In this document: in pieces, positions 1 to 64,000 of the stretch | Numbering within the stretch: position 1 is the first letter of the stretch | Layout of the letters: each line of letters begins with the position of its first letter | Assembly (NCBI GenBank): GCA_965222855.1 | Contig: CBDCUL010000007.1 | Coordinates: 5,343-69,342 of the forward strand | Direction: 5' to 3' | Length of the DNA: 64,000 bases | DNA from: Mycoplasmatales bacterium | GTDB lineage: Bacteria; Bacillota_I; Bacilli_A; Mycoplasmatales; JABABV01 | The notes under the pieces: model-generated | Databases searched by the model: none | Told to the model about the DNA's origin: nothing | What the model saw: the letters and a program-made list of their open reading frames with translations, nothing else | Translations under genes and position numbers: made by a program

Positions 1-1
1 C

Positions 2-481
2 TTTTGTCCGCTTAGTGTAGATGCATTCCATTACAACAATGTTAGAGTTCACCAGGCGCAGAAGCGGTTGCTATATAGGTATAAGGTTCTTATTTGTTTC
101 CTCACATTTGCCTTCTAAATATTCATTCTAAAGAATCTCAGATTATACAACTTGTATGTTATATTTGAATCCATTAGTGTGAATTCCTGTGGGTTTAATG
201 TGACCTACCATTTCCCAGTATTCTCATTACTCGAATCTACTCAGCATATACTCCATCAAATCAGTGCCTACTTTCAGATATTGGGACACTTGATAGATAT
301 TTTTGCATATTTGAATTTCAATCTAATCAATTTGCTATTAATCTATTTCATTACCAGAAAGAATTTCAAAAGAATGCCCTATTGCAGCAAGAAGTATCGC
401 TATTGTTATCAAGAATACTCTGCACCCTTGTTATCTGATACTAATAAAAATAACTTTTCTATTCTGTTTGTAATGAGCTAA
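2..481 (+). pseudogene. 3' fragment of a paralog of the 1346..2539 membrane protein; cut by the window start and carrying an in-frame TAA at 116..118
   Basis: The frame of track ORF 152..481 stays collinear with the C-terminal ~150 aa of the 1346..2539 product back to nt 2 (DAFHYNNVRVHQAQKRLLYRYKVLICFLTFAF*IFILKNL vs DAFHLNNTKVYLEQRRLLKLHKTLIYFLLFIFELHILKDL). The TAA aligns with a Glu codon of the paralog. Confidence 0.5.
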
Positions 482-1345
482 TTGTATTTGTTGTTCATTA
501 TTCATCATTTCATTCATTATTGTATTTGGAAACTATAATAATTAGAATATCTTATCCTCATTATCTTTTCTCTCTGTATGCACTTAAGTCAAATATACAT
601 ATATTTGTTATGCATTTCTGTTGAGAAGGTTTCCCATTAAATAATATATGTTAACAACAATCACAAAAGTTCAACAACAAAACCCAAATCTATTCAATAT
701 TACTACACTTAAAAGTACAGTTCACGAAAATATCTTAGGTACCTCCTAATGTAAACTTTTGAAATGTGTTCCACAAAATAATAATATCAACGCTTGAACT
801 TATCTAGATCTAAATTCGAATGTGTCAAAGGCAATACCAATACGCCAACCAAACGTTATACAAAGGGATTAGTTTTATAGGAAATATACTCGAGTTTATT
901 AGAGGGAAAGAAAGCACTGCAATGATTACTGGTGTGTATATGCTTACATCAATGAATTTGTGTGTATTACCAGTAATAGTGACTACACAACGGAGACTCC
1001 GGAACATGGAAATATATATACTAATGTAGAGTAAGCAGTGTAAGTATACTTTCTCTGCATAAGAGATCTAATTACTCCACTTAATGAATAGATTTGTAAC
1101 TAATATTCTAATAATCTAATAATAATATGGGCAAATAATATAATAAAGCAATATTGAAGTATAATGAATCCTGAATATTATACTTACTACATGGGAAATA
1201 TAAACAGAAATAATACAAACTTATATCTGAAATACTACACAATTAATTTAATTTTCACAAAATGGGTCAAAAATAATAATGTAGTATATACAATAAAAAT
1301 TAAGTAAATAATCATGATTCATGAATAATAGAATGTGTTTCTAAC

Positions 1346-2539
1346 TTAGGATAATAAGGGATCAGAAAATCCTTGATATCTATAGCGATAGATCTTCTTA
1401 TTGTAGAAATTCATTCTCTTTAAACATTTCAGAAAGAGAATATAGATAAATATCAAATTGATTACTACCATATTGAAATTGAAGATCAGTTCAATCACGG
1501 ATGCAGATATCAAAAGATACCAACTGATTCTATAAAGGATATGGCTGAGAGAGTCGGGTATTGTGAACACGGGAAAAGAGAAAGTGACATGAAACCAGCA
1601 AGAGTTCACACTGATAGATTCTAATATCATATACAAGCTGTATATTAGGAGATCTTTCAAAATGTGTAATTCGAAGATAAACAACAGAAAATAGATGAGT
1701 GTCTTATGCAGCTTTAATAATCTCCTCTGTTCTAGATATACCTTTGTATTGTTAAGATGGAACGCATCTATAATACGACTGTTCATTGCAGGAAAGAATT
1801 TCCTTCTTGCGATGTACAACACGAAAAAGAAAATAATTTGATTTTTCAAACTATAAGCTATTTTACAAAATAGGCTCACAGATGGAATCATTAAAGGTAC
1901 AGCAATAATAAGATTAATAGTTAATCCTATCAAGATGAAGCGAAGAATAACTTTAACTCTCAGTTCGTTTCTAGCAGCATAACTCAAGTGGAGGAGGGAT
2001 GCACCAAACATCCAAATCAACATCGAAAACGAAATGTTGTTAATTAATAAGCCAAAAATGTTTAACAGAATCATACCAAATCTATTGTCATATATGTTAG
2101 CTAGAAATGTATTTGAAATGAACTCGCAGTTCGGATCAATGGAGACTGGGATAGCCGGAAGCGGATCTAAAAGCCACGAAAATCCCCAAATATTAAAAAC
2201 CAAGCAATAACTCAGTTCAAAGCAAAGGAAGACAAGAAATATGGAATTTCGTAAGATAGTCTCTTTCTGCATGAAGAGACGATTCGCATAATCATGACCA
2301 GAATCGAGATAAATCAGAGTGACGAGTCTCCTTTTATTTCGTACATGTGAAATTATATCACATATGACGTAAATTAGCCAAAATATACAAAGTAAAGTGT
2401 ATACAAAACAAAACATTTGGTTCATGTAATAAACATCACTGCGAACGGAGTACAAATAGTCCATGTTGTTTGAACTATTTGAAAAATTTTGAGCTGACAT
2501 TGTATTTAAATTTAAATTGAAGAATATCTGATTATACAC
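1346..2539 (-). CDS. multi-pass (about 7 TM) membrane protein of unknown family, written in the standard code
   Basis: 397-aa ORF uninterrupted in the standard code with about 7 long hydrophobic segments. All 5 Trp codons are TGG and no TGA read-through is needed, unlike genes right of 2.9 kb. It is flanked by several hundred nt with no convincing coding sequence. Confidence 0.55.
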   Translation of the reverse strand: MYNQIFFNLNLNTMSAQNFSNSSNNMDYLYSVRSDVYYMNQMFCFVYTLLCIFWLIYVICDIISHVRNKRRLVTLIYLDSGHDYANRLFMQKETILRNSIFLVFLCFELSYCLVFNIWGFSWLLDPLPAIPVSIDPNCEFISNTFLANIYDNRFGMILLNIFGLLINNISFSMLIWMFGASLLHLSYAARNELRVKVILRFILIGLTINLIIAVPLMIPSVSLFCKIAYSLKNQIIFFFVLYIARRKFFPAMNSRIIDAFHLNNTKVYLEQRRLLKLHKTLIYFLLFIFELHILKDLLIYSLYMILESISVNSCWFHVTFSFPVFTIPDSLSHILYRISWYLLISASVIELIFNFNMVVINLIFIYILFLKCLKRMNFYNKKIYRYRYQGFSDPLLS

Positions 2540-2909
2540 TTCTGAAATGAAACTGAATGCATGATAAATCCTATAGATATTTATACTGAGGGAATCCAGT
2601 ATATAGGATACGTATTATGTATTATCATAAATTGAACCCTGAATTATAGTTCAAGGACATTACACATACTTGATAGAATGCTGATCCTACAGTAGATATG
2701 ACATCAATACATTAAGTATTCAGTAATTCATTATTAGTTATAAACAAGTGTAATCACAACAGATAGTAAATTAACCCAAGGAGATATTAAAATAAATTCC
2801 AATAGAGATGTCCCTTTACTTTTGCTATTTACTACAATATAGTGGCCCAGTATTGAATTGACTGCCTTGCTTGTACTAAACAGTCCTTCCATTTACAAGC
2901 AAAGATAGT

Positions 2910-3458
2910 TTAGATATTATAATTATTTTTAAAAACCATTTTAAACTCAACACAAAATGCTATTTCAATAATAAAGTTTTTATATTCTATTTTTATGACT
3001 TTATTACTATTAGATAATTTACAATTAAGTAATCTACTCTGCAAATATGAATAAACTAACTTTTTAAACGTTATAAATTTTAAAATACTTGTAGTTTTAA
3101 AATTATTATTTGTTGGAACATCTATGCATTTAGACATTTCTTTAGGTCATTTGTTAATAAATTTTTTATATGATTCTTTGCTGCGTATGAATGAATATAA
3201 AGAACATTGATATCCATTCAGCAAAGCATATGTATCAATATCACTTGGCGGAGTATTTCCATAACTTATATGAATACTAGTTTTACGATCATAAGAACCA
3301 TGATGAAGAACTTCTATTCCACTAATCTTTAAACCGCTTTTATCAGATAGTTTTTTGATGATATCTTTATCTGATAATAATTTTTTAACATTTTTTAACA
3401 AATCCATACCGTATTTTGGGGCTTTACCTTTTTTTACTAGTATATCTGTATTAACCAT
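2910..3458 (-). CDS. minimal Pol-beta-fold nucleotidyltransferase, SMODS/CD-NTase-like, 182 aa
   Basis: ATG at 3458 lies 8 nt after AAGGAGAG. Code-4 read-through of TGA 3147..3149 joins track ORFs 3147..3512 and 2910..3137 in frame, ending at TAA 2910..2912. NTase signature EVLHHGSYDRKTSIHISYGNTPPSDIDTYALL (GS...DxD), with a third acidic strand KCIDVP about 40 aa downstream. Confidence 0.6.
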
Positions 3459-3462
3459 CACT

Positions 3463-4143
3463 TTAACTCTCCTTGACCTTGTTTTTATTATGTCCAAATG
3501 AAAATCGATCAATAAAGTCGCTAGTATATGTATAACTTAATATTTCGTTATTTTCAATTACTAATTTAGCATGTCCATAGAAATCATGATAATTAGTAAT
3601 ATCATCTTTTAATTTTCGAGAGTTTGCTATATCACGTGAAAAATTAAATTTAAACTCAAATTCAAATTTATTTTTATTTATTCTTTTTCAATGACAAAAC
3701 TCTGAATTCGAAGCAGCACTATTAACATTATCAGTAATAGCTTTAGTTAATATGATTATTTCATTTGCTCATCAGTTATAACTGATTGTTATCTTTAATT
3801 TATAAAAGGTTTTCTTTAATTTGGTTTCTAATTTTTGATTAACTTCTAAATTAGCTTCTTTGATTTCACTATATAAATTACCAAATAAAAAGCCTTCACA
3901 TTCTTGAACAAATTCTTTATTCAAGAATTGCTTCATTGGTTTTTTTATAGTTAATCATTTAATAATTCCAGCAATACATATGAAGCGAAATACTTTTCAT
4001 ATACCAAAACTTAAAACAACAGTTAAAATCAGAATATATCAAGAATTATTGTGGTGTAATTCTCATTTAAATAAAAATGCATATATAGCCAAAAATACTA
4101 TATCACTAGTATTTATAATCAAATTACTTTTTGTTGACTTCAT
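3463..4143 (-). CDS. membrane protein, 2-3 N-terminal TM helices plus ~160-aa soluble C-terminal domain (effector-like), 226 aa
   Basis: GGAGG RBS then ATG at 4143. I checked every codon and the frame is open to TAA 3463..3465 when 7 TGA are read as Trp. Hydrophobic stretches IVFLAIYAFLF, WYILILTVVLSFGIW and FRFICIAGII. The stop lies 4 nt before the ATG of the NTase gene, consistent with translational coupling. Confidence 0.6.
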
Positions 4144-4224
4144 ATTTTACCTCCGATCATTATTTTATTTATATTGTATTGCCTTAAATTATCTTCGTTT
4201 TTTGTGATTTTTAACACAATTACG

Positions 4225-4233
4225 ATTATAACA
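4225..4233 (-). promoter_or_regulatory. extended -10 promoter (TGTTATAAT) for the TM-protein/NTase operon
   Basis: The reverse complement of attataaca gives TGTTATAAT about 80 nt upstream of ATG 4143 and downstream of the hairpin at 4266..4287. Confidence 0.4.
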
Positions 4234-4265
4234 CTACCATTCGATAAAAGCTTTTTAAATATAAC

Positions 4266-4287
4266 AAAAAGCACAAATGTGCTTTTT
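4266..4287. terminator. hairpin terminator separating the TPR gene from the TM/NTase operon
   Basis: aaaaagcac-aaat-gtgcttttt: a perfect stem flanked by A-run and T-run, so usable on either strand. Confidence 0.5.
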
Positions 4288-4345
4288 GATTTTTAAAATA
4301 TGTACCTAAAAATATATTATATATTACTTATAAATTTGTAGTTAG

Positions 4346-4780
4346 TTATTTTTTATTATCGTATTCTCAGTTACCTCTTCTTTCGCTATATTCCATTGCT
4401 CGCGCATTATAAAATTTACCTAATTTAATATTAGGTGCTTCTTTTTCTAATTTAAAGAACATTCCAATTATATCCTGAAAAATAACGGCTTTGTTAATAT
4501 TGGGGTACAATATTTGATCACATGTATTTATTGCATCTTCGTATAACGCTTCTTTTAAATTTGATTCTGTAGCATGTTCTATTCATTTAAACAAAGTAAA
4601 AGCTTTAGCAATCATTGCGTTAAAAAATGTTGGATCTTTTAAAAATGATTTGTGGTAATTTTCAACTGCCTCTTTGTATTTTTTATTTTTAATACAAAGA
4701 TTCCCATCTTCATAATATTCTTTTGAACTTTTACTAAGGTTTTCGAAAGTTTCTTGTTTAATATTGTTTATATCCTTCAT
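4346..4780 (-). CDS. TPR-like repeat protein, 144 aa
   Basis: Track ORF 4583..4780 continues through TGA in frame to TAA 4346..4348. Helical repeats of TPR type (KYKEAVENYHKSFLKDP, LKEALYEDAINTCDQIL, GKFYNARAMEYSERRGNW). Confidence 0.5.
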
Positions 4781-5026
4781 TCGATTTTCCTACTTTCTAT
4801 TAATTTAAATTAGTTATTTTTTAATATAGTACCTTCTAATATAACAAAATAACTCTATGTTTAGTTCGTATTTTAATGTTGATGTGTTATTTTTGTTTTT
4901 ATAATTTATTAACACAAAAATAATTATAGCATCAAATTTTAGGGTTTTTCAAGGATTTTTATTTATAAATAACTGAAAATTATTCAATAATTTTGCATAA
5001 TTTTTTATCAACCAATATATTTATTA

Positions 5027-5215
5027 ATCTAAAAGCATTATTATTACAAACAATTAGTAGTATATTGATATAGTTAACTTTGTAAACAAATAGTAATCAA
5101 GTGAACTTTTTATGGATAGCGCAGTTATAAAAAGGAGACCTAATATGAAATTAATAAATCTTAAAAAACAAGGATTAAAAACCCACGGGATATATCGCAT
5201 TTGAATCAACGAGGG
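5027..5215. repeat. copy 1 of a ~190-nt intergenic module also present at 9417..9610 (short remnant at ~7540..7575)
   Basis: Shared string tttattaatctaaaagcattatt...gtagtat...aaaaggagac(c)taatatgaaattaataaatcttaaaaaa. It contains a strong RBS plus a short ORF (MKLINLKK...). Confidence 0.6.
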
Positions 5216-5264
5216 ATAAAGCGATATATCATACATTTGCCAATCTAAAAATATCAATTTAAGA

Positions 5265-5762
5265 TTGAAAACTCATTTGAAGAAAATTGAAAAAGCGATC
5301 ATCCCCAAATTTATTGTTGATGATCGTGCAAACGCTTTAGAGTGGGATAAACGGATGGCTATTCCTGCAAAAGGAGCATTTTATTATAAAATGTACCTTT
5401 TGGAAAATATCTTGCAAAAACCACTTAATTTCTTAGAGTTAATTAATTTTGAAATTTTGGAAGAAGCTGATGTTGAATCAACTAGTTTTGAACTAGAATT
5501 AATCCAAATGAAATATATTAATCAGTTCGATAGTATTTGACGTGGTTTCAATGGTTATCATGCCATTTATTTTAAGTTAAGTAATTGATTACAATATACT
5601 AAAAATAAAGATGAAGAAGACCATGTTAAAAAATTAATGAAAATAAATGAAGCGACAATTAAGGAATTAAGTAAACGTAAGGATACTCCTAGAATGTGGT
5701 TGTTATTTAATTTAGGAAGGAAAGCAGAATACGAAATATTGTTTAGAAAATATATGTCATAG
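5265..5762 (+). CDS. hypothetical protein, ~165 aa (start uncertain)
   Basis: Track ORF 5265..5540 reads through TGA to TAG 5760..5762. A 5'-truncated second copy lies at 7573..7947. There is no clear RBS at the TTG start. Confidence 0.4.
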
Positions 5763-5796
5763 ATTGTTACTATAAGCAATGCTACATAATAATAAA

Positions 5797-5829
5797 AAAC
5801 AAATAAACTAATTATTTATTTGTTTTTTT
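5797..5829. terminator. bidirectional rho-independent terminator between convergent genes
   Basis: aaacaaataaa-loop-tttatttgttt followed by a T-run. Confidence 0.5.
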
Positions 5830-5923
5830 AGTTTTACTATATTATACATTATGAAATTAATTAAAATAATTTAATATTTCAGAATCGCATATTATTTTAA
5901 AACATTATCTTAAATTATACATA

Positions 5924-7480
5924 TTAAACTTGATAAAGACCATCATTAGTACTAGCGTATATTGTATTATCAATTTTTGTTATTCAATAAATTACAACAT
6001 TGGAAGGTATAGATGTGTTTTTGCTAAAAGTTTTACCATCATCAGTTGAAGTGTAAAGACCATCATCAGTAGTTGCGCATATTATATTATTGATTTTTGT
6101 TATTTTACTAATTTTGGCATCCGAAGGAATAGATTTATTTTGAATGAATATTTTACCATCATCAGTTGAAGTATAAAGGCCAGAATTAGCACCTACATAT
6201 ATTGTATTATCGATTTTTGTTATTTGGTTCATCCCAAATGCATCAAAATATTTATTTTTAGTGAAAGTTTTACCATTATTGGTTGAAATGTAAAGATCTG
6301 TTTTAGTATTAACATATATTCTATTATCAATTTTTGTTATTTTACTAATTTCAGCATCCGAAGGAATAGATATATTTTGGATAAAAGTTTTACCATCATC
6401 CGTTGAAATATAAAGGCCATAATAAAAAGTTGCAATAAATATTATTCTATTATCAATTTTTGTTATTTTACTAATTTCGGCATCTGAAGGCATAGATATG
6501 TTTTTACTAAAAGTTTTACCAGCATCAGTTGAAGTATAAAGACCAGCATAATCACTATTAATATATAATGTGTTATTGATTTTTGTTATTTCGTTAATTC
6601 CGGTATCTGAAGGTATCGATGTGTTTTTGCTAAAAGTTTTACCAGCATTAGTTGAAAAATAAAGGCCCATTCGAGTACAAACATATATTGTATTATCAAT
6701 TTTTGTTATTTCGTTAATTCCGGAATCCAAAGATATAGCTGTATTTTGGATAAAAGTTTTACCATCATCCGTTGAAATATAAAAACCTGTTTTAGTATTA
6801 ACATATATTCTATTATCAATTTTTGTTATTCAATAAATTACAACATTGGAAGATATAGATGTGTTTCGAGTAAAAGTTTTACCAGCATCAGTTGAAAGAT
6901 AAAGACCCATTCCAGTACAAACATATATTGTATTATCTATTTTTGTTATTTTGTTAATTCCGGAATCCGAAGATATAGCTGTATTTTGAGTAAAAGTTTT
7001 ACCATTATCCGTTGAAATATAAAGGATATTCCTATAAACTCCCGTTATAACATATATTGTATTATCTATTTTTGTTACTTGGTCAATCATTTTTGAATGT
7101 ATAAATGTATTTTTAATAAATTTATAATCTAAATCATCATTATATTTTCATTGATTCATATTATATTTGATATCATTATATTTAATCGTAAAAGACGCTA
7201 TCAAATTATATGCTGAATTAGTTATATTTACAGAAATTGTTTTCTTAGCATTATCGAACTCGAAATTAGCTAAAGATAATTGTGATGAGACATTATCTTT
7301 TCAATTTTGCATAGAACTACCTTTTATAATATCTTTTGATGAGTCGCTTGTTGCATCTTTTTTAAAATCTGCTCAAGATTCTTCAGATTTATGACTACAA
7401 CTAGTTAGAATCATAGTATTTAAAGCTATTGGTAAAATCACGCCAAAACTTATTAAACTTTTTTTAAATAATTTCTTCAT
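5924..7480 (-). CDS. BNR/Asp-box repeat (beta-propeller-like) lipoprotein, 518 aa
   Basis: Track ORFs 5984..6730 and 6830..7090 are in one frame with ATG 7480. The signal peptide ends in the lipobox ILTSC. There are about 11 repeats of ~40 aa, each with an Asp-box-like S-T-D-D/A-G-K-T-F and ITKIDNTIYV. Ends at TAA 5924..5926. Confidence 0.7.
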
Positions 7481-7572
7481 ATTAAACTCCTGTTTATTAT
7501 CGCTATTAAAATCACTATTGATTAAATAACATTATACAATATTTATTAATCTAAAAGTATTATTATTATTAT

Positions 7573-7947
7573 AAAATCTACCTCTTGGAAAATATCTTGC
7601 AAAAACCACTCAATTTCTTAGAGTTAATTAATTTTGAAATTTTGGAAGAAGCTAATATCGAATCAACTAGTTTTGAACTAGAATTAATCGAGATGAAATA
7701 CATTAATCAGTTTGATAGCATTTGACGTGGCTTTAATGGTTATCATGCAATTTATTTTAAGTTAAGTAATTGATTACAATATACTAAAAATAAAGATGAA
7801 GAAAATCACGTGAAAAAATTAATGAAAATAAATGAAGCAACAATTAAAGAATTAAGTAAATGTAAGGATACTTCTAAAATGTGATTATTATTTAATTTAG
7901 GTAGGAAAGCGGAATACGAAGTTCTTTTTAAAAAATATATGTTATAG
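7573..7947 (+). pseudogene. 5'-truncated copy of the 5265..5762 gene
   Basis: Collinear with codons ~45-165 of 5265..5762 (LENILQKPLNFLELINFEILEEA...), with the same TGA positions and ending TAG 7945..7947. The N-terminal part and any start context are missing. Confidence 0.5.
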
Positions 7948-8044
7948 ATAAAATAAAAAAATAAATAAAGAAATAATTCTTTATTTATTTTTTAGTTTTA
8001 CTATATTATAAATTATAAAATTAATAGATAATGATTTTAAAACA

Positions 8045-9361
8045 TTATCTTAAGTTATGAGTATTAAACTGATAAATACCATTAAATATAGTTAGGATAA
8101 ATATTGTATTATTGATTTTTGTTATTTGGCTAATGAAGGTTGAAGGTATAGATGGATTTTTGATCAAAGTTTTACCATCATCACTTGAATTGTAAAGACC
8201 AATATCAGTACCAATATATAATGTATTATCTATTTTTATTATTTGCTCAACTATCTCATCTGAAGATATAAATTTATTTAGGATGAAAGTTTTACCATCA
8301 TTAGTTAAAGTATAAAGACCATGATTAGTGCAAACATATATTGTATTATCGATTTTTGTTATTTGTAAAATTAGAGTATCTGAAGATATAGATGTATTTT
8401 GAGTAAAAGTTTTACCATCATTAGTTAAAGTATAAAGACCACGATTAGTGCAAACATATATTATATTATTGATTTTTATTATTTGGTCAATTTGGGTATC
8501 CGGAGGTGTAAATGTATTTTTGGTAAATATTTTACTATCATCACTTGAATTGTAAAGACCATTATTAGTGCAAACATATATTGTATTATCGATTTTTGTT
8601 ATTTTGGTAATTTTGGAATCCAAAGGTATAGATGTGTTTTTAGCAAAAGTTTTACCATCAGCACTGGAATTGTAAAGATTATGATTAGTGCAAACATATA
8701 TTGTATTATCAATTTTTGTTATTTGTAAAATTAGAGTATCTGAAGATATAGATGTATTTTGAGTAAAAGTTTTTCCATCATCCGTTGAATTGTAAAGACC
8801 ATGATTAGTGCAAACATATATTGTATTATTGATTTTTGTTATTTGGATAACTACAACATCCGAAGGAATAGATCTATTTTGAGTAAAGGTTTTAGCATCA
8901 TCAGTTAAAGTATAAAGACCATCGTGAGTACAAATATATATTATATTATCAATTATTGTTATTTGGATAACTGCAACATCCGAAGGTATCGATGTATTTT
9001 TACTGAATTTATTATCTAAATCATCATTATATTTCCATTGATTCATATTATATTTAATATCATTATATTTAATTGTAAAAGATGCTATCGAATTAGATGA
9101 TGAATTAGTTATTTCTACAGAAATTATTCTTTTAGTATTATCAACATTGAAATTACCTAAAGATAATTGTGATGATAGATTATCTTTTCACTTTTGCATA
9201 GAACTACCTTTTATAATATCTTTTGATGAGTCACTTGTTGCATCTTTTTTGAAATCTGCTCAGGATTCTTTATGACTACAACTAGTTAGAGCGATAGTAT
9301 TTAAAGCTATTGGTAAAATCACGCCAAAACTTATTAAACTTTTTTTAAATAATTTCTTCAT
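8045..9361 (-). CDS. BNR/Asp-box repeat lipoprotein paralog, 438 aa
   Basis: Track ORF 8045..9046 is in frame with ATG 9361. The first ~110 aa are near-identical to the 5924..7480 product, including the lipobox LTSC. About 8 repeats with STDDGKTF / ITKIDNTIYVCT. Confidence 0.7.
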
Positions 9362-9416
9362 ATTAAACTCCTTCTTATTATCTAATTATTAGCACTATTG
9401 ATTAAATACATTATAC

Positions 9417-9610
9417 AATATTTATTAATTTAAAAGCATTATTGTTACAAATGATTAGTAGTATATGATGTAGTTAATTTTGCAAATAAATATTAATCAA
9501 GTGGACTTTTTATATAACATAGTTATAAAAAGGAGACTAATATGAAATTAATAAATCTTAAAAAAGAAGGATTAAAAATCCATGGGATACATCACATTCG
9601 AATCAACAAC
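9417..9610. repeat. copy 2 of the ~190-nt intergenic module (see 5027..5215)
   Basis: The sequence aligns by eye with 5027..5215, including aaaaggagactaatatgaaattaataaatcttaaaaaa. Confidence 0.6.
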
Positions 9611-9776
9611 TTTTGAATTAAAATTGGATAATAATCATAACTTAAAATGAATTATACATTATTACGGTGATGAAGATCAATCTAAAAAAGAAAATAAATG
9701 ATTGCCAATAATAAATAGTTATTTTGAAAACGCCAATATCATATTAAAAAAATCATCTGATTTTTTTAAAGACTAA
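9582..9776 (+). CDS. small hypothetical protein, 64 aa (weak call)
   Basis: ATG 9582 to TAA 9774..9776 with two TGA read as Trp. In the 5027..5215 copy the equivalent ATG is ACG and the frame closes early, so it may be a decaying gene. Confidence 0.25.
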
Positions 9777-9936
9777 TCTTTTATTAATATAACCTAACAA
9801 AATACAAGAAAAGCCATTATATAATAATGACCCATTTTATCTTTTGTCCTTATTATCTTTCTTTGATAAAATTATAGTATATAGTAATACTGTTAATAAC
9901 TAATGATTGCATCAAAGAAATAATGAGGTTTAGTCT

Positions 9937-11085
9937 ATGTTTAAAAATAAATTATTACGTATTGGGTCGGTTGGAATTATGAGTCTGGGACTACTTAGTA
10001 TTAGTGCTAGTGCGCTTGTGGCTTGTGGTCATAAAAAGCATACTCCATCAAAATATAATTGAACTACTTTTTTAGCGGCCGCTAAAAAAGCTAGTGCAGC
10101 TGAAATTGTTGCTCCAAATAAAACAGCAATTGGCTGAGGTGATGTCCCTAATGCACAATTAGTTAAACAAAAAGAACCCATCATTACTGATCATAATATT
10201 GTTGTCCAAATTTATGCTAATCCAATTTGAGAAATTGCCTCATTTTCAATTTCAGCACCAGTTGATTACCAATATGATGCCAATAGTTGAACATGCAGCA
10301 TCTACCCACGATTAGTTCCTAATGGAACCTGAGATCAGTTTAAATATTTGGCAACTAAAGTTAGTCCAAATGATTTACTAAAAACTGCTAAAGTTGCCAA
10401 AAATTATGCTTCTTTCAAATGAGTAGGTAAAGCAGATACTAACGTGTGACAAAAAGATCAAGTTGCTGAATTTGACACTTATGGTGGCGATGGCACTACT
10501 AAAGTTGACCCTGTTGATATTATGCAAGGTGCGCCTAAAATTGACGAAGCTAATAAAACAATTAGTGCCATCATTTCAATTAAAGATAAAACTAAAGAAG
10601 GTACTTGCTATAGCAATCCTATCAAAGCAGTCATTAAATATAATAATGGCAATAACTATAATCTAAATCAATGAGTATTTAGTAAAATCAAACAATTACA
10701 ATCATTTGTTAGATGAACAACAATGTGACAAGCTGGCGATAAGGCAGCTCATACAGTCCAATTCTCGACATTCATTAAGCGCTATTGAACTGATTCAAGT
10801 CATTCAATGAATACTTTTATTTGATTTTGAATCCATTGAGACAATCATGGTGCTATTGCAAGTTATAGTCGTCGTGGTTCTGGATGAGATTGAAATACTA
10901 AAAACGGGACAACATATGAAATTTGATTTTGAATTACAACTAACACCGGACCATTACCAACGCATAGTGAATTACATCTAAGATTTAATTTTATGTATAA
11001 CGATATTAGTAATCATAATATTGGAACAGCTTTTAATTATGTATTTGTTACTAATGGTGCGCTTGTTTATCCACTAATTAGTTAA
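9937..11085 (+). CDS. lipoprotein, tandem paralog 1 of 5, 382 aa
   Basis: GAGG RBS, ATG 9937, signal peptide with lipobox LVACG. The frame is open to TAA 11083..11085 only with many TGA read as Trp. Conserved core W-x-K-x(3)-AEFD-x-YGG...TISAIISIKDK...NPIKA. Confidence 0.7.
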
Positions 11086-11284
11086 ATATTTTTTGATGTT
11101 AATAAAGTCATTATAAATATAAAAAATTTTAAATAATTATTTAAAATTTTTTTATGCTTAATTTAATAATAAAACAAAATCACAACCTTAGTTGTTGTCA
11201 GTGTATTAGTTTGATAAAATAATAGTATATAACAACACTTTTAATAATTACTCATTTTATCGAAGAAACAATGAGGTTGAGTCG

Positions 11285-12421
11285 ATGTTTAAAAATAAAT
11301 TATTACGGATTGGGTCGGTTGGAATTATGAGTCTGGGACTACTTAGTATTAGTGCTAGTGCTGTTGTTGCTTGCGGTCATAAAAAACCAGGTTTAAAATA
11401 TAATTGAACTACTTTTTTAGCTGCCGCCCAAAAAGCGAGTGGTGCTGAAATTGTTGCTCAATACAAGCAAACAATTGGTTGATACGACGTTCCGAGCAAC
11501 AAACTAATTAAACAAAAACCCGAATTCATCACAGGTCACAGTATTACAATTCAAGTTTATGCTAGTTCAATTTGGGAAGTTGCTTCATTTTCGATTAGTG
11601 CACCCGTGGACTATAAATATAGCGCAATTAATTGAAAATTAAGTATTAAACCAAAATCTGTGCCAACTGGTAGCTGAGAGCAATTTAAATATTTAGCAAG
11701 GACAATCAATGCGGCAACTTTACTAAAAACTGCTAAAGTTGCCAAAAATTATGCTTCTTTCAAATGGGAAGGTAAAGCAGATAGCAATGTTTGAAAAAAG
11801 ACTGATATAGCTGAGTTTGATCAATTTGGTGGTAGTGGTGGGACTAAAGCTGACCCAATTAATGTTATGCAAGGTGCTCCTAAAATTGACGAAGTTAATA
11901 AAACAATCACTGCCATCATTTCAATTGAAGATAAAACTAAAGAAGGCACTTGTTTTAGCAATCCAATCAAAGCAGTTGCTAAATATAATAATGGTGAAAA
12001 TTATGATCTTAGTAAATGATCATTTAGCAAAGTTAATCAATTACAATCGCATGCTAAATGATTAAGTATTTTTGCTTTTGAATTAGGAAAATGAAATAGC
12101 CTTGATTTTGCTCCTTTTACTGCAAGATCTTGAACTGCTTCTAATCATATCAGCACTAGTAATGATTGATTTTATAGCAATTGACAATTTAACCCAATTA
12201 CTAGTGTTATAAGAAGTATTCATGGTTGAGATACAAATACACCAACAGCAATGATTTATGAATTTGGTTATGATGTTCATTATAATATTTGACTTCCAGC
12301 TACAGGTTCATTTCATATCAAATTTTTATTCACTTATTATAATGTAAAAAATCATAATGTTGGTAATGCGTATAATTATGTCTTTTCACCTGATAGCTCA
12401 ACATTAGTTTACCCAAGCTAA
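11285..12421 (+). CDS. lipoprotein, tandem paralog 2 of 5, 378 aa
   Basis: Nearly the same signal peptide as paralog 1 (MFKNKLLRIGSVGIMSLGLLSISASAVVACG). Continuous in code 4 to TAA 12419..12421. Confidence 0.7.
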
Positions 12422-12618
12422 ATCTTTGCATTTTTTTAACTATAATACACTAGTAATAAAAAAATTTAAATTAATAATTTAAATTTTTTTATTACTGCTC
12501 TTCACATTTAAAATCAAGTGCTTAGTTGTTGTTGCGATATTAGTTTGATAAAATAAGATTATGAAGTAACTAAATTAATTATAAATTATTTGGTGATTTA
12601 AAAAGCGAGGCTTGATCT

Positions 12619-13737
12619 ATGTTTAAAAAGCAATTTTTTAGAATTAACGCAACATCTTTAATTGCAATTGGCTCATTATTATTAGGTCTAAATAGTTTAG
12701 TATCTTGTGGTCACAAAAGTAAAAAAGCAACATTTGCGACATTTTTAGCTGCTGCTGAAGCTACTTCGGCAGCAGCAATTGTTAATAACGCTAATCCAGA
12801 AGCAATCGCGTGACATAAAGTGAAACTTAATGATTTATTCAAACAAGGAAAACCAGTTATCATTGGCGAAACTATTACTCAACAAATTTATGCTGGCTCA
12901 ATTGGTGAAGTTGCTAAGTTTGAAATTAGTCCATCATATGATTATGTATATCGACTAAGATATTGAGGATGTGTTAAACAACCAAAATTTGAACCTGATG
13001 GGACGTGATTTCAATTTAAAACATTATCATTAATGGCAACAGCAGAGCAGCTTTTAAAAGCTGCTAGATTAGCAACTAATTGGTCTTCTTTTAAATGACA
13101 AGGACAGCCCCGTCTTAATGTGTGACAAAAATCTGAAAAAGCTGAATGAGATATTTATGGTGGCGCAGGTACTCGTGATGATCCACTTAATCTAATGCAT
13201 GGTCGCCCAGTAGTTGATGAAGTTAAACAAACAATTAGTGCGATCATTTCAATTAAATATGATGATAAAAAAGGTTGTTATGATGCTGATCCAATTAAAG
13301 CAATCATTCAATATACTCCCCATCTAAATTATCATATTAATTTATGAAAATTTAGTAAAATTAAACAAATTCAATCAATTGATAAATATAATCAAATTTT
13401 TAAAAATGAAGTTATTGCTGCAGATGATTTTCCAGATTTTGGTTCTAATAATTGAACTGATGAATCGCATATCTTAGATGCTTATCATTATTTATATAAC
13501 AATCAGCGTGATTTTGGAACAATTGCAAAAATTACATTTGATAGCGCTAGTTTTGTATCGGCTAATGATTATGGGATTACGAAACAAATTGTTTTCAACG
13601 TGAAAGCCAGTTGAGTTAATGTCCAATTCCGCCTCCGATTAACTTTTAGCTTTGTAAATGTTAATAATCAAAGAATTGGGTATGCATTTAATTATGTCTT
13701 TCCCGAAACTGACGCAATCATCATTATCGATAACTAA
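12619..13737 (+). CDS. lipoprotein, tandem paralog 3 of 5, 372 aa
   Basis: Track ORF 12619..12813 extended through TGA codons to TAA 13735..13737. Lipobox LVSCG and the same conserved core. A 19-bp perfect hairpin overlaps the stop. Confidence 0.7.
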
Positions 13738-13864
13738 ATATCATTCTGCAATTAAATGATATTTAGTTATCGACTATTAGTTTGATAAAATAATATTATA
13801 TATATAATATAAAACAAAAAAGATTATTGAAAATTATTTATTATTCAACAGCGAGGTAGAAACG

Positions 13865-15028
13865 ATGTTTAAAAATAAATTGTTTAAAATTAGCTTAGCA
13901 TCAATCGTGATTAGCGGTAGTATTGTTGCGGGATTAGGTAGTATATTTAGTCTTGTATCGTGTGGTCATAAAAGTAACCCACCAATAGCTGATTGAAATA
14001 GTTTTTATAAACAAGCTATCAATGAATCAACAATCAATATTATTAATAATGCTAATCCTTTAACAACTAAAGGTTGAAAAGATGATTATGAACCAGCTGA
14101 TTTTACAGCTGATAAGCCAATTGTTGTTAAGCAGACAATTTCAATTGTCATTCATGCTGTGCTATTAAAACAATTTGCCACTTTTCAAATTAGAGCATCA
14201 TCTGACTTTATTTATAATGTGAAAAGTTGAGAATGTATCAAACAACCACAATATAATGACAAAGCAGTTTGAGATTTCTTTAAAATAAGCGCGACCGCCG
14301 AAAGTGCTCCTAAATTATTAGTGCAAGCTAAGACATCACAATCTTGAAATAGTTTTAAATGAGACGGTGATGCTAGTATTAATGTTTGACAAAAATCTGA
14401 TCAAGCTGAATTTGATGTATATGGTGGTCTTGGTCAACACAATGACCCGCTTAATCTAATGCGTGGCTTTCCTAGTTTTGATGAAATTAATCACACTGTA
14501 AGTGCAATTATTTCAATTAAAGATAAAAATGGCACTTATGATGCTAATCCGATTAAAGCCACAATTAAGTTTGATACTTTAATTAATAAAAAATATTCTA
14601 TTGAAGATTGAACATTTAGTCAAGCAACTCAATATCAGTCATGAGAGAAAAATCAAGCCATTTTTAATAGTCAAGTTACTATCGCTAAAAATGATATTAA
14701 AAAATTTCAAAGTCATACTTGAGATAATCAAGACCATAGTGAAGATGCGCAAGCTTTTTTAAAAACTATTGGTTTACCTGGGATTACTAGAATTTTAACT
14801 TTTAAAAGTTCTGAAGTTAATTTTCAAATTGATTCATCAGGAATAACTTCGGTAATTGTTCTTAATGTTAAAGATCAATTTAACCATATGTTAGCAGAGT
14901 TTGATGTAAAATATACTTTTAAATTTAGAGATCCAAGTAAAAGTACGACTACCGGGAGCGCCTTTAATTATATCTTTGATACTCATAATAGTGTTCATCC
15001 GACTCATAAGCAACATTTTAAAATTTAG
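13865..15028 (+). CDS. lipoprotein, tandem paralog 4 of 5, 387 aa
   Basis: ATG 13865, lipobox LVSCG, family core (AEFDVYGG..., TVSAIISIKDKNG), TAG 15026..15028. Confidence 0.65.
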
Positions 15029-15046
15029 AACACGAGGTTAGAAATA

Positions 15047-16237
15047 ATGTTTAAAAATAAATATTTTAAATTAGGAAGTATTTCAACTATGGCTATTGGT
15101 CTAAGTGTTGGCGGGAGTGTTGCTTTTGTATCTTGTGGTCATAAGCACAAAGCAACGTTCGGAACGTTCGGAACATTCCAAACTGCAGCATTAAAAGAGA
15201 ATGTTGCTAATATTGTTAAGAATGCCAAAGTTAAAGCAAGTAGTTGAGTTGGATTTAAAGATGATGATTTTACTAAACAAGGGCTCCCAACAATTGAAGG
15301 TCACAAAATCACAATTAAAATTTATGCCAAATCCAACTGAACAATTGCTTCTTTTTCAATAACTGCTCCTGCTAATAATGTCTATCGTGTTGGTGATTGA
15401 GAATGTAGCAACCAACCAGCATTAGTACCAAATGGAACATGAGAGCAATTTAAAACACTAGCTTTAGCCGAAACACCAACCAACCTCCTAAGCACTGTTA
15501 AAAAAGTACCAAATTATAAAAAAAATTTTAAATGAGATGGTGATGCTAATATTAATGCTTGAGCCGAAAATGCGATCCCAGAATTTGATGTATATGGTGG
15601 TAGTGGTACTACTGGAGATCCATTAGATGTGATGCATGGACAGCCTTTAATTGATCAATCTAAGCAAACAGTTACTGCTATTATATCAATCAAAGATAGC
15701 ACTAAAGAGGGCTTATATGATGCTGATCCAATCAAAGCAGTTATTAGATATACTAATAACGTAAACTACCATGTTAGTGATTGAATCTTCACTCCAATAG
15801 TTCAGAGTCAATCATTCATTAAATATAAATCAATTTTTGAAACTGAAATTGCTGTTGCTAAAGCTGTGAGTAAAGACACTTTTGATAGTTTCGGAAGTCA
15901 TAATTGACTTGGAAATCTTTCGCAAATGCCGAATGGTCACAATAGTGTTTCCTTGATAACTCATAATGATCACAGTACGACTGCTACTGATTTTTTATCG
16001 GGAGCTGGGTTTTTTTCAGTAATTGATGATCGGAGATTTAATCGTGTCGATGATTTTACTACTATTCAAGGTGGTTTAATTTCTGCTATTGTATTTGATA
16101 TAATTACTGGAGTTGGTGAAAAAGATGGTCAATTTCGCCTAGTATTTACTTTTAAATTTGTTGATGATAACCATCATATTGGAATGGCTTTTAATTATTT
16201 ATTTCCGAAAGCTCATGCTTTATATTTTACTAATTAA
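15047..16237 (+). CDS. lipoprotein, tandem paralog 5 of 5, 396 aa
   Basis: Track ORFs 15047..15247 and 15926..16237 share one frame. Lipobox FVSCG. Starts 18 nt after paralog 4 with a GAGG RBS. Confidence 0.65.
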
Positions 16238-16299
16238 TTAATCAGGTTTAAATAATTATTTTTGAAATAAAAGTAATTATTTTTAATTGTAAAATTTAG

Positions 16300-16345
16300 T
16301 TGACATTCTCAAACATTTTATATACAATGTATTTGATAATGTCAA
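16300..16345 (+). promoter_or_regulatory. consensus sigma-70-type promoter (TTGACA-17 nt-TACAAT) embedded in an inverted repeat TTGACATT...AATGTCAA, likely the MarR operator
   Basis: TTGACA at 16300..16305 and TACAAT at 16323..16328. The 8-nt arms at 16300..16307 and 16338..16345 are perfect reverse complements. Confidence 0.55.
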
Positions 16346-16396
16346 ACAATTATCTAAAATAAATATCAGAACTTAAAATCGGAAGTGGGATTTAAT

Positions 16397-16840
16397 ATGG
16401 ATAAATATACAAATGCGATTTGCTTGTTTAATCAATTAGTGGCAAAAAGAAAACGCCACATTAAAAAATTACTATGTGAATTTGATTTATCAGCATTGCA
16501 AGGTAAAATTATTTATTTATTAGCTCACAGCGAAAAACATAAACAAAAAGTTAATGCAATTGCGCAAGAATATAGCCTAGATTATGGCCAACTATCACGC
16601 GCAATTACAAAAATGGAAAAAGACAAGGTCATTTTTTTTCAAAATGACCTTGAAGATAAGCGTCAAAAATATATTGTCTTGAATAAAGAATCACTAATTG
16701 TCAAAAGTTTTAAAGCAAAATTTTGAGAACAATTTAATAGTGAATTCCGCAGCTTAGATCAAAATGAGATTATTATTTTTGAAAAACTTTTACAAAGGAT
16801 GGTGAATAGTGATGACTCAATTAACCAAAAAACAAATTAA
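16397..16840 (+). CDS. MarR-family transcriptional regulator, 147 aa
   Basis: Winged-helix-like region (VNAIAQEYSLDYGQLSRAITKMEKDKVIFFQNDLEDKRQKYIVL). Read-through of TGA 16724..16726 gives TAA 16838..16840, overlapping the next gene by 29 nt. Confidence 0.6.
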
Positions 16841-18563
16841 AACAAATCGTGCCCATTATATGTTTGGCGAGATGAAAGTGCCAAAAGCAATTTTAAAAAT
16901 TGGAATCCCCTCAATTATCGGGATGTTAGTGATGGGATTATATACTTTCTTTGATTCGTTTATGGCACAAAGATTATTATCGAGTGAAGGTTATTCAATT
17001 GGGATAGCTTCTTCGAAAATTAATCCAATCGTAACCGGATTAATGTCATTTGGATTTTTATTTGCCTTAGGGGGCGCAACGCGATTTAGCGTTGCCCTCG
17101 GTCAAAAAAATCCCGAAAGGCAAAAAGAAATTGCCGCATGATCATTTTTCGTTGGATTTGTTGTAGTTATTTTAATTACTTTAATTACAAAATTTTCATT
17201 GAATGCAATTTGACGTGCCCAAGCAATTTCATCTAACGATCCAGCAATCGTTAATTATGCAATTCCTTTTCTAAATATTTATTTATGAGGAAGTATTATC
17301 CAGTTCGTCTTTATGTTTTTTACTAACTTCTTACGAAGTGATGGTTTAAACGGTGTCGCAGCTGGAGCTTATATTTTATCTTCAGTTGTTAATATATTTT
17401 TAGATTGAATCTTTATGAGTCCCCATATTGCCGCAATGGGTTATAAAGGAGGCGCCCTAGCTACTACTCTAGCTTGAGTAGTAGGTCTAGTTTACGTCTT
17501 ATTCTTCTATTTTAGAAATATTCGCCATGGGGGTCATTTTATTATTCACCCCAAATATTTACGTGGTGGTAAAAAAATTATTTTATTAGTTATGTTAATT
17601 GGACTAACACCATTTGCACGAAATTTTGGTGGCTCAATTACTTCAACTGTGGGAAATCATTTCTTATCTAATTTACCATCCCATCCAATTAATTGGGATG
17701 CCAATGCAATTCAGCAATGAATTGCAGGTATAAAAGCCCATGGTGGGTGAAGTGCGATTCCAGCATCCTTCCGGACTTTCTTAGAATCGCATGGAATTCA
17801 CAATATGAATGAGTTGACCGTTAATAGTTTAGAGGCTGTCCTCCAGCAAAGTTTCGGTAGTCAATATTGACAACGTTTATTTGCTGGAGTAATGCCAATG
17901 TTAATGCTGTTCTTTATGCCGTCATTTGGAATTATTCAAGCATCTCGAGGCTTGATTGCTTACAATTACGGTGCTAAAAATAAAGAACGTGTTATTCAAG
18001 GTGTTTGATGAACTATCATGATGGCAGTATCTTACTTCATTTTAGCAACAATTGTTATTATGTTAGCAGGTCATGCAATCGCCGCTGGCTTCAACGTTAC
18101 TAATAATGCGACAGTTGGAATTTTAGTTAATGGTCATATGTTAACACTTGGTTCAATGCCAACGCTAGGTAACGATGTTCAAAAAGTTATTTACATTATG
18201 TTTTGATCATTACCAGTTTATGGGATTCAATTTGGAGCAATGACTTTCTTCCAGTCAACTAACCGAATTGTTTGATCAACATTTATGGCACTTCTAAGAG
18301 GGGTTATTATTGAAATTCCTTCACTATTCTTACTATCTAGTCTAGCGCATCATTACAATGATGCTTGACTATACTTCTGAGGCTATCCAGTAATGGATGT
18401 TGTTTCAACACTAATCACCATTCCGATTATGTTTTGAGCACTTCATCAACTTAAAGTTAATGGCTTTAAAAAAGATATGGATGAAGAAGCTAATATGAAC
18501 GTGTACAAAGAAGAAAAAATTGAAGAAGTTGACGAATTTGCTTTAAAAATTAAAGCAACTTAA
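16812..18563 (+). CDS. MATE-family multidrug efflux transporter, 583 aa
   Basis: Track ORFs 16809..17141 and 18018..18206 are in one frame, with many TGA-Trp and about 12 hydrophobic segments. MATE-like N-terminus (KILKIGIPSIIGMLVMGLYTFFDSFM). TAA 18561..18563. Confidence 0.6.
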
Positions 18564-18661
18564 AAGACTTTTATAAGTTTATTAATATAAAAAATAACTA
18601 ATCATTAATTAGTTATTTTTTTTAATATCAAAATTTATTTTCATTATTTTAAATAATAACA

Positions 18662-18758
18662 TTGTAATTTGTTTTTATCTATGTTAATATAGTGGTGCGT
18701 CATTGTGCCAAAAGTGGCGCATCAGAGTTTGTGGACTCTTTAAAACCCACTTTTTTTT
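18662..18758 (+). ncRNA. candidate small RNA minigene, copy 1 (promoter + hairpin + terminator)
   Basis: TTGTAA-17 nt-TAATAT (18662..18690), then UGGUGCGUCA-loop-UGGCGCAUCA (a 10-bp stem), then GTGGA..CCCAC plus T8 ending at 18758. Confidence 0.45.
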
Positions 18759-18790
18759 ATGCACTATATTTATTATTTATGATAAAGATA

Positions 18791-18887
18791 TTGTAATTTA
18801 TTTTTATCTGTGTTAGTATGGTGGTAAGCTATTCTTTTAAAGATGGTGACTTGGAAGTTTGTGGGGCCTTTAAAACCCACTTTTTTT
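18791..18887 (+). ncRNA. candidate small RNA minigene, copy 2
   Basis: TTGTAA-17 nt-TAGTAT (18791..18819), a ~60-nt body homologous to copies 1 and 3, then GTGGG..CCCAC plus T7 ending at 18887. Confidence 0.45.
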
Positions 18888-18996
18888 ATGCGCTATTTAT
18901 AATTTTGATCACTTTTATTATTAAAATATAACAGGTTGATATTATCGTATAATCATCAAATTTTGAATTATTTTTTATTTATTGTAAAAAAACCTA

Positions 18997-19094
18997 TTGT
19001 AATTTATTTTTATCTGTGTTAGTATGGTGGTAAGCCATTTTATTAAAGGTGGCGACTCGGAAGTTGTGGGACTCTTTTCAAACCCACTTTTTTT
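18997..19094 (+). ncRNA. candidate small RNA minigene, copy 3
   Basis: TTGTAA-17 nt-TAGTAT (18997..19025), a homologous body, then GTGGG..CCCAC plus T7 ending at 19094. Confidence 0.45.
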
Positions 19095-19161
19095 ATGCAG
19101 ATATAGCACTAATTTAAAATTGATCATTATGATGAATTAGTCGAAAAAAAATAACTAATAA

Positions 19162-20892
19162 TTAATTAGTTATTTTTTTTAATGAGGGAACTTTCTTTTC
19201 AATTTTTCATTTACTAATTTTATTAATGCGTTCTTGAATAATTGATGTTAAAATTTTATACGCACTTTCATCAATTTTAGTAACACTAGTTTGTAATTTA
19301 TCAGCTTCTTTTTGAATTGTTTCAACTTGACTTTTAATTTTATTAAAAGTATCTTTTAATAAAGTCTCTTTGAAATTTTCGAAATCACGAATGATTTGTT
19401 CTTTATTTTCTAGATCGATTGTTTCTTTAGTTAAATCATAGCGTTTTAGTGCAAACTCTTTAACTAAAGATAAGAAAGTAATGAAATATTGTGGTCTAAT
19501 AATAAAGATATTTTTATATTCAGGATTGTTTACTTTTGAGACTAAGAAATCTTGAGTATTCATTTCTAACTCCGAAATTAATAATCCATATTGACCATCA
19601 AAGTTAATACGATCTTCATTTAGTTTAGCTAAATGATCGCTGTTCTTTTTCCGATTACTATCTTTACTAAACATGCTTTCACTTTTAGCTTCAATAATAA
19701 CACGCGTAATTACTTGACCAGCATCGTTATTAACAACGAATTCAAAGTCTGGTTTTTTACCTTTGATTGCTTTGTTTGTTTTTGATAATGGACAATTATC
19801 GAATTGAAAAGAATATCTTTTATATTCTTCTTCAATTCAATTTTCTAAATCTTCACCAATAACTTTAATGCTCATTGCTTGACGCTGACGAGTTAAGTCA
19901 TTATATTTTTTATCAATTGCATCTTTGTCGGCTTTTTGCTGATTAAATAATAAACTATATTTTACTTCCGCAGCAGTTTCACTTTCAGTTTTAATAGCTG
20001 TTAGTTTTTGATTTAATACTGCATCATATTGTTGTTTTAATTCTTGTTCTTTAGAAATTAGTGCTTTTTGACTATTTAATATTTCTTGATTACGGATTGT
20101 TTGAACCTCAGAATTTAATTTAGAAATTTGATCACGATATTCTTTATTGATTCTATTTTCATTATTTGATAATTTTGTATCAAAATTATTTTGAGCAATT
20201 TTGTTAGCTTGCGTTAATTCAAAATTAGTATTTTTTAACGTTTGTAACGCTTGGTCATTAGCTAATTCTGTGCGTTGTTTAATTGTTTTTATTTCTGAAG
20301 TTAAATCATTAATTTGATCGCGGTATTTTTCATTAATTTTATTTTCATTATCTTTTAATCTTGTTTCAAAATTATTTTTATTCATTGTATTTGTTTGTGA
20401 TAATGTAAATTTATCATTTTTTAAACCTTGGACAACTGTTTCGTTTTCTAATTGAGTTTGTTGTTTAATAGTTTCAATTTGTGAATTTAATTTAGAAATT
20501 TTATCAAGATATTGTTGGTTAATTTTATTTTCATTATTTGATAATTCTGTATCAAAATGATTTTGAGCAATTGTTATTTTTTGTGATAATTCAAATTTTT
20601 CTTGCTCTAAATCAGTAATTTTTATATTATATTTTTCTTTCATATCAGCTGCTTGTTTACTTAGTGCTGATTCTTGAATAGCACTAGCTTCACTATTTAA
20701 TTCTTGGCGAAGTTCTGCTTTCATAATGTTACGTTGTGCTTCATTGATTTTTTCAATATTAGCATACACAATTGATAAATCAACTGTAGTAGCATCGTTA
20801 ATTGCAATAATATCGCCTTTAGAACCATCTTCTTCTAAGACGTATTCTAAATTATTAGCATCGCTTAAACTAATGCGGAGTTTTTTAGCCAT
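19162..20892 (-). CDS. DUF2130/RmuC-like protein: long coiled coil plus C-terminal PD-(D/E)xK nuclease-like domain, 576 aa
   Basis: Track ORFs 19837..20946 and 19207..19674 join in frame through TGA, and the frame continues past TGA 19207 to TAA 19162..19164. IGEDLENW...KPDFEFVV...VIIEAKSE fits a D...ExK nuclease core. ATG at 20892 (MAKKLRISL). Confidence 0.6.
20040..20562 (-). repeat. about three in-frame 186-nt (62-aa) tandem repeats in the coiled-coil region
   Basis: NHFDTELSNNENKINQQYLDKISKLNSQIETIKQQTQL... / NNFETRLKDNENKINEKYRDQINDLTSEIKTIKQRTEL... / NNFDTKLSNNENRINKEYRDQISKLNSEVQTIRNQ... Confidence 0.6.
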
Positions 20893-21050
20893 AATTTTCA
20901 CTTCTTTCTTTTTCAATTTCACGTTTGGTAAATAAAATATTAACATAAAAATTGCATAAAAAGTAAAATAAAAATTATTTTATTACTTCCTTAGTTGTGC
21001 TATCATTTTTATTATGAAACAATCTTATTTCAAAGGAGTGAAATAAACAT

Positions 21051-22158
21051 ATGAATAATTATCTAATGCTCGTTATTATTGTTGCTTTATTAATTATTTT
21101 TGGCGGATTCATTTTTTATTTAAATTATAAAAATTTTCAAAAAATGAATGCTTTAAAAATTAATCAGCAACCAATCATAAAATCTGATAACAATAATAAC
21201 CAACAACAAATCGAAAAATTAATTAAAGATTTTGCTACTAATAATCAACAAAATAATTTTGAAAAAAGTAATTTAATGGCGCAAGCTAAAATTAGTGAAA
21301 ACAACTTACGTAATAAAATTAGTGAAATTGAAAAATTAACTAACATGCTTAATAACCAAAAAAGCGATTTAACAAAATCACATAATAAAGTTAAAGAGAT
21401 TAGTGAAAAATATGCAATTTTAGATCGTCAAAAATCACGTCTAACTGTTAAAGAAATTGGTGAAAATTTAGAAAATTGAATTTTAAAAGAATATGCGAAA
21501 CATTCTTATTCATTTACTAATGCCCCACTTACAAAAACTAATAAAACAATTTTAGGCACTAAACCAGATTTCCAATTCATCGTTAACGATGAATTGGACC
21601 ACACCCAATTACTAAAGTCATTATTGAGGCGAAATCACAACGTGATTACGCCAGCAATTCTCCTGGTCAAAGGAATGTTACTCATTTAGAAAAATTAGGC
21701 CGTGACGCCCGTAATTTCAATGCTGACTATGCAATCTTAGTATCAGAATTAGAACTAGTTCAAGATGATTTCTTAATTAAAAAAGTTAATGATCAAAATT
21801 TCAAAAACATGTTCATTATTCGACCGCATTATTTTATTTGCGTTTTTAAACATTGTTCACTTTTGTGCATTGAAACGCCAACACATTGAAAAACGTGATA
21901 TTAAATTACAAGACAAACAAATGATTTTACAAGAGTTTCAAATTTTCAAAGATGGGATTTTCAAAAGATTTTAATAATAATATTAAAAATAATGTTGATA
22001 CGATTTTAAAATCAGCTAATGATATTAAAGTTAAAGCCCAAATTATTGAAAATCGCTCTAATAAAATATTAGATAATATTTTATATCAAATTGAAAACAA
22101 AGTTAAGCGCTACAGCATTGAAAAGCAAGTGCCGACTTTGAAAAAAATAACTAATTAA
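21051..22158 (+). pseudogene. decayed DUF2130/RmuC-like paralog with at least 3 frameshifts
   Basis: Homology to the 19162..20892 product hops between the three forward frames: IGENLENW..KPDFQFIV, then VIIEAKSQRDYASNS..IIRPHYF, then FAFLNIVHFCALKR..FKDGIF, then KDFNNNIKNN..EKQVPTLKKITN*. The coiled coil is much shorter. Confidence 0.6.
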
Positions 22159-22229
22159 AAAATAAGTATAAAAAAACAACTAATCAAATGAGATTAGTTG
22201 TTTTTTATTTTTTAATTAAATATTGAATA

Positions 22230-23183
22230 TTAATTAGGTCAAGCAATCATTAGTTTAATTTCACTATTAATTGGCTTAATAACTAATTCTAATAAATCTG
22301 TTTTTAATAAGATAGCACTCTCACCACGATTAAAAATCGTCTCATTAATTTGAGCACTACCTGCTAATAGCGTAACTGCTAGAAATGGTTTATCAAGCAT
22401 TTCTAAATCATTAATGACAACACTGCTACTGCTAGTTAAGTTAGCTAGTCCAAAATATGGTCCAGCTAATAATTTAGTTAACGTTGCATCGGCTGTAATT
22501 TTTTTAATGATTGGTTTTGGTGTTGTATCGTTATTGAACTGACTAACTGCAATTGACTTTGCAATATGCAATGCTCTGGGCTTGCCATTTTCTAAACGAT
22601 CATAGTCATAAAAGCGATAAGTAATATCACAAGATTGTTGTAATTCATAGACGAGCGTCCCTGCTGTAATAGCATGAATTGTTCCGGCTGGGATATTATA
22701 GAAATCGCCAGCTGTAATTTGGACAACTCGTAAAATCGCATCTCATTTTTTTTGATTAACTAATGTAGTTAGTGTTTTGCGATCTTTGACATATGTGCCA
22801 TAAATTAAATCCTTATTTTGACTATCGATAATATATCAACATTCATCTTTCCCGCGCGCTTGCGGATCATTTTCTAACAATTGTGCTTGGGCATCGTTTG
22901 GATGAACTTGCACTGATAGATTTTTATTAGCATCAAGAATCTTTGCTAATATGGGAAAGTTTTGCGTTTTAGTATAGTTGAACAAAGCTGGGTGATTATT
23001 TCATAATCATTCTAAGCTTTGGCCCCTAAACTGACCACTACTAATCATTGATGATTTATTAGGATAACCCGAAATTACTCAAGCTTCACCAATTTTGACA
23101 TCTTTTGGTAACTTAAAGCCATAGTCACTTAAACGCTGACTACCTCATAATCGCTCTGAAAAATAGGGAGTGATTTTAAACAT
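22230..23183 (-). CDS. manA: mannose-6-phosphate isomerase, class I (cupin type), 317 aa
   Basis: Motifs LSVQVHPND and IPAGTIHAITAG. ATG 23183. Track ORF 22239..22571 is the C-terminal part, and TGA 22239 is read through to TAA 22230..22232. Confidence 0.75.
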
Positions 23184-23199
23184 AATAACCTCGCATTAA

Positions 23200-24378
23200 T
23201 TAATTAGCAATTATTTTAGTAGTAATTTTGGCATTGTCAATTTCAGTTACCGAACTATCACTAGCTTTTCTCTTAGCTTTACGATCATCTAAATATTTAA
23301 ACATTATGATCAATGCAGCTGTAACACAAGAACCGATTAAAATTGTTAATAAATATAATAATCCATAACCATAAGCTGTTGCAGCAATATATGGTTTTAG
23401 TGGATTACCACTAGACACAGCATGTCCAATTGCTCCTACGAAATAAACAATTGGTCCTCCGTGTGCAGCATTATCACCAAACATAAACATTGCAGCAATT
23501 GCTGAAGCAATTGATCCACCGATTACGTTAGCAATAATAAATTTTGGATATTTAACAGCAAATGGGATTGCTCCTTCAGTAATTCCAAACATTCCCATAC
23601 CTAGAGCAGCGGTGGCGTTTGATTCATCCTCTTTATCAAATTTAAGACGGAAGACAAAACGACCTACTAATGTTCCAAGTCCGTTTCCAAGTGGTGGTAC
23701 GGCAATTGCAGCAGCCACCATTCCCATAATTTCGGGCTGACCTTTACCAATATAACTAGCCCCGAGTAAAAAGGCTACTTTATTAATAGGTCCACCCATA
23801 TCGAAGGCGACCATCGCCCCAAGTACTAATCCAACTAAGAATAATAAATTATGAGAAATTAGATGTTCAATTCCTGATTTAATTCCAGTTGATAGTTGGT
23901 ATAATGGTCAATAACCAAAGAAAGAAAAGAATAATCATCCAACTAAAGTAAATAAAATTGGAATAATAATAATTGGTTCGATTGGTTTCATAACTGCGGG
24001 CATTTTCACGATATGATATCAATATTTAACACCGTAACCGATTAAGAAACCGATTGCAATGGCACCGAAGAATCCAGCATGAGCGGGATTATCTTGACTA
24101 AAGTGGCCAAAAGTTCCAGCTTTTCAATTATATAAAACCATGTCAGTTCATTTTTGGCCGTTAGGACCGACGTAGTCTCCACTACCATTCCCAATGACCA
24201 TCGATAAGATCATCGTTGGGGCAATCGCTGAGCGACCACCAATTGAGTTGGCAATGTATCCACCCAAAATTGGAATCATTAATGTAAATCCAGTAACCCC
24301 AATAATGTTAATAACATTTCAAAAAGAATTATTAAATTGTCATTGATGAGTTTTGCCTATCAATGTGAGCACCAATTC
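23200..24378 (-). CDS. fruA: PTS fructose-family EIIC, main part; in a different frame from the upstream EIIA-EIIB segment
   Basis: This frame contains track ORF 23200..23814 and is open up to an in-frame TAG at 24379..24381. Sequence IPILGGYIANSIGGRSAIAPTMI ... AFDMGGPINKVAF is typical of EIIC(Fru). Confidence 0.6.
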
Positions 24379-25369
24379 CTAGCGAAATTGCTAATAACAA
24401 TCCCCCACAAACAACGAAGGGAATCATATAAGAAACTCCCGACATTAAATGTTGCATTGGTCCAGTTTTTGATTTTTGACGCTGGCGCTGAATAAATGAA
24501 TTACTGTCATCATCAGACCCACCATCATTAGGTGATAAACTATTATCAATTGGCGCTTTTAATGCTTCAATAAATAATTTTTTAGCATCTTTTAATGGGT
24601 CAGCTACTTTCGCATATAAAACTCGTTTACCAGCGAAGCGCTCCAATCCCTCAACATTAACATCAGCAGCAATAATAACCGCATCAGCAGCTGCTATATC
24701 AGCTTCCGTTAGACGTGTTCCGATACCTTCGGCACCTTGGGTTTCAATTTTGACTTTGTAACCAAGCGATTCACCAACTGTTGTTAGCTTTTTAGCAGCC
24801 ATAAAAGTATGGGCAATTCCTGTTGGACAAGAAGTGATTCCAACAAATGATAATTGTTTTTTATTTGTTGACACTTTTTTGTCACTAGTTACCATTTTCT
24901 TTTTCGGTGAGTTAGCAACTTTGTTAATTAAATCTGCTAATTTATTAACATCATTTAATTCTTTTAAATTCTTACGAAAATTTTCATCAATTAATTCAGT
25001 AGATAGTTTAGCTAAGATTGATAAGTAATCAAAATTAGACCCAGTTTTACCGGGAATTAAAATCGCAATTGCAATTTTAGTAGGTTTTCCATCCATTGAT
25101 TTTCAATTAATTGCTTTTTTGAATTGTAATAAGAAAATTGCTGGTTTTAAATTAGCTGTTGTTTTAGCATGTGGAATCGCAATTCCATCTTCAAAACCAG
25201 TCGTTGATAGCGCTTCACGAGCAATGAACGCTTCAATTAAACTGTCTTCGTTATTACAAAAACCAAGTTCTTTTGCTTTAGCAGCAATTAATTTAAAAAC
25301 GTCATGTTTATTATTAACATCAACATTTAAAAAAACTTGATTATGATTAATTAAATTCATTTTTTTCAA
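24332..25369 (-). CDS. fruA: PTS fructose-family EIIA-EIIB plus the first TM of EIIC, ending prematurely at TAA 24332..24334
   Basis: EIIA His motif GIAIPHAK and EIIB Cys motif GITSCPTGIAHTFMAA. Track ORFs 25103..25369 and 24332..25096 join through TGA. The C-terminal VSYMIPFVVCGGLLLAISLGIG is the start of EIIC. Confidence 0.65.
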
Positions 25370-25704
25370 ATCTCCTTTTCAAATTTTTTGTGTTTCAAAT
25401 TCACATTTTAAATTTTGGTCTTAAAATAGACCACAAATACATTGTATAGCAATTTTGACAAAAAAAATAAAAAATTATTATTATTTAATAATTTTTTATT
25501 TTTTATTTTTGTAATATACTACAAATATTCGCTTGTTACGATTGCATTAAAGTGGTTTTATTAATAATATTAACTAATTTTTTACCTTAATTATTATAAA
25601 TATTTTTAAGTAGTAACTTATTGATGTAAGACAATTAATTTTTAAAATAAGTAAAGATCTTTTCAGTTAAATAAAATTAATTAGGAAATCATCAATAACT
25701 TAAC

Positions 25705-27171
25705 TTACTTGATTTTTAGTGCTGTTTTAACTACAGGATTGTTATTAATAGTTTTATTTTGACGATATCTTTTTCAGAAAAATTCGACAAATAATCATAT
25801 TGTAGTAATAATTATCGTTGATAATATTAATGTTCAAAAAGCAATGCGATGATATTTACCATCCGCACTTACATCAACATTATATAATGAATAAATTTTA
25901 TAACCAGTTAATAAGAAACACATACTAAAACTAAATAAGGCTCAGAAAACTAAACCTTTAACCCGGACTGTTGGTTGTGCTTTTTTCGTAAAGCGATTTA
26001 CATAAGTGAAGAGGGCGATCACTCCAAATCATAAATAAAACGAACAAGTCATCCCAGTAATTAAATCACTGAAAAAGTCATTTTTAGAAATTAAGAAAAT
26101 ACTCATTAAACCAACGCTTCAAGTTAAATTCATAATTAACATTGCGATTGCACTTCGCGTTGGCATATTATTTTTATTCTCTTTTTCAAAATCAATAAAC
26201 TTTGGTAAAAGTTTGTGATTTTGTAACGTTTGAAAAATTCGTGTACCTGTATAAGAATTAGCATTTAGCGCAACTAATGAAGAAAGCGCAAATAATAAAT
26301 ACATTGTTTTGTTTAATCAAGGTTGATTGAATTTAATCGTTCCACCAACACTAATTTGTAAAGCGGCATATATGAATAAAACAAAGATAACAATAACAGC
26401 TAGAGTTGAAAAAATCATTACACGCCCAACATTACGTTCAGAGTTTTCAATATTTTTACCTAGACGAATCGCGTAATAGAAGCCATCAAAAATAAAGAAT
26501 GACGCCACTGTTCCAAGCAAGATTGCTTTTAATCAAGTGCCAATGCCAATGTTAGTTATACTATCATCGAACTTAAATGGATGGTTTCAAAAACCAGTAC
26601 GATTACTAACAATAATTCCAAAAATAATTACTCCGAACAAAGGAATTAATTTGACAATTGTGCCAATAATTTGAAATCATTTCCCAAAATGAAATGAAAA
26701 AATATGGATTAGTGAGAAACTACCAACGCTAATAATCCCGCACAACGCGATGAAAGTAGTGTGGCCCGTCGTATTAATAATATCAACACCATGCGTATTA
26801 ATGATGAAAGAACTATCAGTACTAAAAAATACAGGAATTAAAAATTGACCAAATAAATAACCCATAAAAGTGGCCGAGAAAGGACTAGTTATCATTGCTA
26901 AATTAATTGCTAAATAACTGCCCAGCGGTCGTCCAACTAAGCCCCGCATTCAAACAGGCATAAAAACATTACCTGAAAAACTCGAGTTTACTTCTTTAAA
27001 ACACTGGGCAAGAGCAATAACAATAAAGCCCCCAATCCCAATAACAACTAATGTTAACCAAGCGTTATGAGTTTCTTTACTAATTAAATAAGCAGAATAG
27101 AATGCTCCACTACCGATGACGATCCCTAAGGTAAATATTGTAGCTTGTCAGACTTTGAATTGTTTTTTCAT
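25705..27171 (-). CDS. APC-superfamily amino-acid permease, copy 1, 488 aa
   Basis: Track ORFs 26119.., 26317.. and 26677.. share one frame with ATG 27171 (MKKQFKVWQATIF...). About 12 TM segments. I scanned the frame for TAA/TAG down to TAA 25705..25707. Confidence 0.6.
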
Positions 27172-27388
27172 AATTTTATCAAGTTTCCTTTTTAAATTTG
27201 CGAAATATTGCTTTTTACAATTGAGTGCTTGCGTTAGCAAACGCAACACTACTTTGATAATTTTATCATTAATTATTAATCATAAGTTGTCTAATGCTTG
27301 CTTGTATATTATATTCTAAAGTGTTTTTATAAATGACGCAAAAAAAAAATAAAAAATTATTATTATTTAATAATTTTTTATTTTTTTG

Positions 27389-27829
27389 TTATTTTTTATT
27401 TTTTTTGTAATAGGCGGCGCGCATTTGTTTCATATTATCAAATTGATCCAATTTAATATGATTAAACTGGTCTAATTTATTAATATCATTTAATAATTTT
27501 TCAACGTTTTCACCAAAACCAAAATTAATTTTACGCTGAATGCTCAGCGTTTGTTTTTGTTTGGCAATTTGGGGTTGTACAACAATTGGTTTTTTAAGTG
27601 TTGATTTTAATTTAGCAATTTCACCTTTAGTTTTGAAAAACTTAATCATTAAAAAACCACGAACTCAAAAATTAGGCGGCACATAGATTATCAAATCAAT
27701 TGATTTGATATCAATTGGGTAACCTTCATTTTCGTTTTGTCAAAATGTTTTAATTAATATTTGGTTATGTTCTTGATCGATAAACAGATTACGAAATGCG
27801 GCATAGCTATATCTTTCCATTGATATCAT
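27389..27829 (-). CDS. hypothetical protein, 146 aa, inserted between permease copies
   Basis: AAAGGAG RBS plus ATG 27829. Track ORF 27389..27649 extended upstream through two TGA codons. Lys-rich C-terminus. TAA 27389..27391. Confidence 0.45.
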
Positions 27830-27850
27830 ATCTCCTTTAATTAAATTATT

Positions 27851-29296
27851 TTATTTTTTAATTTCTGATAATGCTAATTGTTTGGTTTGATATTTAATTT
27901 TTGCTAAATAAATTTTTTCACGATAGTAACCTCAACCTAGTTCTAATACTAATCATAAACTAAAGACCGATGCATTAGCAACAATTAATGTTCAAAATGG
28001 CATTTGATTTGCGTTAGTATATAGTTTAAAGATTTTGTATCCCGTTAAAAGGACGCACATTGAAAAAGCACAAGTTGCTCAAAAAGCAAGACCTTTAACA
28101 CGGACTTCCGTTTTAATCCGTTTTGTAAAACGATTGATTAAAGCGGAAAAGGCAATGACCCCAAATCAAAAATAGAAAATTGAAGTCATTCCAGTAATTA
28201 AACTATTAAAAAAGTTATATCTAGTTGTTACTAAAATTGTAAATAGAGTAACTGATCAAATTAAATTTAAAATTAGCATTGCAACAGCGCTCTTAATTGG
28301 CATATTGTTATGATTATCTTTCGTAAAATCAATAAACTTTGGTAAGAGGTGATTAAGTTGCAATGTTTTGAAAATTCGCGCTCCTGTATAAGTTGTCGCA
28401 TTAAGTGCCACTAGGCCAGTTAATGCTAAAAATAAGTAGAGTGTTCTTGTTAGTCATGGTTTTGTAAATGAAACATTACCAGTTAAATTAATTTGTAACA
28501 TTGCATAAATTAATAATACAAAAATTGCAATTAAAATTGAAACTGAAATAATCATTACGCGACCAACGTTGCGTTTTGAATCTTCGATGTTTTTACCAAG
28601 GCGCATCGCGTAGTAGAATCCTTCAAATGTTAAAAATGAAGCGACTGTTCCAAGTGATAGTGCTTTTAGTCAAGTTCCTACGCTAGCGTGACTAACGCTA
28701 GCGTCGAACTTAAATGGATTGTTTCAAAATCCACTATGATTACTCATTGCAAACCCAATGACAATTATTCCTACTAAAGGAATTAATTTGATAATTGTGC
28801 CAATAATTTGAAATCATTTTCCAAAATGAAATGAAAAAATGTGAATAATTGAGAAGAAGGCAACCGCACCAATTGCTAAAAAGGCAACAAAGTCTAAGTG
28901 ACCTAAAACATTAATATGACCATTAGCTAAAAAAGCACTATTATGGCTAAAGAAAACTGGGATCAAATATTGGGCAAATAAATAAGCCATAAAAGTTGCT
29001 ACAAATGGACTTGCTTTAATTGATAAACTAATTGATAAATAGCTCCCTAGTGGGCGACCAACTAAGCCACGCATTCAAACGGGCATAAAAGCATTTCCTT
29101 CAAATCCGGAATTAATTTCTTTGAAACATTGCGCTAATGCAAAGACAATAAATCCCCCAATTCCAATTACCAAGACTGATAACCAGGGATTGTGAGTACT
29201 ATTGGTAATTAAGTTAGCTGAGTAAAATGCGCCCCCACCTAAAACAATTCCTAAAACAAAGATAACAGCTTGTCATACTTTGAATTGTTTTTTCAT
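27851..29296 (-). CDS. APC-superfamily amino-acid permease, copy 2, 481 aa
   Basis: ATG 29296, the same N-terminus MKKQFKVWQAVIF, track ORF 28814..29074 in frame, TAA 27851..27853. Confidence 0.6.
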
Positions 29297-29325
29297 AATA
29301 AATATCCTCTTTCTTTTTTCGTTAA

Positions 29326-30780
29326 TTATTTATTAGTAGATATTATTTTAATAGTGTTACTTTTAGATTGAATTGTTTTTGTTTGTTTATATTGTTTTCA
29401 AAAAATTTCTAAACAAGATCATAATACAAAAACAATTAATGTTGAAATAATTAATGTTCAAAAAGCAGTTCGATGATATTTTCCATCATCACTAATTTTA
29501 ACATCATATAATGAATAAATTTTATAACCAGTTAATAATAAACACATACTGAAACTAAAGATTGCTCAAAAAGCTAAACCTTTAACACGGATTTCAGGAT
29601 GAATTTTTTTCGTAAAACGATTTATGTAAGTGAATAATGCAATTATTCCAAATCATAAATAAAACGAACAAGTCATCCCAGTAATTAAATTACCAAAGAA
29701 GTCATGTTTATAAATTAAAAATATGCTCATTAAAGTTACTGATCAAATTAAGTTCATTACTAACATCGCAACTGCACTACGCATTGGCATATTGTTTTTA
29801 TTTTCTTTTTCAAAATCAATAAACTTTGGTAAAAGTTTGTGATTTTGAAGCGTTTGAAAAACACGTGTTCCTGTGTAAGTTGTCGCATTTAGCGCAACTA
29901 TTGAAGATAGGGCAAATAATAGATACATAACGATATTCATTCACTCTTTATCAAAATTAATAGTTCCACCAGCATTAATTTGTAAAGCGGCGTAAACGAA
30001 TAAAATAAAAATCGCGATTAAAGCAATTGATGCAAAAATCATTACGCGACCAACGTTGCGTTTCGGATTTTCAATGTCTTTTCCAATACGCATTGCGTAG
30101 TAAAAACCATCGAATGTAAAGAATGAAGCAACTGTTCCTAAAGAAATTGCTTTCATTCATGTCCCAAAAGTGATATTAGTTACGCCTGAGTCGAATTTGA
30201 ACGGATGATTTCAAAAACCACTTCGATTACTAATAAATATTCCAAAAATAATTACTCCAAATAAAGGAATTAGTTTGAATCCTGTGCCAATAATTTGAAA
30301 TCATTTTCCAAAATGAAATGAAAAAATATGGATTAATGAAAATAAACTCACACTTCCAATGGCAAACAACGTAATAAACGTCGTGTGACCAGTTGTGTTA
30401 ATAGCTCCATTAGCAAAAGCACTGCTTTTGCTAAAAAATACTGGGATCAAATATTGGGCAAATAAATAACCCATAAAAGTCGCCACAAATGGACTAGCAA
30501 CAATTGCTAAATTAATTGCTAAATAACTTCCAAGTGGGCGCCCAACTAAGCCGCGCATTCACACGGGCATAAAGACATTTCCTTTAAAACTCGAATTTAC
30601 TTCTTTAAAACATTGCGCTAATGAGATGACAATAAATCCACCAATCCCAATAACGACTAATGATAGTCAAGCATTGTGGGTTGCTTTACTAATTAAATAT
30701 GCTGAATAAAAAGCTCCACTTCCAATAACTAAACCAAGCACAAAAATCGTGGCTTGTCATACTTTAAATTGTTTTTTCAT
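29326..30780 (-). CDS. APC-superfamily amino-acid permease, copy 3, 484 aa
   Basis: ATG 30780. Track ORFs 29743.., 29941.. and 30301.. are all in frame. TAA 29326..29328. Confidence 0.6.
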
Positions 30781-30817
30781 AATTAATAAATTTCCTTTTT
30801 TAAATTTTATTTAAATA

Positions 30818-31783
30818 TTATATTTTGTGAAAATTTGATTTTATCATTAGTTGGTTGATTAAATCAGTGTACTCTTTTTTGTAATTATCAAAAACAGTAC
30901 CATGTGATCCTTCATCAACTAATAAAGTTAACTTAATCCCTTTGTGATGTTTATGTAATGATTTTGAATGCATCACTGGAACAAAATGGTCTTTATGAGA
31001 ATGAACAATTAAAAAAGGAATTCTTTCAATAATTTTAATATCACGCACTTTATTGAAGAGTCCTAAAAAGAACCCTTCGCGAAAGAAAGTAATAATTGAT
31101 GCACCATAATATGAGCAAAAAACTGGATATTTAAAATAAGTTTTTAGCACATGTTTTACTTGTTTACGTAAGTTTAAATAACCTGAATCAAAAACAACAA
31201 ATTCTGGTCTTAAAGTATCGTGGTATTTAATGGCATAGCGCAACACAGTTGCGGCCCCCATTGAAATACCAGCAATCCCAAATTTTTCAATATCTAATAA
31301 TTTAACAAAATGCTTAATAATAATATAAAGGTCTTCTGTTTCACGAAAACCAAGTGATAATTTACCATCAATCCCGTTTTGACCACGGGCATTATAAACG
31401 ATCACATTAACACCAGCATTTAAATATGGTTCCACAATATTTAAATTAGTTTCAATATTACCAGTTCAGCCATGATGGACAAAAACAAATTTTTTCGCTT
31501 TAATGTCAGCATAGAAAATTTTTCCAATCACAGTTACATTATCAGTGACACGTAATTTGAACGTTTCTTTTTGAATGTTAGTTCATAATCGATAATCAAT
31601 ATTTTGCTGTGATTGAATTTTGGCAATTCGTTCAACACTATTCATATCATTTGGTAAATAAAAGGCTCATTTATATCAACGATAACCATAAACAAAATTC
31701 ATCACAATTGGATAAATTATCGTAATTGATAATAAATAGTCTAAATAGATGCGTCATTTTTTACGCGGTTTGATTCCTTGCAT
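30818..31783 (-). CDS. alpha/beta-fold hydrolase with N-terminal membrane anchor, 321 aa
   Basis: GGAGG RBS plus ATG 31783. Nucleophile elbow GISMGA, and downstream D and H candidates (VFDSGY, SHKDH). Confidence 0.6.
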
Positions 31784-31818
31784 ATTTTTTTACTCCTCCA
31801 CATTTAGATAACTAATGA

Positions 31819-34209
31819 TTATTCCCTAATTTGAGCTGGAATATTATTAGTTACATAATCAACAATTTTATGTAGGATTATTTCTAAATCTTTTTTATTA
31901 TATGTTGTTGTTGTTTGAGTGATTCAATATTTAACACTTAAAACTTTTTGGTGCTGATTTTTTAATGTTTCATCTTGATAAAAATCAAAAATAGTTACAT
32001 CGGCTATCGCAACGTCCGGCGTTGCTTTTATTAGATTTATTAGTTCTCCAGCTAATAAATCAGCATGCACGACAAATGAAATATCGCGCTCAATTTGAGC
32101 TAATTTAGAAACTGCAGCAATATAAATTGGTTTCCGTAATTCAAATAAAGCATCTAGGTCCAAACTAATAATGATTGGACTAAATTTATTATAAAAATTC
32201 GGATGAGGTTTTCCAAGATAACCAATCACTTGTTGGTTAATTAGAATTACCGCTGAAGTCCCAGGATGAAAGTGAGGGTGATTCGTTAACGGTTGATAGC
32301 TTACTTGCTCAATTCCTTGAGTTGCAATTATCGCATTAACTAATCCTTTAGCAGTATAAAAATTATTACTTAATGATAAGTCATTAAAGAGACTACTTTT
32401 AACAAGATCACCATTAATTACTAATGATAGATGACGTGTTGCTTGACGATCGCCATAATAAACGTTTGATATTTCAAACAAATTAACATCTTTAGCATAG
32501 TTATTAGCATTGTATTCTAAAATATTTAATAATGAACGAATTAATGATAGACGCATTACTTGATGTGATGAAGATAATGGGTCTTTAATTCTAATTGGAT
32601 TTTGATAATTAAAAATATCAAAATCAGCTAAGTTAGTTTCGCTAACTAAGCTATAAGTTTTCGTATTATAAATATTTTGGCCACTTAATAGACGCATTAG
32701 TTGTTGTTCTCATAAATAACGTGCATCAGGATAAGTGTTTTCTTCATTACCAATTGGTGCTAAAACTTTAATTGTATCGTAATTTAGCATTCTAATAAAT
32801 TCGGCAATTAAGTTGACATCTAGTTCAATATCTTGACGATATTGCGGCGCACTAATACTTAAGTTGTTATTTGTTAGTTTAATGTTAAATCCTAAACGTT
32901 CAAGATGTGTGATTGCGTCTGTTCAATCTTGGGAATAACCTAAAAAACTATTTAATTTAGCAATGCTAATCTTAAATGTTTTTGGTTTAGCTATTTTTGG
33001 TTTAATACCAACAATATTAGAAATAGTGATTGTTGGACTAATCTGACTTAATAAATTAATGAATAAACTCAAACTATCAGCAATTGTTGCTGCGTTAGTG
33101 CCTTTGGCATGTTGATTAAGATTATTATTTAAGTTATTAAATGATTTAATATATTGGCGCGCTATTAAATTACTATAGCTACTAGAACTAATTAATAATT
33201 TAGTAGATTTGGCATCATGCATAAATGCTAAATTATTAATTGATGCCCCAATTGCTAAAATATCACTATGATTTTTTAGGACTACTTTATTGCTAAATTG
33301 ATGGGCTAATAATTGATTACTTAAATCTAATTGATAATTTTTAGGATCGTTAATAATTTCTAAATCAAAATTATTAACTTTATGAGCATCTAAAATATCA
33401 ATTGGATTTCCAGTTAAATTGTTAACATAATTAGCTAAATCAGTAATTAAATCAACTGATTTAATATTAATCCCAATTAAATATTTAACTAGTCATCAAG
33501 GTGATGGCAGTGCTTGATAATTATCGATGATGACATTACTATATGCATAGTAATCGGGCGTCTTAATTTTAATTGTTGTGGGGTTTTTAAATGCCGCTAG
33601 CGGCACTTTTTTAAATGTTGGTAATAGTAATGGTTTATTTAATGATGCGCCTAATTCAAGGCCAACATTAAATAAACAATGCATATCACTACGATCAGCT
33701 AAAATTGCTAATTCAATAAAAGCAGCATCTAATTCTAAATGAGCTAGTGCTGAATTACCTAAAAATTTATCAGCACATTCAAAAAGGAAAATACCATCTT
33801 GTTGCTCAGCTCCTAAATTAGCACTACTAATGCCAATTTCACTTAAACTACAAAGCATTCCGGCTGATTCGACACCCCGAATTTCACTAATTTTAATAGT
33901 TAGTTTTGGTAGTTTAGCTCCTGGTAGCGCAACGATAACATTAGCATCAAGCTTGACATTAGGCGCTCCACAAATAATTTGTTGAATTTGGTCTTGGTTA
34001 ATTTTAACTTGGCAAATATTTAAGCGTGATGCATTAGGATGTTTTGTAATTGAGATGATTTTCCCAACTACTAATTTATCACTAACTATTGAGCTTAAAT
34101 GATAAGTTTCTTCAACTTCAAAACCTAACTGATTAAAAGCGTTACTCGCTTTTTCTAAAGTTAGATTTGTTGCTAAAAGTTGGTTGATTTTTGATAAACT
34201 AAAACGCAT
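31819..34209 (-). CDS. pheT: phenylalanine--tRNA ligase beta subunit, 796 aa
   Basis: N-terminal tRNA-binding domain (VVGKIISITKHPNASRLNICQV). Track ORFs 33496.., 32923.. and 31924.. are in one frame. TGA 31924 is read through to TAA 31819..31821. Confidence 0.85.
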
Positions 34210-34214
34210 TGGTA

Positions 34215-35225
34215 ATTATCTCCTTGACTCAATTAATAGAATTTCTTTAAAAACGCGACATTATTATTATAAAATTCGCGAATATCAGTTACGTTGTATT
34301 TGATCATTGCGATTCGCTCAATCCCAATTCCAGCAGCAAAGCTCTGGAATTTTTGAGCATCAATATTAGCTTCAGTTAAAACATTAGGATGAAGCATTCC
34401 TGCTCCTAATATTTCAATTCAACGATTACGGAAGAAAATATCAACTTCAACTGAAGGTTCCGTAAATGGGAAATACGAAGGACGGAGACGGATTTTAACA
34501 TCTTGACCAAATAAATATTGGCACATTTCTAAAAGCATTCATTTTAAGTTAGCAAATGAAATACCAGGCCCAACATTAACAATGTCAACTTGGCTAAATT
34601 GGTGGGAATGAGTTGCATCATCGCTATCACGACGATAAACATTCCCAAATGAAACAATTTTAAAATGGTTATTAGTTTTTTCTAATTCCCGAATTGTATT
34701 AGCAGTACAATGAGTACGTAGTAAAGTTGCACTGTTAATATAAAAAGAATCTTGCATATCACGCGCTGGATGGTCTTTAGCTAGGTTTAATTTTTCAAAA
34801 TTATAAACATCTTCTTCAATTTCGTGACCTTCTGAAATTTGATAACCACGATTCATAAAGAAGTTTAAAATATCGTTTAAAACTAAATTTAGCGGATGAA
34901 TTTTACCGTTGGCAATATTAATTCCTGGTAAAGTAACATCGATTTTTTCAGCGGCAATTTTTTGATTAATAATTGTTGCATTGATTTGTTTAACTTGAGC
35001 GTTAAACAAATCATTTAAAGCGATCTTAATTTCATTAACTGCTTTACCAAAAGCAATCCGTTCTTGATGACTTAAAGTTGCCATCACACGCATTGCTTGA
35101 ACTAACTCTGATTTCTTACCAAGATAACGGGCTTTTAGTTGTTTTAAACTTTCAAAATCATTAACATTTTGTAATTCACTTTGGCAAGTTGCTAAAATTT
35201 TGGCTAAATTTTCTAAATTGCTCAT
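34215..35225 (-). CDS. pheS: phenylalanine--tRNA ligase alpha subunit, 336 aa
   Basis: Class II motifs ([40 protein letters not shown]). TGA 34539 is read through. The TAA 34215..34217 lies inside the pheT RBS. Confidence 0.85.
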
Positions 35226-35260
35226 ATAAAATCTCCTCTAAATTTTTAGTAATCTTGTTT

Positions 35261-36616
35261 TTATTTTAACATATTCCCAAAATCAGGCATTTGGAAATTG
35301 CCGCCTTTAGCGCCTTTACCAAACATTGATTTCATTTTATCCATTTGTTTTTTCATTTGGTCATATTGACGCAGTAGCGCATTAAATTCTTGCGCACTGC
35401 GACCACTACCTTTAATGATCCGTGCTTTTCGTTTTGGTTGTTTTAATAATTTAGGATTAATTCGTTCCGCCATTGTCATTGACGAAATAATTACTTCTGC
35501 TAAAAACAACGTTCTTTGGGCACGATCTTTTTGCTCATTCGATAGTTTAGGCATTCCCGGAATCATTTTTAATAATCCCCCAAGTTTACCCATCTTTTTA
35601 ATTTGACTTAGATTTTGCAATAAGTCATTCATATTGAATTTACCGCTAATAAATTTATTCATTGATTTTTTAGCAGCTTTTTCATCAATTACTTCACTCG
35701 CTTTTTCAATTAAACTAAGAGCGTCACCCATTCCTAAAATTCGGCGTGCCATCCGATCAGGATGAAAAACATCGAAATCTTTAACATGCTCACCAGTTCC
35801 AATAAATTTAATTGGAATATCTAGTAATTGTCTAATTGAAAGTGCCGCTCCAGCACGGGCATCGGAATCTAGTTGCGTTATAATTGAACCAGTTAATTTT
35901 AATTGTTGATCAAAACTAGTTGCCACATTAATAATATCTTGACCAGACATAGCGCTAACTACAATTAAAATTTCTTTTGGTTTAATAATCCTTTTTAGAT
36001 CAACTAATTCAGCCATTAGCGTTTCATCAAGATGTAAACGTCCAGCTGTATCAAAAATGACCGCATCAAATTGTTCATTTTTTGCTTTCTCAAAAGCCGC
36101 TTGAGCAATTGTTTGGGGCGTTGATTGCGATATACTAAAAACTTCAAATTGGTTTTGTTGACCAAGTTGAATTAATTGCTCAATTGCGGCTGGACGATAA
36201 ACATCACAAGCAACAGCTAAGATTTTAGTATAGTTATGTTTTTTTCTTAAATGAACTATCAATTTAGCAACGGTCGTTGTTTTACCAGTTCCTTGTAAAC
36301 CAACTAACATAATGGTTGATGGTTTAATTGATAAATTTAAATTTTGTTGTTTCGTACCTAATAAGCTCGTTAATTGATGATCAACAATCTTAATGATTTG
36401 ATGTTTAACATCTAATCCGGGCGTAATTTGAATTCCCACTAAAGCAGTTTTGACATTATTAACAAATAATTTAACAACTTTTAAATTAACATCAGCTTCT
36501 AAAAGCGCTAAGCGAATTTCACGCAACGTTAGTTGAATGTTTTCCGGCGTTAGCGAATTTTTTTTAGCAGCTTTATTAATCGCATTAGTGATTCGATTTG
36601 AAAAAAAATCTAACAT
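35261..36616 (-). CDS. ffh: signal recognition particle protein Ffh, 451 aa
   Basis: GTPase motifs GLQGTGKTT, DTAGR and TQLD, with a Met-rich M domain. Confidence 0.9.
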   Translation of the reverse strand: MLDFFSNRITNAINKAAKKNSLTPENIQLTLREIRLALLEADVNLKVVKLFVNNVKTALVGIQITPGLDVKHQIIKIVDHQLTSLLGTKQQNLNLSIKPSTIMLVGLQGTGKTTTVAKLIVHLRKKHNYTKILAVACDVYRPAAIEQLIQLGQQNQFEVFSISQSTPQTIAQAAFEKAKNEQFDAVIFDTAGRLHLDETLMAELVDLKRIIKPKEILIVVSAMSGQDIINVATSFDQQLKLTGSIITQLDSDARAGAALSIRQLLDIPIKFIGTGEHVKDFDVFHPDRMARRILGMGDALSLIEKASEVIDEKAAKKSMNKFISGKFNMNDLLQNLSQIKKMGKLGGLLKMIPGMPKLSNEQKDRAQRTLFLAEVIISSMTMAERINPKLLKQPKRKARIIKGSGRSAQEFNALLRQYDQMKKQMDKMKSMFGKGAKGGNFQMPDFGNMLK

Positions 36617-36673
36617 AATTATTACCTTTAGTTTTTAAGTTTTAAGTTACTTTAAGATTTATAATATTTATTA

Positions 36674-37336
36674 TTAATAGCTTGTTTTAGCTGTTTTACC
36701 AGTCACGATTGCAATACCAGCACTACATCCAATACGTGTTGCTCCAGCGGCAATCATGTTTTGAGCGTCTTCTAAATTACGTACGCCACCAGCTGCTTTA
36801 ATACTAACTTCGTCTCCACAACTAGCGCGCATTAATTTAACATCTTCAACAGTTGCTCCACTATATGAGAACCCAGTTGAAGTTTTGACAAAATCAGCAC
36901 CCGCTTGTGTTACTATTTCACAAGCAATAATTTTTTCTGATTTTGTTAATAGCGCATTTTCAATAATTACTTTTAAAACATGCCCTTTAATCGCGTCTTT
37001 TATTTTACGAATTTCATTCAATACATACTCAGTTTGTCCATCTTTTAAGCGACCAATGTTAATTACCATATCAATTTCATCAGCACCGTGTTCGATTGCT
37101 AATTTAGCTTCATAGACTTTTGCCATTGTTGCGTTAGCACCTAAAGGAAAGCCAACTACTGTTGTAATTCCCACTTCACTATCTTTTAATAAAGTGTGTG
37201 CTAATTTTACTCAAGAAGGATTAATACATACTGTTTTGAAATTATATTCGATTGCTTCTTCACATAATTTTTTAATTTTATCTGTTGTTGCTTCCGCTTT
37301 TAATAAAGTATGATCTATATATTTGTTAATTTCCAT
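36674..37336 (-). CDS. deoC: deoxyribose-phosphate aldolase, 220 aa
   Basis: DeoC motifs ([20 protein letters not shown] with the Schiff-base Lys, IKAAGGVR). ATG 37336 is in frame with track ORF 36674..37174. Confidence 0.85.
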
Positions 37337-37425
37337 AAAATACCTCGATTTTTAGTTAGTTTTTAGCTGATAATAAATATTTAATTACAAATAATATGAT
37401 ATCACAAAATAAATTATTTACTTAG

Positions 37426-38307
37426 TTAATAATTTATTTTGTGTGCGATTAATTTAAAAAATTTATGATTATTTATATAATATTGATATAAATGTTTTTT
37501 ATCATAATTAAGCAGTTCTTTAACTTTGCTTTCATCTAAGTTAAGATCCCTAGATTGTTTGTCACCACTTAAATGGTGACTTGTTTTTTGATTGGCTAAA
37601 AGTTGACTTTTAATTTCTACTATTGATTTTTGATATTTAGTTGCAATTGCTTTTAAAATCTTATTAATCTTTTGTTGCTTGACCATTTTTTTAAGTAAGT
37701 TAGCAGATCTAATAGCATCAGTTTCGGTTTTATCAAAAAATAATAAATGTTTACTTTCAAAAAGCATTCACTTAATTAGAAAATTCGCTTTAGCGTTGAA
37801 ATACAAGCGGATTTTGAAAAAGATTTCCCCGACTAGTGCTAAGCCTCAAAACAACCATTCAATCCACAGGACGTTAATAAAAATAACGAAAAAGGCAAAC
37901 ATAATTACGCCAAAGAAAGCGCGGGATAATTTTTCTTCATTAATTTGATAATTAGTATTAACTTGGTAATTATCATATTGATGCAAGTTGATTAATAATT
38001 TAATCAACGCATTTCATTCTTGATGTGATTGATAGTGCATTCCTTTATATTTTTCAATTAATAATAAATATCATGCAGTAATAATTTTTTGACGCCGATC
38101 AATATAAATATTAGAATAAATAAAAAGTGCTAAAAAAATTAAATAGACGCTGAAAAAAATTCATTCTAATTCAAATAATTGTTGAAAGATAATTTTAATA
38201 AAGGCGGTAATTAGTAATGAGTAACTAAAAATGTTTAATAAAATTTTACGTAATTTATACATATTAAAAATTTCAATATAGATATTGCGTAATTTATAAA
38301 TATTCAT
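37426..38307 (-). CDS. hypothetical membrane protein, 293 aa
   Basis: GGAGG RBS plus ATG 38307, several hydrophobic segments, joined to track ORF 37426..37767 through TGA codons. Confidence 0.5.
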
Positions 38308-38450
38308 AATTGGCAACCTCCGTTTTTATTATATATATAATAAAATGATAACAATATTTCAATTTAAACAACAATCTAATACAATTAAAAAAACATATCA
38401 ATTTGGCTTGATATGTTTTTTTACTTTTTATTTTAACGATTTTTTGGCAA

Positions 38451-38936
38451 TTACTTAATCAAAGATTCAATACGCATGTCAGCGATAATTGGGTCTTTCG
38501 CATTAGTAATAATATCTAAAATATCTTGGGCGGCTTTCTCTTCATGAATTTGGTCTTCAACGAAGAAGCGCGCTAACGTTACTGTTTGGTAATCTTTTAG
38601 CGTTAGTGCAACATCATAAATGCGTGAATATTGCGCTGTTACTTGGCGCTGATATGTCGCATATCATTTTGCTAATTCTTTGATATCAGCAAAATTGTTT
38701 GGTGCAATTGGATGGGGTAATGTTTGTTGAATATTAACTTGTTGGTCACGGTCTAGTAAGTAATCACTAACTTTGTGGACATGTTCAAATTCTTCTTTAC
38801 AAGCGTTGAACATTCATTTAGCATAACCGCTAAATCCCATCAATTCTAAATTAGCACCTAATTGGGCAAAAGTCATCACTGATTGATATTCTTCCATTAC
38901 TTGTAATTGTAATAAGTCTAGGATTTTTTTATTCAT
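38451..38936 (-). CDS. ferritin-like iron-storage protein, 161 aa
   Basis: Four-helix ferroxidase-type residues (MEEYQS..., KEEFEHVHKV, FVEDQIHEE). Absent from the track because two TGA-Trp codons break it. ATG 38936, TAA 38451..38453. Confidence 0.65.
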
Positions 38937-39015
38937 CTTGATAATTCTCCTCAAATTTTAGATTAAGATTTTAATTTATCTGTTCTATTAATAATTATAT
39001 ATTATGTTTATTTAA

Positions 39016-39516
39016 TTATTTACTAGTAATATTAGTAATTTTTACTTTATAAGGTGTTTCAACACTATCAATTAAAATGACATCATTTTTTGATGCACCT
39101 AAAATTGCTTGTGCTAATGGTGCCTCATTCGAAATTTTATTAGAAAATGGGTCAGCTTCAACTGAACCAACAATTCGATATTGATGTTCTTTATTAGTTG
39201 TTAAATTTTGTAATGTAACAACTGCACCAATACGGACTTTATTACCAATATTTTTTTGGTCAATAATTTCGGCATTTTCAACTTGAACTTCTAATTCTTT
39301 AATACGTGATTCAACTTGAGCTTGATGATTACGAGCAGCGTCATAATCAGCATTCTCTGATAAATCACCTTGAGCACGAGCTTCTTGGATTTCTTTAATT
39401 ACTTCATTACGAGTAATGTTAATTAAAATATTTAATTCTTCTTGAATTTTATCTAAACCTTCACGTGTTAATAAAATTTTGTTATTATTGTTAATTTTGG
39501 GATTTTGTATTGTCAT
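39016..39516 (-). CDS. greA: transcription elongation factor GreA, 166 aa
   Basis: GDLSENADYDAA acidic loop motif. Start taken at the internal ATG (MTIQNPKI) of track ORF 39016..39600. Confidence 0.85.
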   Translation of the reverse strand: MTIQNPKINNNNKILLTREGLDKIQEELNILINITRNEVIKEIQEARAQGDLSENADYDAARNHQAQVESRIKELEVQVENAEIIDQKNIGNKVRIGAVVTLQNLTTNKEHQYRIVGSVEADPFSNKISNEAPLAQAILGASKNDVILIDSVETPYKVKITNITSK

Positions 39517-39686
39517 TTTTGGAGCGCTCCTTGCTTCTCTGTGAAAATATCTTGCTTTGATTATTATAACATAAATTAAGTGATTATAATAAATACTCAT
39601 TGCTAATTAGTAGTGATTTAGTTAATTCTAAAAATTGACTAAAAAATATCAATTATAATTAATAATTGATATTTTTAAAATAGTAA

Positions 39687-41561
39687 TTAGTTAATGTAAT
39701 CATACGTTTTAGTTAATAAATTATAAGTTATTATTGCCCGGTAATAACTTACATATATTAATCCCCCACGAGTTTTGTATAAAAATTGTCCTGAAACACT
39801 AATTTTTGCAACATTACCAGAAAATGTTGTTTTTGAAATTGATGATATTCCTGGACTAGCAACATTGGCAATTGGGACGCGTTTTCTAAAAGCGATAAAG
39901 CGACGAATTTGATATTGTAATTCTGGTGTTTTAAAGCCCATTCATGCTGGTGTTATGCTGTCTTGTTTTTTCATTGCGGGTGTTAAGTCATCTCATTTAG
40001 GTCACGTAACTGGTGTTAGTGGTAATATGGCTGGAGTTAATTTACGCATTGCTGGATTCAAACTATTTGAATTAGTAACAATATGTAAATTTCAGAAAGT
40101 GAATTTATTACTATCGGCGTTGTAAACTGCTGTGGCTATTACTGAACCATAAATTCCGTTAACATTTATTGTTGCATTTACACTAGCATAAGTTTTCTGG
40201 CTTTCGCCTTGCTTATGAACGTTATATACATTAACTTTTGACAACAGTTCTGCCGTTGTATTAGTTGGTACATAATTTTGCAGTGCTGTTGTCAAAGGAG
40301 CGTGTAGGTGCTCGTTTGTAAAGATTGCAATAGATGGTCCTAAATTGTTCATTGCCGGATTCATACTATTTGAATTAGTTACAATATGTAAATTTCAGAA
40401 AGTGAAATTATTACTATCAGTATTATAAACTACAGTAGCAGTAATTGATCCTTTGATTCCTGCAACATTAACTGTTGCATTTACATCGGCATAAGCTTTA
40501 TGAGACTCACCTAGTTTGTGAATATTATAGACGTTAACTTTTGATAGCAGCTGAGATTCTGTACCGGTTGGTAAATAATTATGCAATGCTGTTGTCAAAG
40601 GAGCGTGTAGGTGCTCGTTTGTAAAGATTGAAGTAGATGGTCCTAAATTGTTAATTGCCGGATTCATACTATTTGAATTAGTTACAATATGTAAATTTCA
40701 GAAAGTGAAATTATTACTATCAGTATTATAAACTACAGTAGCAGTAATTGATCCTTTGATTCCTGCAACATTAACTGTTGCATTTACATCGGCATAAGCT
40801 TTATGAGACTCACCAAGTTTGTGAATATTATAGACGTTAACTTTTGATAGCAGCTGAGATTCTGTACCGGTTGGTAAATAATTATGCAATGCTGTTGTCA
40901 AAGGTTGCTGCAAACGCTCGTTTGTAAAGATTGTAGTAGATGGTCCTAAATTGTTAATTGCAGGTGTTAGGCCTTCTTGTTTTGGTCACTTAACTGGCGT
41001 TAGTGGTAATATGGCTGGAGTTAATTTACGCATTGCTGGATTAAAACTATTTGAATTAGTAACAATACGTAAGTTTCAGAAAGTAAATTTTCCACTATCG
41101 GCGTTATAAACTACAGTCGCTATTACTGAACCATAAATTCCGTTAACATTTACTGTTGCGTTCACACTAGCATAAGTTTTGTGACTTTCACCTAGTTTGT
41201 GAACATTATATACATTTACTTTTGACAACAGCGCTACTGTCGTACTTGTTGGTAAATGATTGTGTAGTGCTGTTGATAAAGGAGCGTGCAAACGCTCGTT
41301 TGTAAAGATTGTAGTAGATGGTCCTAAATTGTTCATTGCAGGTCTTAAATCATCTCATTTAGGTCATGCAACTGGTGTTAGTGGTAATATAGCGGGACTT
41401 AGTTTATTCATTCCTGGCCCTACTAACGGTGCATCTGGATGATGTTTAGAATGTGACTTATGATGAAAGATGAAAGTTGTTGCACTACCAATTAATAATA
41501 AAAAGACTAGTGATAAACTGGATACCATAATTTTAAATTTCTTTTTTGTTGATTTGTTCAT
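39687..41561 (-). CDS. membrane-anchored modular surface protein F1 with four ~100-aa tandem domains, ~624 aa
   Basis: Six track ORFs (39687.., 40092.., 40395.., 40698.., 41076.., 41364..) are all in one frame, each separated by a single TGA in the motif FTF-W-NLH. The N-terminus MNKSTKKKFKIMVSSLSLVFLLLIG has no lipobox Cys. Confidence 0.7.
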
Positions 41562-41749
41562 TCTAAACACTCCTTACTTTTAGTGATTTTCTAAGATGGG
41601 ATTTTATATCAATATAAATATTTTGTCATACATTTTATCATATTATCGCAGTAAATACAAATGTTGTTCAATAATCTTCTAATTAATTAGATTTTATTAA
41701 CACAACATTTGTATTTACTTTTATATTATTATCATATAATTAGAAATAA

Positions 41750-42469
41750 TTATTCATGCGTATAACTATATTTATTAGTATTAAAATTAAAGAAGACATG
41801 AATATCATTTGATCAAGCAGGTAGGAATCAACCATTTTTCTTATACATTCAACATTTAGCATCAATTGTTTGTTCAGCAATATTGTTATTAATTTTTATT
41901 TTATAAGCATAAGAAATGCTCATATGTCTAATTTCATTAATTGATGTACCTTCTCTTTTGGCAAATCAAAGACTAGCTTGATGTTTTAAAACAGCTGTGG
42001 GAAAAATATCTTGCGCAGGTGTTAGATTTGAGATTGCCGGAGTTAAGTTTGAAATGGCTGGTGTTAGGTTTGAGATAGCGGGTGTTAGATTAGAGATTGT
42101 AGGTGTTAGCCCATCTCACTTCGGTCACTTAACTGGTGATAAGTTCGAGATAGCCGGTGTTAATCCAGAGATAGCCGGTGTTAATCCAAAAATTGTTGGA
42201 GTTAAGTTCGAGATAGCAGGAGTTAAACTAGATATAGCTGGCGATAGTTCACGAATAGCTGGTGTTAAGTTATCTTGTTTGGGGAATTTCGCTGGCATGA
42301 AGGGCATTAAACTTGGTGTTAATGCTGAACTATCAGGATTAGGAAGTTGCGCCTTTTTGGGCATAAAAATGAAAGTTGTTGCACTCCCAATTAATAATAA
42401 AGATACCATTGATAAACTGGATACGATAATTTTTAATTTCTTCTTCGTTGATTTATTAATAATGAACAC
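41750..42469 (-). CDS. modular surface protein F2 (signal anchor + heptad repeats + C-terminal domain), ~239 aa
   Basis: Track ORF 42125..42469 is read through TGA to TAA 41750..41752. The start is GTG, or ATT at the position of the F1 ATG, after a GGAG RBS. Confidence 0.6.
42026..42268 (-). repeat. 21-nt (7-aa, LTPAISN-type) in-frame tandem repeats in F2, interrupted by one PVKWPKWDG unit
   Basis: LTPAIRE LSPAISS LTPAISN LTPTIFG LTPAISG LTPAISN ... LTPTISN LTPAISN x3. Confidence 0.7.
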
Positions 42470-42502
42470 TCCTTTTTTTATTGTTTTTTTAAATTAGCTT
42501 AA

Positions 42503-44212
42503 TTACATTACGTAACTAAATTTGTTAGTATTCAAGTTATAACGAATACGGGAATGAAAATATGGGTAGGCGAAACCGCCTCAACTCATGCGCATTCAAC
42601 AATTACCATCAACTCGCACTTCAGCAATGTTGTTAGTAATTGTTATTTTATTAATTTTCGAAATTTTAAATCTTGAAATTTCGTTAATTGAACTATGTTC
42701 TTTCTTTGATAATCAAAGTTTTATTTGTTGCTCTAAAATATTTTTGGGAAAAATATCTTGAGCAACATTATTATTATAACTACTACTTGGGATTGTTATA
42801 ATAACGTTAGAAGTAGCATATGTGTCTGTTTCAAATAAATAAGTTACTTGCATCACAAATTTATAAGTTTTTCCATTTAATATGACATAACCTTTAACGG
42901 GTGCTGTTGTTGTTTTTTTGATTGGGTCAAAATATAGTTCTGAGCGGTTGATGCCTGTGATCTTTAAATCACTAGCAGCAATAGTTTCATTTAATTTTTT
43001 ACTCATCGCTATTACAGTAATTGGATGGAGATTAACTTTAATAAATGGTTTAAATCCTGGAAGAATATCAGACATAGCTGGAGTTAATTCATCTCACTTT
43101 GGTCATTTAACTGGTGATAGTCCATCTCACTTTGGTCATTTAACTGGTGACAGGCCATCTCACTTCGGTCATTTAACTGGTGATAGTCCATCTCACTTCG
43201 GTCATTTAACTGGTGATAGTCCATCTCACTTTGGTCATTTAACTGGTGTTAAGTTTGAAGACATTGCTCAATCAGTTTTTAAGTTAGTGATTAAGTATGA
43301 TTGATCATTTAGTGAATAAGTTACTATTGCACTAAATTTTTTATCAACACCGCCAACTGTGACTATTCCATAAATATTAGCTGTCGTTGTTGTAATTGGT
43401 TGTCCTTGAATTAATAATGTATTTGTATGAATATTAGTAACTGAAATTCCTGGTGCTAATGTTCAATGGCTACCGATTGGTAACTTGTTAGTTAAAGCAT
43501 TAGATACAGGTACTATTAAATTATTGTTGGCAAAGATTGAAGTTGCTGGTGTTAGATCTTTTTGTGTTGGCATAGCTGGTGTTAACTCATCTTGTTTCGG
43601 TCATTTAACTGGTGATAGTCCATCTCACTTCGGTCATTTAACTGGTGACAGGCCATCTCACTTCGGTCATTTAACTGGTGATAGTCCATCTCACTTTGGT
43701 CATTTAACTGGTGTTAAGTTTGAAGACATTGCTCAATCAGTTTTTAAGTTAGTGATTGAGTATGATTGATCATTTAGTGAATAAGTTACTATTGCACTAA
43801 ATTTTTTATCAACACCGCCAACTGTGACTATTCCATAAATATTAGCTGTCGTTGTTGTAATTGGTTGTCCTTGAATTAATAATGTATTTGTATGAATATT
43901 AGTAACTGAAATTCCTGGTGCTAATGTTCAATGGCTACCGATTGGTAACTTGTTAGTTAAAGCATTAGATACAGGTAGTATTAATTCACTACTGGCAAAG
44001 ATTGAAGTTGCTGGTGTTAGACCATTTGGTTTGATGAAAGATTCTGGTGTTAATGGTGTTCAAGTTGGGATAATTAATGGTGCATCTGGATTATGATATT
44101 TATGTTTTTTAACATAAAATACAAATGATGTTGTGCTACCAATTAATAATAAAGATACAATCGATAAACTAGATACCATCATTCTGAATTTATTGTTTGT
44201 TCGTTTTGACAT
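42503..44212 (-). CDS. modular surface protein F3 with duplicated 155-aa unit and Trp-rich 11-aa repeats, 569 aa
   Basis: I checked codon by codon from ATG 44212 to track ORF 42713..43075 and found no TAA/TAG. It continues to TAA 42503..42505. The C-terminal domain is homologous to F2. Confidence 0.7.
43081..43250 (-). repeat. 33-nt (11-aa) Trp-rich tandem repeat, 5 copies (SPVKWPKWDGL)
   Basis: Both Trp in each unit are TGA codons. Units are near-identical at the DNA level. Confidence 0.7.
43580..43715 (-). repeat. 33-nt Trp-rich tandem repeat, 4 copies (second array in F3)
   Basis: Same unit as 43081..43250. It lies one 465-nt duplication period away. Confidence 0.7.
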
Positions 44213-44671
44213 AATTTAAAACAACCCCTTTCTGAGATGTTATTTTTTATTTTGTAAAGTTTTTTTAATTTTAGTCAAATACTATAACACTATCTTTGTA
44301 ATAATACAAATATTTTTAAAAATAATACATAACAAAAGATTTAACTGCATAATAATTTATTCAGAAGTTAAATATTAGATCTTGTTTTATGAAAATTAAA
44401 ATTGAATATTAGTAGGATATTAAATTTATCAAAGTCTAGTAATTTACTTAAAGTTATAAAATCGTTAATTCAATTTTAATGTCAATAAATACAAAGCTAA
44501 TTTTTGGGCTTCTTTTAGTTTTAAAATTTAATATTTAGTATATACAATTGTATCATAAATGTTGTTCTTTATCAATATTTTGTAATACAAATAATTTCAT
44601 AATAGTTTTAGATAATTAAAAAAATATCAACTATTAATTAGTTGATATTTTTTTAAGAAATTAAGTATGAA

Positions 44672-46747
44672 CTATCAACGATAATAATATCTGTGAGTTG
44701 TTAAATTATATAAGATTACAGCAGTATATTTATATCCTATATATTTGTTGAAAAAACGAGTTCTGTATCCAAATGTACCTTTTACTTGTACTTGAGTATA
44801 ATTATTTTGAATAGTTGCTTTTGATATACTATTAATTTTAAAGTTTAAAAAGCGACTAGAATTAATTTCAATTCTATAGCTAAGTCATGTTTTGATTTCT
44901 GTAGTTAGTATTTTATTGTTGAATATATTATGTGATGGTACCATTGGTTTTCTATCTGGAGTTAAACCTGAGATTGCTGGAGTTAAACCTGAAATTGCTG
45001 GAGTTAAGTTTGAAATGGCTGGTGTTAGTCCAGATATTGCTGGAGTTAAACCCGAAATGGCTGGTGTTAGTCCAGATATTGCCGGAGTTAAGTTTGAAAT
45101 GGCTGGTGTTAGTCTAGATATTGCCGGAGTTAAGTTTGAAATGGCTGGTGTTAGATTAGAGATCGCTGGATTCAAATTATTTGAATTTGCGACAAGATGT
45201 AAATTTCAGAAAGTGAAATTATTACTATCAGCATTATAGACTACGGTTGCTATTACTGAACCGTAAATCTGATCAACATTTATGGTTGCATTAATATCAG
45301 AATAAGTTTTATTAGACTGTCCTAGTTTATGAATGTTATATACATTAACTTTTGATAATAGCGCTGATGTTGCACCTGTTGGTAAATAATTATGCAATGC
45401 TATTGTCAAAGGTTGGTGTAAACGCTCGTTTGTAAAGATTGTAGTAGATGGTTCTAAATTGTTCATTGCCGGAGTTAGATTAGATATTGCCGGAGTTAAA
45501 CCTGAGATTGCAGGCGTTAAGTTAGATATAGCTGGTGTTAGTCCAGATATTGCTGGAGTTAAGTTTGAAATGGCTGGAGTCAATCCTGATATAGCTGGAG
45601 TTAAGTTTGAAATGGCTGGTGTTAGATTAGATATTGCAGGAGTTAAACCTGAGATTGCTGGATTCAAACTATTTGAATTTGTGACAAGATGTAAATTTCA
45701 GAAAGTGAAATTATTACTATCAGCATTATAGACTACAGTTGCTATTACTGAACCGTAAATCTGATCAACATTTATGGTTGCATTAATATCAGAATAAGTT
45801 TTATTAGACTGTCCTAGTTTATGAATGTTATATACATTAACTTTTGATAATAGCGCTGATGTTGCACCTGTTGGTAAATAATTATGCAATGCTATTGTCA
45901 AAGGTTGGTGTAAACGCTCGTTTGTAAAGATTGTAGTAGATGGTTCTAAATTGTTCATTGCCGGAGTTAGATTAGATATTGCTGGAGTTAAACCTGAGAT
46001 TGCAGGCGTTAAGTTAGATATAGCTGGTGTTAGTCCAGATATTACTGGAGTCAATCCTGATATAGCTGGAGTCAAGTTTGAAATGGCTGGTGTTAGTCCA
46101 GATATTGCTGGAGTTAAACCTGATATAGCTGGAGTTAAGTTTGAAATGGCTGGTGTTAGTCCAGATATTGCTGGAGTTAAACCTGAGATTGCAGGCGTTA
46201 AGTTCGATATAGCCGGCGTTAAACCTGAAATGGCTGGAGTTAAACCTGAGATTGCTGGATTCAAACTATTTGAATTTGTGACAAGATGTAAATTTCAAAA
46301 AGTAAACTTTCTACTATTACTATTATAAACAGCGGTAGCTGTTGCGGTATTATAAATACCATCAATATATATTGTGGCATTTATATTAGCATAAGATTGT
46401 CTATCATCACCTTTTGCATGAATATTATAAATATTAACTACTGATAATAATGATGCTGATTTTGTAAGTGGTAAATAGTTTTGTAGAGCTTTTGCAAAAG
46501 GACCTCGTAAATTTTCGTTAGTAAAAATTTCAGTAGTCGGTCTCAAATTATTAATCATAGGCGTTAATGATGATTGTTGTGTCTTAATTTTATTTCAAAT
46601 TGGATTGATTAATGGCATATCATTATTATTTCTAGGATTCTTATTTGGTTTGAATTCTAAAGATGCAACACTACTAATTAATAGAATTAATGCGATAGAT
46701 ACACTCGATATTGTAATTTTTAATTTTTTCTTAGATTTATGATTCAT
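44672..46747 (-). CDS. modular surface protein F4 with three 21-nt repeat arrays, 691 aa
   Basis: Track ORFs 44885.., 45206.., 45698.., 46295.. and 46595.. are all in frame. GGAG RBS plus ATG 46747 (MNHKSKKKL). TAG 44672..44674. Confidence 0.7.
44963..45175 (-). repeat. 21-nt tandem array A in F4, ~10 copies (TPAIS[NG]L)
   Basis: Read directly from track ORF 44885..45175. Confidence 0.8.
45455..45667 (-). repeat. 21-nt tandem array B in F4, ~10 copies
   Basis: Read directly from track ORF 45206..45667. Confidence 0.8.
45947..46264 (-). repeat. 21-nt tandem array C in F4, ~15 copies
   Basis: Read directly from track ORF 45698..46264. Confidence 0.8.
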
Positions 46748-47067
46748 TCTTAAAATACTCCTTTTTTCTTTAATTTTATCGATTTTTAATCTAAATAGTT
46801 GATAAATCAAATTGCTAATTAGTGATTAGACATTAAAAAAATGCTAAGAAGTTAAAATACTGCTTAATTTTTTTAATTTTAAATAATTTAGTTTTGCTAC
46901 TAAATTATTTTTAATTTATTATTTTAATACATATTTTATGTATACTCAATACATTGCTTAGTGCAAGTAAACATATAAAATATATACCATAATTTCATAA
47001 ATAACACAAGTATTTTTTTAAATTATGCTATATATTTATTTCATTAAATATCTAAAATAATGCTTAA

Positions 47068-47958
47068 TTAATTATTTTTAATGATTCATCTTTGGCTAAC
47101 TATTTTTGGATTTGGGTTAAAAGTAATTGTGGCAATTACTTGCTTATTTACTTTACTAATAACTTTTCAACTAAAATTACTATTCGAAACAATATCGATA
47201 TTTTGGAGCGTTGTTTGACGCAGTCCTAAATATTGTTTAACAGCTTCAGTTAGTGAACTTGTAATATGTGATAATTTTGCCGAATTATTATTAGTGGCTT
47301 TTGTTAAATCATATGATTTAACAAAAGCAAACTGATATGCCATTCTAGTTGTGTGATCAATTGCTGTTGTTGTATTAGCTAGTCCTAAATAACTAACTGT
47401 TAATTGTTGATCAATAATCGTTGTTGTAATTAATTTATTGTTAATTTTAGTTGTGCTATTTTTGTTTCAATTTTGAATATGACTAGATCCTTTAGGGAAT
47501 ACTAATGCAGCATCATTTCAGAATGGATAGTAATAACTATCATTCAATGATGATAATGCATTAGTATGTAAATCATTTAGTGCTAAATCTTGACCTAAAA
47601 TCTTACTATTAATTAGTCCGCCAATATCTTTAGTGCTTCATCTTTGATAATGACTATTTTTTTCTACTTTAACATTAAATGGGATATTTTTAAACACACT
47701 ACTATTTTGAGTTATTGTGTCAGTATATGAAATTGTGCCTGTAACTAGATTTGCTTTAGTAACTGTATTGACTTTTAACACTACGTTACTGAGCAATTTA
47801 AGATCATCTAATTGGTATGCTAAATCAGTTGCAATCCTCTTCGACGTTGGCTTAAAAAAATGGTTATGACAGCTCATCGTTGTTGTGGCAAATGTAGTTA
47901 TTGCCACAACACTGCTACAACTAATTAAAAAGATTTTAATTATTTTAAATTGCTTCAT
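47068..47958 (-). CDS. lipoprotein, 296 aa
   Basis: The signal peptide ends in TTMSC. Track ORF 47638..47958 extended through TGA codons to TAA 47068..47070. Confidence 0.6.
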
Positions 47959-48234
47959 TAGTTTTAATTCCTTAATTTTATTAGTTTGATTTTTTAAATT
48001 TAGTTAGTTTCTTAATAATTATATTTTATAATAAAATTACAATTGATTGTTATTTTATGAATTTAAAAAACACTAACTAAATTATTAGTTAGTGTTTTTC
48101 TTATTTAACTATTTATTATTTTAATTCTTATAATCTATCAAAGTAATATTAAATTAGAAGAAGTGTTTTTATTAGTTATGTTGCAAGGTTTTAGTTAGAG
48201 GTTTTATCGTTGGTATTAGTTTTGTAGAAATCGT

Positions 48235-49011
48235 TTAATCAATTACTAAATTATTAATCGCATATCGATTGTCATTAAGACTGTATGATATTGTTGCATC
48301 AAATCTTTTATCAACACCATTAACAGTTATTATGCCATAAATATTAGCACTAGATATTATTACTAAATTACCTTGTATTAATATTGAATAAGTTCGCACA
48401 TGCGTATGAGCGATTGCGCTAGCTAGTGTTCATTTAGTACCAATTGGCAAATGCTTTGAAAAAGAATTTGCAACTGGTACTAATAATTCATTACTGGCAA
48501 AAATTGAAGTGGTTGGTATTAGTGATTCTAGAGCTGGTGTTGTGCTATCATCTTTAGTAGTTGTCACTACTAAATTGTTAATTATAAATTTTCCTACTTT
48601 TTTATTATCAATAGCAACATAAGTATATGTTGCTATTGCACTATAAGAATAATCACTTTTACCAATAGTTACTTTACCTCTAATATCGGCGAAAACTGAT
48701 ATTATGATGGCATTTTTATGAGCATCAATACCATGCTTAACTTTGAAGTTATTGGCTTTAATTGATGATCCTAATTTTAAAGCGATTGTGTAACCAGTTA
48801 AGTGAGTTGATAAAGCATTTAACACTGGCATAGTTAAGCGATTGTTAGTAAAAATATCAGTAGAATAACTTATATTGTTATCTATAATTGTTTGATTTTT
48901 TGGTGCATGGATTTTTTTACCACAACTAGCAACTGTAGTTGTAACAACTCCAGTTGCAGCAAGTATAGAAAAACTCGTTAATAAGATTTTTAATTTTCTA
49001 GATTTATTCAT
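48235..49011 (-). CDS. modular lipoprotein (2 domains), 258 aa
   Basis: MNKSRKLKILLTSF...TVASCG lipobox. Track ORF 48430..49011 plus 64 further codons to TAA 48235..48237. Confidence 0.65.
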
Positions 49012-49302
49012 AATTTGTTCATTCCTTTTTTCACTTGTTTTATTTTGAAAATAATCTAGCTTAATTTTATAGTTGGTAATTAATTAAATAGTCGATTAAT
49101 CCTTAAAGATTACTTAATTGGCTCACACTCTTATATTAAACCTAAATTTAATTTATTTAACAATCTTTTTTTAAGAAATTTATTTTATATTTTGAATTTA
49201 AAAAAACACCAACTAAAAATTTAGTTGGTGTTTTTGTTATTTGAATTAAACTATATTTTAAATATGGTTTAATTAGTTTTATTGATCTTAAATTAATTGT
49301 TA

Positions 49303-51942
49303 TTATGCAACAATTTTAAAATTAATAATTTTATATGATTGAGTTTTAACATCATATAACGCTGTAGCAGTAAAATGTTTATTAATTCCACCAGCAATAA
49401 TTATTGTTCCGTTTATTGTAGCTGAATATGAAATTATTGTTGACTTACCTTTAATTAAAACAGATACATCTGTCACGTTACTAGCGTGCATATTTGGTGA
49501 AATAATAAATTGTGAACCATTTGGTAAAGATGAATGATTTGCAATATAAGATTTTATTGGTTCTTCTAAGTTTCTACCTGAAAAAGGATTAGTTGGTAAA
49601 GTTACACTCATTGCTGGTCCCAAGTTTGCTGAACCAACAGTAAATGTAGATTGAGAAGTAACATATTCTTGAGTTGCAAAATTATATGATACTACTATTG
49701 AAAATTTGTTATACATTTTAGTATCGTTAAGATAAACTGTTCCAGTCACTAGTAATGTTGAAGTTTGAGTTTTTTTATTATATAAAACATTTGAAGTATC
49801 AAAATTATTAGTTAATATTTGTGAAACGTTGTTTGCTCCTAATTTTTTAGCAAAAGCTGTTTTAAGTGGTGTTTGTAGACTAGTTTGATTAAAAACTTGA
49901 TTTGCAGGTGTTGTCGGAATATCGTTTCATACTAAGTTAGTAGTTGTATATAATCCACTAGCATAAGTATATATAACAGTTGTTGAAAATGTTTGAGATT
50001 GTCCATTAATCATTACTCTACCAGATACTCTAGCTTGAGCAGAAATTATTGTACCTTTAGCATTTTTGTTAACTGTGATATCTACAATAGGACGAATCAT
50101 TATATTATCTATTGTAGAATTTTTAGTAGGTAAATTATTTTTTATTTGTGCTTTTACTGATGGTAGTACTGCATATGTTTTAAATATGTTGGTTGCTGGT
50201 GTTAGATTTGAGATTGCTGGTGTTGTTGCATCACTTTCACCTACAAGAATATGTAAATTTCAGAAAGTGAAATTTCCAGTATCGGCATTATAAACTACAG
50301 TTGCAAGAACTTTTCCAAGAATTCCATTAACTTTAACTGTTGCTGTAACACCGGCGTAAGCTTTATTACTTTCACCTTGTTTATGAATATCATAAACAGA
50401 TGGTGCTCATACAATTGATGATTGTATACCAGCGGGTAAATGATTTTTCAATGCTATCGCTAATCCCGGGCGTAAACGATCAGCTGTGAAAATTGTAGTA
50501 GATGGAGCAATAATTGAGATAGCCGGTGTTAGTCCATGCATTGCCGGTATTAGGTTTGATGCATTCGCACTAATTACTAAATCAGTAATTACATAGAAAT
50601 CATCATCAAGCTGAAATCATGCTTTTGCTGTAAATGTTCTATTTATACCATTAATAGTTACTACACCAGTAATATTAGCTGAATTAATTGTAACGCTTGG
50701 GTTAGTTTTCTCAGTTTTAATATTAGTAGCTGTGATCCCTGTAGCTAATGTTCAACTAGGACCAAACATAAGTTTTTGTGATAAAGCTTGTGTTACTGGC
50801 GCAACTAAATCATCACTTGTAAAAACTGAAGTAGATGGTGTTAATGATTGTCCAGTTGGAATTAATGTATTCATTTTATGGTTGATTTTTAAATTAGTAA
50901 TTTGATATGATTGCGTAGCTCAAGTATATGAAACAGTTGCATTAAATGGTTGGACTCCATTAGCAAGCGTTACTTGACCATTTATTATAGTTGAAGATAC
51001 TTGGTTTCCTGCTTTTATAGAAATAGTTATATTTCCATGTGTAACTGGTGTTACATATCTAGTTGGTCCAGGTAATAAATGTTTATTGATTGCCTGAGCA
51101 ACAAGTATGTGTAAGTGTGCATTTGAAAACACTGAATCTGCAGGTTTTATAACATCTTGGTTAGGAAAAACAATTGGTGTAAATGGTGTTAATGGTCTCA
51201 TTGCTGGTCCTATATCAGAAGGAACCGCCATAATAACTTTTAAGTTAGTGATTATGTATGATGAATTGTTCAAACTATTATATGATACATTAGCACTAAA
51301 TCTTTTATTAATACCATTAATAGTTACTATACCATAAATATTTGCTGTAGAAGTTGTGATTGGATTACCTTGAATTAAAACTGTGAAAGTTTTGACGTTA
51401 GTAACAGAAATCGCTGGTGCTAACGTTCAACTTGAACCTACAAATTTATGTCCTAAAGCATTGTTAACAGGTACTATTATTTTATTACTTGCAAAAATAG
51501 ATGTTATTGCTGGACCTATGTTAGTCCCAGCAATGTGAATTTTTAAGTTACTAATAACATATGTTTTACTGCTATAAGTAAATATTGCTGATGCTGTATA
51601 GTTAGAAGTCACTGTACCAATAGTTACTTTTCCAGTTAGATTAGCTGAAGCAGTCGTAATTGTTGCTTTAGTAAATCCAACTTGCATATTACTAGATGTT
51701 ATTGTTGCATCTAAGCTAAATTTAGTATCACCTAAATGAGCTTTAATTGCAGCTGTTACAGATGTATTTAAAGCTGTTTGAGTGAATGGCGAAGTAGCCG
51801 CTGACATAGATTTTCCTATTGGAGTATTTTTCCCTTTATCTGCATTTTTACCACAACTAGCAACTGTCGTTGTAACAACACCCGTTGTTGCAACTGCGGC
51901 AAAACTAGTTAGTAAAATTTTTAATTTCTTAGATTTGTTCAT
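49303..51942 (-). CDS. large modular lipoprotein (~9 domains), 879 aa
   Basis: Track ORFs 49303.., 50920.. and 51427.. are in one frame. I checked triplets across 49741..50340 and found no TAA/TAG. Lipobox TVASCG. TAA 49303..49305. Confidence 0.65.
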
Positions 51943-52155
51943 TTTGTTGATTCCTTTTTTTATTTTTTTACTTTTAAATAGTTAATTAATAATTTTTAAT
52001 ATATGTATACAATTAGCATTTTACCACATAAATCCTTTAAATAGGTTAAATTTTATAATTAATCACAATAAAAAAACACCAACTAATAATAGTTGGTGTT
52101 TTTTTGTTATTTAAATATTGTTTAATTAATTTTGTTGATCTTAAATTTATGATTA

Positions 52156-53490
52156 TTATACAGTAATTTTAAAATTAATAATTTTATATGATTGACTTGT
52201 AACATCATATAATGCTGTAGTAGTAAAGTGTTTGTTCATTCCGCCAGCAATAATTATTGTTCCGTTTATTGTAGCTGAATAAGAAATTATTGTTGATTTA
52301 CCTTTAATTAAAACAGATACATCTGTAACGTTACTAGCGTGAATATTTGGTGCAATAATAAATTGTGAACCATTTGGTAAAGATGAATGATTTGCAATAT
52401 AAGATTTTATTGGTTCTTCTAAGTTTCTACCTGAAAAAGGATTGCTTGATGGTAATCCGCTCATTGTTGGTATCAAGTTTTCTGAATCAACAGAAAATGT
52501 AGCTTGAGAAGTAACATATGTTTTAGTTGCAAAATCATATGATACTACTATTGAGAATTTATTATACATTTTAGTATCGTTAAAATAAACTGTTCCACTA
52601 ACTAATAATATTGAAGTTTGAGTTTTTTTATTATATAAAACATCTGAAGCAGCAAAATTATTAGTTAATATTTGTGAAAAGTTCTTTGTTCCTAATTTTT
52701 TAGTAAAAGCTGTTTTAAGTGGTGTTTGTAGGCTAGTTTGACTAAAAACATAAGTAGCTGATGTTATCGGAATATCGTTTCATACTAAGTTAGTAGTTGT
52801 ATATAATCCACTAGCATAAGTATATATAACAGTTGTTGAAAATGGTTGAGATTGTCCATCAATCATTACTCTACCAGATACTCTAGCTTGAGCAGAAATT
52901 ATTGTACCTTTAGCATTTTTGTTAACTGTGATATCTACAATAGGACGAATCATTATATTGTCTATTGTAGAATTTTTAGTAGGTAAATTATTTTTTATTT
53001 GTGCTTTTACCGATGGTAGTACTGCATATGTTTTAAATATGTCAGTTGCTGGTGTTGTATTAGGTATATAATCTAATTTAAAAGTTGCTGCGTTTGGTGT
53101 TGTATATGATAATGTTGCAAAAGTATAAACTACTTTAACAGTGAATATTTGTTTAATACCATTAATATTTACTTTACCTATTATTGTAGAAGAAGATGAT
53201 ATGATATTACTTTGAGCATCTTTTTTAGCTACAATATTAGATATTAATACAATATTAATATCTTTTACTTTAGATCCTGTTAATGAACTTTTTTGTAAAG
53301 ATGTAGTTACACTTGGTAATAAGTTTGCTTTTGAAAATAAGTAAGTAGCGGGTGATATTTTTGTTTCTAGTGGGTTATCATTCGATTTCTTATTTGTCCC
53401 ACAACTAGTTATTGTTGTTGCGACAACGCCGGTTGTTGCAACTGCTGCAAAACTAGTTAATAAAATTTTTAATTTCTTAGATTTGTTCAT
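52156..53490 (-). CDS. modular lipoprotein, 444 aa
   Basis: Track ORFs 52156.. and 52780.. are in frame. Lipobox ITSCG. The C-terminal ~300 aa are near-identical to the 49303..51942 product. Confidence 0.65.
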
Positions 53491-53895
53491 TTTGTTAATT
53501 CCTTTTCTTTATTTTTTTATTTTTTTAATTAAATTATATTTGTATATAAAAATTTTAATAATTAATATTAATGCTATAAAAATGCTATAAAAACGTTGTT
53601 AATAGCAACGTCTTTTATGGAAATTATGTAACGATTATTAATTATTAAAATTTGTGTTATTTATATTCGTATCTTGTTTTATATTAATTTATACAATTAT
53701 CATTTTACCATATAATATTTTTTATTGCCATCTTAAATTAATTACACTGATCTAAATTTAAGTATCATATCTAATATTTAAATAATTACTGTTATATATA
53801 AATAACAAAAAAATACAACTACTAATATAGTTGTATTTTTGTTTTAATAATATTAATCAACATTATTTAGTTTTTAATTAGTATATTATTATTGA

Positions 53896-55296
53896 TTATT
53901 TTTTAGCAACAATAACAACATTACTAATTACGAATGGTGTTTTTGCACCAATTGTGTATTTTGCGGTTGCTGTGTAAGTGTATACTACTTTATCAATGCT
54001 TACAGTAGCGCTAATATTAGCTCCATATCCTGTAACTTGACCCTTTTCATTAACTGAAGCATAAGTTACAAATGTGCTTTGATCATATGTAACCAATGAT
54101 GGAGTGATTACTTTAGCATCTTTGTATGCTTTTTGACTTTTAACAGATGCGCTAATAACAGGTGTTAAATTTTTACTTGTAAAAATTTTATTAGCTGTTA
54201 TTGTTGTTTGTTTTGTTCATGGTTTATTAACAATTTTTAAATTAACAATAGCATAAAGTTTTTTATTAACATCATAAATTGCTCTTGCACTATATTTATA
54301 GCTGTTTTTATTATTAGTTATTGTTCCTGCTATATCAGCATATTTCATCACGATTTTTTTACCTTGAATTACTGCACTAATAGTTTTAATATTAGTAACA
54401 GTAATTTTTGGTGCTAAACTAAATTGGACATTTTGTCCTAATTTAGTTTGAATAGCTGTTGTTACAGGGGCTGTTAAGTTTTTACTTATGAATGTATTAT
54501 TAGTTGGTGCATACGTTTTTGTAGGTGTAGGTAATATTGGTACTCAATTTGGATTAACGTTGTTAACGTTCAAGTTAGTTATTGCATATGAGTGATCACT
54601 TAATAGATATTGAGCATTCGCACTAAATGATCTAATGTTTCCTTCAACGTTAACATATCCATATATGTTAGCACTTGAAATTGTCATTGGATTACTTTGA
54701 ACTACAACAGTAATAGTTTTAATATTATTAGCGATAATATTTGGTGATAATACAAAAATATTACCGACCAAATATTTAGATAAAGCATGTCGAACCGGTT
54801 TCATTAAACGACTACTTCCAAAAACAGGTGTAGTTGATGGGATAATTGGTTCTATTGCTGTTGCTGAATTTATATTTATTTCAGCAACATGAATTGCAAA
54901 GTTAGAAATAGTATATGGTGATCAACTACCATAGTTATATACTGCTGTAGCAGTATAATTATAAACAACTTTTTTAATGGTAATTTTCCCACTTAGATTA
55001 GATGTTGAAGAAACAATGAATGATCGAATAAAGAGTACTTTAGCATGACTAGCCATAATATTTGGATTTAGGCTAAATGCTGTTGTTCCTAAATGAGCTG
55101 TGATCGCTTTTGTTAAAGGTGCTTTTAGAGCAGCTTTAGTAAATGGTGAAACTGAATTTGACATTCCAGTAGCAGGTGTATTATGGGCCGAATTTTTATT
55201 CTTACCACAACTAGATAATGTTGTTGCCATAACCCCAGTAATGGCAACAGCAGAAAAGCTCGTTAATAAAAATTTCAATTTTCTAGATTTATTCAT
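53896..55296 (-). CDS. modular lipoprotein, 466 aa
   Basis: Track ORFs 53896.., 54544.. and 54922.. are in frame. I checked 54097..54546 for stops and found none. Lipobox LSSCG. Confidence 0.65.
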
Positions 55297-55754
55297 AATT
55301 TGTTAATTCCTTTTCTATTTTATTTTTTTTATTTGTTTGGCGTTTAAATAGTGAATTAGATTATTGATTCATTTGTGAGCAGTGCTTAGTTTAATAAAAA
55401 TTTTAATAATTAGTGAATGCTATGAAATGTCTTTGATAGCAGGATTTTGTTAAAATTTATTTTAACGATCATTAATTATTAAAATTTTAATTGTTTATAC
55501 TTATTTTGGTTAGTGTATTTCCCTTATATTCATACACCTATAATTTTAACATACAAATTATTACCAGAAATATAATTCTTAATTGTTGGTTTGATTTTTG
55601 AGATATTAATCGGTGTTCCTGATTGGATATTTTTTATTGCTATAAATGATTTATAGCAATAAAAAAAATACAACTATTGATTTAGTTGTATTTTTTTATT
55701 ATTTAATTAGTTTGTTAAACTCATTATTACTTAAACGAATTATTGAATAAGTTA

Positions 55755-56786
55755 TTAATTATTAACTATAATATTTCAATTAGTTCCCATTGTAGTATAA
55801 GTTTGTGTATTTCATTGATAAGCTATACCTAATGAAAAAGTTCCATTAACAATTTGGTTATCTTTTTTAAAACTAAATGTACCATTTACATTAGCTGATG
55901 TTAATTGTTCTTTTTTATTAGCATTAATATTTTTAACTGGATTAATGTTTAAATTACTTACTACTGAATTTGTAGGTAGTTTTGATGTAATTGCATTTGT
56001 AACTGGTGTTGTTATTTCATTAGTTGCAAATACTGAAGTAGCATCATTATTAATTATAATATTTCAATTAGTTCCCATTGTAGTATAAGTTTGTGTATTT
56101 CATTGATAAGCTATACCTAATGAAAAAGTTCCATTAACAATTTGGTTATCTTTTTTAAAACTAAATGTACCATTTACATTAGCTGATGTTAATTGTTCTT
56201 TTTTATTAGCATTAATATTTTTAACTGGATTAATGTTTAAATTACTTACTACTGAATTTGTAGGTAGTTTTGATGTAATTGCATTTGTAACTGGTGTTGT
56301 TATTTCATTAGTTGCAAATACTGAAGTAGCTTGTGAAAATGGTTGAGGAATAGGATTAACATTAATTGATGGAATTATTCATTTAAAATTTAAATGTGTA
56401 ATAGCATATTGTCCACTATTAAAAATATAAGAAGCAGTTGCTGTAAATTTTTGATTTACACCATCAACAATTAATATTCCATAAATTTTAGCTGAAGAAA
56501 TTTTTACTCCTTGAACTGTTGCAGTTTGAATGTTTTTAGCAACAATGTTTGGAGCTATACTTCAAGCAGAACCTACTGGTAAAACATGTGATCAAGCAGT
56601 TGCTACTGGGTCCATTAAGTTTGCGCTTGCAAAAATTGGAGTAGCAGGTGTTAAAGCAGTTTGAGTTGGATTGTCATTTGAATTTTTACTTGTTCCACAA
56701 CTAGCTACTGTCGTTGCTACAACACCCGTTGTTGCAACTGCTGCAAAACTAGTTAATAAGATTTTTAATTTTTTTGATTTATTCAT
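55755..56786 (-). CDS. modular lipoprotein with a perfect 96-aa internal duplication, 343 aa
   Basis: Track ORF 56592..56786 (lipobox VASCG) is in frame with TAA 55755..55757. Confidence 0.65.
55769..56330 (-). repeat. direct tandem duplication, period 288 nt, apparently identical copies
   Basis: The string ataatatttcaattagttcccattgtag...gcaaatactgaagtagc occurs twice, starting near 55769 and 56057. Confidence 0.75.
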
Positions 56787-56905
56787 TATTAATCAGATCC
56801 TTTTCTTTTCTTTTAATTACGGTTACTTTGTTTAATATTAATTTCTATGTTTATTTAAAGATTTAAAGCGAATTTTATTAATTTAATTAAATATATGTGT
56901 AATGA

Positions 56906-58060
56906 TTATTTAGCTCAATCTACAATATAAGGTGTTTTATTGCCAATTGTATAATTTACTTGGACAATAAAGTAATTATTTATATGATCCATTATTACTA
57001 TTCCAGTAACAACTTCTGAATATCCAATAATTTTATGGTCTTCATCATAAATTGGTTTTGAGTTTTCGTGAGTAAAAGTTGGTTTGATAGTAACAACTTG
57101 TGCTTTAACAACTTTACCTCTAACTGTGTGGCTTTTAGCAAAATATGTTGTAATAAATGAACTAACTGGTTTTTCTAAATTAGCATCAGTGAAGTAATTA
57201 CGAGCTGGTGTTAATTTAGAAGTAGTATCTTGAACTACGACATTCAAGATTTCATATGTATTAGTATTACTATGATAGACTGCACTGGCACTATATGTTC
57301 TAGCTATTGTATTAACAATAACTATTCCATCAATATCCGCTGTTGCTGCTGTGCTAGCATCAGCTAAAATTGTAAAATGTTGCACATTTGAAACATTAAT
57401 TTTTGGCATTACAGTTCAGTTATCATGAGCTTCTAATTTATGGACTACTGCAATTGTCACTGGCTGAGCTAGATTTTCACTTGTAAAAGTGTTGTTAGCT
57501 GGTGCCAATGGTGTCATTGGTATAGTCGCCGGTGTTAACGGTGAGACTGGAATAGTTGCTGGTGTTAACGGTGTTGATGGTAACGTTGGTGTTACTGTTG
57601 GTGTTTTTCCCGGAGTAGCCGGAGTTAGTGTTTTAGTAGCTGGTTGAATATCTAAGTTAACAATCTCATAATGTTTAATATTATTATGATATACGGCAGT
57701 TGCTTGATATGATCTAGCAACTGAGTTAATTATAATAATTCCACTAATATCAGCAGTTGATGCTGTAGTAGCGTTATCTAATACCACATAACTTTGAATG
57801 TTTGAAACACCAATATTTGGTGATAAAACTCAATCAGCATTAGCTGGTAATTTATCTGAAATTGAAATAAAATATTTAACTTGTCCAAATAAATTTTGAC
57901 TTGTAAAAGTATCATTTGTCGGTGCTAAACTTGTTGCCGTGGGATTATCGTTTAATTTATTACTTGTTCCACAACTAGCAATTGTTGTTGCTACAACACC
58001 TGTTGTTGCAACGGCCGCAAAACTAGTTAATAATATTTTTAATTTTTTAGATTTATTCAT
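56906..58060 (-). CDS. modular lipoprotein with Pro/Thr-rich linker, 384 aa
   Basis: Track ORFs 56915.., 57416.. and 57830.. are in frame. Start at MNKSKKLK, lipobox IASCG. Linker TLTPATPGKTPTVTPTLPSTPLTPATIPVSPLTPATIPMTPLAP. Confidence 0.65.
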
Positions 58061-58185
58061 TAGTAATCGTTTCCTTTCGTTATTCAATTTTGTTATTTTG
58101 TTTAATATCTGTATAGTGTGTGTCTAATACGGATTTGCTTGCTTATACGGACTTGTTTTGTTTTAACAACGTATTGTTATTAAAA

Positions 58186-58893
58186 CTATCAAGATATGCG
58201 GTAATGTGCCTGATTAGCTATGCTGTAAGTAACACGAATGGCATAATTGTGTTCTTTGTTATCAATTGTCAATAATAGAGTAACAACTTTCGAATATCCA
58301 ATAATTGTATGGCTATCTTTAGCTAAAATAATTTTTGAATCTCGGTGTTCTCTAAAAACTGGATTAATAATTATCGTTTTACCATAATATGCTTTCTGGC
58401 TAATAAAAAACTTATTGACAAATAATTTAACGGGTGCTTGTAAATTAGCATTAGTAAATAAATTGTTTGTTGTTGTAAGTTTTTTAATTGGTGGTTGAAT
58501 TGTTAAGTTTAAGATATCATAAACTTTAGTGTCATTATGATATATTGAACTTGCATTGAATGATCGTGGAATACTGTTAACTTTAACAATTCCCGATAAA
58601 TCAGCACTAGCGATTTGTTCAGCATTTGGCAAGATTGAATGATCAACTATATTAGTAATGTTAATTTTAGTTGATAATGTTCATGATTGATTTTTCTTAA
58701 TTTGTTTCGGAATCGAATGAGCTACTGGTTCAAATAAATTTTTACTTGTAAAAATTCCATTAGTTGGTTGTGGAGTGTTATCATGTTTATCGACATTCTT
58801 ACTACAGCTGGCGATTGTTGTGGCAACAACTGTTGTTGCTGCAAGTGCTGAAAAACTCGTTAATAAAATTTTTATTTTTTTAGATTTATTCAT
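58186..58893 (-). CDS. modular lipoprotein, 235 aa
   Basis: Track ORFs 58189.. and 58681.. are in frame. Lipobox IASCS. TAG 58186..58188 follows a read-through TGA. Confidence 0.6.
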
Positions 58894-59587
58894 CATAGTA
58901 TCAAATCCTTTTCTTTATTTTTAAGATTATCATTCTTGATCAAATGTCTTATTAATATATAAAGGGATTATTTATTTTGATTTTTAAATTTTAAAAGTTT
59001 GGAGACTTTATTTAATTAAATATATATTCGCTATTCTAAAATTATGTCTTAGTTGTTCTATCGTTTAAAACAATAATTTTGTATTAACGAAATAATATTA
59101 TACCATATATTATTGTATATACAAAATGCGATAATATGAATCAATATTAAGTCGTTAAAAACCAGTTTATTAAAAGCACTATTATCGAAATACAGTTTTA
59201 TTTAGTTTATTTAACTTTATAATGTTTAGTAGTGTTATTGGCTTGTTTAGATTTAATAAGGTATTGTTATTAAATCACTCAACATAAGCGCTAATCTACC
59301 TAATTCATTATGCTATGCGCAATATTAGAACTGGATCGGCTAGTTTTTAATTAATTGTTAATCGTATAATTGCGCTTTTTTTGATTACTCATAGTTTTTT
59401 AAAGAATCAATCATATTTGCTATCAACTATATGGATGAACTATATTAATTAAATAAGGAAGTATATTATAACATATATAATTGTATATACAAAATACGTA
59501 TGACAATTATAAATATTACAGCATAAAAAACAACATATTTTAACTTAAAATATGTTGTTTTTAAAGGTTATTTAGTTGATTAGTTGA

Positions 59588-60916
59588 TTAGTTAATTATT
59601 GGGTGAAAATCAACTTTTAAATTCCGAATTGCATAAAAATTACCCGCTTCACTATATTTTATATTAGCACTAAACGAATAGTAACTAGTTTTTGTTAGTT
59701 GATTTTGTGTTAGATAATCCGGCATACTAAAACTGCCTTCTATATTAGCATTCGCTGTGTGGTCTTTGATGTTGAGGGCGATTGATTTTCAATCAATCTT
59801 AAACTCAACATCAGCAATTATGTCTGTTGTTGGATCATAAGAGTTTCTTGTTAAACTTTTTCAAACAAAGATTGTTAAATTACTCTTACTATAGAAATTT
59901 GTTACTTGCGGATCTCACAGTGTTAAATTAGTAATTCGATATTGATAAGTTGATCAATTATATTCTACTAATGTTTGAAATACAGTTGGTGCTACACCAC
60001 TACCTTCTATAAAACTCCCAATAATTCCATTTCTAATAATATGTTGTTTCATAAAAATTACTGCATTGTCTGGATCAGGAGTTAAGATTTTAATATCAAA
60101 TGCTGTCTTTGATTCTTGATCAGCAAGCGCTGTCGCTAGTGCTTGTTTAATAATTGGATTATTAAACAAGTGCTTAATTTGAAAATGTCCCGCAATTTCA
60201 ATATCACTAAATAAAAAGACTGTTTTAGTAGCAGTATACTTTAATGTTAATTGGGCAACTATTATTTTCTGATTGATGACCAGATTAACTTGGGCATTAT
60301 GTAATGTTACTACTTTATGCTGAGCATCAATAATAATTTGTTGATTATCTAGTTGTTTGACGAATCCTGAATATAAGCTCACTTGACTATTAGGTCAACG
60401 ATTCTTTACCGCTACTCTCATTTCTGGAAAAAGTAATGGATTAGCAAAAGTAAATAAATGATCATAGTTATTTACTTGTCAACTATAAAAGTTATTTTCA
60501 TGATAACTTTTAGAAATTTCATTATATGCAACCTTTGTATTGAAAAAATAACTGTTAGTAATTGTTTTAGTGTCCTTAGTAATGATTGTAGCAACGATGG
60601 CACTAATTGTTGCAGATGCGATTGTTTGGTCATAATTAACACTAATCATTGCTTCCTGGACTGGGTAAATTCTGACAATTGTATAATGATTAGTGATTGC
60701 TTTAAAAGTAGCAGTTGTATCTGCTGCTGCTTGGATTGCTGGTGTTAAGTTATCAGCGCTGAAAAAAACTAGGGCACTTTTTTGGGTCAAATCACCTTTT
60801 GGTGGTTTGACTACTGGAGTACTAACACCACAACTGCTAACGTTAGCTATTACTAGACTAGTTAGAGATATCGCTCCAAAACTAGTTGCGATTAATTTGA
60901 GTTTATTGAATTTCAT
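59588..60916 (-). CDS. lipoprotein, 442 aa
   Basis: Track ORFs 59954.. and 60479.. are in frame. MKFNKLKLIATSF...NVSSCG lipobox. TAA 59588..59590. Confidence 0.6.
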
Positions 60917-61232
60917 AATTATTAAAACCACTTCCTTAATGTCGTTATAAAAAAATATTAGTTTTTAAATTGGTTATAAAATAAAAAAACATATCAATTT
61001 ATGTTGATATGTTTTTTTACTTTTTAATTTACAATATTTTAATAGCAATATTTATTAAAGTTGTTGTTTTTAAGATTAATTATTTTTCAATGTTAATAAG
61101 TGTTTTTAGTTTATTTATTCCTAATACAATCGTTATTATAACACGATTGTATTCGGAAATAACATAAATTATTAGATTTTTTTATGAACCTGATATAATA
61201 AGTCACCAAAATTAAAAATGAGCATAAAAAAA

Positions 61233-61309
61233 TGGCACCCTCGGAGGGATTTGAACCCCCGACCACATGCTTAGAAGGCACGTGCTCTATCCAACTGAGC
61301 TACGAGGGC
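61233..61309 (-). tRNA. tRNA-Arg (anticodon UCU), CCA encoded
   Basis: The reverse complement GCCCTCGTAGCTCAGTTGGATAGAGCACGTGCCTTCTAAGCATGTGGTCGGGGGTTCAAATCCCTCCGAGGGTGCCA folds as a cloverleaf: 7-bp acceptor, D arm GCTC/GAGC, anticodon loop CTTCTAA, T arm GGGGG/CCCTC. Confidence 0.85.
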
Positions 61310-61327
61310 ATTTAAGCCACAGAGAGA

Positions 61328-61355
61328 ATTATACAATAAATTGTAATATTTTCAA
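61328..61355 (-). promoter_or_regulatory. promoter of tRNA-Arg (TTGAAA-16 nt-TGTATAAT)
   Basis: On the minus strand, -35 TTGAAA (61350..61355) and an extended -10 TGTATAAT (-10 hexamer at 61328..61333), about 19 nt upstream of the mature 5' end. Confidence 0.55.
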
Positions 61356-61479
61356 AGGATAAATTACTTAATATAGCGTAATTTAGACAATCTTTAGTTA
61401 AAAAATAGCAAAGTTAAACTCACTAATTAGCAATTAGTGAGTTTTAACAATTAATAATTCTTCTAATTTAATTTAATTA

Positions 61480-62214
61480 TTACGTATTTTTTACGTTTCA
61501 AGTCTTAATATCATATTTGGTTTGTAATGTTTGACTATAAAAGATGTTCAATTGGAAGTATTCGATTTTCCCATTGCCACCTTGGGCAGAATTATGTTGT
61601 TGTAAACCAACTTTTACTTTTAGTGACCCGCCACCAGTTGTTGAATTTGAAAATGAATAATCTTTAATCTCATTTACTATAGTAGTCCCGCTTTTATCTT
61701 GAACATATTTACTAGGATTAAATTTTGCATTGGATCATTGAGCTTCAATGATCCCAAAAACTCCACCACGATCTGAATTAGTAATAGTTAACTCGTTTGA
61801 TGCCGAAGCTATAAATGGTCCAAATGCTCAAAATGATGGATTATCAGCACTACCTTTTCACTCATCAACATCATACTTTTCCGCACTATCAAAAGTATTT
61901 GTTAAACTAATTTTTTGACTACGATCAACATCACCAAAAATTCTTGTAATCGAAGTATTTTTGGTAATTACTGGCGTTAGTACTTCATAAATATTATCTT
62001 TAACTAAATCTCATGTTACTGGAATTTGGTTTTTAATAATATTTAATGGTTTTTCAGCTAATGCTTTCTGTGAAAAATCAGCTCAAGTATAAACTACTGG
62101 TGATGGTTTCTTGTGTTTGTTAGTCCCGCAACTAACAATTCCAATAGCGCTGGCACTGAGTGCGCTCAGCGCCAAAAGACTGCTAGATCAAAATTTTAAT
62201 TTCAAACATTTCAT
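61480..62214 (-). CDS. lipoprotein, 244 aa
   Basis: MKCLKLKFWSSSLLALSALSASAIGIVSCG lipobox. The frame is open with 7 TGA-Trp codons from ATG 62214 to TAA 61480..61482. Not in the track because TGA codons fragment it. Confidence 0.55.
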
Positions 62215-62330
62215 TTTTTTCGCTACCTAACATAAAATAATATTAAGTTTATTATATTAGTAAAAATTGTTTCTTTATCTTAATTTAATTTTAACATATC
62301 CTCTAAATTCTAAATAATCAAAAATTATTG

Positions 62331-62810
62331 CTAAATTTTATAAAGATCATATTTTAACGTTGTATTATCAACGATCTGCAAAATCGCATAAGTTGCGCCA
62401 TCGTCGGAACGAGGATAGGCGCAACTACCAGGATTAATTAAGTAGACATTATTGTATTCTTCGAATTGGGGGATGTGCGTATGGCCACAAAAAATAATTT
62501 GGACTTTTTCTTTTTGAGCTCATTTAATCATTTTGGCACCCCGATTATAATAGCCAAATTGATCACTATGACAAGCAATTGCTGCTCAATCATTATCAAT
62601 ATTAAATTTGATAATTGCTGGTAGTGAACTATTTCAATCGTTATTACCAGGTACAGCAATATCAAATTGCTTAACATAATAAGCTTCATCGCTCACAAAA
62701 TCACCTAAAAAGATACTAAAATCATATTTACCAGCAGCTGATTTAAAGATTTTTTTCACAATGTCAGTCCGACCATGAGAATCGGATATTAATAAAATAC
62801 GTTTAATCAT
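62331..62810 (-). CDS. metallophosphoesterase, YfcE/MJ0936-like, 159 aa
   Basis: Motifs LISDSHG, GDFV, GNND(W) and CGHTH. Track ORF 62634..62822 is read through TGA to TAG 62331..62333. Confidence 0.7.
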
Positions 62811-62854
62811 AAAATTAATCACTTTTCTTTCGTTTAATAGTTATGTAGATATTT

Positions 62855-64000
62855 TTATAAATCGCTTTTAATTTTTAAAGCGATTTTTAAAGCAACTACT
62901 TTTGACAAGTCTTCAACTGAAGCTGCTTTAATAGCATAGAGTGTTTTAAATTTTGCTAACAATTTATTTTTGCTAACAGTTCCAATTCCACTAATTTTAT
63001 CTAATGGTGAATTTTTCAAAAGTGCAATATTTCTTTGCTGATGCATTTTGCGTTTCGCAAAAGCATCACCTTCGTTTTGTAATTGCGATAGAAAGCTATA
63101 TAACGGTTCTTTAAGGTAGTTTTCAACTTCATTAATGATAATACCGCGCGTCTGATGACGCGCGTCTTTAACTAAGCTAACTAATAAAACTTTGGCGCCC
63201 AAATTAAATTGTGCTAAGACAGTAGCAGCGACTCGATATTGAGCTAATCCACCATCAATAATTAATAAATCAGGTAAATTGATTTTATTAATTATTCGTG
63301 AATACAGAAAACGATAAATTACTTCATTAAAAGTTTTACAATCATCCCCAGCACTAGACCCAATTTTATAATAGCGATATTTAGCTTTTAAATATTGGAA
63401 GTCTTTATTAATAATGACAGCTCCAATATTATGCGCACCACTATAATGAGAATTATCAAAGAAGGCAATTTCTGAAATATGGTCGGTTTTTAAAAGTTCT
63501 AGTAATTGACTTTTAATATGTAAGTTAACTTCATTTTTTACTTTGAATTGGCCAACATTATTTTGATAATAATTTTGGCCATTCAAATTTAGGGAATCAA
63601 TAATTTCTTTTTTTAAACCTTTTTGAGGAACAATGATTTTTTTAGCTAATCAATATTTTTCCAAAACTGTTTTAATAACACTTTGCCCAACGATAATTTC
63701 ACTTGGCATAATGTTGTTATTATAGAAGTAATTAATAAATTCAACAATACTATCAATTAATGAAATTTTAATTAAGAGCATGAAATTACGATGTAATCGT
63801 AATTTCCCAGCTTGATATTGAAAAGTCATAATATTTAAGATGTTGTCTTTTAAATAATAACTGATCGCATCACGATCTTTTAAGTCATTAAATATGACCA
63901 CACTATGACTAACAAAATCCTCAATTGTTACTAATAAGTTTTTATAATCTTGCGCTGTATCATAATCAAGCTGCGCGGCAGCTTGATTCATTAAAGTGCT
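62855..64000 (-). CDS. uvrC: excinuclease ABC subunit C, C-terminal ~380 aa (N-terminus beyond window end)
   Basis: Track ORFs 62855..63586 and 63650..63991 are in frame through TGA. UVR domain (AAQLDYDTAQDYKN), RNase H-like endonuclease region (IAFFDNSH, IIDGG) and C-terminal HhH (ISGIGTVSKNKLLAKF). Confidence 0.8.

What the first reader, a model, noticed from the sequence alone, without database searches (positions are those of the whole stretch)
1..2909. Abrupt switch of coding style and composition at ~2.9 kb: chimeric join or foreign DNA
Left of ~2905 the sequence contains G/C-containing words that are rare in the rest of the window. It has long stretches with no convincing coding sequence (482..1345, 2540..2909). 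Its genes read in the standard code: the 397-aa ORF has five Trp codons, all TGG, and no in-frame TGA. Right of 2910 the picture reverses. Genes are tightly packed, extremely AT-rich, and Trp is overwhelmingly TGA. The TAA stop of the NTase gene (2910..2912) sits right at the boundary. This pattern fits a host/symbiont mis-assembly, a scaffold join, or a recent acquisition from a non-Mollicute, possibly eukaryotic, source.
Basis: partly seen in the sequence, partly recalled or inferred. Interest (0 to 1): 0.6.

Follow-up and report, generated by a model that had tools for sequence, protein, structure and literature searches.

The report
Sponge host DNA joined to symbiont contig
The first 2.9 kb of the window is nuclear DNA of a glass sponge, carrying a receptor-like gene family, joined in the middle of a bacterial gene to the chromosome of the sponge's mycoplasma-like symbiont; this is most likely an assembly or read chimera to trim from the genome bin, not a natural gene transfer.

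Summary
Window 1-2925 is the end of an 8,267-bp block that starts the contig (C7:1-8267).

What the block is:
- It uses the standard code: 6 TGG and 0 TGA in the 397-aa ORF. The bacterial side has 257 TGA and 10 TGG.
- It has sparse ORFs and a host-like 5-mer signature.
- It is 92-98% identical, non-coding DNA included, to tandem gene arrays on a 402-kb eukaryotic ENA contig.
- The 397-aa gene belongs to an unannotated family of more than 200 members. The fold is 7TM and GPCR-like. The only named relative is from the glass sponge Oopsacas minuta.
- The family is absent from 60 related Mollicute genomes.

What the join looks like:
- Host homology stops at window 2913-2926, inside the bacterial nucleotidyltransferase gene.
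- That gene is left without the CD_NTase_C half that its only relative has.
- A second contig of the same bin (C9) shows the same pattern. A bacterial gene is cut and followed by 15.9 kb of sponge-type DNA.
- Both foreign blocks are terminal and about the length of a long read.

Verdict: a host-symbiont chimeric contig (about 0.78). Interest is low, but the result matters for curation.

The parts
1..2925 (.). Eukaryotic (glass-sponge-type) nuclear DNA. It is the last 2.9 kb of an 8,267-bp block that begins at the contig start (C7:1-8267).
   Evidence: 92-98% identical to L008, a 402-kb ENA contig (ERZ25072730 ctg83083_307x_l), non-coding DNA included. Host-like 5-mer likelihood ratio. Low code-4 ORF density. 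Standard-code Trp usage.
1346..2539 (-). Intact, intronless 397-aa gene of an expanded sponge family of 7TM, GPCR-like membrane proteins.
   Evidence: 205 relatives. The closest are 80-90% identical and lie on 0.1-1.15 Mb ENA contigs; the only named one is Oopsacas minuta LOD99_11795 at 49% identity. No Pfam match. AF2 model with pLDDT 80 and pTM 0.78 shows seven long helices. The top 50 PDB Foldseek hits are all GPCRs, with TM-scores of 0.2-0.48. 0 of 60 related Mollicute genomes have it.
17..442 (+). 3' fragment, probably a pseudogene, of a second subfamily of the same 7TM family. It contains the 109-aa ORF at 152-481.
   Evidence: 82% identical to residues 255-396 of P0076. 50% identical to the C-terminus of the 397-aa protein. 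One in-frame TAA.
504..2925 (.). Copy B of the ~4.9-kb tandem array unit. Copy A lies upstream of the window at C7:984-3403.
   Evidence: 94.7% identity over 2,428 nt. The two copies diverge completely after window 2925, where copy A continues as host DNA. The gene in copy A carries two stop codons.
2913..2926 (.). Junction zone, a stretch of A and T only. The last unambiguous host base is G2913, and the first base that disagrees with all host copies is 2927.
   Evidence: Four-way alignment of copy B, copy A and two L008 copies. No long shared repeat and no adapter visible in the sequence shown.
2910..3458 (-). Bacterial SMODS/CD-NTase-like nucleotidyltransferase gene (182 aa), cut at its 3' end by the junction. 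The stop codon and up to about 4 codons come from host-type DNA.
   Evidence: Its only relative among 1.8 billion representatives is P0122 (371 aa). The alignment is colinear, query 7-179 to P0122 13-195, and P0122 goes on for another 176 residues that carry CD_NTase_C, PF26305. P0122 sits in a TGA=Trp organism, with an overlapping upstream gene. Weak SMODS hit.
3463..4143 (-). Bacterial 226-aa partner gene of the NTase cassette, with 7 TGA=Trp codons.
   Evidence: ORF list under code 4. Weak similarity (25%, E = 0.005) to the gene upstream of P0122. Found only on this contig in the 5.8-billion-protein collection.
2927..64000 (.). Genuine chromosome of the code-4, Mollicute-type symbiont. It includes the single-copy genes pheT (31819-34209, minus strand) and ffh (35261-36616, minus strand).
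   Evidence: NCBIfam equivalog hits for pheT and ffh. Each occurs once in the bin. 96% of Trp codons are TGA and long ORFs cover 80%. Same-genus genomes match at 65-76% DNA identity.

Best explanation
Contig C7 of this metagenome-assembled Mollicute genome is an inter-genome chimera. Its first 8,267 bp (window 1-2925) are nuclear DNA of the glass-sponge host. This is part of a tandem array of an intronless 7TM receptor-like gene family. The rest is the symbiont's real chromosome.

The two were joined in vitro or in silico. The most likely route is one or a few chimeric long reads, formed by ligation or template switching. Such a read would have extended a low-coverage end of the symbiont contig into host sequence. 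Assembly then stopped in the host's tandem repeats.

Shown: the two origins, the exact breakpoint zone, the cut bacterial gene, and a second junction of the same kind in the bin. Inferred: that the join is artefactual rather than biological, and the route by which it arose.
For: Two origins:
- The left block is 92-98% identical to a 402-kb eukaryotic contig, non-coding DNA and a pseudogene copy included.
- Its gene family has more than 200 members on Mb-scale ENA contigs, and the only named relative is from Oopsacas minuta.
- None of 60 related Mollicutes has it, including 3 of the same genus, one of them a single 1-Mb contig.
- The right side carries single-copy pheT and ffh, and 96% of its Trp codons are TGA.

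Illegitimate break on both sides:
- Host paralogues continue with host DNA past window 2925.
- The bacterial NTase loses the CD_NTase_C half found in its only relative.

Recurrence:
- C9 of the same bin switches at about C9:37,355.
- There it cuts a SocA-partner gene whose same-genus homologue runs about 52 residues further.
- The cut is followed by 15.9 kb holding RING, MULE, THAP and U-box/E2 genes. The E2 family has an Oopsacas relative and is 91% identical to another host contig, ctg83003_283x_l.

Shape of the foreign blocks:
- Both are terminal and 8.3 and 15.9 kb long, about one HiFi read.
- No shared repeat longer than about 13-17 nt lies at the C7 junction. This argues against a repeat-driven graph error and for a chimeric molecule.

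Other outliers: all other compositional or coding outliers in the bin are bacterial features, namely 16S x2, 23S/5S and a CRISPR array.

Literature: long-read metagenome assemblers, metaMDBG among them, produce chimeric contigs, some joining different domains of life (bioRxiv 10.1101/2025.04.22.649783).
Against: No read-level evidence was available.

The exact host block has no identical copy elsewhere in the protein collection; the best paralogue is 90% identical. I therefore could not show the 'empty' host site.

The missing 3' parts of the two cut bacterial genes were not found on any other contig of the bin. That is also what a real deletion or insertion would give.

Exactly two junctions among 16 contigs is also what a single real insertion event would leave.

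That the bin came from a HiFi/metaMDBG pipeline is inferred only from the naming of related ENA contigs.
Confidence: 0.78

Rival explanations
1. Genuine symbiont-to-host transfer. A large piece of the Mollicute chromosome, or all of it, is integrated in the sponge nuclear genome inside the 7TM gene array, as Wolbachia DNA is in insect and nematode genomes. C7 and C9 would carry the two real insert-host junctions.
For: Both junctions cut bacterial genes and the missing parts are absent from the bin. There are exactly two junctions among 32 contig ends. The host blocks are unique in the collection. The short A/T-only overlap at the junction is compatible with end-joining.
Against: The host side ends after 8-16 kb, although neighbouring host arrays assemble into 240-400 kb contigs.

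The two host blocks are unrelated, are not adjacent in the fetched host loci, and do not overlap each other.

The bacterial part is fully intact, dense and code-4, and holds the bin's only pheT and ffh. There is thus no separate bacterial copy, as would be expected if a free-living symbiont and an insert coexisted.

C7 and C9 were binned with the other symbiont contigs. This suggests symbiont-like, not host-like (about 300x), coverage; that is an inference.
Confidence: 0.12
2. Genuine host-to-symbiont transfer. At least 8 kb of sponge nuclear DNA, possibly one fragment of at least 24 kb whose two ends are C7-left and C9-right, was inserted very recently into the symbiont chromosome. It would have deleted the DNA between the SocA-partner gene and the NTase gene.
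For: One event would explain both truncated genes and the absence of their 3' parts. The contig break would fall in the host tandem repeats.
Against: No contig shows host DNA flanked by bacterial DNA on both sides.

The block is mostly non-coding and pseudogenic eukaryotic DNA at 92-98% identity to host paralogues, with no amelioration.

It is absent from all 60 relatives.

C9-right and C7-left share no sequence and show no linkage in the fetched host loci.

It is my own judgement, from general knowledge and not a search, that uptake of more than 8 kb of functionless eukaryotic DNA by a 1-Mb reduced Mollicute genome has no precedent.
Confidence: 0.04
3. Binning or scaffolding error only. C7 would be a scaffold made by joining a separate host contig and a symbiont contig after assembly.
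For: The blocks are terminal, and composition differs sharply on the two sides.
Against: There are no Ns or gap at the junction, and no contig contains N. The join is seamless within an A/T stretch, in the middle of a gene. This is what a contig-level chimera looks like, not a scaffold.
Confidence: 0.04

Closest known systems
Inter-genome (cross-domain) chimeric contigs in long-read metagenome assemblies and MAGs
   Same: There is an abrupt change of gene-level taxonomy, genetic code, codon usage and k-mer composition at one point. The breakpoint lies inside a gene. The foreign segment sits at a contig end. A second case occurs in the same bin. Such contigs are described for metaMDBG, metaFlye and hifiasm-meta (bioRxiv 10.1101/2025.04.22.649783).
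   Different: The diagnostic read clipping or coverage step could not be checked here. GC content, the usual flag, hardly changes because host and symbiont are both AT-rich.
Nuclear integrations of endosymbiont DNA (for example Wolbachia inserts in insect and nematode genomes; own knowledge)
   Same: Bacterial chromosome sequence abuts host nuclear DNA, with genes cut at the junction.
   Different: Host DNA is seen on one side only and for less than 16 kb. The bacterial genes are intact and are the bin's only copy. No spanning-read or second-specimen support.
Lineage-specific expansions of intronless 7TM/GPCR-like chemoreceptor-type families in animals
   Same: The left block carries tandemly arrayed, intronless copies, some of them pseudogenes, of a 7-helix membrane protein. 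The protein has an N-terminal NxS/T-rich tail and a conserved C-terminal YRYQ..S.PLLS tail.
   Different: There is no Pfam or PDB sequence match. Structural similarity to GPCRs is weak, with TM-scores of 0.2-0.48. G-protein coupling and the ligand are unknown.
CD-NTase / SMODS nucleotidyltransferases of CBASS-like defence cassettes
   Same: The first bacterial gene has a weak SMODS N-terminal core and an upstream membrane-protein partner.
   Different: The copy in the window lacks the CD_NTase_C half present in its only relative. As assembled, it is a truncated gene and not a 'minimal' enzyme.

Membership tests
Host-symbiont chimeric contig (assembly or read artefact) | Two adjoining segments of different organismal origin | tested here: met
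   The left side is sponge-type DNA. The right side is a Mollicute with pheT, ffh and TGA=Trp. The family is absent from 60 relatives.
Host-symbiont chimeric contig (assembly or read artefact) | A single sharp breakpoint that disrupts colinearity or genes on both sides | tested here: met
   Host paralogues continue differently after window 2925. The NTase is cut relative to P0122.
Host-symbiont chimeric contig (assembly or read artefact) | Reads clipped at the breakpoint, or a coverage step across it | not testable with these tools
Host-symbiont chimeric contig (assembly or read artefact) | The locus exists intact, without the join, elsewhere (empty host site or continuous bacterial sequence) | tested here: inconclusive
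   Only paralogous host loci were found, at 90-93% identity. No other assembly of this symbiont exists in the collection. The missing gene halves are not in the bin.
Genuine lateral transfer (either direction) | The foreign segment is flanked on both sides by recipient DNA in one molecule | tested here: not met
   Both foreign blocks run to a contig end, at C7:1 and C9:53260.
Genuine lateral transfer (host to symbiont) | Presence in related bacterial genomes, or signs of amelioration or selection in the recipient | tested here: not met
   0 of 60 relatives have it. The block keeps host codon usage and non-coding DNA, and is 92-98% identical to host paralogues.
GPCR-like 7TM receptors | Seven transmembrane helices in a GPCR-type arrangement | tested here: inconclusive
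   The AF2 model has seven long helices. All top-50 PDB hits are GPCRs, but with TM-scores of only 0.2-0.48 and E-values of 8e-4 or weaker. No Pfam or PDB sequence hit.
CD-NTase / SMODS | N-terminal Pol-beta-type core plus the C-terminal CD_NTase_C helical domain | tested here: not met
   The SMODS hit is below the gathering score, 19.1 against 26.5 bits. The C-terminal domain is absent from the 182-aa product and present in the relative P0122.

The most novel reading that the evidence does not exclude
The junctions are real. A large, still intact stretch of a Mollicute symbiont chromosome would be integrated in a glass-sponge nuclear genome, or sponge DNA would be integrated in the symbiont. 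Either would be a very recent inter-domain transfer in an early-branching animal.
Probability: 0.15. Interest if true: 0.75.

Novelty: not a real feature. Interest (0 to 1): 0.15.

Why it matters
The main value is for curation.

- About 24 kb (2.4%) of this species-representative bin is sponge DNA: C7:1-8267 and C9:~37,357-53,260. Marker-based contamination estimates miss it (0.72% reported), and GC plots barely show it because both partners are AT-rich. It should be trimmed before any analysis of gene content or transfer.
- The result changes the reading of the neighbouring 'minimal CBASS-like' cassette. Its 182-aa nucleotidyltransferase is a truncated gene, not a compact enzyme.
- As a by-product, the block exposes a large, unannotated, tandemly arrayed 7TM receptor-like family in hexactinellid sponges. 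This may interest people who study early animal signalling.
- If the junctions proved real, they would document a very recent inter-domain DNA transfer in a sponge holobiont.

Tried and rejected
- Exact-sequence look-ups of the host gene, the NTase (both start choices), the TPR gene and the C9 MULE ORF found no other contig.
- A homology search with the gene next to the NTase found only the contig itself. No second assembly of this symbiont is available for comparison.
- tblastn for the missing C-terminal half of the NTase, using P0122 residues 196-371, found nothing significant in the bin. The same was true for the missing tail of the C9 gene, using the G001 homologue.
- I tested whether C9-right and C7-left are two ends of one host locus. 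They share no sequence and show no colinearity with the fetched host loci L008 and L032. The 69-74% match of L008 to C9:42-44 kb is in the wrong orientation and looks like a dispersed repeat.
- Synteny across the junction in same-genus genomes could not be used. The region right of the junction consists of fast-evolving lipoprotein and defence genes with no conserved order.
- GC content and tetranucleotide distance alone were rejected as adequate markers.
- The other low-coding or odd-composition regions of the bin were checked as possible further host DNA. They proved bacterial: two 16S genes, 23S/5S, a CRISPR array and small-gene islands.
- The Pfam and PDB sequence searches of the 7TM family gave nothing.
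Full report
**Setting.** The window is bases 5343-69342 of contig C7 (72,923 bp). C7 belongs to a 1.009-Mb, 16-contig genome bin that is 87% complete, with 0.72% estimated contamination and 24-30% GC per contig. It continues upstream to the very start of the contig.

**Check of the observation.** The switch is real.
- The 397-aa ORF at 1346-2539 (minus strand) has six TGG codons and no TGA.
- The 38 long ORFs to the right use TGA for Trp 257 times and TGG 10 times. Only 1 of 26 bacterial ORFs of at least 350 codons lacks a TGA. GC3 is 0.39 on the left and 0.17 on the right.
- Stop-to-stop ORFs of at least 100 aa under code 4 cover 89% of the bin, but as little as 22% of C7:1-7000.
- Plain GC is a poor discriminator. 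It is about 30% on the left, 23-25% just to the right, and 28-33% in the housekeeping parts of the same window. Tetranucleotide distance from the bin mean is only z = 1.6-2.4.
- A 5-mer likelihood ratio is clear. It sets host DNA not homologous to the block against the bulk of the bin. Every 500-nt window from 1 to 2750 is positive. Every window from 2751 to 6250 lies between -28 and -64 per kb.
- The background is -61 +/- 23. Only 1.6% of background windows are above zero. The positive 1-kb windows outside the two foreign blocks lie in the rRNA and CRISPR regions.

**What the left block is.**
- The 397-aa protein has no Pfam match.
- It has 205 relatives in the 5.8-billion-protein collection. 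The closest are 80-90% identical and lie on ENA contigs of 0.1-1.15 Mb. The only named one is a hypothetical protein of the glass sponge Oopsacas minuta, at 49% identity.
- One such contig, ERZ25072730 ctg83083_307x_l (402 kb), was fetched as L008. C7:1-8267 aligns to its gene arrays at 92-98% identity over coding and non-coding DNA alike.
- Within C7 the block is itself a tandem array. Window 504-2925 repeats C7:984-3403 at 94.7% identity. The upstream gene copy carries two stop codons.
- Window 17-442 is a 3' fragment of a second subfamily, 82% identical to P0076, with an in-frame TAA.
- An AlphaFold2 model built on 21 family members has pLDDT 80 and pTM 0.78, and shows seven long helices. 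All 50 best PDB matches are GPCRs, but with weak TM-scores of 0.2-0.48. A profile search of PDB sequences found nothing.
- None of 60 related Mollicute genomes encodes the family. These include three of the same genus, one of them a single 1-Mb contig.

The block is therefore host nuclear DNA. It is a tandem array of an intronless 7TM receptor-like family that is expanded in hexactinellid sponges.

**What the right side is.** It is a normal code-4 Mollicute chromosome.
- pheT and ffh are found at equivalog level, and each occurs once in the bin.
- ORFs are dense and rich in TGA.
- Same-genus genomes match at 65-76% DNA identity.

**The junction.**
- Aligning the window copy with copy A and with two L008 copies shows host homology up to window 2925. 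After that the sequences diverge completely. The host copies read GGAAATAGTTAATG..., while the window reads TTTTTAAAAACC....
- Bases 2914-2926 are all A or T, so the break can only be placed between 2913 and 2926.
- This lies inside the 182-aa nucleotidyltransferase ORF (2910-3458, minus strand).
- An exhaustive search of 1.8 billion representative proteins found a single relative, P0122 (371 aa). It aligns colinearly, query 7-179 to P0122 13-195, and then continues for 176 residues.
- P0122 is encoded in another TGA=Trp organism, behind an overlapping 217-aa gene that weakly resembles the window's 226-aa partner. Its C-terminal half carries the CD_NTase_C domain.
- The window's gene is therefore most likely cut by the junction. 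Its 'stop codon at the boundary' is a chance stop in host-type sequence.
- The missing half is not elsewhere in the bin.

**A second junction in the same bin.**
- Screening the bin for host-like composition and low coding density flagged one more region, the right end of C9.
- From about C9:37,355 to the contig end (15.9 kb) the ORFs use TGG only. They include a C3HC4 RING finger, a MULE transposase, a THAP domain and a broken U-box/E2 gene.
- The E2 family again has an Oopsacas minuta relative. The block is 91% identical over 3 kb to another contig of the same ENA assembly, ctg83003_283x_l.
- The last bacterial gene before the switch is the partner of a SocA/Panacea-type gene. It matches its 275-aa homologue in same-genus genome G001 up to residue 243, then diverges and stops 21 codons later. 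The G001 protein continues for about 52 residues.
- This second junction therefore cuts a bacterial gene as well, and the missing tail is again absent from the bin.
- Every other outlier is bacterial: two 16S genes on C1, 23S/5S on C12, and a 59-repeat CRISPR array with Cas1 on C11.

**Interpretation.** A chimeric contig is the best explanation. The points in its favour are:
- The two origins are plain, and the breakpoints are illegitimate on both sides.
- The foreign blocks are short and terminal, 8.3 and 15.9 kb, about the length of one HiFi read.
- The two blocks come from unrelated host loci.
- No shared repeat longer than about 13-17 nt lies at the C7 junction.

The most likely route is one or a few chimeric long reads that extended low-coverage ends of symbiont contigs into host sequence. 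Assembly then halted in host repeats.

Long-read metagenome assemblers are documented to emit such cross-domain chimeras (10.1101/2025.04.22.649783). Sponge 'associated metagenome' pipelines use metaMDBG on host-rich HiFi data (PMC13224822). That this bin came from such a pipeline is my inference, drawn from the contig names of the related ENA assembly.

**What keeps the rivals alive.**
- No identical 'empty' host site, and no second assembly of the symbiont, exists in the collections.
- The absence of the missing gene halves, and the count of exactly two junctions, are also what a single real insertion would leave.
- A symbiont-to-host insertion is disfavoured for three reasons. The host flanks are short, although neighbouring arrays assemble into 240-400 kb contigs. 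The two host blocks are not linked. The bacterial part is intact and is the only copy in the bin.
- A host-to-symbiont transfer is disfavoured for three reasons. The block is non-functional and unameliorated. It is absent from all relatives. There is no two-sided bacterial flank.

I put the chimera at about 0.78, a real symbiont-to-host insert at about 0.12, a host-to-symbiont transfer at about 0.04, and a scaffold-level join at about 0.04.

**Verdict.** The feature is an artefact of assembly or library preparation, not a biological element. C7:1-8267 and C9:~37,357-53,260 should be trimmed from the bin. The 182-aa nucleotidyltransferase should be treated as a truncated gene. Interest is low apart from curation and the incidental view of a large unannotated 7TM family in glass sponges.

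Noticed in passing
G000:C9:~37,355-53,260 (L009 ~1,356-17,261), outside the window: A second host/symbiont junction in the same bin. A SocA-partner gene is cut about 52 codons short of its same-genus homologue. It is followed by 15.9 kb of sponge-type DNA with RING finger, MULE transposase, THAP and broken U-box/E2 genes. That DNA is 91% identical to ENA contig ctg83003_283x_l.
   Followed up: yes
window 2910-4143: The two-gene 'TM protein + 182-aa SMODS-like NTase' cassette, noted elsewhere as a possible minimal CBASS-like system, is incomplete as assembled. The NTase lacks the CD_NTase_C half seen in its only relative, P0122 (371 aa), which has the same two-gene layout in another TGA=Trp organism.
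   Followed up: yes
window 1346-2539 (minus strand) and L008 8,500-21,000: Glass-sponge genomes carry a large family of intronless ~385-397-aa 7TM, GPCR-like genes with no Pfam family. There are at least 205 members, in at least two subfamilies that are ~50% identical to each other. They are tandemly arrayed and have a conserved C-terminal YRYQ..S.PLLS tail.
   Followed up: partly
G000:C11:~176,600-182,500 (L010 2,599-8,480): A CRISPR array of about 59 repeats, with a 36-nt repeat GTTTAAGAGTGTATAAATACTGTATAGGAATAAAAC and a 66-nt period, next to a Cas1 gene. It is the strongest compositional outlier of the bin.
   Followed up: partly
G000:C1:109,005-110,525 and 115,151-116,671; C12:~59,600-62,700: Two identical-scoring 16S rRNA genes lie 6.1 kb apart on C1, with lipoprotein genes between them. 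They are unlinked from the 23S-5S pair on C12, so this Mollicute has a split rRNA operon.
   Followed up: partly
L032 14,900-18,300 (host contig ctg83003_283x_l): An LTR-retrotransposon gene set (protease, RVT_1, RNase H, integrase) lies next to the host U-box/E2 gene. This supports the eukaryotic nature of these ENA contigs.
   Followed up: no

Follow-up and report, generated by a model that had tools for sequence, protein, structure and literature searches.

The DNA studied here is a window of 64,000 nucleotides, meaning the whole stretch that was analysed, from contig CBDCUL010000007.1 of a Mycoplasmatales bacterium (assembly GCA_965222855.1). Near its left end, on the minus strand, two genes lie head to tail. 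The first encodes a candidate membrane effector and the second a putative nucleotidyltransferase (NTase), and an initial annotation had presented the pair as a candidate minimal conflict system. The features of this cassette and of its right flank are the following.

2910..3458, minus strand: NTase ORF as annotated, 182 aa, one in-frame TGA
2927..3458, minus strand: 5' half of a putative CdnE-like CD-NTase gene, codons 1-177, with codon 178 spanning the breakpoint
2910..2926, minus strand: tail of the annotated ORF, codons 179-182 (N-Y-N-I) plus TAA, eukaryote-like DNA and not NTase
3463..4143, minus strand: candidate effector ORF, 226 aa, seven in-frame TGA codons (Trp), intact under code 4
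3467..3474, minus strand: AAGGAGAG, ribosome-binding site of the NTase gene, within the 3' end of the effector gene
4150..4154, minus strand: GGAGG, ribosome-binding site of the effector gene, 6 nt before its ATG (4143)
4225..4233, minus strand: TGTTATAAT, putative promoter element of the extended -10 type, lying 82 nt 5' of the effector ATG; a consensus match alone
4265..4288, minus strand: terminator-like hairpin, 10-bp stem and 4-nt loop, with a T-run on both strands, between the TPR gene and the cassette
4346..4780: TPR gene, the upstream neighbour of the cassette

The whole window is written in genetic code 4: coverage by ORFs of at least 100 aa is 1.23 under this code vs 0.50 under code 11, and, outside positions 1..2900, tryptophan is encoded by 271 TGA vs 14 TGG codons. 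Both cassette ORFs are open under code 4 only. If TGA were a stop, the NTase would end prematurely at 3149..3147, a point raised before the analysis began; code 4 holds, and this triplet encodes W104, a position at which every one of the four members of the family described below has Trp.

The arrangement of the two genes is tight. Between the TAA of the effector gene (3465..3463) and the NTase ATG at 3458 lies a spacer of 4 nt, AGTG, and AAGGAGAG was read at 3474..3467 inside the upstream gene. By this layout the two genes of the window are translationally coupled, as had been proposed. The extended -10 element assigned to the pair was found again at 4233..4225, and the hairpin said to insulate the pair from the TPR gene is present as well. 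Terminator-like sites are enriched in the surrounding interval (3 observed in 2600..4900 vs 0.3 expected from shuffles), and the same scan detected no terminator 3' of the NTase stop. In the intact homologous locus L001, a hairpin comes immediately after the stop of the NTase gene. A sequence resembling the promoter-like element, TGCTATAAT, occurs in a copy of a 45-nt repeat (4887-4931) upstream of the TPR gene.

The nucleotidyltransferase family

What kind of enzyme does the downstream gene encode? The window protein displays the motifs HHGSY (residues 52-56), SDIDTY (72-77) and CIDVP (111-115), so that the GS/DxD signature on which the initial annotation relied is indeed there. Curated profiles recognise it poorly: Pfam SMODS scores 19.1 bits, short of its cut-off of 26.5 (E 0.0016), NTP_transf_2 likewise falls short (15.1 bits vs a cut-off of 21, E 0.031), and none of the PADLOC or NCBIfam cyclase/SMODS models is matched.

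Relatives of this protein are exceedingly rare. An exhaustive HMMER search with the window NTase returned a single remote one, P0003 (371 aa, 31% identity), aligned from residue 6 to 179 of the query and from 12 to 195 of the subject (E 9.7e-11; pairwise E 1e-17), and a profile search added P0004 (377 aa) and P0005 (370 aa). The family has four members including the window protein, all on code-4 contigs, among the billions of proteins searched. Word-indexed protein searches with each window protein found nothing beyond the proteins themselves. No relative emerged when genome contigs were scanned with the window NTase and with the family alignment, or when metagenome and viral contigs were scanned with the latter.

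The three full-length relatives are more telling. Each has a precomputed match to PF26305 (CD_NTase_C), and they match the PADLOC CBASS "Cyclase" models with a best E of 3.3e-21, while the window protein itself matches none of these models. The family profile, run against the PDB, retrieves EfCdnE 7x4c (5e-10), 7x4f, 6e0k and 6e0m. With regard to structure, an AlphaFold model of P0005, built from the four-sequence alignment and with a pLDDT of 57.7, is a weak pointer in the direction of CD-NTases: Foldseek places RmCdnE 6e0k first (E 9.7e-6, probability 1.0), and further top matches are EmCdnE, CdnD, CdnC and DncV, with TM-scores of only ~0.3. Collectively, these matches support a putative cyclase of the CD-NTase/SMODS type, the class named in the initial annotation, with a likeness to clade E. 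The extension to CBASS reaches the window by transitive homology via the three relatives only, the window proteins themselves having no significant direct match to curated CBASS families.

As for the catalytic residues, the window NTase retains G54-S55, D73/D75, W104 (encoded by TGA) and E165. The G-S loop and the D73/D75 metal-binding pair, which form the core of Pol-beta NTases, are invariant in all four members. CIDVP, described at the outset as a third acidic strand, is present, but its D113 is not conserved in the family, and a role as third catalytic strand is therefore improbable; the sole invariant acidic residue that may take that role is E165, in IIEIAF, which corresponds to E183 of P0005. 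In the HMM alignment to EfCdnE, the family seems to have Ala at the position of the catalytic Asp of CdnE, with the conserved Glu (E165) two residues earlier, and even the full-length relatives are therefore no more than candidate enzymes.

The upstream membrane protein and the gene pair

The 226-aa product of the upstream gene has N-terminal hydrophobic segments at ~7-25 and 33-64, the latter perhaps two helices, in agreement with the two to three TM helices expected for it. A single-sequence AF2 model with a pLDDT of 59.6 has helices at 12-29, 34-45 and 49-73, and predicts four long strands within 149-216. The C-terminal domain, which includes the stretches FEFEFKFNF and LSYTYTSDF, is predicted to be beta-rich and ends in the family motif DF.G...Y.SD..RFSF.

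The upstream proteins of two of the relatives' loci, L001 and L002, match the PADLOC CBASS "Effector 2TM" models PDLC00686 / PDLC00703 (1.3e-5 to 4e-4). The window protein resembles these two weakly, with 24-25% identity and an hhalign E of 1e-3 (probability 22%). The likeness is visible nonetheless in a BLASTP match to the L002 protein (E 2.35e-5, residues 91-217 vs 100-227) and in the score of the window protein against an HMM made from both upstream proteins, 16.7 bits vs a best of 7.4 among 3000 shuffles. This homology, weak but syntenic, supports the 226-aa protein as a candidate member of a family of CBASS 2TM effectors.

Direct searches with the effector were negative. At full length it has no Pfam or PADLOC 2TM match, and its C-terminal domain alone has none to the PADLOC 2TM models. 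A profile search of PDB sequences, those of Cap15 included, gave no match, and Foldseek of the model (pLDDT 59.6) against the PDB gave nothing significant. Two other PADLOC matches were set aside, one of the C-terminal domain to BrxC, which is at chance level, and one of the full-length protein to CARF_TM (E 0.033), taken as noise from TM composition. The architecture had been likened to both Cap15 and SLATT; the former comparison fits better. Pfam scans of the window protein and of its two relatives, read down to an E of 1, brought up no SLATT family.

Is the pairing of the two genes genuine? In all three of the relatives' loci, a 2TM plus beta-rich gene lies directly upstream of the NTase gene and overlaps its start (217 aa in L001, 242 aa in L002, partial in L003). 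The overlap is 8-11 nt in these loci, and in the window a 4-nt gap is found, so that effector and NTase are linked in operonic fashion in 4/4 loci. The L001 operon, set between a promoter-like site and a terminator hairpin, consists of the two genes alone; no Cap2/Cap3, HORMA/TRIP13 or other ancillary genes are found in the operon. The neighbourhoods of L002 and of the window have no other homologous genes in common, and in at least one genome the cassette sits among conjugation-type genes. Judged by this synteny, the pairing is real, and the co-occurrence predicted for it is borne out. The neighbouring TPR gene was considered as a third component and discarded, having no counterpart beside the cassette in L002. 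Taken as a whole, the locus is likely a type I CBASS-like cassette of Mollicutes, divergent and rare, in which a breakpoint cuts the cyclase gene.

The breakpoint and the DNA beyond it

The window NTase aligns solely to the first ~197 residues of its 370-377-aa relatives. The C-terminal ~175 residues, which constitute the CD_NTase_C domain, are missing, and in the four-member alignment the protein ends 17 residues past the conserved vEiAiC strand. In tblastn searches of the window with the full-length homologues, the match is limited to 3458/3440..2922, and none of the reading frames of the window holds a remnant of the C-terminal part of the NTase. Half of the active-site cleft of CD-NTases is provided by this helical domain. 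What lies on the other side of the breakpoint is of a different nature.

1..2926, no strand assigned: non-Mollicute, eukaryote-like DNA, abutting the truncated NTase
1346..2539, minus strand: 397-aa multi-TM ORF, Trp codons 0 TGA and 6 TGG, GC3 0.39
152..481, plus strand: inverted paralogue fragment

Positions 503..2925/2926 of the window have their counterpart in three copies of a repeat on a 402-kb contig (ctg83083_307x_l of ENA ERZ25072730, locus L004), with 92-94% identity over 2.2-2.4 kb. In a base-by-base alignment to these copies, identity continues up to 2925/2926 and collapses beyond, which puts the breakpoint at 2925-2927, inside the NTase ORF. Codon usage flips at the same point, from TGG-only Trp and a GC3 of 0.39 to the 271 TGA and 14 TGG codons of the Mollicute side; the GC content of 1..2926 is 0.30-0.34. 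The compositional break that the initial annotation had placed at ~2.9 kb exists, but it marks where the Mollicute DNA ends and not the boundary of an accessory region or island.

The L004 locus is gene-poor: over 21 kb, only 4 ORFs reach 150 aa or more. The 397-aa ORF found nothing in Pfam, NCBIfam, PDB, plasmid and metagenome searches, and was placed solely by an exact-cluster look-up that leads to L004, where a 613-aa ORF has no Pfam or PDB match. A eukaryotic origin of positions 1..2926 is suggested by the gene density, by the codon usage and by a single weak domain match.

These observations bear directly on the size of the enzyme. The length of 182 aa is not that of a natural protein, because the last four codons and the stop fall in DNA that is 92-94% identical to the eukaryote-like repeat. 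The ORF corresponds to the first ~177 residues of a CD-NTase of ~370 aa, cut at 2925-2927. As sequenced, the window synthase is almost certainly inactive, and it stands beside an intact effector ORF.

Another question is how this junction came about. The explanation that we favour, at somewhat better than an even chance, is a mis-assembly of host or cobiont sequence with that of the Mollicute; the full-length gene may then still be present in the actual genome. The contig as deposited is probably a host/cobiont chimera. Assemblies often go wrong through chimeric joins at AT-rich sequence, and in all three L004 copies the same repeat runs on as host-like sequence past the breakpoint, two points that speak against a biological event.

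A genuine rearrangement that killed the system is a possible but distinctly less probable origin. One can picture more than 60 kb of Mollicute DNA recently moved into a host genome, or host DNA captured by the Mollicute, with the cyclase gene destroyed in the process; the cassette cut through would then be an ICE-type one, specific to Mollicutes. Such a junction would agree with a sharp breakpoint (2925-2927) that shows no long repeat common to both sides, and with the clear character of the two sides, at least 2.4 kb being host-like on the left and 61 kb Mollicute on the right. On the other hand, the Mollicute genes over these 61 kb look fully intact under code 4, with their 271 TGA Trp codons, and a long residence in a eukaryotic nucleus is therefore disfavoured. 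Overall, an event of this kind is unlikely, and integration of Mollicute DNA in the host genome, taken by itself, is quite unlikely. Mis-assembly remains the preferred account of the junction.

Readings of the small enzyme and known systems

Could the protein nevertheless be small by nature? The proposal was a minimal, stand-alone SMODS/CD-NTase of 182 aa which, together with the 2TM protein, would form a new compact conflict system; in one version, it would be a constitutive decoy synthase that restrains a 2TM-beta effector, as in Panoptes. The fragment does keep an intact GS/DxD motif and the conserved E165, and an intact effector ORF is translationally coupled to it. However, all three relatives are 370-377 aa long and carry the CD_NTase_C domain, the end of the ORF is borrowed from the repeat, no terminator follows it, no cyclase model is matched, and half of the active-site cleft would be lacking. 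Small cyclases with S-2TM-beta effectors exist, as shown by mCpol-OptE of Panoptes (PMC12657218), but the Panoptes synthase is an mCpol, of the Palm type, and not a Pol-beta NTase. A naturally minimal enzyme is thus very improbable, and so is a variant in which the N-terminal half of the NTase is still active and serves the 2TM effector as a minimal synthase.

Less credible still is an MNT-type NTase, the antitoxin of HEPN-MNT pairs, or another small Pol-beta NTase apart from cyclic-nucleotide signalling: the apparent size (~180 aa), the GS/DxD motif and the weak NTP_transf_2 match recall such proteins, but the homology to full-length CD-NTase-type proteins of ~370 aa is much stronger (pairwise E 1e-17) and runs collinearly along the entire fragment, the neighbouring gene encodes a membrane protein that matches no HEPN family, and the small size is an artefact of the breakpoint.

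The reading of a truncated CD-NTase invites comparison with described systems. The closest is type I CBASS with CdnE and Cap15/S-2TM-beta, e.g., the CdnE-Cap15 pair of Yersinia aleksiciae. The likeness lies in the two-gene operon and in a Pol-beta-type synthase that carries GS...DxD and has full-length relatives matching both the structures of CdnE and the CBASS cyclase models. The differences are several: identity to solved CD-NTases is ~10-16% in the Foldseek alignments of the P0005 model; in place of the Asp in the aDvvP of CdnE, the family seems to show Glu...Ala; the window cyclase is without its C-terminal half; the Pfam SMODS match is below threshold; and no Cap15 sequence in the PDB is matched.

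Panoptes, an inverse-signalling defence that combines the mCpol OptS with the S-2TM-beta protein OptE, is similar in that a small nucleotide synthase gene adjoins a gene for a 2TM plus beta-barrel-type effector (PMC12657218). Its synthase is a minimal CRISPR-polymerase (Palm) domain, whereas the smallness of the window protein comes from truncation and not from design. SLATT effectors offer the parallel of a predicted membrane effector encoded beside a SMODS-type gene, but SLATT has no counterpart to the beta-rich soluble domain at the C-terminus of the window effector.

If the intact copies (L001, L002 and L003) behave as their family suggests, phage infection would induce the CD-NTase to make a cyclic (di)nucleotide, the soluble beta domain of the effector would bind it, and the effector would then oligomerise in the membrane, so that the cell dies before the phage completes its cycle. 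In the window copy, the NTase gene is cut after codon ~177 by eukaryote-like repeat DNA, which adds four spurious codons and a stop. This case also carries a caution: what seemed a minimal enzyme of 182 aa at a compositional break owes its size to truncation where foreign DNA joins the gene, and the contig should be flagged.

Few phage defences are known in Mollicutes. A literature search found no paper describing CBASS in Mycoplasma, with incidental mentions alone. A functional family would mean that Mollicutes, which are wall-less and use code 4, possess cyclic-nucleotide immunity of the cGAS-like kind. Extremely rare and divergent as it is, the family is also a useful outlier for mapping the sequence space of CD-NTases and 2TM effectors.

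The cassette and its setting

The window reads as code-4 (TGA = Trp) Mollicute genome sequence: ORFs of at least 100 aa give a coverage of 1.23 with table 4 against 0.50 with table 11, and beyond the first 2.9 kb the Trp codons are 271 TGA against 14 TGG. Genes for PheT, PheS, Ffh and DeoC lie at 31819..37336. Because PheS, DeoC and Ffh each cluster with nothing else at 90% identity in a set of about 15 billion proteins, and because NTase motif scans of GTDB species-representative contigs did not return this contig, the source organism seems to be a Mollicute species not otherwise sampled, for which a single contig of 72.9 kb is known.

The initial annotation described a pair of genes here, for a nucleotidyltransferase (NTase) and a membrane effector, and its small-scale anatomy is accurate; the ORFs, the 4-nt spacer, the RBS in the upstream gene, the -10 element and the hairpin were all located.

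Features of the cassette
3463..4143, minus: effector ORF, 226 aa, seven in-frame TGA
2910..3458, minus: NTase ORF, 182 aa, one in-frame TGA
3465..3463, minus: effector stop TAA, then a 4-nt spacer and the NTase ATG at 3458
3474..3467, minus: AAGGAGAG, within the upstream (effector) gene
4154..4150, minus: GGAGG, preceding the effector ATG
4233..4225, minus: TGTTATAAT, read from the sequence
4265..4288: hairpin, 10-bp stem, between the cassette and the TPR gene
4346..4780: TPR gene, beyond the hairpin from the cassette

Three terminator-like sites occur near the cassette, against 0.3 expected. The two copies of a 45-nt direct repeat (4189..4233 and 4887..4931, 71% identity) place a minus-strand TGnTATAAT extended -10 upstream of the effector gene and of the TPR gene, and a common promoter module seems to serve both transcription units.

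Other gene families were also noted. A two-gene module is duplicated at 5265..9361, its two small genes being near-identical across their common part:
5265..5762, plus: 165-aa gene, paired with a BNR/Asp-box-repeat lipoprotein gene (5924..7480, minus)
7585..7947, plus: 120-aa gene, paired with a BNR/Asp-box-repeat lipoprotein gene (8045..9361, minus)
Two large tandem lipoprotein families with conserved signal peptides occupy 9937..16237 and about 47068..60931; the plus-strand family has five paralogues starting MFKNKL...CGHK, and the minus-strand one about ten starting MNKSKKLKILLTSF...SCG. Variable surface-antigen loci of mycoplasmas typically look like this.

Relatives of the NTase and of the effector

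The NTase carries the motifs HHGSY (residues 52-56) and SDIDTY (72-77). Its Pfam matches are sub-threshold (SMODS, E 0.0016, 19.1 bits for a cut-off of 26.5; NTP_transf_2, E 0.031), nothing matched in PADLOC or NCBIfam, and in a 5.8-billion-protein index NTase and effector each retrieve themselves alone. An exhaustive HMMER search gave a single remote relative, P0003 (371 aa, 31% identical, E 9.7e-11; pairwise E-value 1e-17), whose residues 12-195 align with NTase residues 6-179; P0004 (377 aa) and P0005 (370 aa) came in through a profile search. These relatives all sit on code-4 contigs of 21-27% GC; family scans of GTDB species representatives, JGI metagenome contigs and IMG/VR found no member, for a total of four found.

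It is by way of these relatives that, on sequence comparison, the CBASS-like assignment of the cassette holds up. Each of the three has a precomputed match to PF26305 CD_NTase_C, and PADLOC CBASS "Cyclase" models match the long relatives (best E 3.3e-21) and never the window NTase. The family profile matches clade-E CD-NTases (EfCdnE 7x4c, 5e-10; 7x4f; RmCdnE 6e0k; EmCdnE 6e0m), mainly via the C-terminal domain. A low-confidence AlphaFold model of P0005 (pLDDT 57.7) has RmCdnE as its top structure match (E 9.7e-6, probability 1.0), followed by EmCdnE, CdnD, CdnC and DncV.

The invariants of the four-way alignment are HGSY.R.T, SDIDiY, W, N.NKVI and E.A.C..F, the W being the in-frame TGA at 3149..3147. 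CIDVP, previously proposed as a third acidic strand, pairs with FRLNN/FYISK and lacks conservation. Past DxD a single acidic residue is invariant across the four members, E165 (IIEIAF; 2964..2966), in a strand vEiAiC. In the HMM alignment to EfCdnE this Glu falls two residues ahead of what is presumably the canonical third catalytic Asp of CdnE, a position held by Ala in the present family (P0005 E183/A185); in this lineage the third carboxylate may be displaced by two positions.

The effector has 2-3 hydrophobic segments at its N-terminus and a beta-looking C-terminal half; the whole protein had no meaningful match in Pfam or PADLOC, nor did its C-terminal domain alone in PADLOC. The NTase relatives have partner genes as well, each lying just upstream with its stop overlapping the start of the NTase gene:
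locus L001: 217 aa
locus L002: 242 aa
locus L003: 71-aa C-terminal fragment, ending ...IIDYFYSSDGKNKYSFVKEW
Through their C-terminal domains, the L001 and L002 partners match PADLOC CBASS "Effector 2TM" models (PDLC00686 at 1.3e-5 and 4e-4, PDLC00703 at 4.5e-5), and the window effector is collinear with them, with the common motif DF.G...Y.SD..R[FY]SF. BLASTP of the effector gave E 2.35e-5 against the L002 partner and 0.005 against that of L001; an HMM built from both scored it at 16.7 bits (best of 3000 shuffles, 7.4 bits), and hhalign against the relatives returned E 1e-3 at a probability of just 22%. Membership of the CBASS 2TM-effector class is probable, not proven. The suggestion of a Cap15-like effector stands via these relatives, and that of a SLATT protein found no support in Pfam scans of the effector and its relatives.

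Is the pairing itself genuine? Judged from gene order, it is. At L001 the two genes stand alone, bracketed by a promoter-like site and a terminator. L002 (GCA_965191935.1, CBCZRF010000005.1, 9283..11113) holds an intact cassette in which the 242-aa 2TM-beta gene overlaps a 370-aa CD-NTase gene; its neighbours are conjugation-type (TraG/VirB4-like ATPase, T4SS pilin, ParA, DEAD/ResIII helicase), a setting that points to an integrative conjugative element of a Mollicute as the probable carrier. Since L002 and the window have no gene in common besides the pair, the pair behaves as a mobile two-gene module.

The junction that ends the NTase gene

The NTase had been taken for a minimal enzyme of 182 aa. 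Its relatives are all of 370-377 aa, and it is a fragment of a ~370-aa enzyme, made by a junction with eukaryote-like DNA. It terminates 17 residues past the E.A.C strand, at residue ~197 of 370 in the four-way alignment. Up to ~2.9 kb the window differs in composition from the rest; this stretch has a GC of 0.30-0.34 and contains:
1346..2539, minus: multi-TM ORF, 397 aa, six TGG, no TGA, GC3 0.39 (adjoining Mollicute genes, 0.13-0.24)
152..481, plus: inverted paralogous fragment

The 397-aa ORF is without match in Pfam, NCBIfam and PDB. By exact-cluster look-up, its 384-aa form shares a 90% cluster with a protein of ENA contig ERZ25072730 ctg83083_307x_l (401,962 bp). A 21-kb piece of that contig (L004; GC 33.5%) has just four ORFs that reach 150 aa, holds three copies of the multi-TM gene, and includes an ORF of 613 aa whose precomputed FAM200/ZBED5-type match is weak; the picture for L004 is of eukaryote-like, repeat-rich DNA, and window 1..2926 is likewise eukaryote-like. 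By blastn, window 503..2925/2926 matches the three L004 copies at 92-94% identity over 2.2-2.4 kb.

Base by base, identity with the L004 copies reaches 2925/2926 and collapses beyond, and NTase homology, approached from the other side, stops at 2922, so that the breakpoint falls within codon 178; by this comparison the stop TAA (2912..2910) and codons 179-182 (N-Y-N-I) are foreign DNA. The C-terminal half of the NTase has left no trace in the window, whichever frame is read, the ORF has no terminator after it, and at L001 the stop of the intact gene is followed at once by a hairpin, all of which agree with truncation.

The contig as deposited probably joins host and cobiont sequence in a chimera, unless it records a real inter-kingdom junction. 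A chimeric assembly is somewhat more likely than not; a real rearrangement within the Mollicute is rather unlikely, and a real joint between Mollicute and host DNA is improbable.

Known systems and expected activity

Among known systems, type I CBASS in which a clade-E CD-NTase is paired with a Cap15/S-2TM-beta effector comes nearest. Cap15 has two TM helices and a nucleotide-binding beta-barrel, oligomerises and damages the membrane (PMC10419184). Set against this system, the present family is extremely divergent and rare, with four members in all, and confined to code-4 contigs; its third carboxylate is possibly shifted, and the cyclase of the window copy is truncated. Panoptes, which joins mCpol to S-2TM-beta (PMC12657218), offers an analogy in its small synthase and 2TM-beta effector, but its synthase is of another fold, and the window NTase is small by accident. 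No account of CBASS in Mycoplasma turned up in a literature search; a Hepatoplasmataceae paper mentions CBASS merely in passing, linked to a phospholipase.

By analogy with type I CBASS built on CdnE and Cap15, infection would lead the cyclase of intact copies to produce a cyclic dinucleotide; the soluble domain of the effector would bind it, and the effector would then oligomerise, permeabilise the membrane and abort the infection. The C-terminal helical domain forms half of the CD-NTase catalytic cleft. Because that domain is missing, the window NTase should be inactive and the effector left without its activator, and this holds for the living cell if the junction is real and not an assembly product. 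The cassette itself is best read as CBASS-like, of a kind already known.

What the first reader, a model, noticed from the sequence alone, without database searches (positions are those of the whole stretch)
18662..19094. Three tandem promoter-hairpin-terminator minigenes in a convergent intergenic gap: candidate sRNA family
Between the 3' ends of the MATE gene and the DUF2130 gene lie three homologous ~97-nt units, starting at 18662, 18791 and 18997.

Each unit has a well-spaced promoter (TTGTAA, exactly 17 nt, then TAATAT or TAGTAT). A ~60-nt body follows, and then a GC-rich stem (GTGGG/CCCAC) with T7-T8. The GC content of that stem stands out in this AT-rich DNA. No gene follows any unit, so they are not leaders or riboswitches of a downstream ORF.

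The body can form a 5' hairpin at a conserved position, and the base changes preserve pairing: GUC/GGC, GCU/GGU and GCC/GGC, with a fully paired 10-bp stem in copy 1. I do not recognise the sequence as any known RNA family.
Basis: partly seen in the sequence, partly recalled or inferred. Interest (0 to 1): 0.7.

Follow-up and report, generated by a model that had tools for sequence, protein, structure and literature searches.

The report
Tandem tRNA-derived small-RNA-like units
Three repeated about 97-base units between two converging Mycoplasma-type genes look like tiny RNA genes, but they are found only in this lineage and are probably decayed tandem copies of the genome's own tRNA-Arg gene region, not an established regulatory RNA family.

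Summary
Three homologous units lie at 18662-18758, 18791-18887 and 18997-19094. Each has TTGTAA, 17 nt, TGnTA(A/G)TAT, a G+C-rich body with a 5' hairpin, then GTGG(G)/CCCAC and T7-T8. No gene follows any unit.

The "new sRNA family" reading is only partly supported.
- Nothing matches in Rfam, or in the genome, metagenome, viral, phage and plasmid collections searched.
- Three related genomes (MATE nucleotide identity 77-80%) lack the block at the same junction. The closest has a single shared terminator in a 23-nt gap.
- In the window, that terminator is duplicated on both sides of the block.
- Reciprocal searches of the 64-kb window link the units, mainly unit 2, to the only tRNA gene present, tRNA-Arg(UCU). 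The similarity is collinear through the upstream region, T-loop remnant, T7+ATGC and about 45 nt downstream. That downstream flank is specific to this lineage.

The promoter-like, GC-rich and terminator-like features are therefore probably inherited from a duplicated tRNA transcription unit. The units are no longer tRNAs. There is no conserved ORF and no convincing target.

One result argues against pure decay. Units 2 and 3 are identical in the promoter and terminator blocks (0/61) but differ at 13/44 body positions, and the hairpin is kept. Transcription and function are untested.

The parts
18589..18626 (.). Term-L: 38-nt AT-rich palindromic (bidirectional) terminator just after the MATE stop codon. 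It is a direct repeat of Term-R.
   Evidence: D2: 97% identical to 19146-19183; I3 palindrome; only these two copies in the window.: -10.0 kcal/mol.
18662..18758 (+). Unit 1. TTGTAA 18662-18667; TG + TAATAT 18685-18690; 5' hairpin about 18694-18723; GTGG 18731-18734 / CCAC 18747-18750; T8 18751-18758. This is the most diverged copy.
18791..18887 (+). Unit 2. TTGTAA 18791-18796; TAGTAT 18814-18819; hairpin core 18828-18833 / 18842-18847; GTGGG 18861-18865 / CCCAC 18876-18880; T7 18881-18887. This copy and its flanks (about 18770-18960) are the most similar to the tRNA-Arg cassette.
18997..19094 (+). Unit 3. TTGTAA 18997-19002; TAGTAT 19020-19025; hairpin 19034-19041 / 19046-19053; GTGGG 19066-19070 / CCCAC 19083-19087; T7 19088-19094. 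It keeps TTCAAACCC, which resembles the tRNA T-loop TTCAAATCC.
19146..19183 (.). Term-R: second copy of the palindromic terminator. One arm encodes the last codons (LKKITN*) and the stop codon of DUF2130 on the minus strand. It corresponds in position to the single terminator of the closest relative.
   Evidence: -12.6 kcal/mol.
61150..61400 (-). tRNA-Arg(UCU) transcription unit (tRNA 61233-61309, TGTATAAT promoter upstream, T7+ATGC and 3' flank downstream). This is the proposed source of the units.
   Evidence: for the gene. for similarity to the units. for orthologous tRNA-Arg cassettes in three relatives.

Best explanation
The three units are paralogous, heavily diverged copies of this genome's own tRNA-Arg(UCU) transcription unit: upstream region, RNA body, U-tract and about 45 nt of 3' flank.

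Proposed history (inferred):
- In this lineage only, a copy landed in the bidirectional terminator shared by the converging MATE and DUF2130 genes.
- That terminator is now present on both sides of the block.
- The copy was then amplified in tandem.

The copies are no longer tRNAs. The cloverleaf is gone. The 3' acceptor strand and the tRNA's TGTATAAT -10 box appear deleted.

- a G+C-rich body in AT-rich DNA;
- a short GC stem, which is a remnant of the variable loop and T-arm;
- a T7-8 tract followed by ATGC.

A usable promoter (TTGTAA-17-TGnTAGTAT) may have been re-formed from the tRNA's upstream and leader sequence. If so, the units could still give RNAs of about 60 nt with a 5' hairpin. 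I judge them to be young relics or, at most, nascent RNA genes, not an established regulatory RNA family.

What is shown and what is inferred:
- Shown: the repeat anatomy, its absence from three relatives, the duplicated terminator, and the reciprocal best match to the tRNA cassette.
- Inferred: the direction and mechanism of the duplication, and any transcription.
For: (1) Restricted to this lineage.
- In the closest relative (MATE protein 86% identical), MATE and DUF2130 are separated by 23 nt holding one palindromic terminator.
- A second relative has a 334-nt gap with no unit. A third has PTS and GH38 genes inserted.
- A unit HMM finds nothing in 127 kb from the three relatives.

(2) The block is bracketed by two 38-nt terminator copies that differ at one base.

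(3) Link to the tRNA cassette.
- The unit HMM's best non-self hit in the window is the 3' end and downstream flank of tRNA-Arg (E = 0.12).
- The tRNA cassette's only non-self nhmmer hit is unit 2.
- Unit 2 plus flanks against the cassette scores 93, against 40.6 +/- 5.2 for 300 dinucleotide shuffles (maximum 60). Unit 3 scores 54 against 35.5 +/- 4.8 (0/300).
- Against 1,256 real windows of the same DNA, the cassette is the top hit for unit 2: 94 against 74 for the next, and 44.9 against 34.9 bits with composition-aware scoring.
- The only tRNA cassette is about 0.2% of the search space.

(4) The match is collinear and in register.
- ATATT(GT/AC)AATTTATT upstream.
- TCTGTG..TTA in the leader.
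- GTG.CTT..AAG..TGTG, then TT(C/T)AAA.CCC (T-loop).
- T7+ATGC directly after the RNA.
- ATTT.TAATTTTG.T.ACTT.TTAT...CAGGTT downstream.

(5) Timing and direction. tRNA-Arg(UCU) with TGTATAAT and a T-run plus TATG is conserved next to the same phosphoesterase gene in three relatives. Their further 3' flanks differ from the window's flank, which is the one unit 2 resembles. This places the copying after the split from the relatives.

(6) No tRNA call by ARAGORN or Rfam. No Rfam family at E <= 10 except two chance hits.
Against: Weaknesses in the tRNA link:
- By HMMER's own statistics the similarity is weak: E = 0.12 and E = 1 after a 13-bit composition correction.
- It rests mainly on unit 2 and its flanks. 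Units 1 and 3 alone do not rank the cassette first (ranks 14 and 33).
- A majority consensus of the units does not improve the match (rank 3).
- Body-only global alignment to the tRNA is marginal: p = 0.016, 0.15 and 0.46. The body could be unrelated to the tRNA.

Evidence against simple decay:
- Units 2 and 3 have 0/61 differences in the promoter and terminator blocks but 13/44 in the body (Fisher p = 4e-6). The blocks have sharp edges at the -35 motif and just after the T-run.
- The 5' hairpin, which is not a tRNA feature, is kept in all three units.
- A promoter with ideal spacing and TGn is present in all three units.
- Three copies persist in a small genome.

A data gap: the rest of this genome could not be searched. 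The genome-contig scan did not return even the window's own copies.
Confidence: 0.55

Rival explanations
1. Functional sibling sRNAs. Whatever their origin, the three units are expressed from their own sigma-70-type promoters as RNAs of about 58-62 nt: a 5' hairpin, a G/U-rich linker and a U-tailed hairpin. They would act in trans, by base pairing (for example through the CU-rich terminator loop CCUUU/CUCUUU against purine-rich ribosome-binding sites) or by titrating a protein that binds the repeated GUGG motifs.
For: - Promoter and terminator blocks are identical between units 2 and 3 while the body differs by 30%. Conservation starts at the -35 motif and stops after T7+ATGC.
- The hairpin is kept in 18/18 cells with wobble-compatible changes, and is extended to 11 bp in unit 1 by changes on both arms.
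- G+C content is in the top 0.6-2.5% of intergenic windows.
- The motif combination is unique to these three sites.
- There is no ORF constraint.
Against: - Absent from three related genomes at the same site and from 127 kb of their DNA. No homologue anywhere else searched.
- The body, where a seed region would lie, is the least conserved part.
- No extended complementarity to anything in the 64-kb window (best 12-13 nt, E > 0.1).
- The promoter matches only 8/12 consensus positions in DNA where such matches are common.
- Terminator hairpins are weak with 10-12-nt loops.
- Units 2 and 3 fold no better than shuffles.
- High G+C content is expected anyway if the body derives from a tRNA.
Confidence: 0.25
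2. An independent small-RNA cassette unrelated to the tRNA. On this reading the similarity to the tRNA-Arg region is a chance or low-complexity effect, or reflects only a shared intergenic flank repeat. The body would be a new RNA of unknown origin, possibly acquired horizontally.
For: - nhmmer E-values are 0.12 and 1.
- Body-only alignment is not significant for units 1 and 3.
- The consensus does not improve the match.
- AT-rich windows reach scores of 74 by chance.
Against: - The reciprocal best hit falls on the single tRNA cassette, about 0.2% of the search space. It is on the correct strand and in register with the RNA 3' end and the T7+ATGC.
- There is a 10-bit margin over the next window.
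- TTCAAACCC sits where the T-loop would be.
- No foreign source was found in phage, plasmid, viral or metagenome collections.
Confidence: 0.12
3. Small-protein or type I toxin-like minigenes. Each unit would encode a 34-38-aa peptide on the + strand with a hydrophobic tail, or a peptide on the - strand.
For: ORFs of 34, 37 and 38 aa start at the same point in all three units. Tandem intergenic duplication is typical of type I toxin-antitoxin loci (my own knowledge, not tested).
Against: - The start codon lies inside the -10 box, with no ribosome-binding site.
- Between units 2 and 3 there are 6 non-synonymous and 1 synonymous changes in 15 codons, and then the frames diverge.
- The hydrophobic tail is encoded by the T-run and by non-homologous spacer.
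- Minus-strand ORFs use different frames in different units.
Confidence: 0.03
4. A cis-acting element or DNA-level repeat. Candidates are a leader or attenuator left behind by a deleted gene, a transcriptional insulator between converging genes, or a MITE-like or recombination-site repeat.
For: - This junction is rearranged in every related genome.
- The block is flanked by 38-nt direct repeats.
- In unit 1, the GTGG/CCAC stem competes with an AGAGUU/GACUCU hairpin, which resembles an attenuator.
Against: - No gene follows any unit.
- No similarity to the leader of the PTS gene that occupies this junction in one relative, nor to the marR-MATE promoter region.
- No terminal inverted repeats or transposase. 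No other copies in the window.
- No riboswitch or leader family in Rfam.
Confidence: 0.05

Closest known systems
tRNA pseudogenes and tRNA-gene remnants produced by segmental duplication
   Same: - Collinear similarity to a genuine tRNA gene including its flanks.
- Loss of the cloverleaf.
- Restricted to one lineage.
- G+C-rich relic in AT-rich DNA.
   Different: - Three tandem copies.
- The body has diverged more than the flanks.
- A new long 5' hairpin and a re-formed promoter-like motif are shared by all copies.
- The promoter and terminator blocks look constrained.
Tandem 'sibling' sRNA genes, each with its own promoter and terminator (for example LhrC1-4 of Listeria, PrrF1/2 of Pseudomonas, OmrA/B of E. 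coli). Cited from my own knowledge, not tested here.
   Same: Head-to-tail paralogous units of about 100 nt in an intergenic region. Each has promoter-like and terminator-like signals and no ORF.
   Different: - Known siblings keep a conserved single-stranded seed and are conserved across species. Here the body is the most variable part and no relative has the units.
- Expression is unknown.
sRNAs that arise from degraded genes or from tRNA transcription units (for example pseudogene-derived enterobacterial sRNAs, or the 3'ETS-leuZ sponge cut from a tRNA precursor). Cited from my own knowledge.
   Same: New small RNAs can be born from relics of other genes and from tRNA operon sequence. They are young, fast-evolving and lineage-specific.
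   Different: - 3'ETS-leuZ is processed from a functional tRNA operon. These units are free-standing copies with no tRNA.
- No transcript or target is known here.
Eukaryotic tRNA-derived SINEs
   Same: Repeated elements whose core descends from a tRNA gene and no longer folds as a tRNA.
   Different: SINEs spread by retrotransposition using internal Pol III promoters and are dispersed. Here there are three adjacent DNA-level duplicates in a bacterium, including tRNA flanks that a retro-copy would lack.

Membership tests
tRNA (Rfam RF00005) | Cloverleaf with a 7-nt anticodon loop, a T-loop and an acceptor stem, detectable by ARAGORN or the Rfam tRNA model | tested here: not met
   ARAGORN finds only tRNA-Arg at 61233-61309. 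Rfam gives no tRNA hit in 18550-19200 even at E <= 10. In the alignments the 3' acceptor strand is missing.
tRNA-derived relic (pseudogene-like copy of the tRNA-Arg cassette) | Significant, collinear similarity to a genuine tRNA gene including its non-coding flanks | tested here: inconclusive
   Met for unit 2: score 93 against 40.6 +/- 5.2, top of 1,256 windows, 44.9 against 34.9 bits, and a reciprocal best hit. HMMER E-values are only 0.12 and 1. Units 1 and 3 are not individually significant.
tRNA-derived relic (pseudogene-like copy of the tRNA-Arg cassette) | The source gene is ancestral and the copy is absent from the orthologous site in relatives | tested here: met
   tRNA-Arg(UCU) is syntenic in three relatives. 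The block is absent from the MATE/DUF2130 junction in all three.
Independent bacterial sRNA gene | Functional promoter | tested here: inconclusive
   TTGTAA-17-TGnTA(A/G)TAT is conserved in all three units. It matches only 8/12 consensus positions and is not called by the consensus scan, which finds such sites at or below shuffle frequency in this DNA.
Independent bacterial sRNA gene | Intrinsic terminator (stable GC hairpin with a short loop, then a U-tract) | tested here: inconclusive
   A U7-8 tract is present. Stems are 4-5 bp with 10-12-nt loops, at -3.6, -8.1 and -6.5 kcal/mol. The scan calls none.
Independent bacterial sRNA gene | A discrete transcript of the predicted size | not testable with these tools
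   No expression data are available.
Independent bacterial sRNA gene | Conservation and covariation across species | tested here: not met
   No homologue in relatives or collections. Among the three paralogues there are only one-sided changes and no double compensatory change in the core hairpin.
Riboswitch or cis-regulatory leader | A downstream gene in cis, and a match to a known aptamer or leader family | tested here: not met
   No ORF follows any unit. There is no meaningful Rfam match.
Type I toxin-antitoxin or small-ORF gene | A conserved small ORF under purifying selection with translation signals | tested here: not met
   6 non-synonymous against 1 synonymous change, frame loss after codon 14, start codon inside the -10 box, and inconsistent minus-strand frames.

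The most novel reading that the evidence does not exclude
A duplicated tRNA-Arg transcription unit has been converted into a small family of new, expressed RNAs of about 60 nt in a genome-reduced Mollicute. On this reading the promoter was rebuilt after the tRNA's -10 box was lost. A new 5' hairpin replaced the D and anticodon arms. The body then diversified quickly under selection while the promoter and terminator stayed fixed. That would be sRNA gene birth from a tRNA gene, caught at an early stage.
Probability: 0.2. Interest if true: 0.6.

Novelty: new member of a known kind. Interest (0 to 1): 0.3.

Why it matters
If the units are relics, the result is a caution for sequence-only ncRNA discovery in AT-rich genomes. 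High G+C content, a hairpin, a T-run and a promoter-like motif can all be inherited from a decayed tRNA copy.

It also documents a recombination-prone junction at a shared bidirectional terminator. That junction differs in each of four related genomes.

If the units are expressed and functional, they would be a rare, datable example of a bacterial sRNA family arising from a tRNA gene duplication. The source gene would still be present in the same genome for comparison.

Tried and rejected
- Rfam at gathering and at E <= 10: only two chance hits, NCRUPAR_1 and Ysr35.
- Genome contigs pattern scan: 109 hits, none from Mollicutes, and all of pattern length only. It did not return the window's own copies, so this genome is not in that collection.
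- Metagenome and viral scans: 0, 42 chance hits and 0.
- Phage and plasmid BLAST: nothing meaningful.
- DUF2130 homologues as a route to relatives: the loci fetched, chosen among hits 31-43% identical, looked from their gene content like unrelated Firmicutes-type contigs. Exact look-ups of the window's own proteins were not on record. MATE homologues did find relatives.
- Homology to the PTS leader that occupies this junction in relative L114: none.
- A shared operator with the marR-MATE promoter: none seen.
- Antisense targets in the window: best 12-13 nt, not significant.
- Peptide hypothesis: rejected.
- Extending the tRNA homology through the downstream spacer to Term-R (a Term-like AAAAAAATCTAATAATTTATGTTATTT lies after the tRNA): collinear but weak, 20.2 bits against a null of 13.5 +/- 2.5 and a top of 33.6. 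I keep it only as an idea for how ectopic recombination placed the copy.
- Consensus of the three units against the tRNA cassette: no gain.
- H-type pseudoknot (S1 AGAGU/ACUCU or GGAAG/CUUUU; S2 GUGG(G)/CC(C)AC): drawn by hand and possible in all three, but not testable with the tools available.
- RNAalifold instead proposes a 5' GUGG / 3' CCAC closing stem. That stem would need a transcription start only 2 nt after the -10 box, which is unlikely.

Full report
**Context**

The window is Mollicutes-type DNA. It has 28.8% G+C, and long ORFs appear only when TGA is read as Trp. There are many lipoprotein paralogues. A marR-like gene and a MATE efflux gene (16764-18563, +) converge on a DUF2130 gene (19162-20946, -). 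The finding lies in the 598-nt gap between them.

**Observation**

The three units are real and sit at the stated coordinates.
- Each has TTGTAA, exactly 17 nt, then TAATAT or TAGTAT. Each also has TG one base before the -10 hexamer.
- That motif combination, and the GTGG-N8-16-CCAC-T5 combination, occur only at these three sites in 64 kb. Expected counts are 0.04 and 0.01.
- T-runs are T8, T7 and T7.
- Bodies are 42-48% G+C against 21.6% for intergenic DNA. Among clearly non-coding DNA only the tRNA gene is higher.
- A 5' hairpin is predicted in all three. Its six core pairs are kept in all 18 cells, against 33-72% when the partner strand is slid.

Limits of this evidence:
- The hairpin changes are all one-sided wobble changes, and the shuffle control is uninformative.
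- Only unit 1 folds better than shuffled sequence: z = -2.8, against 0.06 and -0.96 for units 2 and 3.
- The promoter matches 8 of 12 consensus positions and is not called by the consensus scan. In this AT-rich DNA the scan finds no excess over shuffles.
- The GC stems are 4-5 bp with 10-12-nt loops, at -3.6, -8.1 and -6.5 kcal/mol. The terminator scan calls none of them.
- AAAGGUGG is paired in the hairpin, not exposed.

**Surroundings**

The block is bracketed by two copies of a 38-nt AT-rich palindromic terminator, at 18589-18626 and 19146-19183. The copies differ at one base. One arm of the right copy encodes the last codons and the stop codon of DUF2130.

**Comparison with relatives**

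MATE homologues led to three related genomes. MATE protein identity is 86% and 78% for two of them. Nucleotide identity is 77-80% for all three.
- Closest relative (L113): MATE and DUF2130 are 23 nt apart and share one palindromic terminator. That terminator again carries the DUF2130 stop codon.
- Second relative (L157): a 334-nt gap with no unit.
- Third relative (L114): PTS and alpha-mannosidase genes are inserted at the junction.

A unit HMM finds nothing in 127 kb from these genomes. Rfam, a pattern scan of 185,579 species genomes, JGI metagenomes, IMG/VR, phages and plasmids all gave nothing beyond chance. The window's own genome is not in the genome collection, because the scan did not return the window's own three copies. 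Other copies in this genome therefore cannot be excluded.

The block is specific to this lineage. The junction is a rearrangement hot spot.

**Origin**

The unit HMM's best non-self hit in the window was the 3' end and downstream flank of the only tRNA gene, tRNA-Arg(UCU) at 61233-61309 on the minus strand (E = 0.12). I followed this up.
- Unit 2 with its flanks aligns collinearly to the tRNA cassette with a score of 93, against 40.6 +/- 5.2 for 300 dinucleotide shuffles (maximum 60). Unit 3 scores 54 against 35.5 +/- 4.8 (0/300). Unit 1 scores 47 (p about 0.03).
- Against 1,256 real windows of the same DNA, the tRNA cassette is the top hit for unit 2: 94 against 74 for the next window. With composition-aware scoring it is 44.9 against 34.9 bits, with a mean of 16.7 and an SD of 3.6.
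- In the reverse direction, the cassette's only non-self nhmmer hit is unit 2.

The alignment is in register with the gene's anatomy:
- ATATT(GT/AC)AATTTATT upstream;
- TCTGTG..TTA in the leader;
- part of the anticodon arm and TGTGG of the variable region;
- TT(C/T)AAA.CCC where the T-loop lies;
- T7+ATGC immediately after the RNA;
- about 45 nt of 3' flank.

In the three relatives, tRNA-Arg(UCU) sits next to the same phosphoesterase gene and shares the TGTATAAT promoter and the T-run plus TATG. Their further 3' flanks differ from the window's flank, which is the one unit 2 resembles. This places the copying inside this lineage and gives its direction, from tRNA locus to units.

Caveats on the tRNA link:
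- HMMER's own E-values are weak: 0.12, and 1 after a 13-bit bias correction.
- Units 1 and 3 alone do not rank the cassette first.
- A consensus of the units does not help.
- Body-only alignment is marginal: p = 0.016, 0.15 and 0.46.

I put about 70% on derivation from the tRNA-Arg locus. I put somewhat less on the body itself being tRNA sequence.

**What the units are now**

They are not tRNAs. Relative to the tRNA, the alignments show three differences:
- a 6-7-nt gap that removes the TGTATAAT -10 box;
- an 11-13-nt gap that removes the 3' acceptor strand;
- a new long hairpin where the D arm and the 5' side of the anticodon arm were.

If the promoter works, it was re-formed after the duplication.

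No ORF is conserved on either strand. Between units 2 and 3 there are 6 non-synonymous changes and 1 synonymous change, followed by frame loss. No complementary target exists in the window.

**An unexplained point in favour of function**

Units 2 and 3 are identical over 41 nt (from 2 nt before the -35 motif to about +10) and over 20 nt (AAACCCAC-T7-ATGC). They differ at 13 of the 44 body positions between those blocks (Fisher p = 4e-6). Sequence outside the blocks is also diverged.

By my own reading of the alignment, at four of the positions in the hairpin and linker where units 2 and 3 differ, unit 2 carries A or T where units 1 and 3 share G or C. That fits AT-biased decay of unit 2. Neutral drift alone still does not explain two sharp identical blocks. 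The cause is either selection on the expression signals or gene conversion.

**Verdict**

- Most likely (about 0.55): these are young, tandemly amplified, decayed copies of the tRNA-Arg transcription unit, lodged in a duplicated terminator. They may still be transcribed but are not an established sRNA family.
- Functional tRNA-derived sibling sRNAs remain possible (about 0.2-0.25). That would be the interesting case.
- Peptide, leader and mobile-element readings are unlikely.

Interest is modest until expression data exist.

Noticed in passing
window 21051-22160 (+): A second DUF2130 paralogue lies head-to-head with the intact one and is interrupted, apparently by frameshift. Its C-terminus ...VPTLKKITN* repeats the ...VPSLKKITN* end of the intact gene, whose last codons form one arm of the palindromic terminator.
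   Followed up: partly
window 19162-20946 (-), repeats at 20111-20598: DUF2130 here is 594 aa (576 aa from the likely MAKKL start), against 368-388 aa in the two closest relatives. The extra length comes from 186-nt tandem repeats (2.6 copies), which I read as an expansion of the coiled-coil N-terminal part.
   Followed up: partly
L113:11768-11790; L157:11768-12101; L114:11693-17123: The MATE/DUF2130 junction differs in all four related genomes: a single shared terminator, a 334-nt insert that seems to hold a duplicated fragment of the DUF2130 3' end, a PTS + GH38 alpha-mannosidase insertion, and the three-unit block. It looks like a recombination hot spot at a bidirectional terminator.
   Followed up: partly
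window 39687-60916 (compare L158-L160: 10481-12000): In the relatives the tRNA-Arg gene is followed directly by greA and a ferritin/Dps gene. In the window, about 20 kb of lipoprotein paralogues with internal tandem repeats lies between the tRNA and the ferritin gene. Repeat periods are 21/42/63, 33, 288 and 303 nt.
   Followed up: no
window 5933-9000 (-) and 9937-16237 (+): There are two further lipoprotein families. One is two genes with 120-nt internal repeats. The other is five tandem MFKNKL... paralogues, and it sits directly upstream of marR-MATE where the relatives have thiamine-salvage genes.
   Followed up: no
window 61222-61232 (-); L158, L159, L160 just after tRNA-Arg: A T-run followed by TATG directly after the CCA end of tRNA-Arg(UCU) is conserved in all four related genomes. 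This suggests the tRNA's own acceptor/T-arm helix plus the U-tract serves as its terminator.
   Followed up: partly
window 61160-61190 (-): About 45 nt downstream of tRNA-Arg lies AAAAAAATCTAATAATTTATGTTATTT. It resembles the Term-L/Term-R palindrome (AAAAAAATAACTAATAATTAATTAGTTATTT). The similarity is weak (20 bits, not top-ranked), but it could have mediated ectopic recombination.
   Followed up: partly

What the first reader, a model, noticed from the sequence alone, without database searches (positions are those of the whole stretch)
39687..60916. 21-kb unidirectional locus of 13 modular surface proteins built from a shared ~90-100-aa domain
One third of the window is a single-strand array of secreted proteins. 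Four (F1-F4) have an uncleaved-looking signal anchor (MNKSTKKK...LLLIGSATTF). Nine have classic lipoboxes after near-identical leaders (MNKSKKLKILLTSFAAVATTGVVATT..SCG).

Their mature parts are strings of 1 to ~9 copies of one domain type. Each domain starts with ..[TS]x[IV]F[AT][SN]xxLxxP[VL]xxA[LI].. and ends with ..[FY]xAx[VA]xYxxxxxxYx[IF]xN[LF]. Linkers between domains are Pro/Thr-rich or exact tandem repeats.

Domains are shuffled between genes. For example, the FTF-W-NLH type of F1 and F4 also occurs inside the 879-aa lipoprotein at ~50230. Each gene has its own TG-n-TAAAAT extended -10 promoter.

I could not match the domain to a named family. The organisation resembles mycoplasma variable-surface-antigen loci, but with a different building block.
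Basis: partly seen in the sequence, partly recalled or inferred. Interest (0 to 1): 0.75.

Follow-up and report, generated by a model that had tools for sequence, protein, structure and literature searches.

The report
Modular mycoplasma surface-protein gene array
A wall-less bacterium known only from metagenomes carries a 21-kb row of 13 genes for membrane-anchored surface proteins; 12 are built from 1-8 copies of an ~85-residue helix-plus-sheet domain with no named family, which is a new building block for a familiar mycoplasma strategy rather than a new kind of system.

Summary
The core observation holds. On the minus strand, 39687-60916 holds 13 co-oriented genes, read in genetic code 4. 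Four have an N-terminal membrane anchor and nine are lipoproteins. A profile built from the locus finds 44 copies of one ~85-aa domain in 12 of the 13 genes, with 1-8 copies per protein, and none elsewhere in the window.

- Gene 47068-47958 lacks the domain.
- The predicted fold is a helix plus a five-stranded sheet (cystatin-like), not a beta-sandwich.
- Only 6 of 13 genes have a strict TGnTAWAAT box.
- F2 starts at an ATT codon.

The domain matches no Pfam or NCBIfam model and no solved structure. A full HMMER scan of 1.84 billion protein clusters found only about 32 true relatives, all from a few unnamed Mycoplasmatales metagenome-assembled genomes (MAGs). A link to the Spiralin domain is sub-threshold and unproven.

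Modules are shared between genes, and duplications range from 66% to 99.6% DNA identity. Linkers are in-frame 21- and 33-nt tandem repeats. No switch was found: no recombinase, no inverted genes, no long homopolymer.

Verdict: a lineage-specific surface-protein family, a new variant of the known mycoplasma multigene surface-antigen theme. Programmed variation is untested.

The parts
39687..41561 (-). F1, 624 aa. N-terminal membrane anchor with no Cys. Domain string A-A-A-A-J. Domains at 41079-41309, 40701-40931, 40398-40628, 40095-40325 and 39696-39935.
   Evidence: 303-nt tandem unit x3.0 at 88%
41750..42460 (-). F2, about 236 aa if started at ATT 42458-42460, which gives the same leader as F1 (INKSTKKKLKII...). 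LTPAISN-type 7-aa repeats, then one tip-type domain (C) at 41762-42007. Lies 39-42 nt behind F3, so probably co-transcribed with it.
   Evidence: ATT at the position of F1's ATG, same spacing from GGAG
42503..44212 (-). F3, 569 aa, membrane anchor. Domain string B-B-K-C. 33-nt (11-aa LSPVKWPKWDG) repeats at 43090-43248 and 43596-43713. The B+linker unit is duplicated (465-nt period, 95-97% identical).
44672..46747 (-). F4, 691 aa, membrane anchor. Domain string A-A-A-L. 21-nt (7-aa LTPAISG/N) repeat arrays at 44956-45154, 45465-45669 and 45957-46266 (9.4, 9.4 and 14.8 copies).
47068..47958 (-). Lipoprotein, 296 aa, without the repeat domain. Its mature part is 41% identical (E 2e-63) to the C-terminal module of relative P0029, which carries one family domain at its N-terminus.
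   Evidence: no Pfam or NCBIfam hit
48235..49011 (-). Lipoprotein, 258 aa. Domain string M-B. Vmc-like leader (23.9 bits, cut-off 19.3).
49303..51942 (-). Lipoprotein, 879 aa (P0001). Eight domains, D-B-N-O-A-E-F-G. A mosaic of types also found in F1/F4 (A), F3 (B), 53896 (D) and 52156 (E-F-G).
52156..53490 (-). Lipoprotein, 444 aa. Domain string P-E-F-G. Its E-F-G part is 87% identical in protein to that of the 879-aa gene.
53896..55296 (-). Lipoprotein, 466 aa. Domain string D-Q-R-S.
55755..56786 (-). Lipoprotein, 343 aa. Domain string B-H-H. The H unit is duplicated at 99.6% DNA identity (55758-56042 vs 56046-56330).
56906..58060 (-). Lipoprotein, 384 aa. Domain string I-I-T, with a Pro/Thr-rich linker.
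58186..58896 (-). Lipoprotein, 236 aa. Domain string U-V. Probably the first gene of a three-gene unit with 56906 and 55755, because the gaps are 119-125 nt with no promoter box and no terminator.
59588..60916 (-). Lipoprotein, 442 aa, with a different leader. Four divergent domain copies, W-X-Y-Z.
48914..50203 (-). Segmental duplication, copy 1. The partner is 51845-53056 (84% over 1297 nt). Each copy holds E-F-G, the terminator and intergenic region, the promoter, and the leader of the next gene. The ends fall at a domain border and just after the lipobox.
   Evidence: coordinates mapped
53550..53653 (-). Inverted-repeat (IR) flanked element in the 212-nt leader of gene 52156: 18-nt perfect arms with 68 nt between them. 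The homologous element is at 55393-55492 in the leader of gene 53896 (24-nt arms, 92% complementary, 52 nt between).
41632..41640 (-). TGnTAWAAT extended -10 box upstream of F1. The others are at 52018, 53702, 55543, 59097, 59465 and 61135. All 7 minus-strand matches in the locus are intergenic.

Best explanation
The locus encodes a lineage-specific paralogous family of surface proteins of a wall-less, uncultured Mycoplasmatales bacterium.

**Protein design.** Each protein is held in the membrane at its N-terminus, either by an acylated Cys (nine lipoproteins) or by an uncleaved hydrophobic anchor (F1-F4). From there it projects a string of 1-8 independently folding ~85-residue alpha+beta modules, joined by Pro/Thr-rich or tandem-repeat linkers. 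In the four anchored proteins the string ends in a distinct, aromatic-rich 'tip' sub-type of the domain.

**How the family diversifies.** It grows by ordinary homologous recombination: tandem gene duplication, duplication of domain-plus-linker units inside genes, and exchange of whole modules at domain borders. The 21- and 33-nt in-frame repeats can add length changes.

**Expression.** Genes are transcribed from about 10 separate units, so several members are probably displayed at once as a coat and/or as adhesins. A single switched antigen is less likely.

**Shown versus inferred.** The domain, its predicted fold, the anchors, the mosaic architectures and the duplications are shown. Surface exposure, coat or adhesin function, and size variation in populations are inferred.
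For: - **Domain and anchors:** 44 domain copies in 12 genes and none elsewhere in the window. Lipoboxes and anchors can be read directly from the sequences. The Vmc-like lipoprotein signal peptide model is passed by 5 genes.
- **Fold:** the AF2 model has pLDDT 90.6, with helix 8-22 and five strands. The best shape matches are cystatin-scaffold Affimers, TM 0.55-0.62.
- **Mosaic architectures:** for example D-B-N-O-A-E-F-G.
- **Duplications of different ages:** 99.6% (H-H), 95% (B-B), 84-88% (E-F-G block, A units) and 66-72% for older ones. The E-F-G block duplication ends exactly at a domain border and just after the lipobox.
- **Linker repeats:** 4-15 copies.
- **Selection:** dN/dS is 0.19-0.66 in domains, against 0.09 in the leader and 0.15-0.29 in the permease paralogues.
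- **Transcription units:** all 7 TGnTAWAAT boxes in the locus are intergenic, in about 19% of the sequence. Terminator-like hairpins follow most genes, 13 found against 5.2 expected.
- **Relatives:** the family recurs, with the same anchors and the same tip domain, in related MAGs.
- **Flanks:** housekeeping genes greA, tRNA-Arg and uvrC.
Against: - There is no expression, localisation or population data.
- No second strain is available, so variation is not shown.
- Most inter-gene module sharing is ancient (dS 0.5-0.9). This fits slow family evolution as well as an active variation system.
- The 21-nt repeats are imperfect, 69-77% at that period.
- The source is a MAG contig, so repeat copy numbers and near-identical duplicates could be mis-assembled.
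- Function (coat, adhesin or other) has no direct support.
Confidence: 0.55

Rival explanations
1. This is a static paralogue family. The genes are stable, constitutively expressed binding or structural proteins that diversified slowly by duplication. There is no size or phase variation within populations, and the resemblance to variable-antigen loci is only architectural.
For: - No switching device was found.
- All genes are intact and co-oriented, with their own promoters and terminators.
- Most shared modules are old and under purifying selection, dN/dS 0.2-0.6.
Against: - Very recent intragenic duplications, 99.6% and 95% identical.
- Long in-frame tandem repeats. These are the substrates that give size variation in known systems (review PMC10502178).
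- dN/dS is higher than in the neighbouring housekeeping paralogues.
Confidence: 0.25
2. Phase variation by DNA inversion. The IR-flanked 105-125-nt elements in the leaders of genes 52156 and 53896 are invertible switches, in the manner of the Mycoplasma penetrans mpl promoter inversions. They would turn these two genes on and off.
For: - There are two homologous elements with 18-24-nt arms at the same place in two leaders. The 25-mer occurs twice against 0 expected.
- The opposite strand of each element carries TGCTATAAA or TGCTATGAAAT boxes, read.
- Promoter inversion is an established mycoplasma switch (PMC10502178).
Against: - Only 2 of 13 genes have the element.
- A TGnTAAAAT box already lies upstream of each element.
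- There is no recombinase gene in the 64-kb window.
- The arms would equally form an RNA stem in the leader, z about -2.2.
- Only one orientation is seen, and there are no reads to test.
Confidence: 0.1
3. The domain is a very divergent member of the Spiralin domain superfamily. The proteins would then be multi-domain relatives of the abundant Spiroplasma coat lipoprotein. This concerns ancestry and is compatible with the best explanation.
For: - One domain (879-aa protein, aa 48-136) scores 22.7 bits, E 1.4e-4, on PF05215.
- hhalign of the 67-sequence domain profile against 14 real spiralins gives E 5e-4 over 56 columns, aligning helix to helix.
- Spiralin is modelled as two units of helix plus three strands, the same order as the first part of this domain.
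- Both are Mollicute lipoproteins.
Against: - The score is below Pfam's gathering score of 25 bits, and only 1 of 67 domains matches.
- hhalign probability is only 31%.
- This domain has two further strands.
- Shared Mollicute composition inflates weak scores.
- Foldseek of the spiralin model gave only low-TM rod-like matches, so it was uninformative.
Confidence: 0.25
4. Assembly artefact. Part of the array (copy numbers of repeats, near-identical domain duplicates, the segmental duplication) was created or distorted by assembling a repetitive region from metagenomic reads.
For: - The source is a MAG contig of about 72.9 kb.
- The locus contains 95-99.6% identical repeats of 285-458 nt.
Against: - All 13 reading frames are intact.
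- Most paralogues are only 66-88% identical in DNA, too divergent to be collapsed or chimerised.
- Related complete MAGs of 759 kb and 981 kb encode the same kind of multi-domain proteins.
Confidence: 0.05

Closest known systems
Mycoplasma variable surface lipoprotein multigene loci (Vlp of M. hyorhinis, Vsp of M. bovis, Vpma of M. agalactiae, Vsa of M. pulmonis, Vmc of M. capricolum)
   Same: - A clustered family of surface lipoprotein genes.
- A highly conserved leader; NF045726 'Vmc-like' is passed by 5 genes.
- In-frame tandem repeats.
- Sharing of modules between paralogues. [quoted passage not shown]
   Different: - The building block here is a folded ~85-aa alpha+beta domain, not a short low-complexity repeat.
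- All genes are co-oriented with their own promoters.
- There is no Xer-type recombinase, no recombination-site inversions and no poly(A) promoter tract.
- Four members are membrane-anchored proteins without a lipobox.
- Variation itself is not shown.
Mycoplasma penetrans P35/mpl family (each gene switched by its own invertible promoter)
   Same: - Many co-clustered paralogous lipoprotein genes, each with its own upstream control region.
- Two genes here carry an IR-flanked element upstream.
   Different: - Only 2 of 13 genes have the element, and it lies downstream of a promoter box.
- No recombinase was seen.
- There is no sequence similarity of the proteins to any NCBIfam or Pfam model.
- Details of the mpl element are recalled from memory and from the review; the primary paper was not held.
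Spiralin (PF05215), the major coat lipoprotein of Spiroplasma
   Same: - A Mollicute lipoprotein made of repeated helix-then-sheet units.
- Weak sequence signals link the two.
   Different: - Spiralin has two units of helix plus three strands. This domain has helix plus five strands and occurs in up to 8 copies.
- The similarity is below curated thresholds.
Cystatin-like alpha+beta roll (phytocystatin-derived Affimer/Adhiron scaffolds; more loosely VirB8/NTF2-like)
   Same: One N-terminal helix packed on a curved antiparallel sheet. TM is 0.55-0.62 over the whole 90 residues.
   Different: - Foldseek E-values are only 0.04-0.2, with 9-14% identity.
- The cystatin QxVxG inhibitory loop motif occurs in only 5 of 143 domains, that is, it is not conserved.
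- There is no evidence of protease inhibition.

Membership tests
Mycoplasma phase/size-variable surface lipoprotein systems | Clustered multigene family of surface lipoproteins with a conserved leader | tested here: met
   - 13 clustered genes, 9 with a lipobox.
- 7 near-identical leaders. NF045726 scores 19.8-23.9 bits (cut-off 19.3) in 5 genes and 17.7-18.4 in 2.
Mycoplasma phase/size-variable surface lipoprotein systems | In-frame tandem repeats able to change protein length | tested here: met
   - 21-nt repeats, x4.4 to x14.8.
- 33-nt repeats, x3.6 and x4.8, at 94-95%.
- Domain-sized repeats of 288, 303, 465 and 492 nt.
- Length change itself was not observed.
Mycoplasma phase/size-variable surface lipoprotein systems | A switching device: site-specific recombinase with inverted genes or sites, a homopolymer or GAA tract in the promoter, or a single expression site | tested here: not met
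   - All genes are on one strand.
- No homopolymer of 9 or more, and no GAA or TA tract in the locus.
- No recombinase among the window ORFs.
- The two IR-flanked leader elements remain unresolved.
Mycoplasma phase/size-variable surface lipoprotein systems | Observed variation between clones or strains | not testable with these tools
   - All protein clusters are singletons.
- The source genome is absent from the GTDB representatives and from the JGI metagenomes.
- No contig is on record.
Spiralin domain (PF05215) | Score at or above Pfam's gathering score (25 bits) | tested here: not met
   The best score is 22.7 bits, E 1.4e-4, in one domain. The other 66 of 67 domains scanned give no hit. 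A true spiralin-like sequence scores 48.7 bits.
Spiralin domain (PF05215) | Profile-profile similarity and the same fold | tested here: inconclusive
   - hhalign gives probability 31%, E 5e-4, over 56 of 86 columns.
- Secondary-structure order agrees for the helix plus the first three strands. Two extra strands are present here.
- No pairwise superposition tool was available.
Cystatin superfamily | Cystatin fold plus the conserved inhibitory QxVxG loop | tested here: not met
   The fold resemblance is only TM 0.55-0.62 with E of 0.04 or higher. QxVxG occurs in 5 of 143 domains. There is no Pfam cystatin hit.
Any Pfam-A / NCBIfam / PDB sequence family | Significant profile match of the repeat domain | tested here: not met
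   - Pfam.
- NCBIfam.
- PDB sequence profiles: best E 0.14.

The most novel reading that the evidence does not exclude
The locus is an active antigen or adhesin diversification system of a new design. Folded alpha+beta cassettes would be reshuffled between about 12 expressed genes at conserved 'L-T-P-A' domain junctions. A conserved membrane-distal tip domain would act as the binding head. Leader-embedded IR elements would act as a previously undescribed on/off or attenuation switch for some members.
Probability: 0.15. Interest if true: 0.6.

Novelty: new variant of a known kind. Interest (0 to 1): 0.35.

Why it matters
- **A new domain family.** It defines a surface-protein domain family missing from Pfam, NCBIfam and the PDB. 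The family has about 150 domain copies in about 35 proteins and is confined to a small uncultured Mycoplasmatales clade. It comes with a confident structural model, so it could be curated as a family.
- **A different way to build surface diversity.** Some mollicutes may build surface diversity from folded, shuffled modules rather than from short low-complexity repeats.
- **Limits.** The significance is modest. Lineage-specific lipoprotein gene families are expected in mycoplasmas. Nothing here yet shows a new mechanism or resolves an open question.

Tried and rejected
**Searches that found nothing or could not run**
- Word-indexed homologue search with the 879-aa protein found only the protein itself. 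The same search with the 67-domain alignment found nothing.
The profile search and the structure model therefore used only 16 TGA-free or P0001-derived domains.
The single-protein scan of the GTDB representatives found no relative, and the JGI metagenome scan found none.
- Exact-protein contig look-ups failed, so the genomic context of the family in the related MAGs could not be examined.
- The PheS scan only named unnamed MAGs. A literature search for the MAG accession found nothing.
- tblastn against plasmids and phages gave no match.
- Rfam found only the tRNA.
- The primary M. penetrans paper is not held.

**Tests that were uninformative or rejected a lead**
- The generic sigma-70 scan is uninformative in this AT-rich DNA: 136 sites against 140.5 expected.
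- Foldseek of the spiralin model was uninformative.
- Weak hits to DUF7709, YOMG_N and DUF1335 were rejected. They are isolated and far below the cut-offs.
- Three low-complexity proteins (P0024, P0030, P0032) in the profile search were rejected as false positives.
- The beta-sandwich expectation was rejected.
- A cystatin-type inhibitor function was rejected because the QxVxG motif is not conserved.

Full report
**Genetic code and gene map**

The window (28.8% G+C) is a Mollicute sequence read in genetic code 4. Translating with table 4 gives 59 ORFs of at least 100 aa (19,471 aa). Table 11 gives only 34 (6,283 aa). Nearly every gene contains in-frame TGA codons.

On the minus strand, 39687-60916 is filled by 13 co-oriented ORFs. 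The array is flanked by housekeeping genes:
- Downstream: greA and a ferritin gene.
- Upstream: tRNA-Arg(UCU) at 61233-61309, an unrelated lipoprotein gene, a metallophosphoesterase gene and uvrC.

**Anchors**

Four proteins (F1-F4) begin with a Lys-rich segment followed by a hydrophobic stretch of about 22 residues, with no cysteine. F2 has this leader only if translation starts at an ATT codon. That codon sits exactly where F1 has its ATG, at the same distance from the GGAG.

Nine proteins have a lipobox cysteine. Seven of these share the leader MNKSKKLKILLTSFAAVATTGVVATT..SCG. NCBIfam NF045726 ('Vmc-like lipoprotein signal peptide') is passed by five of them and narrowly missed by two.

That F1-F4 remain uncleaved is inferred from the sequence, not tested.

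**The repeated domain**

Starting from one segment of the 879-aa protein, an iterated HMM converged on 44 copies in 12 of the 13 proteins. Individual E-values ran from 1e-7 to 1e-30. The final model, run against every stop-to-stop ORF of the window, hits only these 12 genes with E below 0.1.

- Copies per protein range from 1 to 8.
- The domains cover 37-78% of each protein.
- Median pairwise identity is 26%. Only Phe6 and Tyr77 are nearly invariant.

Gene 47068-47958 has no copy. Its mature part is 41% identical (E 2e-63) to the C-terminal module of a relative (P0029). That relative carries one family domain in front of the module, so the two modules are linked by fusion elsewhere.

**Fold**

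AlphaFold2, with an alignment of 16 paralogous domains, gave a confident model: pLDDT 90.6, pTM 0.79. It has helix 8-22 followed by five strands.

Foldseek against the PDB found nothing below E 0.01. The best full-length shape matches are phytocystatin-derived Affimer/Adhiron scaffolds (TM 0.55-0.62). Looser matches are VirB8/NTF2-like proteins and a mitoribosomal protein. The cystatin QxVxG motif is not conserved, occurring in 5 of 143 domains.

**Is it a known family?**

No Pfam-A model reaches significance:
- on six whole proteins;
- on 67 individual domains;
- on ten divergent relatives.

NCBIfam recognises only the signal peptide. PDB sequence profiles give E of 0.14 or worse.

The one recurring lead is the Spiralin domain, PF05215. 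The first domain of the 879-aa protein scores 22.7 bits (E 1.4e-4), under the 25-bit gathering score. None of the other 66 domains scanned match.

To test this lead I did the following:
- I used a spiralin sequence recalled from memory as a query. It proved 93-94% identical to real S. citri spiralins and scored 48.7 bits on PF05215.
- With it I retrieved real spiralins, aligned 14 of them, and compared the profiles.
- hhalign gave 31% probability, E 5e-4, over 56 of 86 columns, aligning helix to helix.
- An AF2 model of spiralin shows two units of helix plus three strands. The order of elements agrees with the first part of this domain, but this domain has two further strands.

The relationship is possible but not established.

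**Distribution**

A full HMMER scan of 1.84 billion cluster representatives with the 16-sequence profile found 35 proteins at E of 1e-3 or better.
- Nine are from this window.
- Three are low-complexity false positives.
- The rest are multi-domain proteins with the same two kinds of anchor.

After iteration, 147 domain copies were found in 35 proteins. Cluster look-ups show that almost all are singletons without names. They sit on contigs of 981,211 and 759,388 bp and on a few shorter ones.

A PheS scan identifies the two large contigs as unnamed 'MAG: Mycoplasmatales bacterium' assemblies:
- OZ250146.1, 82% PheS identity;
- CBDCUK010000001.1, 85% PheS identity;
- a third MAG at 76%.

The source genome itself is not among the GTDB species representatives. 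The family is absent from the JGI metagenomes, plasmids and phages searched. The domain is therefore confined, as far as these searches reach, to a small uncultured clade.

**How the family is built and evolves**

Clustering domains at 45% identity or more gives 26 types and these architectures:

| Gene | Architecture |
|---|---|
| F1 | A-A-A-A-J |
| F2 | C |
| F3 | B-B-K-C |
| F4 | A-A-A-L |
| 48235 | M-B |
| 49303 | D-B-N-O-A-E-F-G |
| 52156 | P-E-F-G |
| 53896 | D-Q-R-S |
| 55755 | B-H-H |
| 56906 | I-I-T |
| 58186 | U-V |

The 879-aa protein (49303) is thus a mosaic of types found in both anchored proteins and lipoproteins.

DNA self-comparison shows duplications of several ages:

| Duplication | DNA identity |
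|---|---|
| H-H | 99.6% over 285 nt |
| B plus linker | 95% over 458 nt |
| A units | 88% |
| 1297-nt segmental duplication (48914-50203 vs 51845-53056) | 84% |

The segmental duplication contains E-F-G, the intergenic region and the leader of the next gene. Its ends coincide with a domain border and with the end of the lipobox.

Older shared modules are 66-72% identical in DNA, with dS of 0.5-0.9. dN/dS is:
- 0.19-0.66 for domain pairs;
- 0.09 for the leader;
- 0.15-0.29 for the three neighbouring permease paralogues.

This indicates relaxed constraint. It does not demonstrate positive selection.

Linkers include:
- 21-nt repeats (LTPAISG/N, 4.4-14.8 copies, imperfect);
- 33-nt repeats (LSPVKWPKWDG, 94-95% identical);
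- a Pro/Thr-rich tract.

All four anchored proteins, and three anchored relatives, end in the same aromatic/basic-rich sub-type of the domain. Because the anchor is N-terminal, this sub-type would be the membrane-distal tip.

**Expression signals**

A generic sigma-70 scan is uninformative in this AT-rich DNA: 136 sites against 140.5 expected.

The specific TGnTAWAAT box is informative. It occurs seven times on the minus strand of the locus. All seven are in intergenic DNA, which makes up about 19% of the locus. They lie upstream of six genes. Two more genes have TG-n-TATAGT or TATATA variants. F2, 56906 and 55755 lie 39-125 nt behind the preceding gene without a box or hairpin.

Hairpin-plus-T-run terminators follow most genes: 13 found against 5.2 expected, plus AT-rich ones. 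I infer about 10 transcription units.

**Search for a switch**

Nothing was found that would provide a switch:
- no homopolymer of 9 or more, and no GAA or TA repeat in the locus;
- all genes on one strand;
- no recombinase among the window's ORFs.

The one unexplained feature is a pair of homologous elements in the long leaders of genes 52156 and 53896.
- The arms are 18 nt (100% complementary) and 24 nt (92% complementary), with 68 and 52 nt between them.
- The 25-mer occurs twice against 0 expected.
- As RNA they would form a long AU stem, z about -2.2.
- As DNA they recall invertible promoter elements such as those of M. penetrans (review PMC10502178), and promoter-like boxes lie on their opposite strand.
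- They sit downstream of a promoter box and occur in only two genes.
- Rfam has no match.

**Conclusion**

Variability is not shown, and no dedicated switching mechanism is present.

The most likely reading is a lineage-specific family of N-terminally anchored, beads-on-a-string surface proteins. It diversifies by ordinary recombination, and several members are probably displayed together.

It is a new variant of a well-known kind. The new element is the domain family itself, which deserves curation. Because the source is a MAG, repeat copy numbers should be treated with caution.

Noticed in passing
window 53550-53653 and 55393-55492 (minus-strand leaders of genes 52156-53490 and 53896-55296): Two homologous elements flanked by 18-24-nt inverted repeats (arm AAATTTTAATAATTAAT) sit between the TGnTAAAAT box and the ribosome-binding site. 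They are found nowhere else in the window. They could be an RNA leader stem, an attenuator (the 52156 copy holds a hairpin plus T-run), or an invertible DNA switch.
   Followed up: partly
window 42458-42460: F2 (41750-42409 as an ATG ORF) almost certainly starts at an ATT codon 51 nt upstream. This restores the same K-rich leader as F1, at the same spacing from the GGAG.
   Followed up: yes
window 9937-16237 (+), and 61480-62214 (-): Five tandem paralogous lipoprotein genes of about 380 aa (MFKNK...CGHK, Trp-rich). Four are preceded by TGATAAAAT, and they have no Pfam family. The 244-aa lipoprotein next to the array has a similar N-terminal region (..YTWADF..). This is a second, unrelated lineage-specific lipoprotein family.
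   Followed up: partly
window 5924-7480 and 8045-9361 (-): Two paralogous lipoproteins made of BNR/Asp-box repeats (PF02012, DUF6242), that is, beta-propeller-type surface proteins.
   Followed up: partly
window 25705-30780 (-): Three tandem amino-acid permease paralogues (AA_permease_2), 65-77% identical to one another. They were used as the dN/dS baseline.
   Followed up: partly
window 1346-2500 (-): A 384-aa hydrophobic, Cys-rich ORF that uses TGG for all 6 Trp codons and no TGA, unlike its neighbours. It has no Pfam hit. It may be foreign DNA or not a real gene.
   Followed up: no
window 19162-20946 (-) and 21051-21689 (+): A DUF2130 protein with a long coiled-coil N-terminus. Next to it, on the other strand, is a shorter ORF whose C-terminal part repeats the start of the DUF2130 region (..IGENLENWI..EY..). 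It is possibly a truncated paralogue.
   Followed up: no
relatives P0008, P0010, P0014, P0017 (not in the window): In the related MAGs, some anchored family proteins end in a different module of about 185 aa (..FNIF.LKAK.DL...IDQW) instead of the tip domain. That module is absent from this window.
   Followed up: partly
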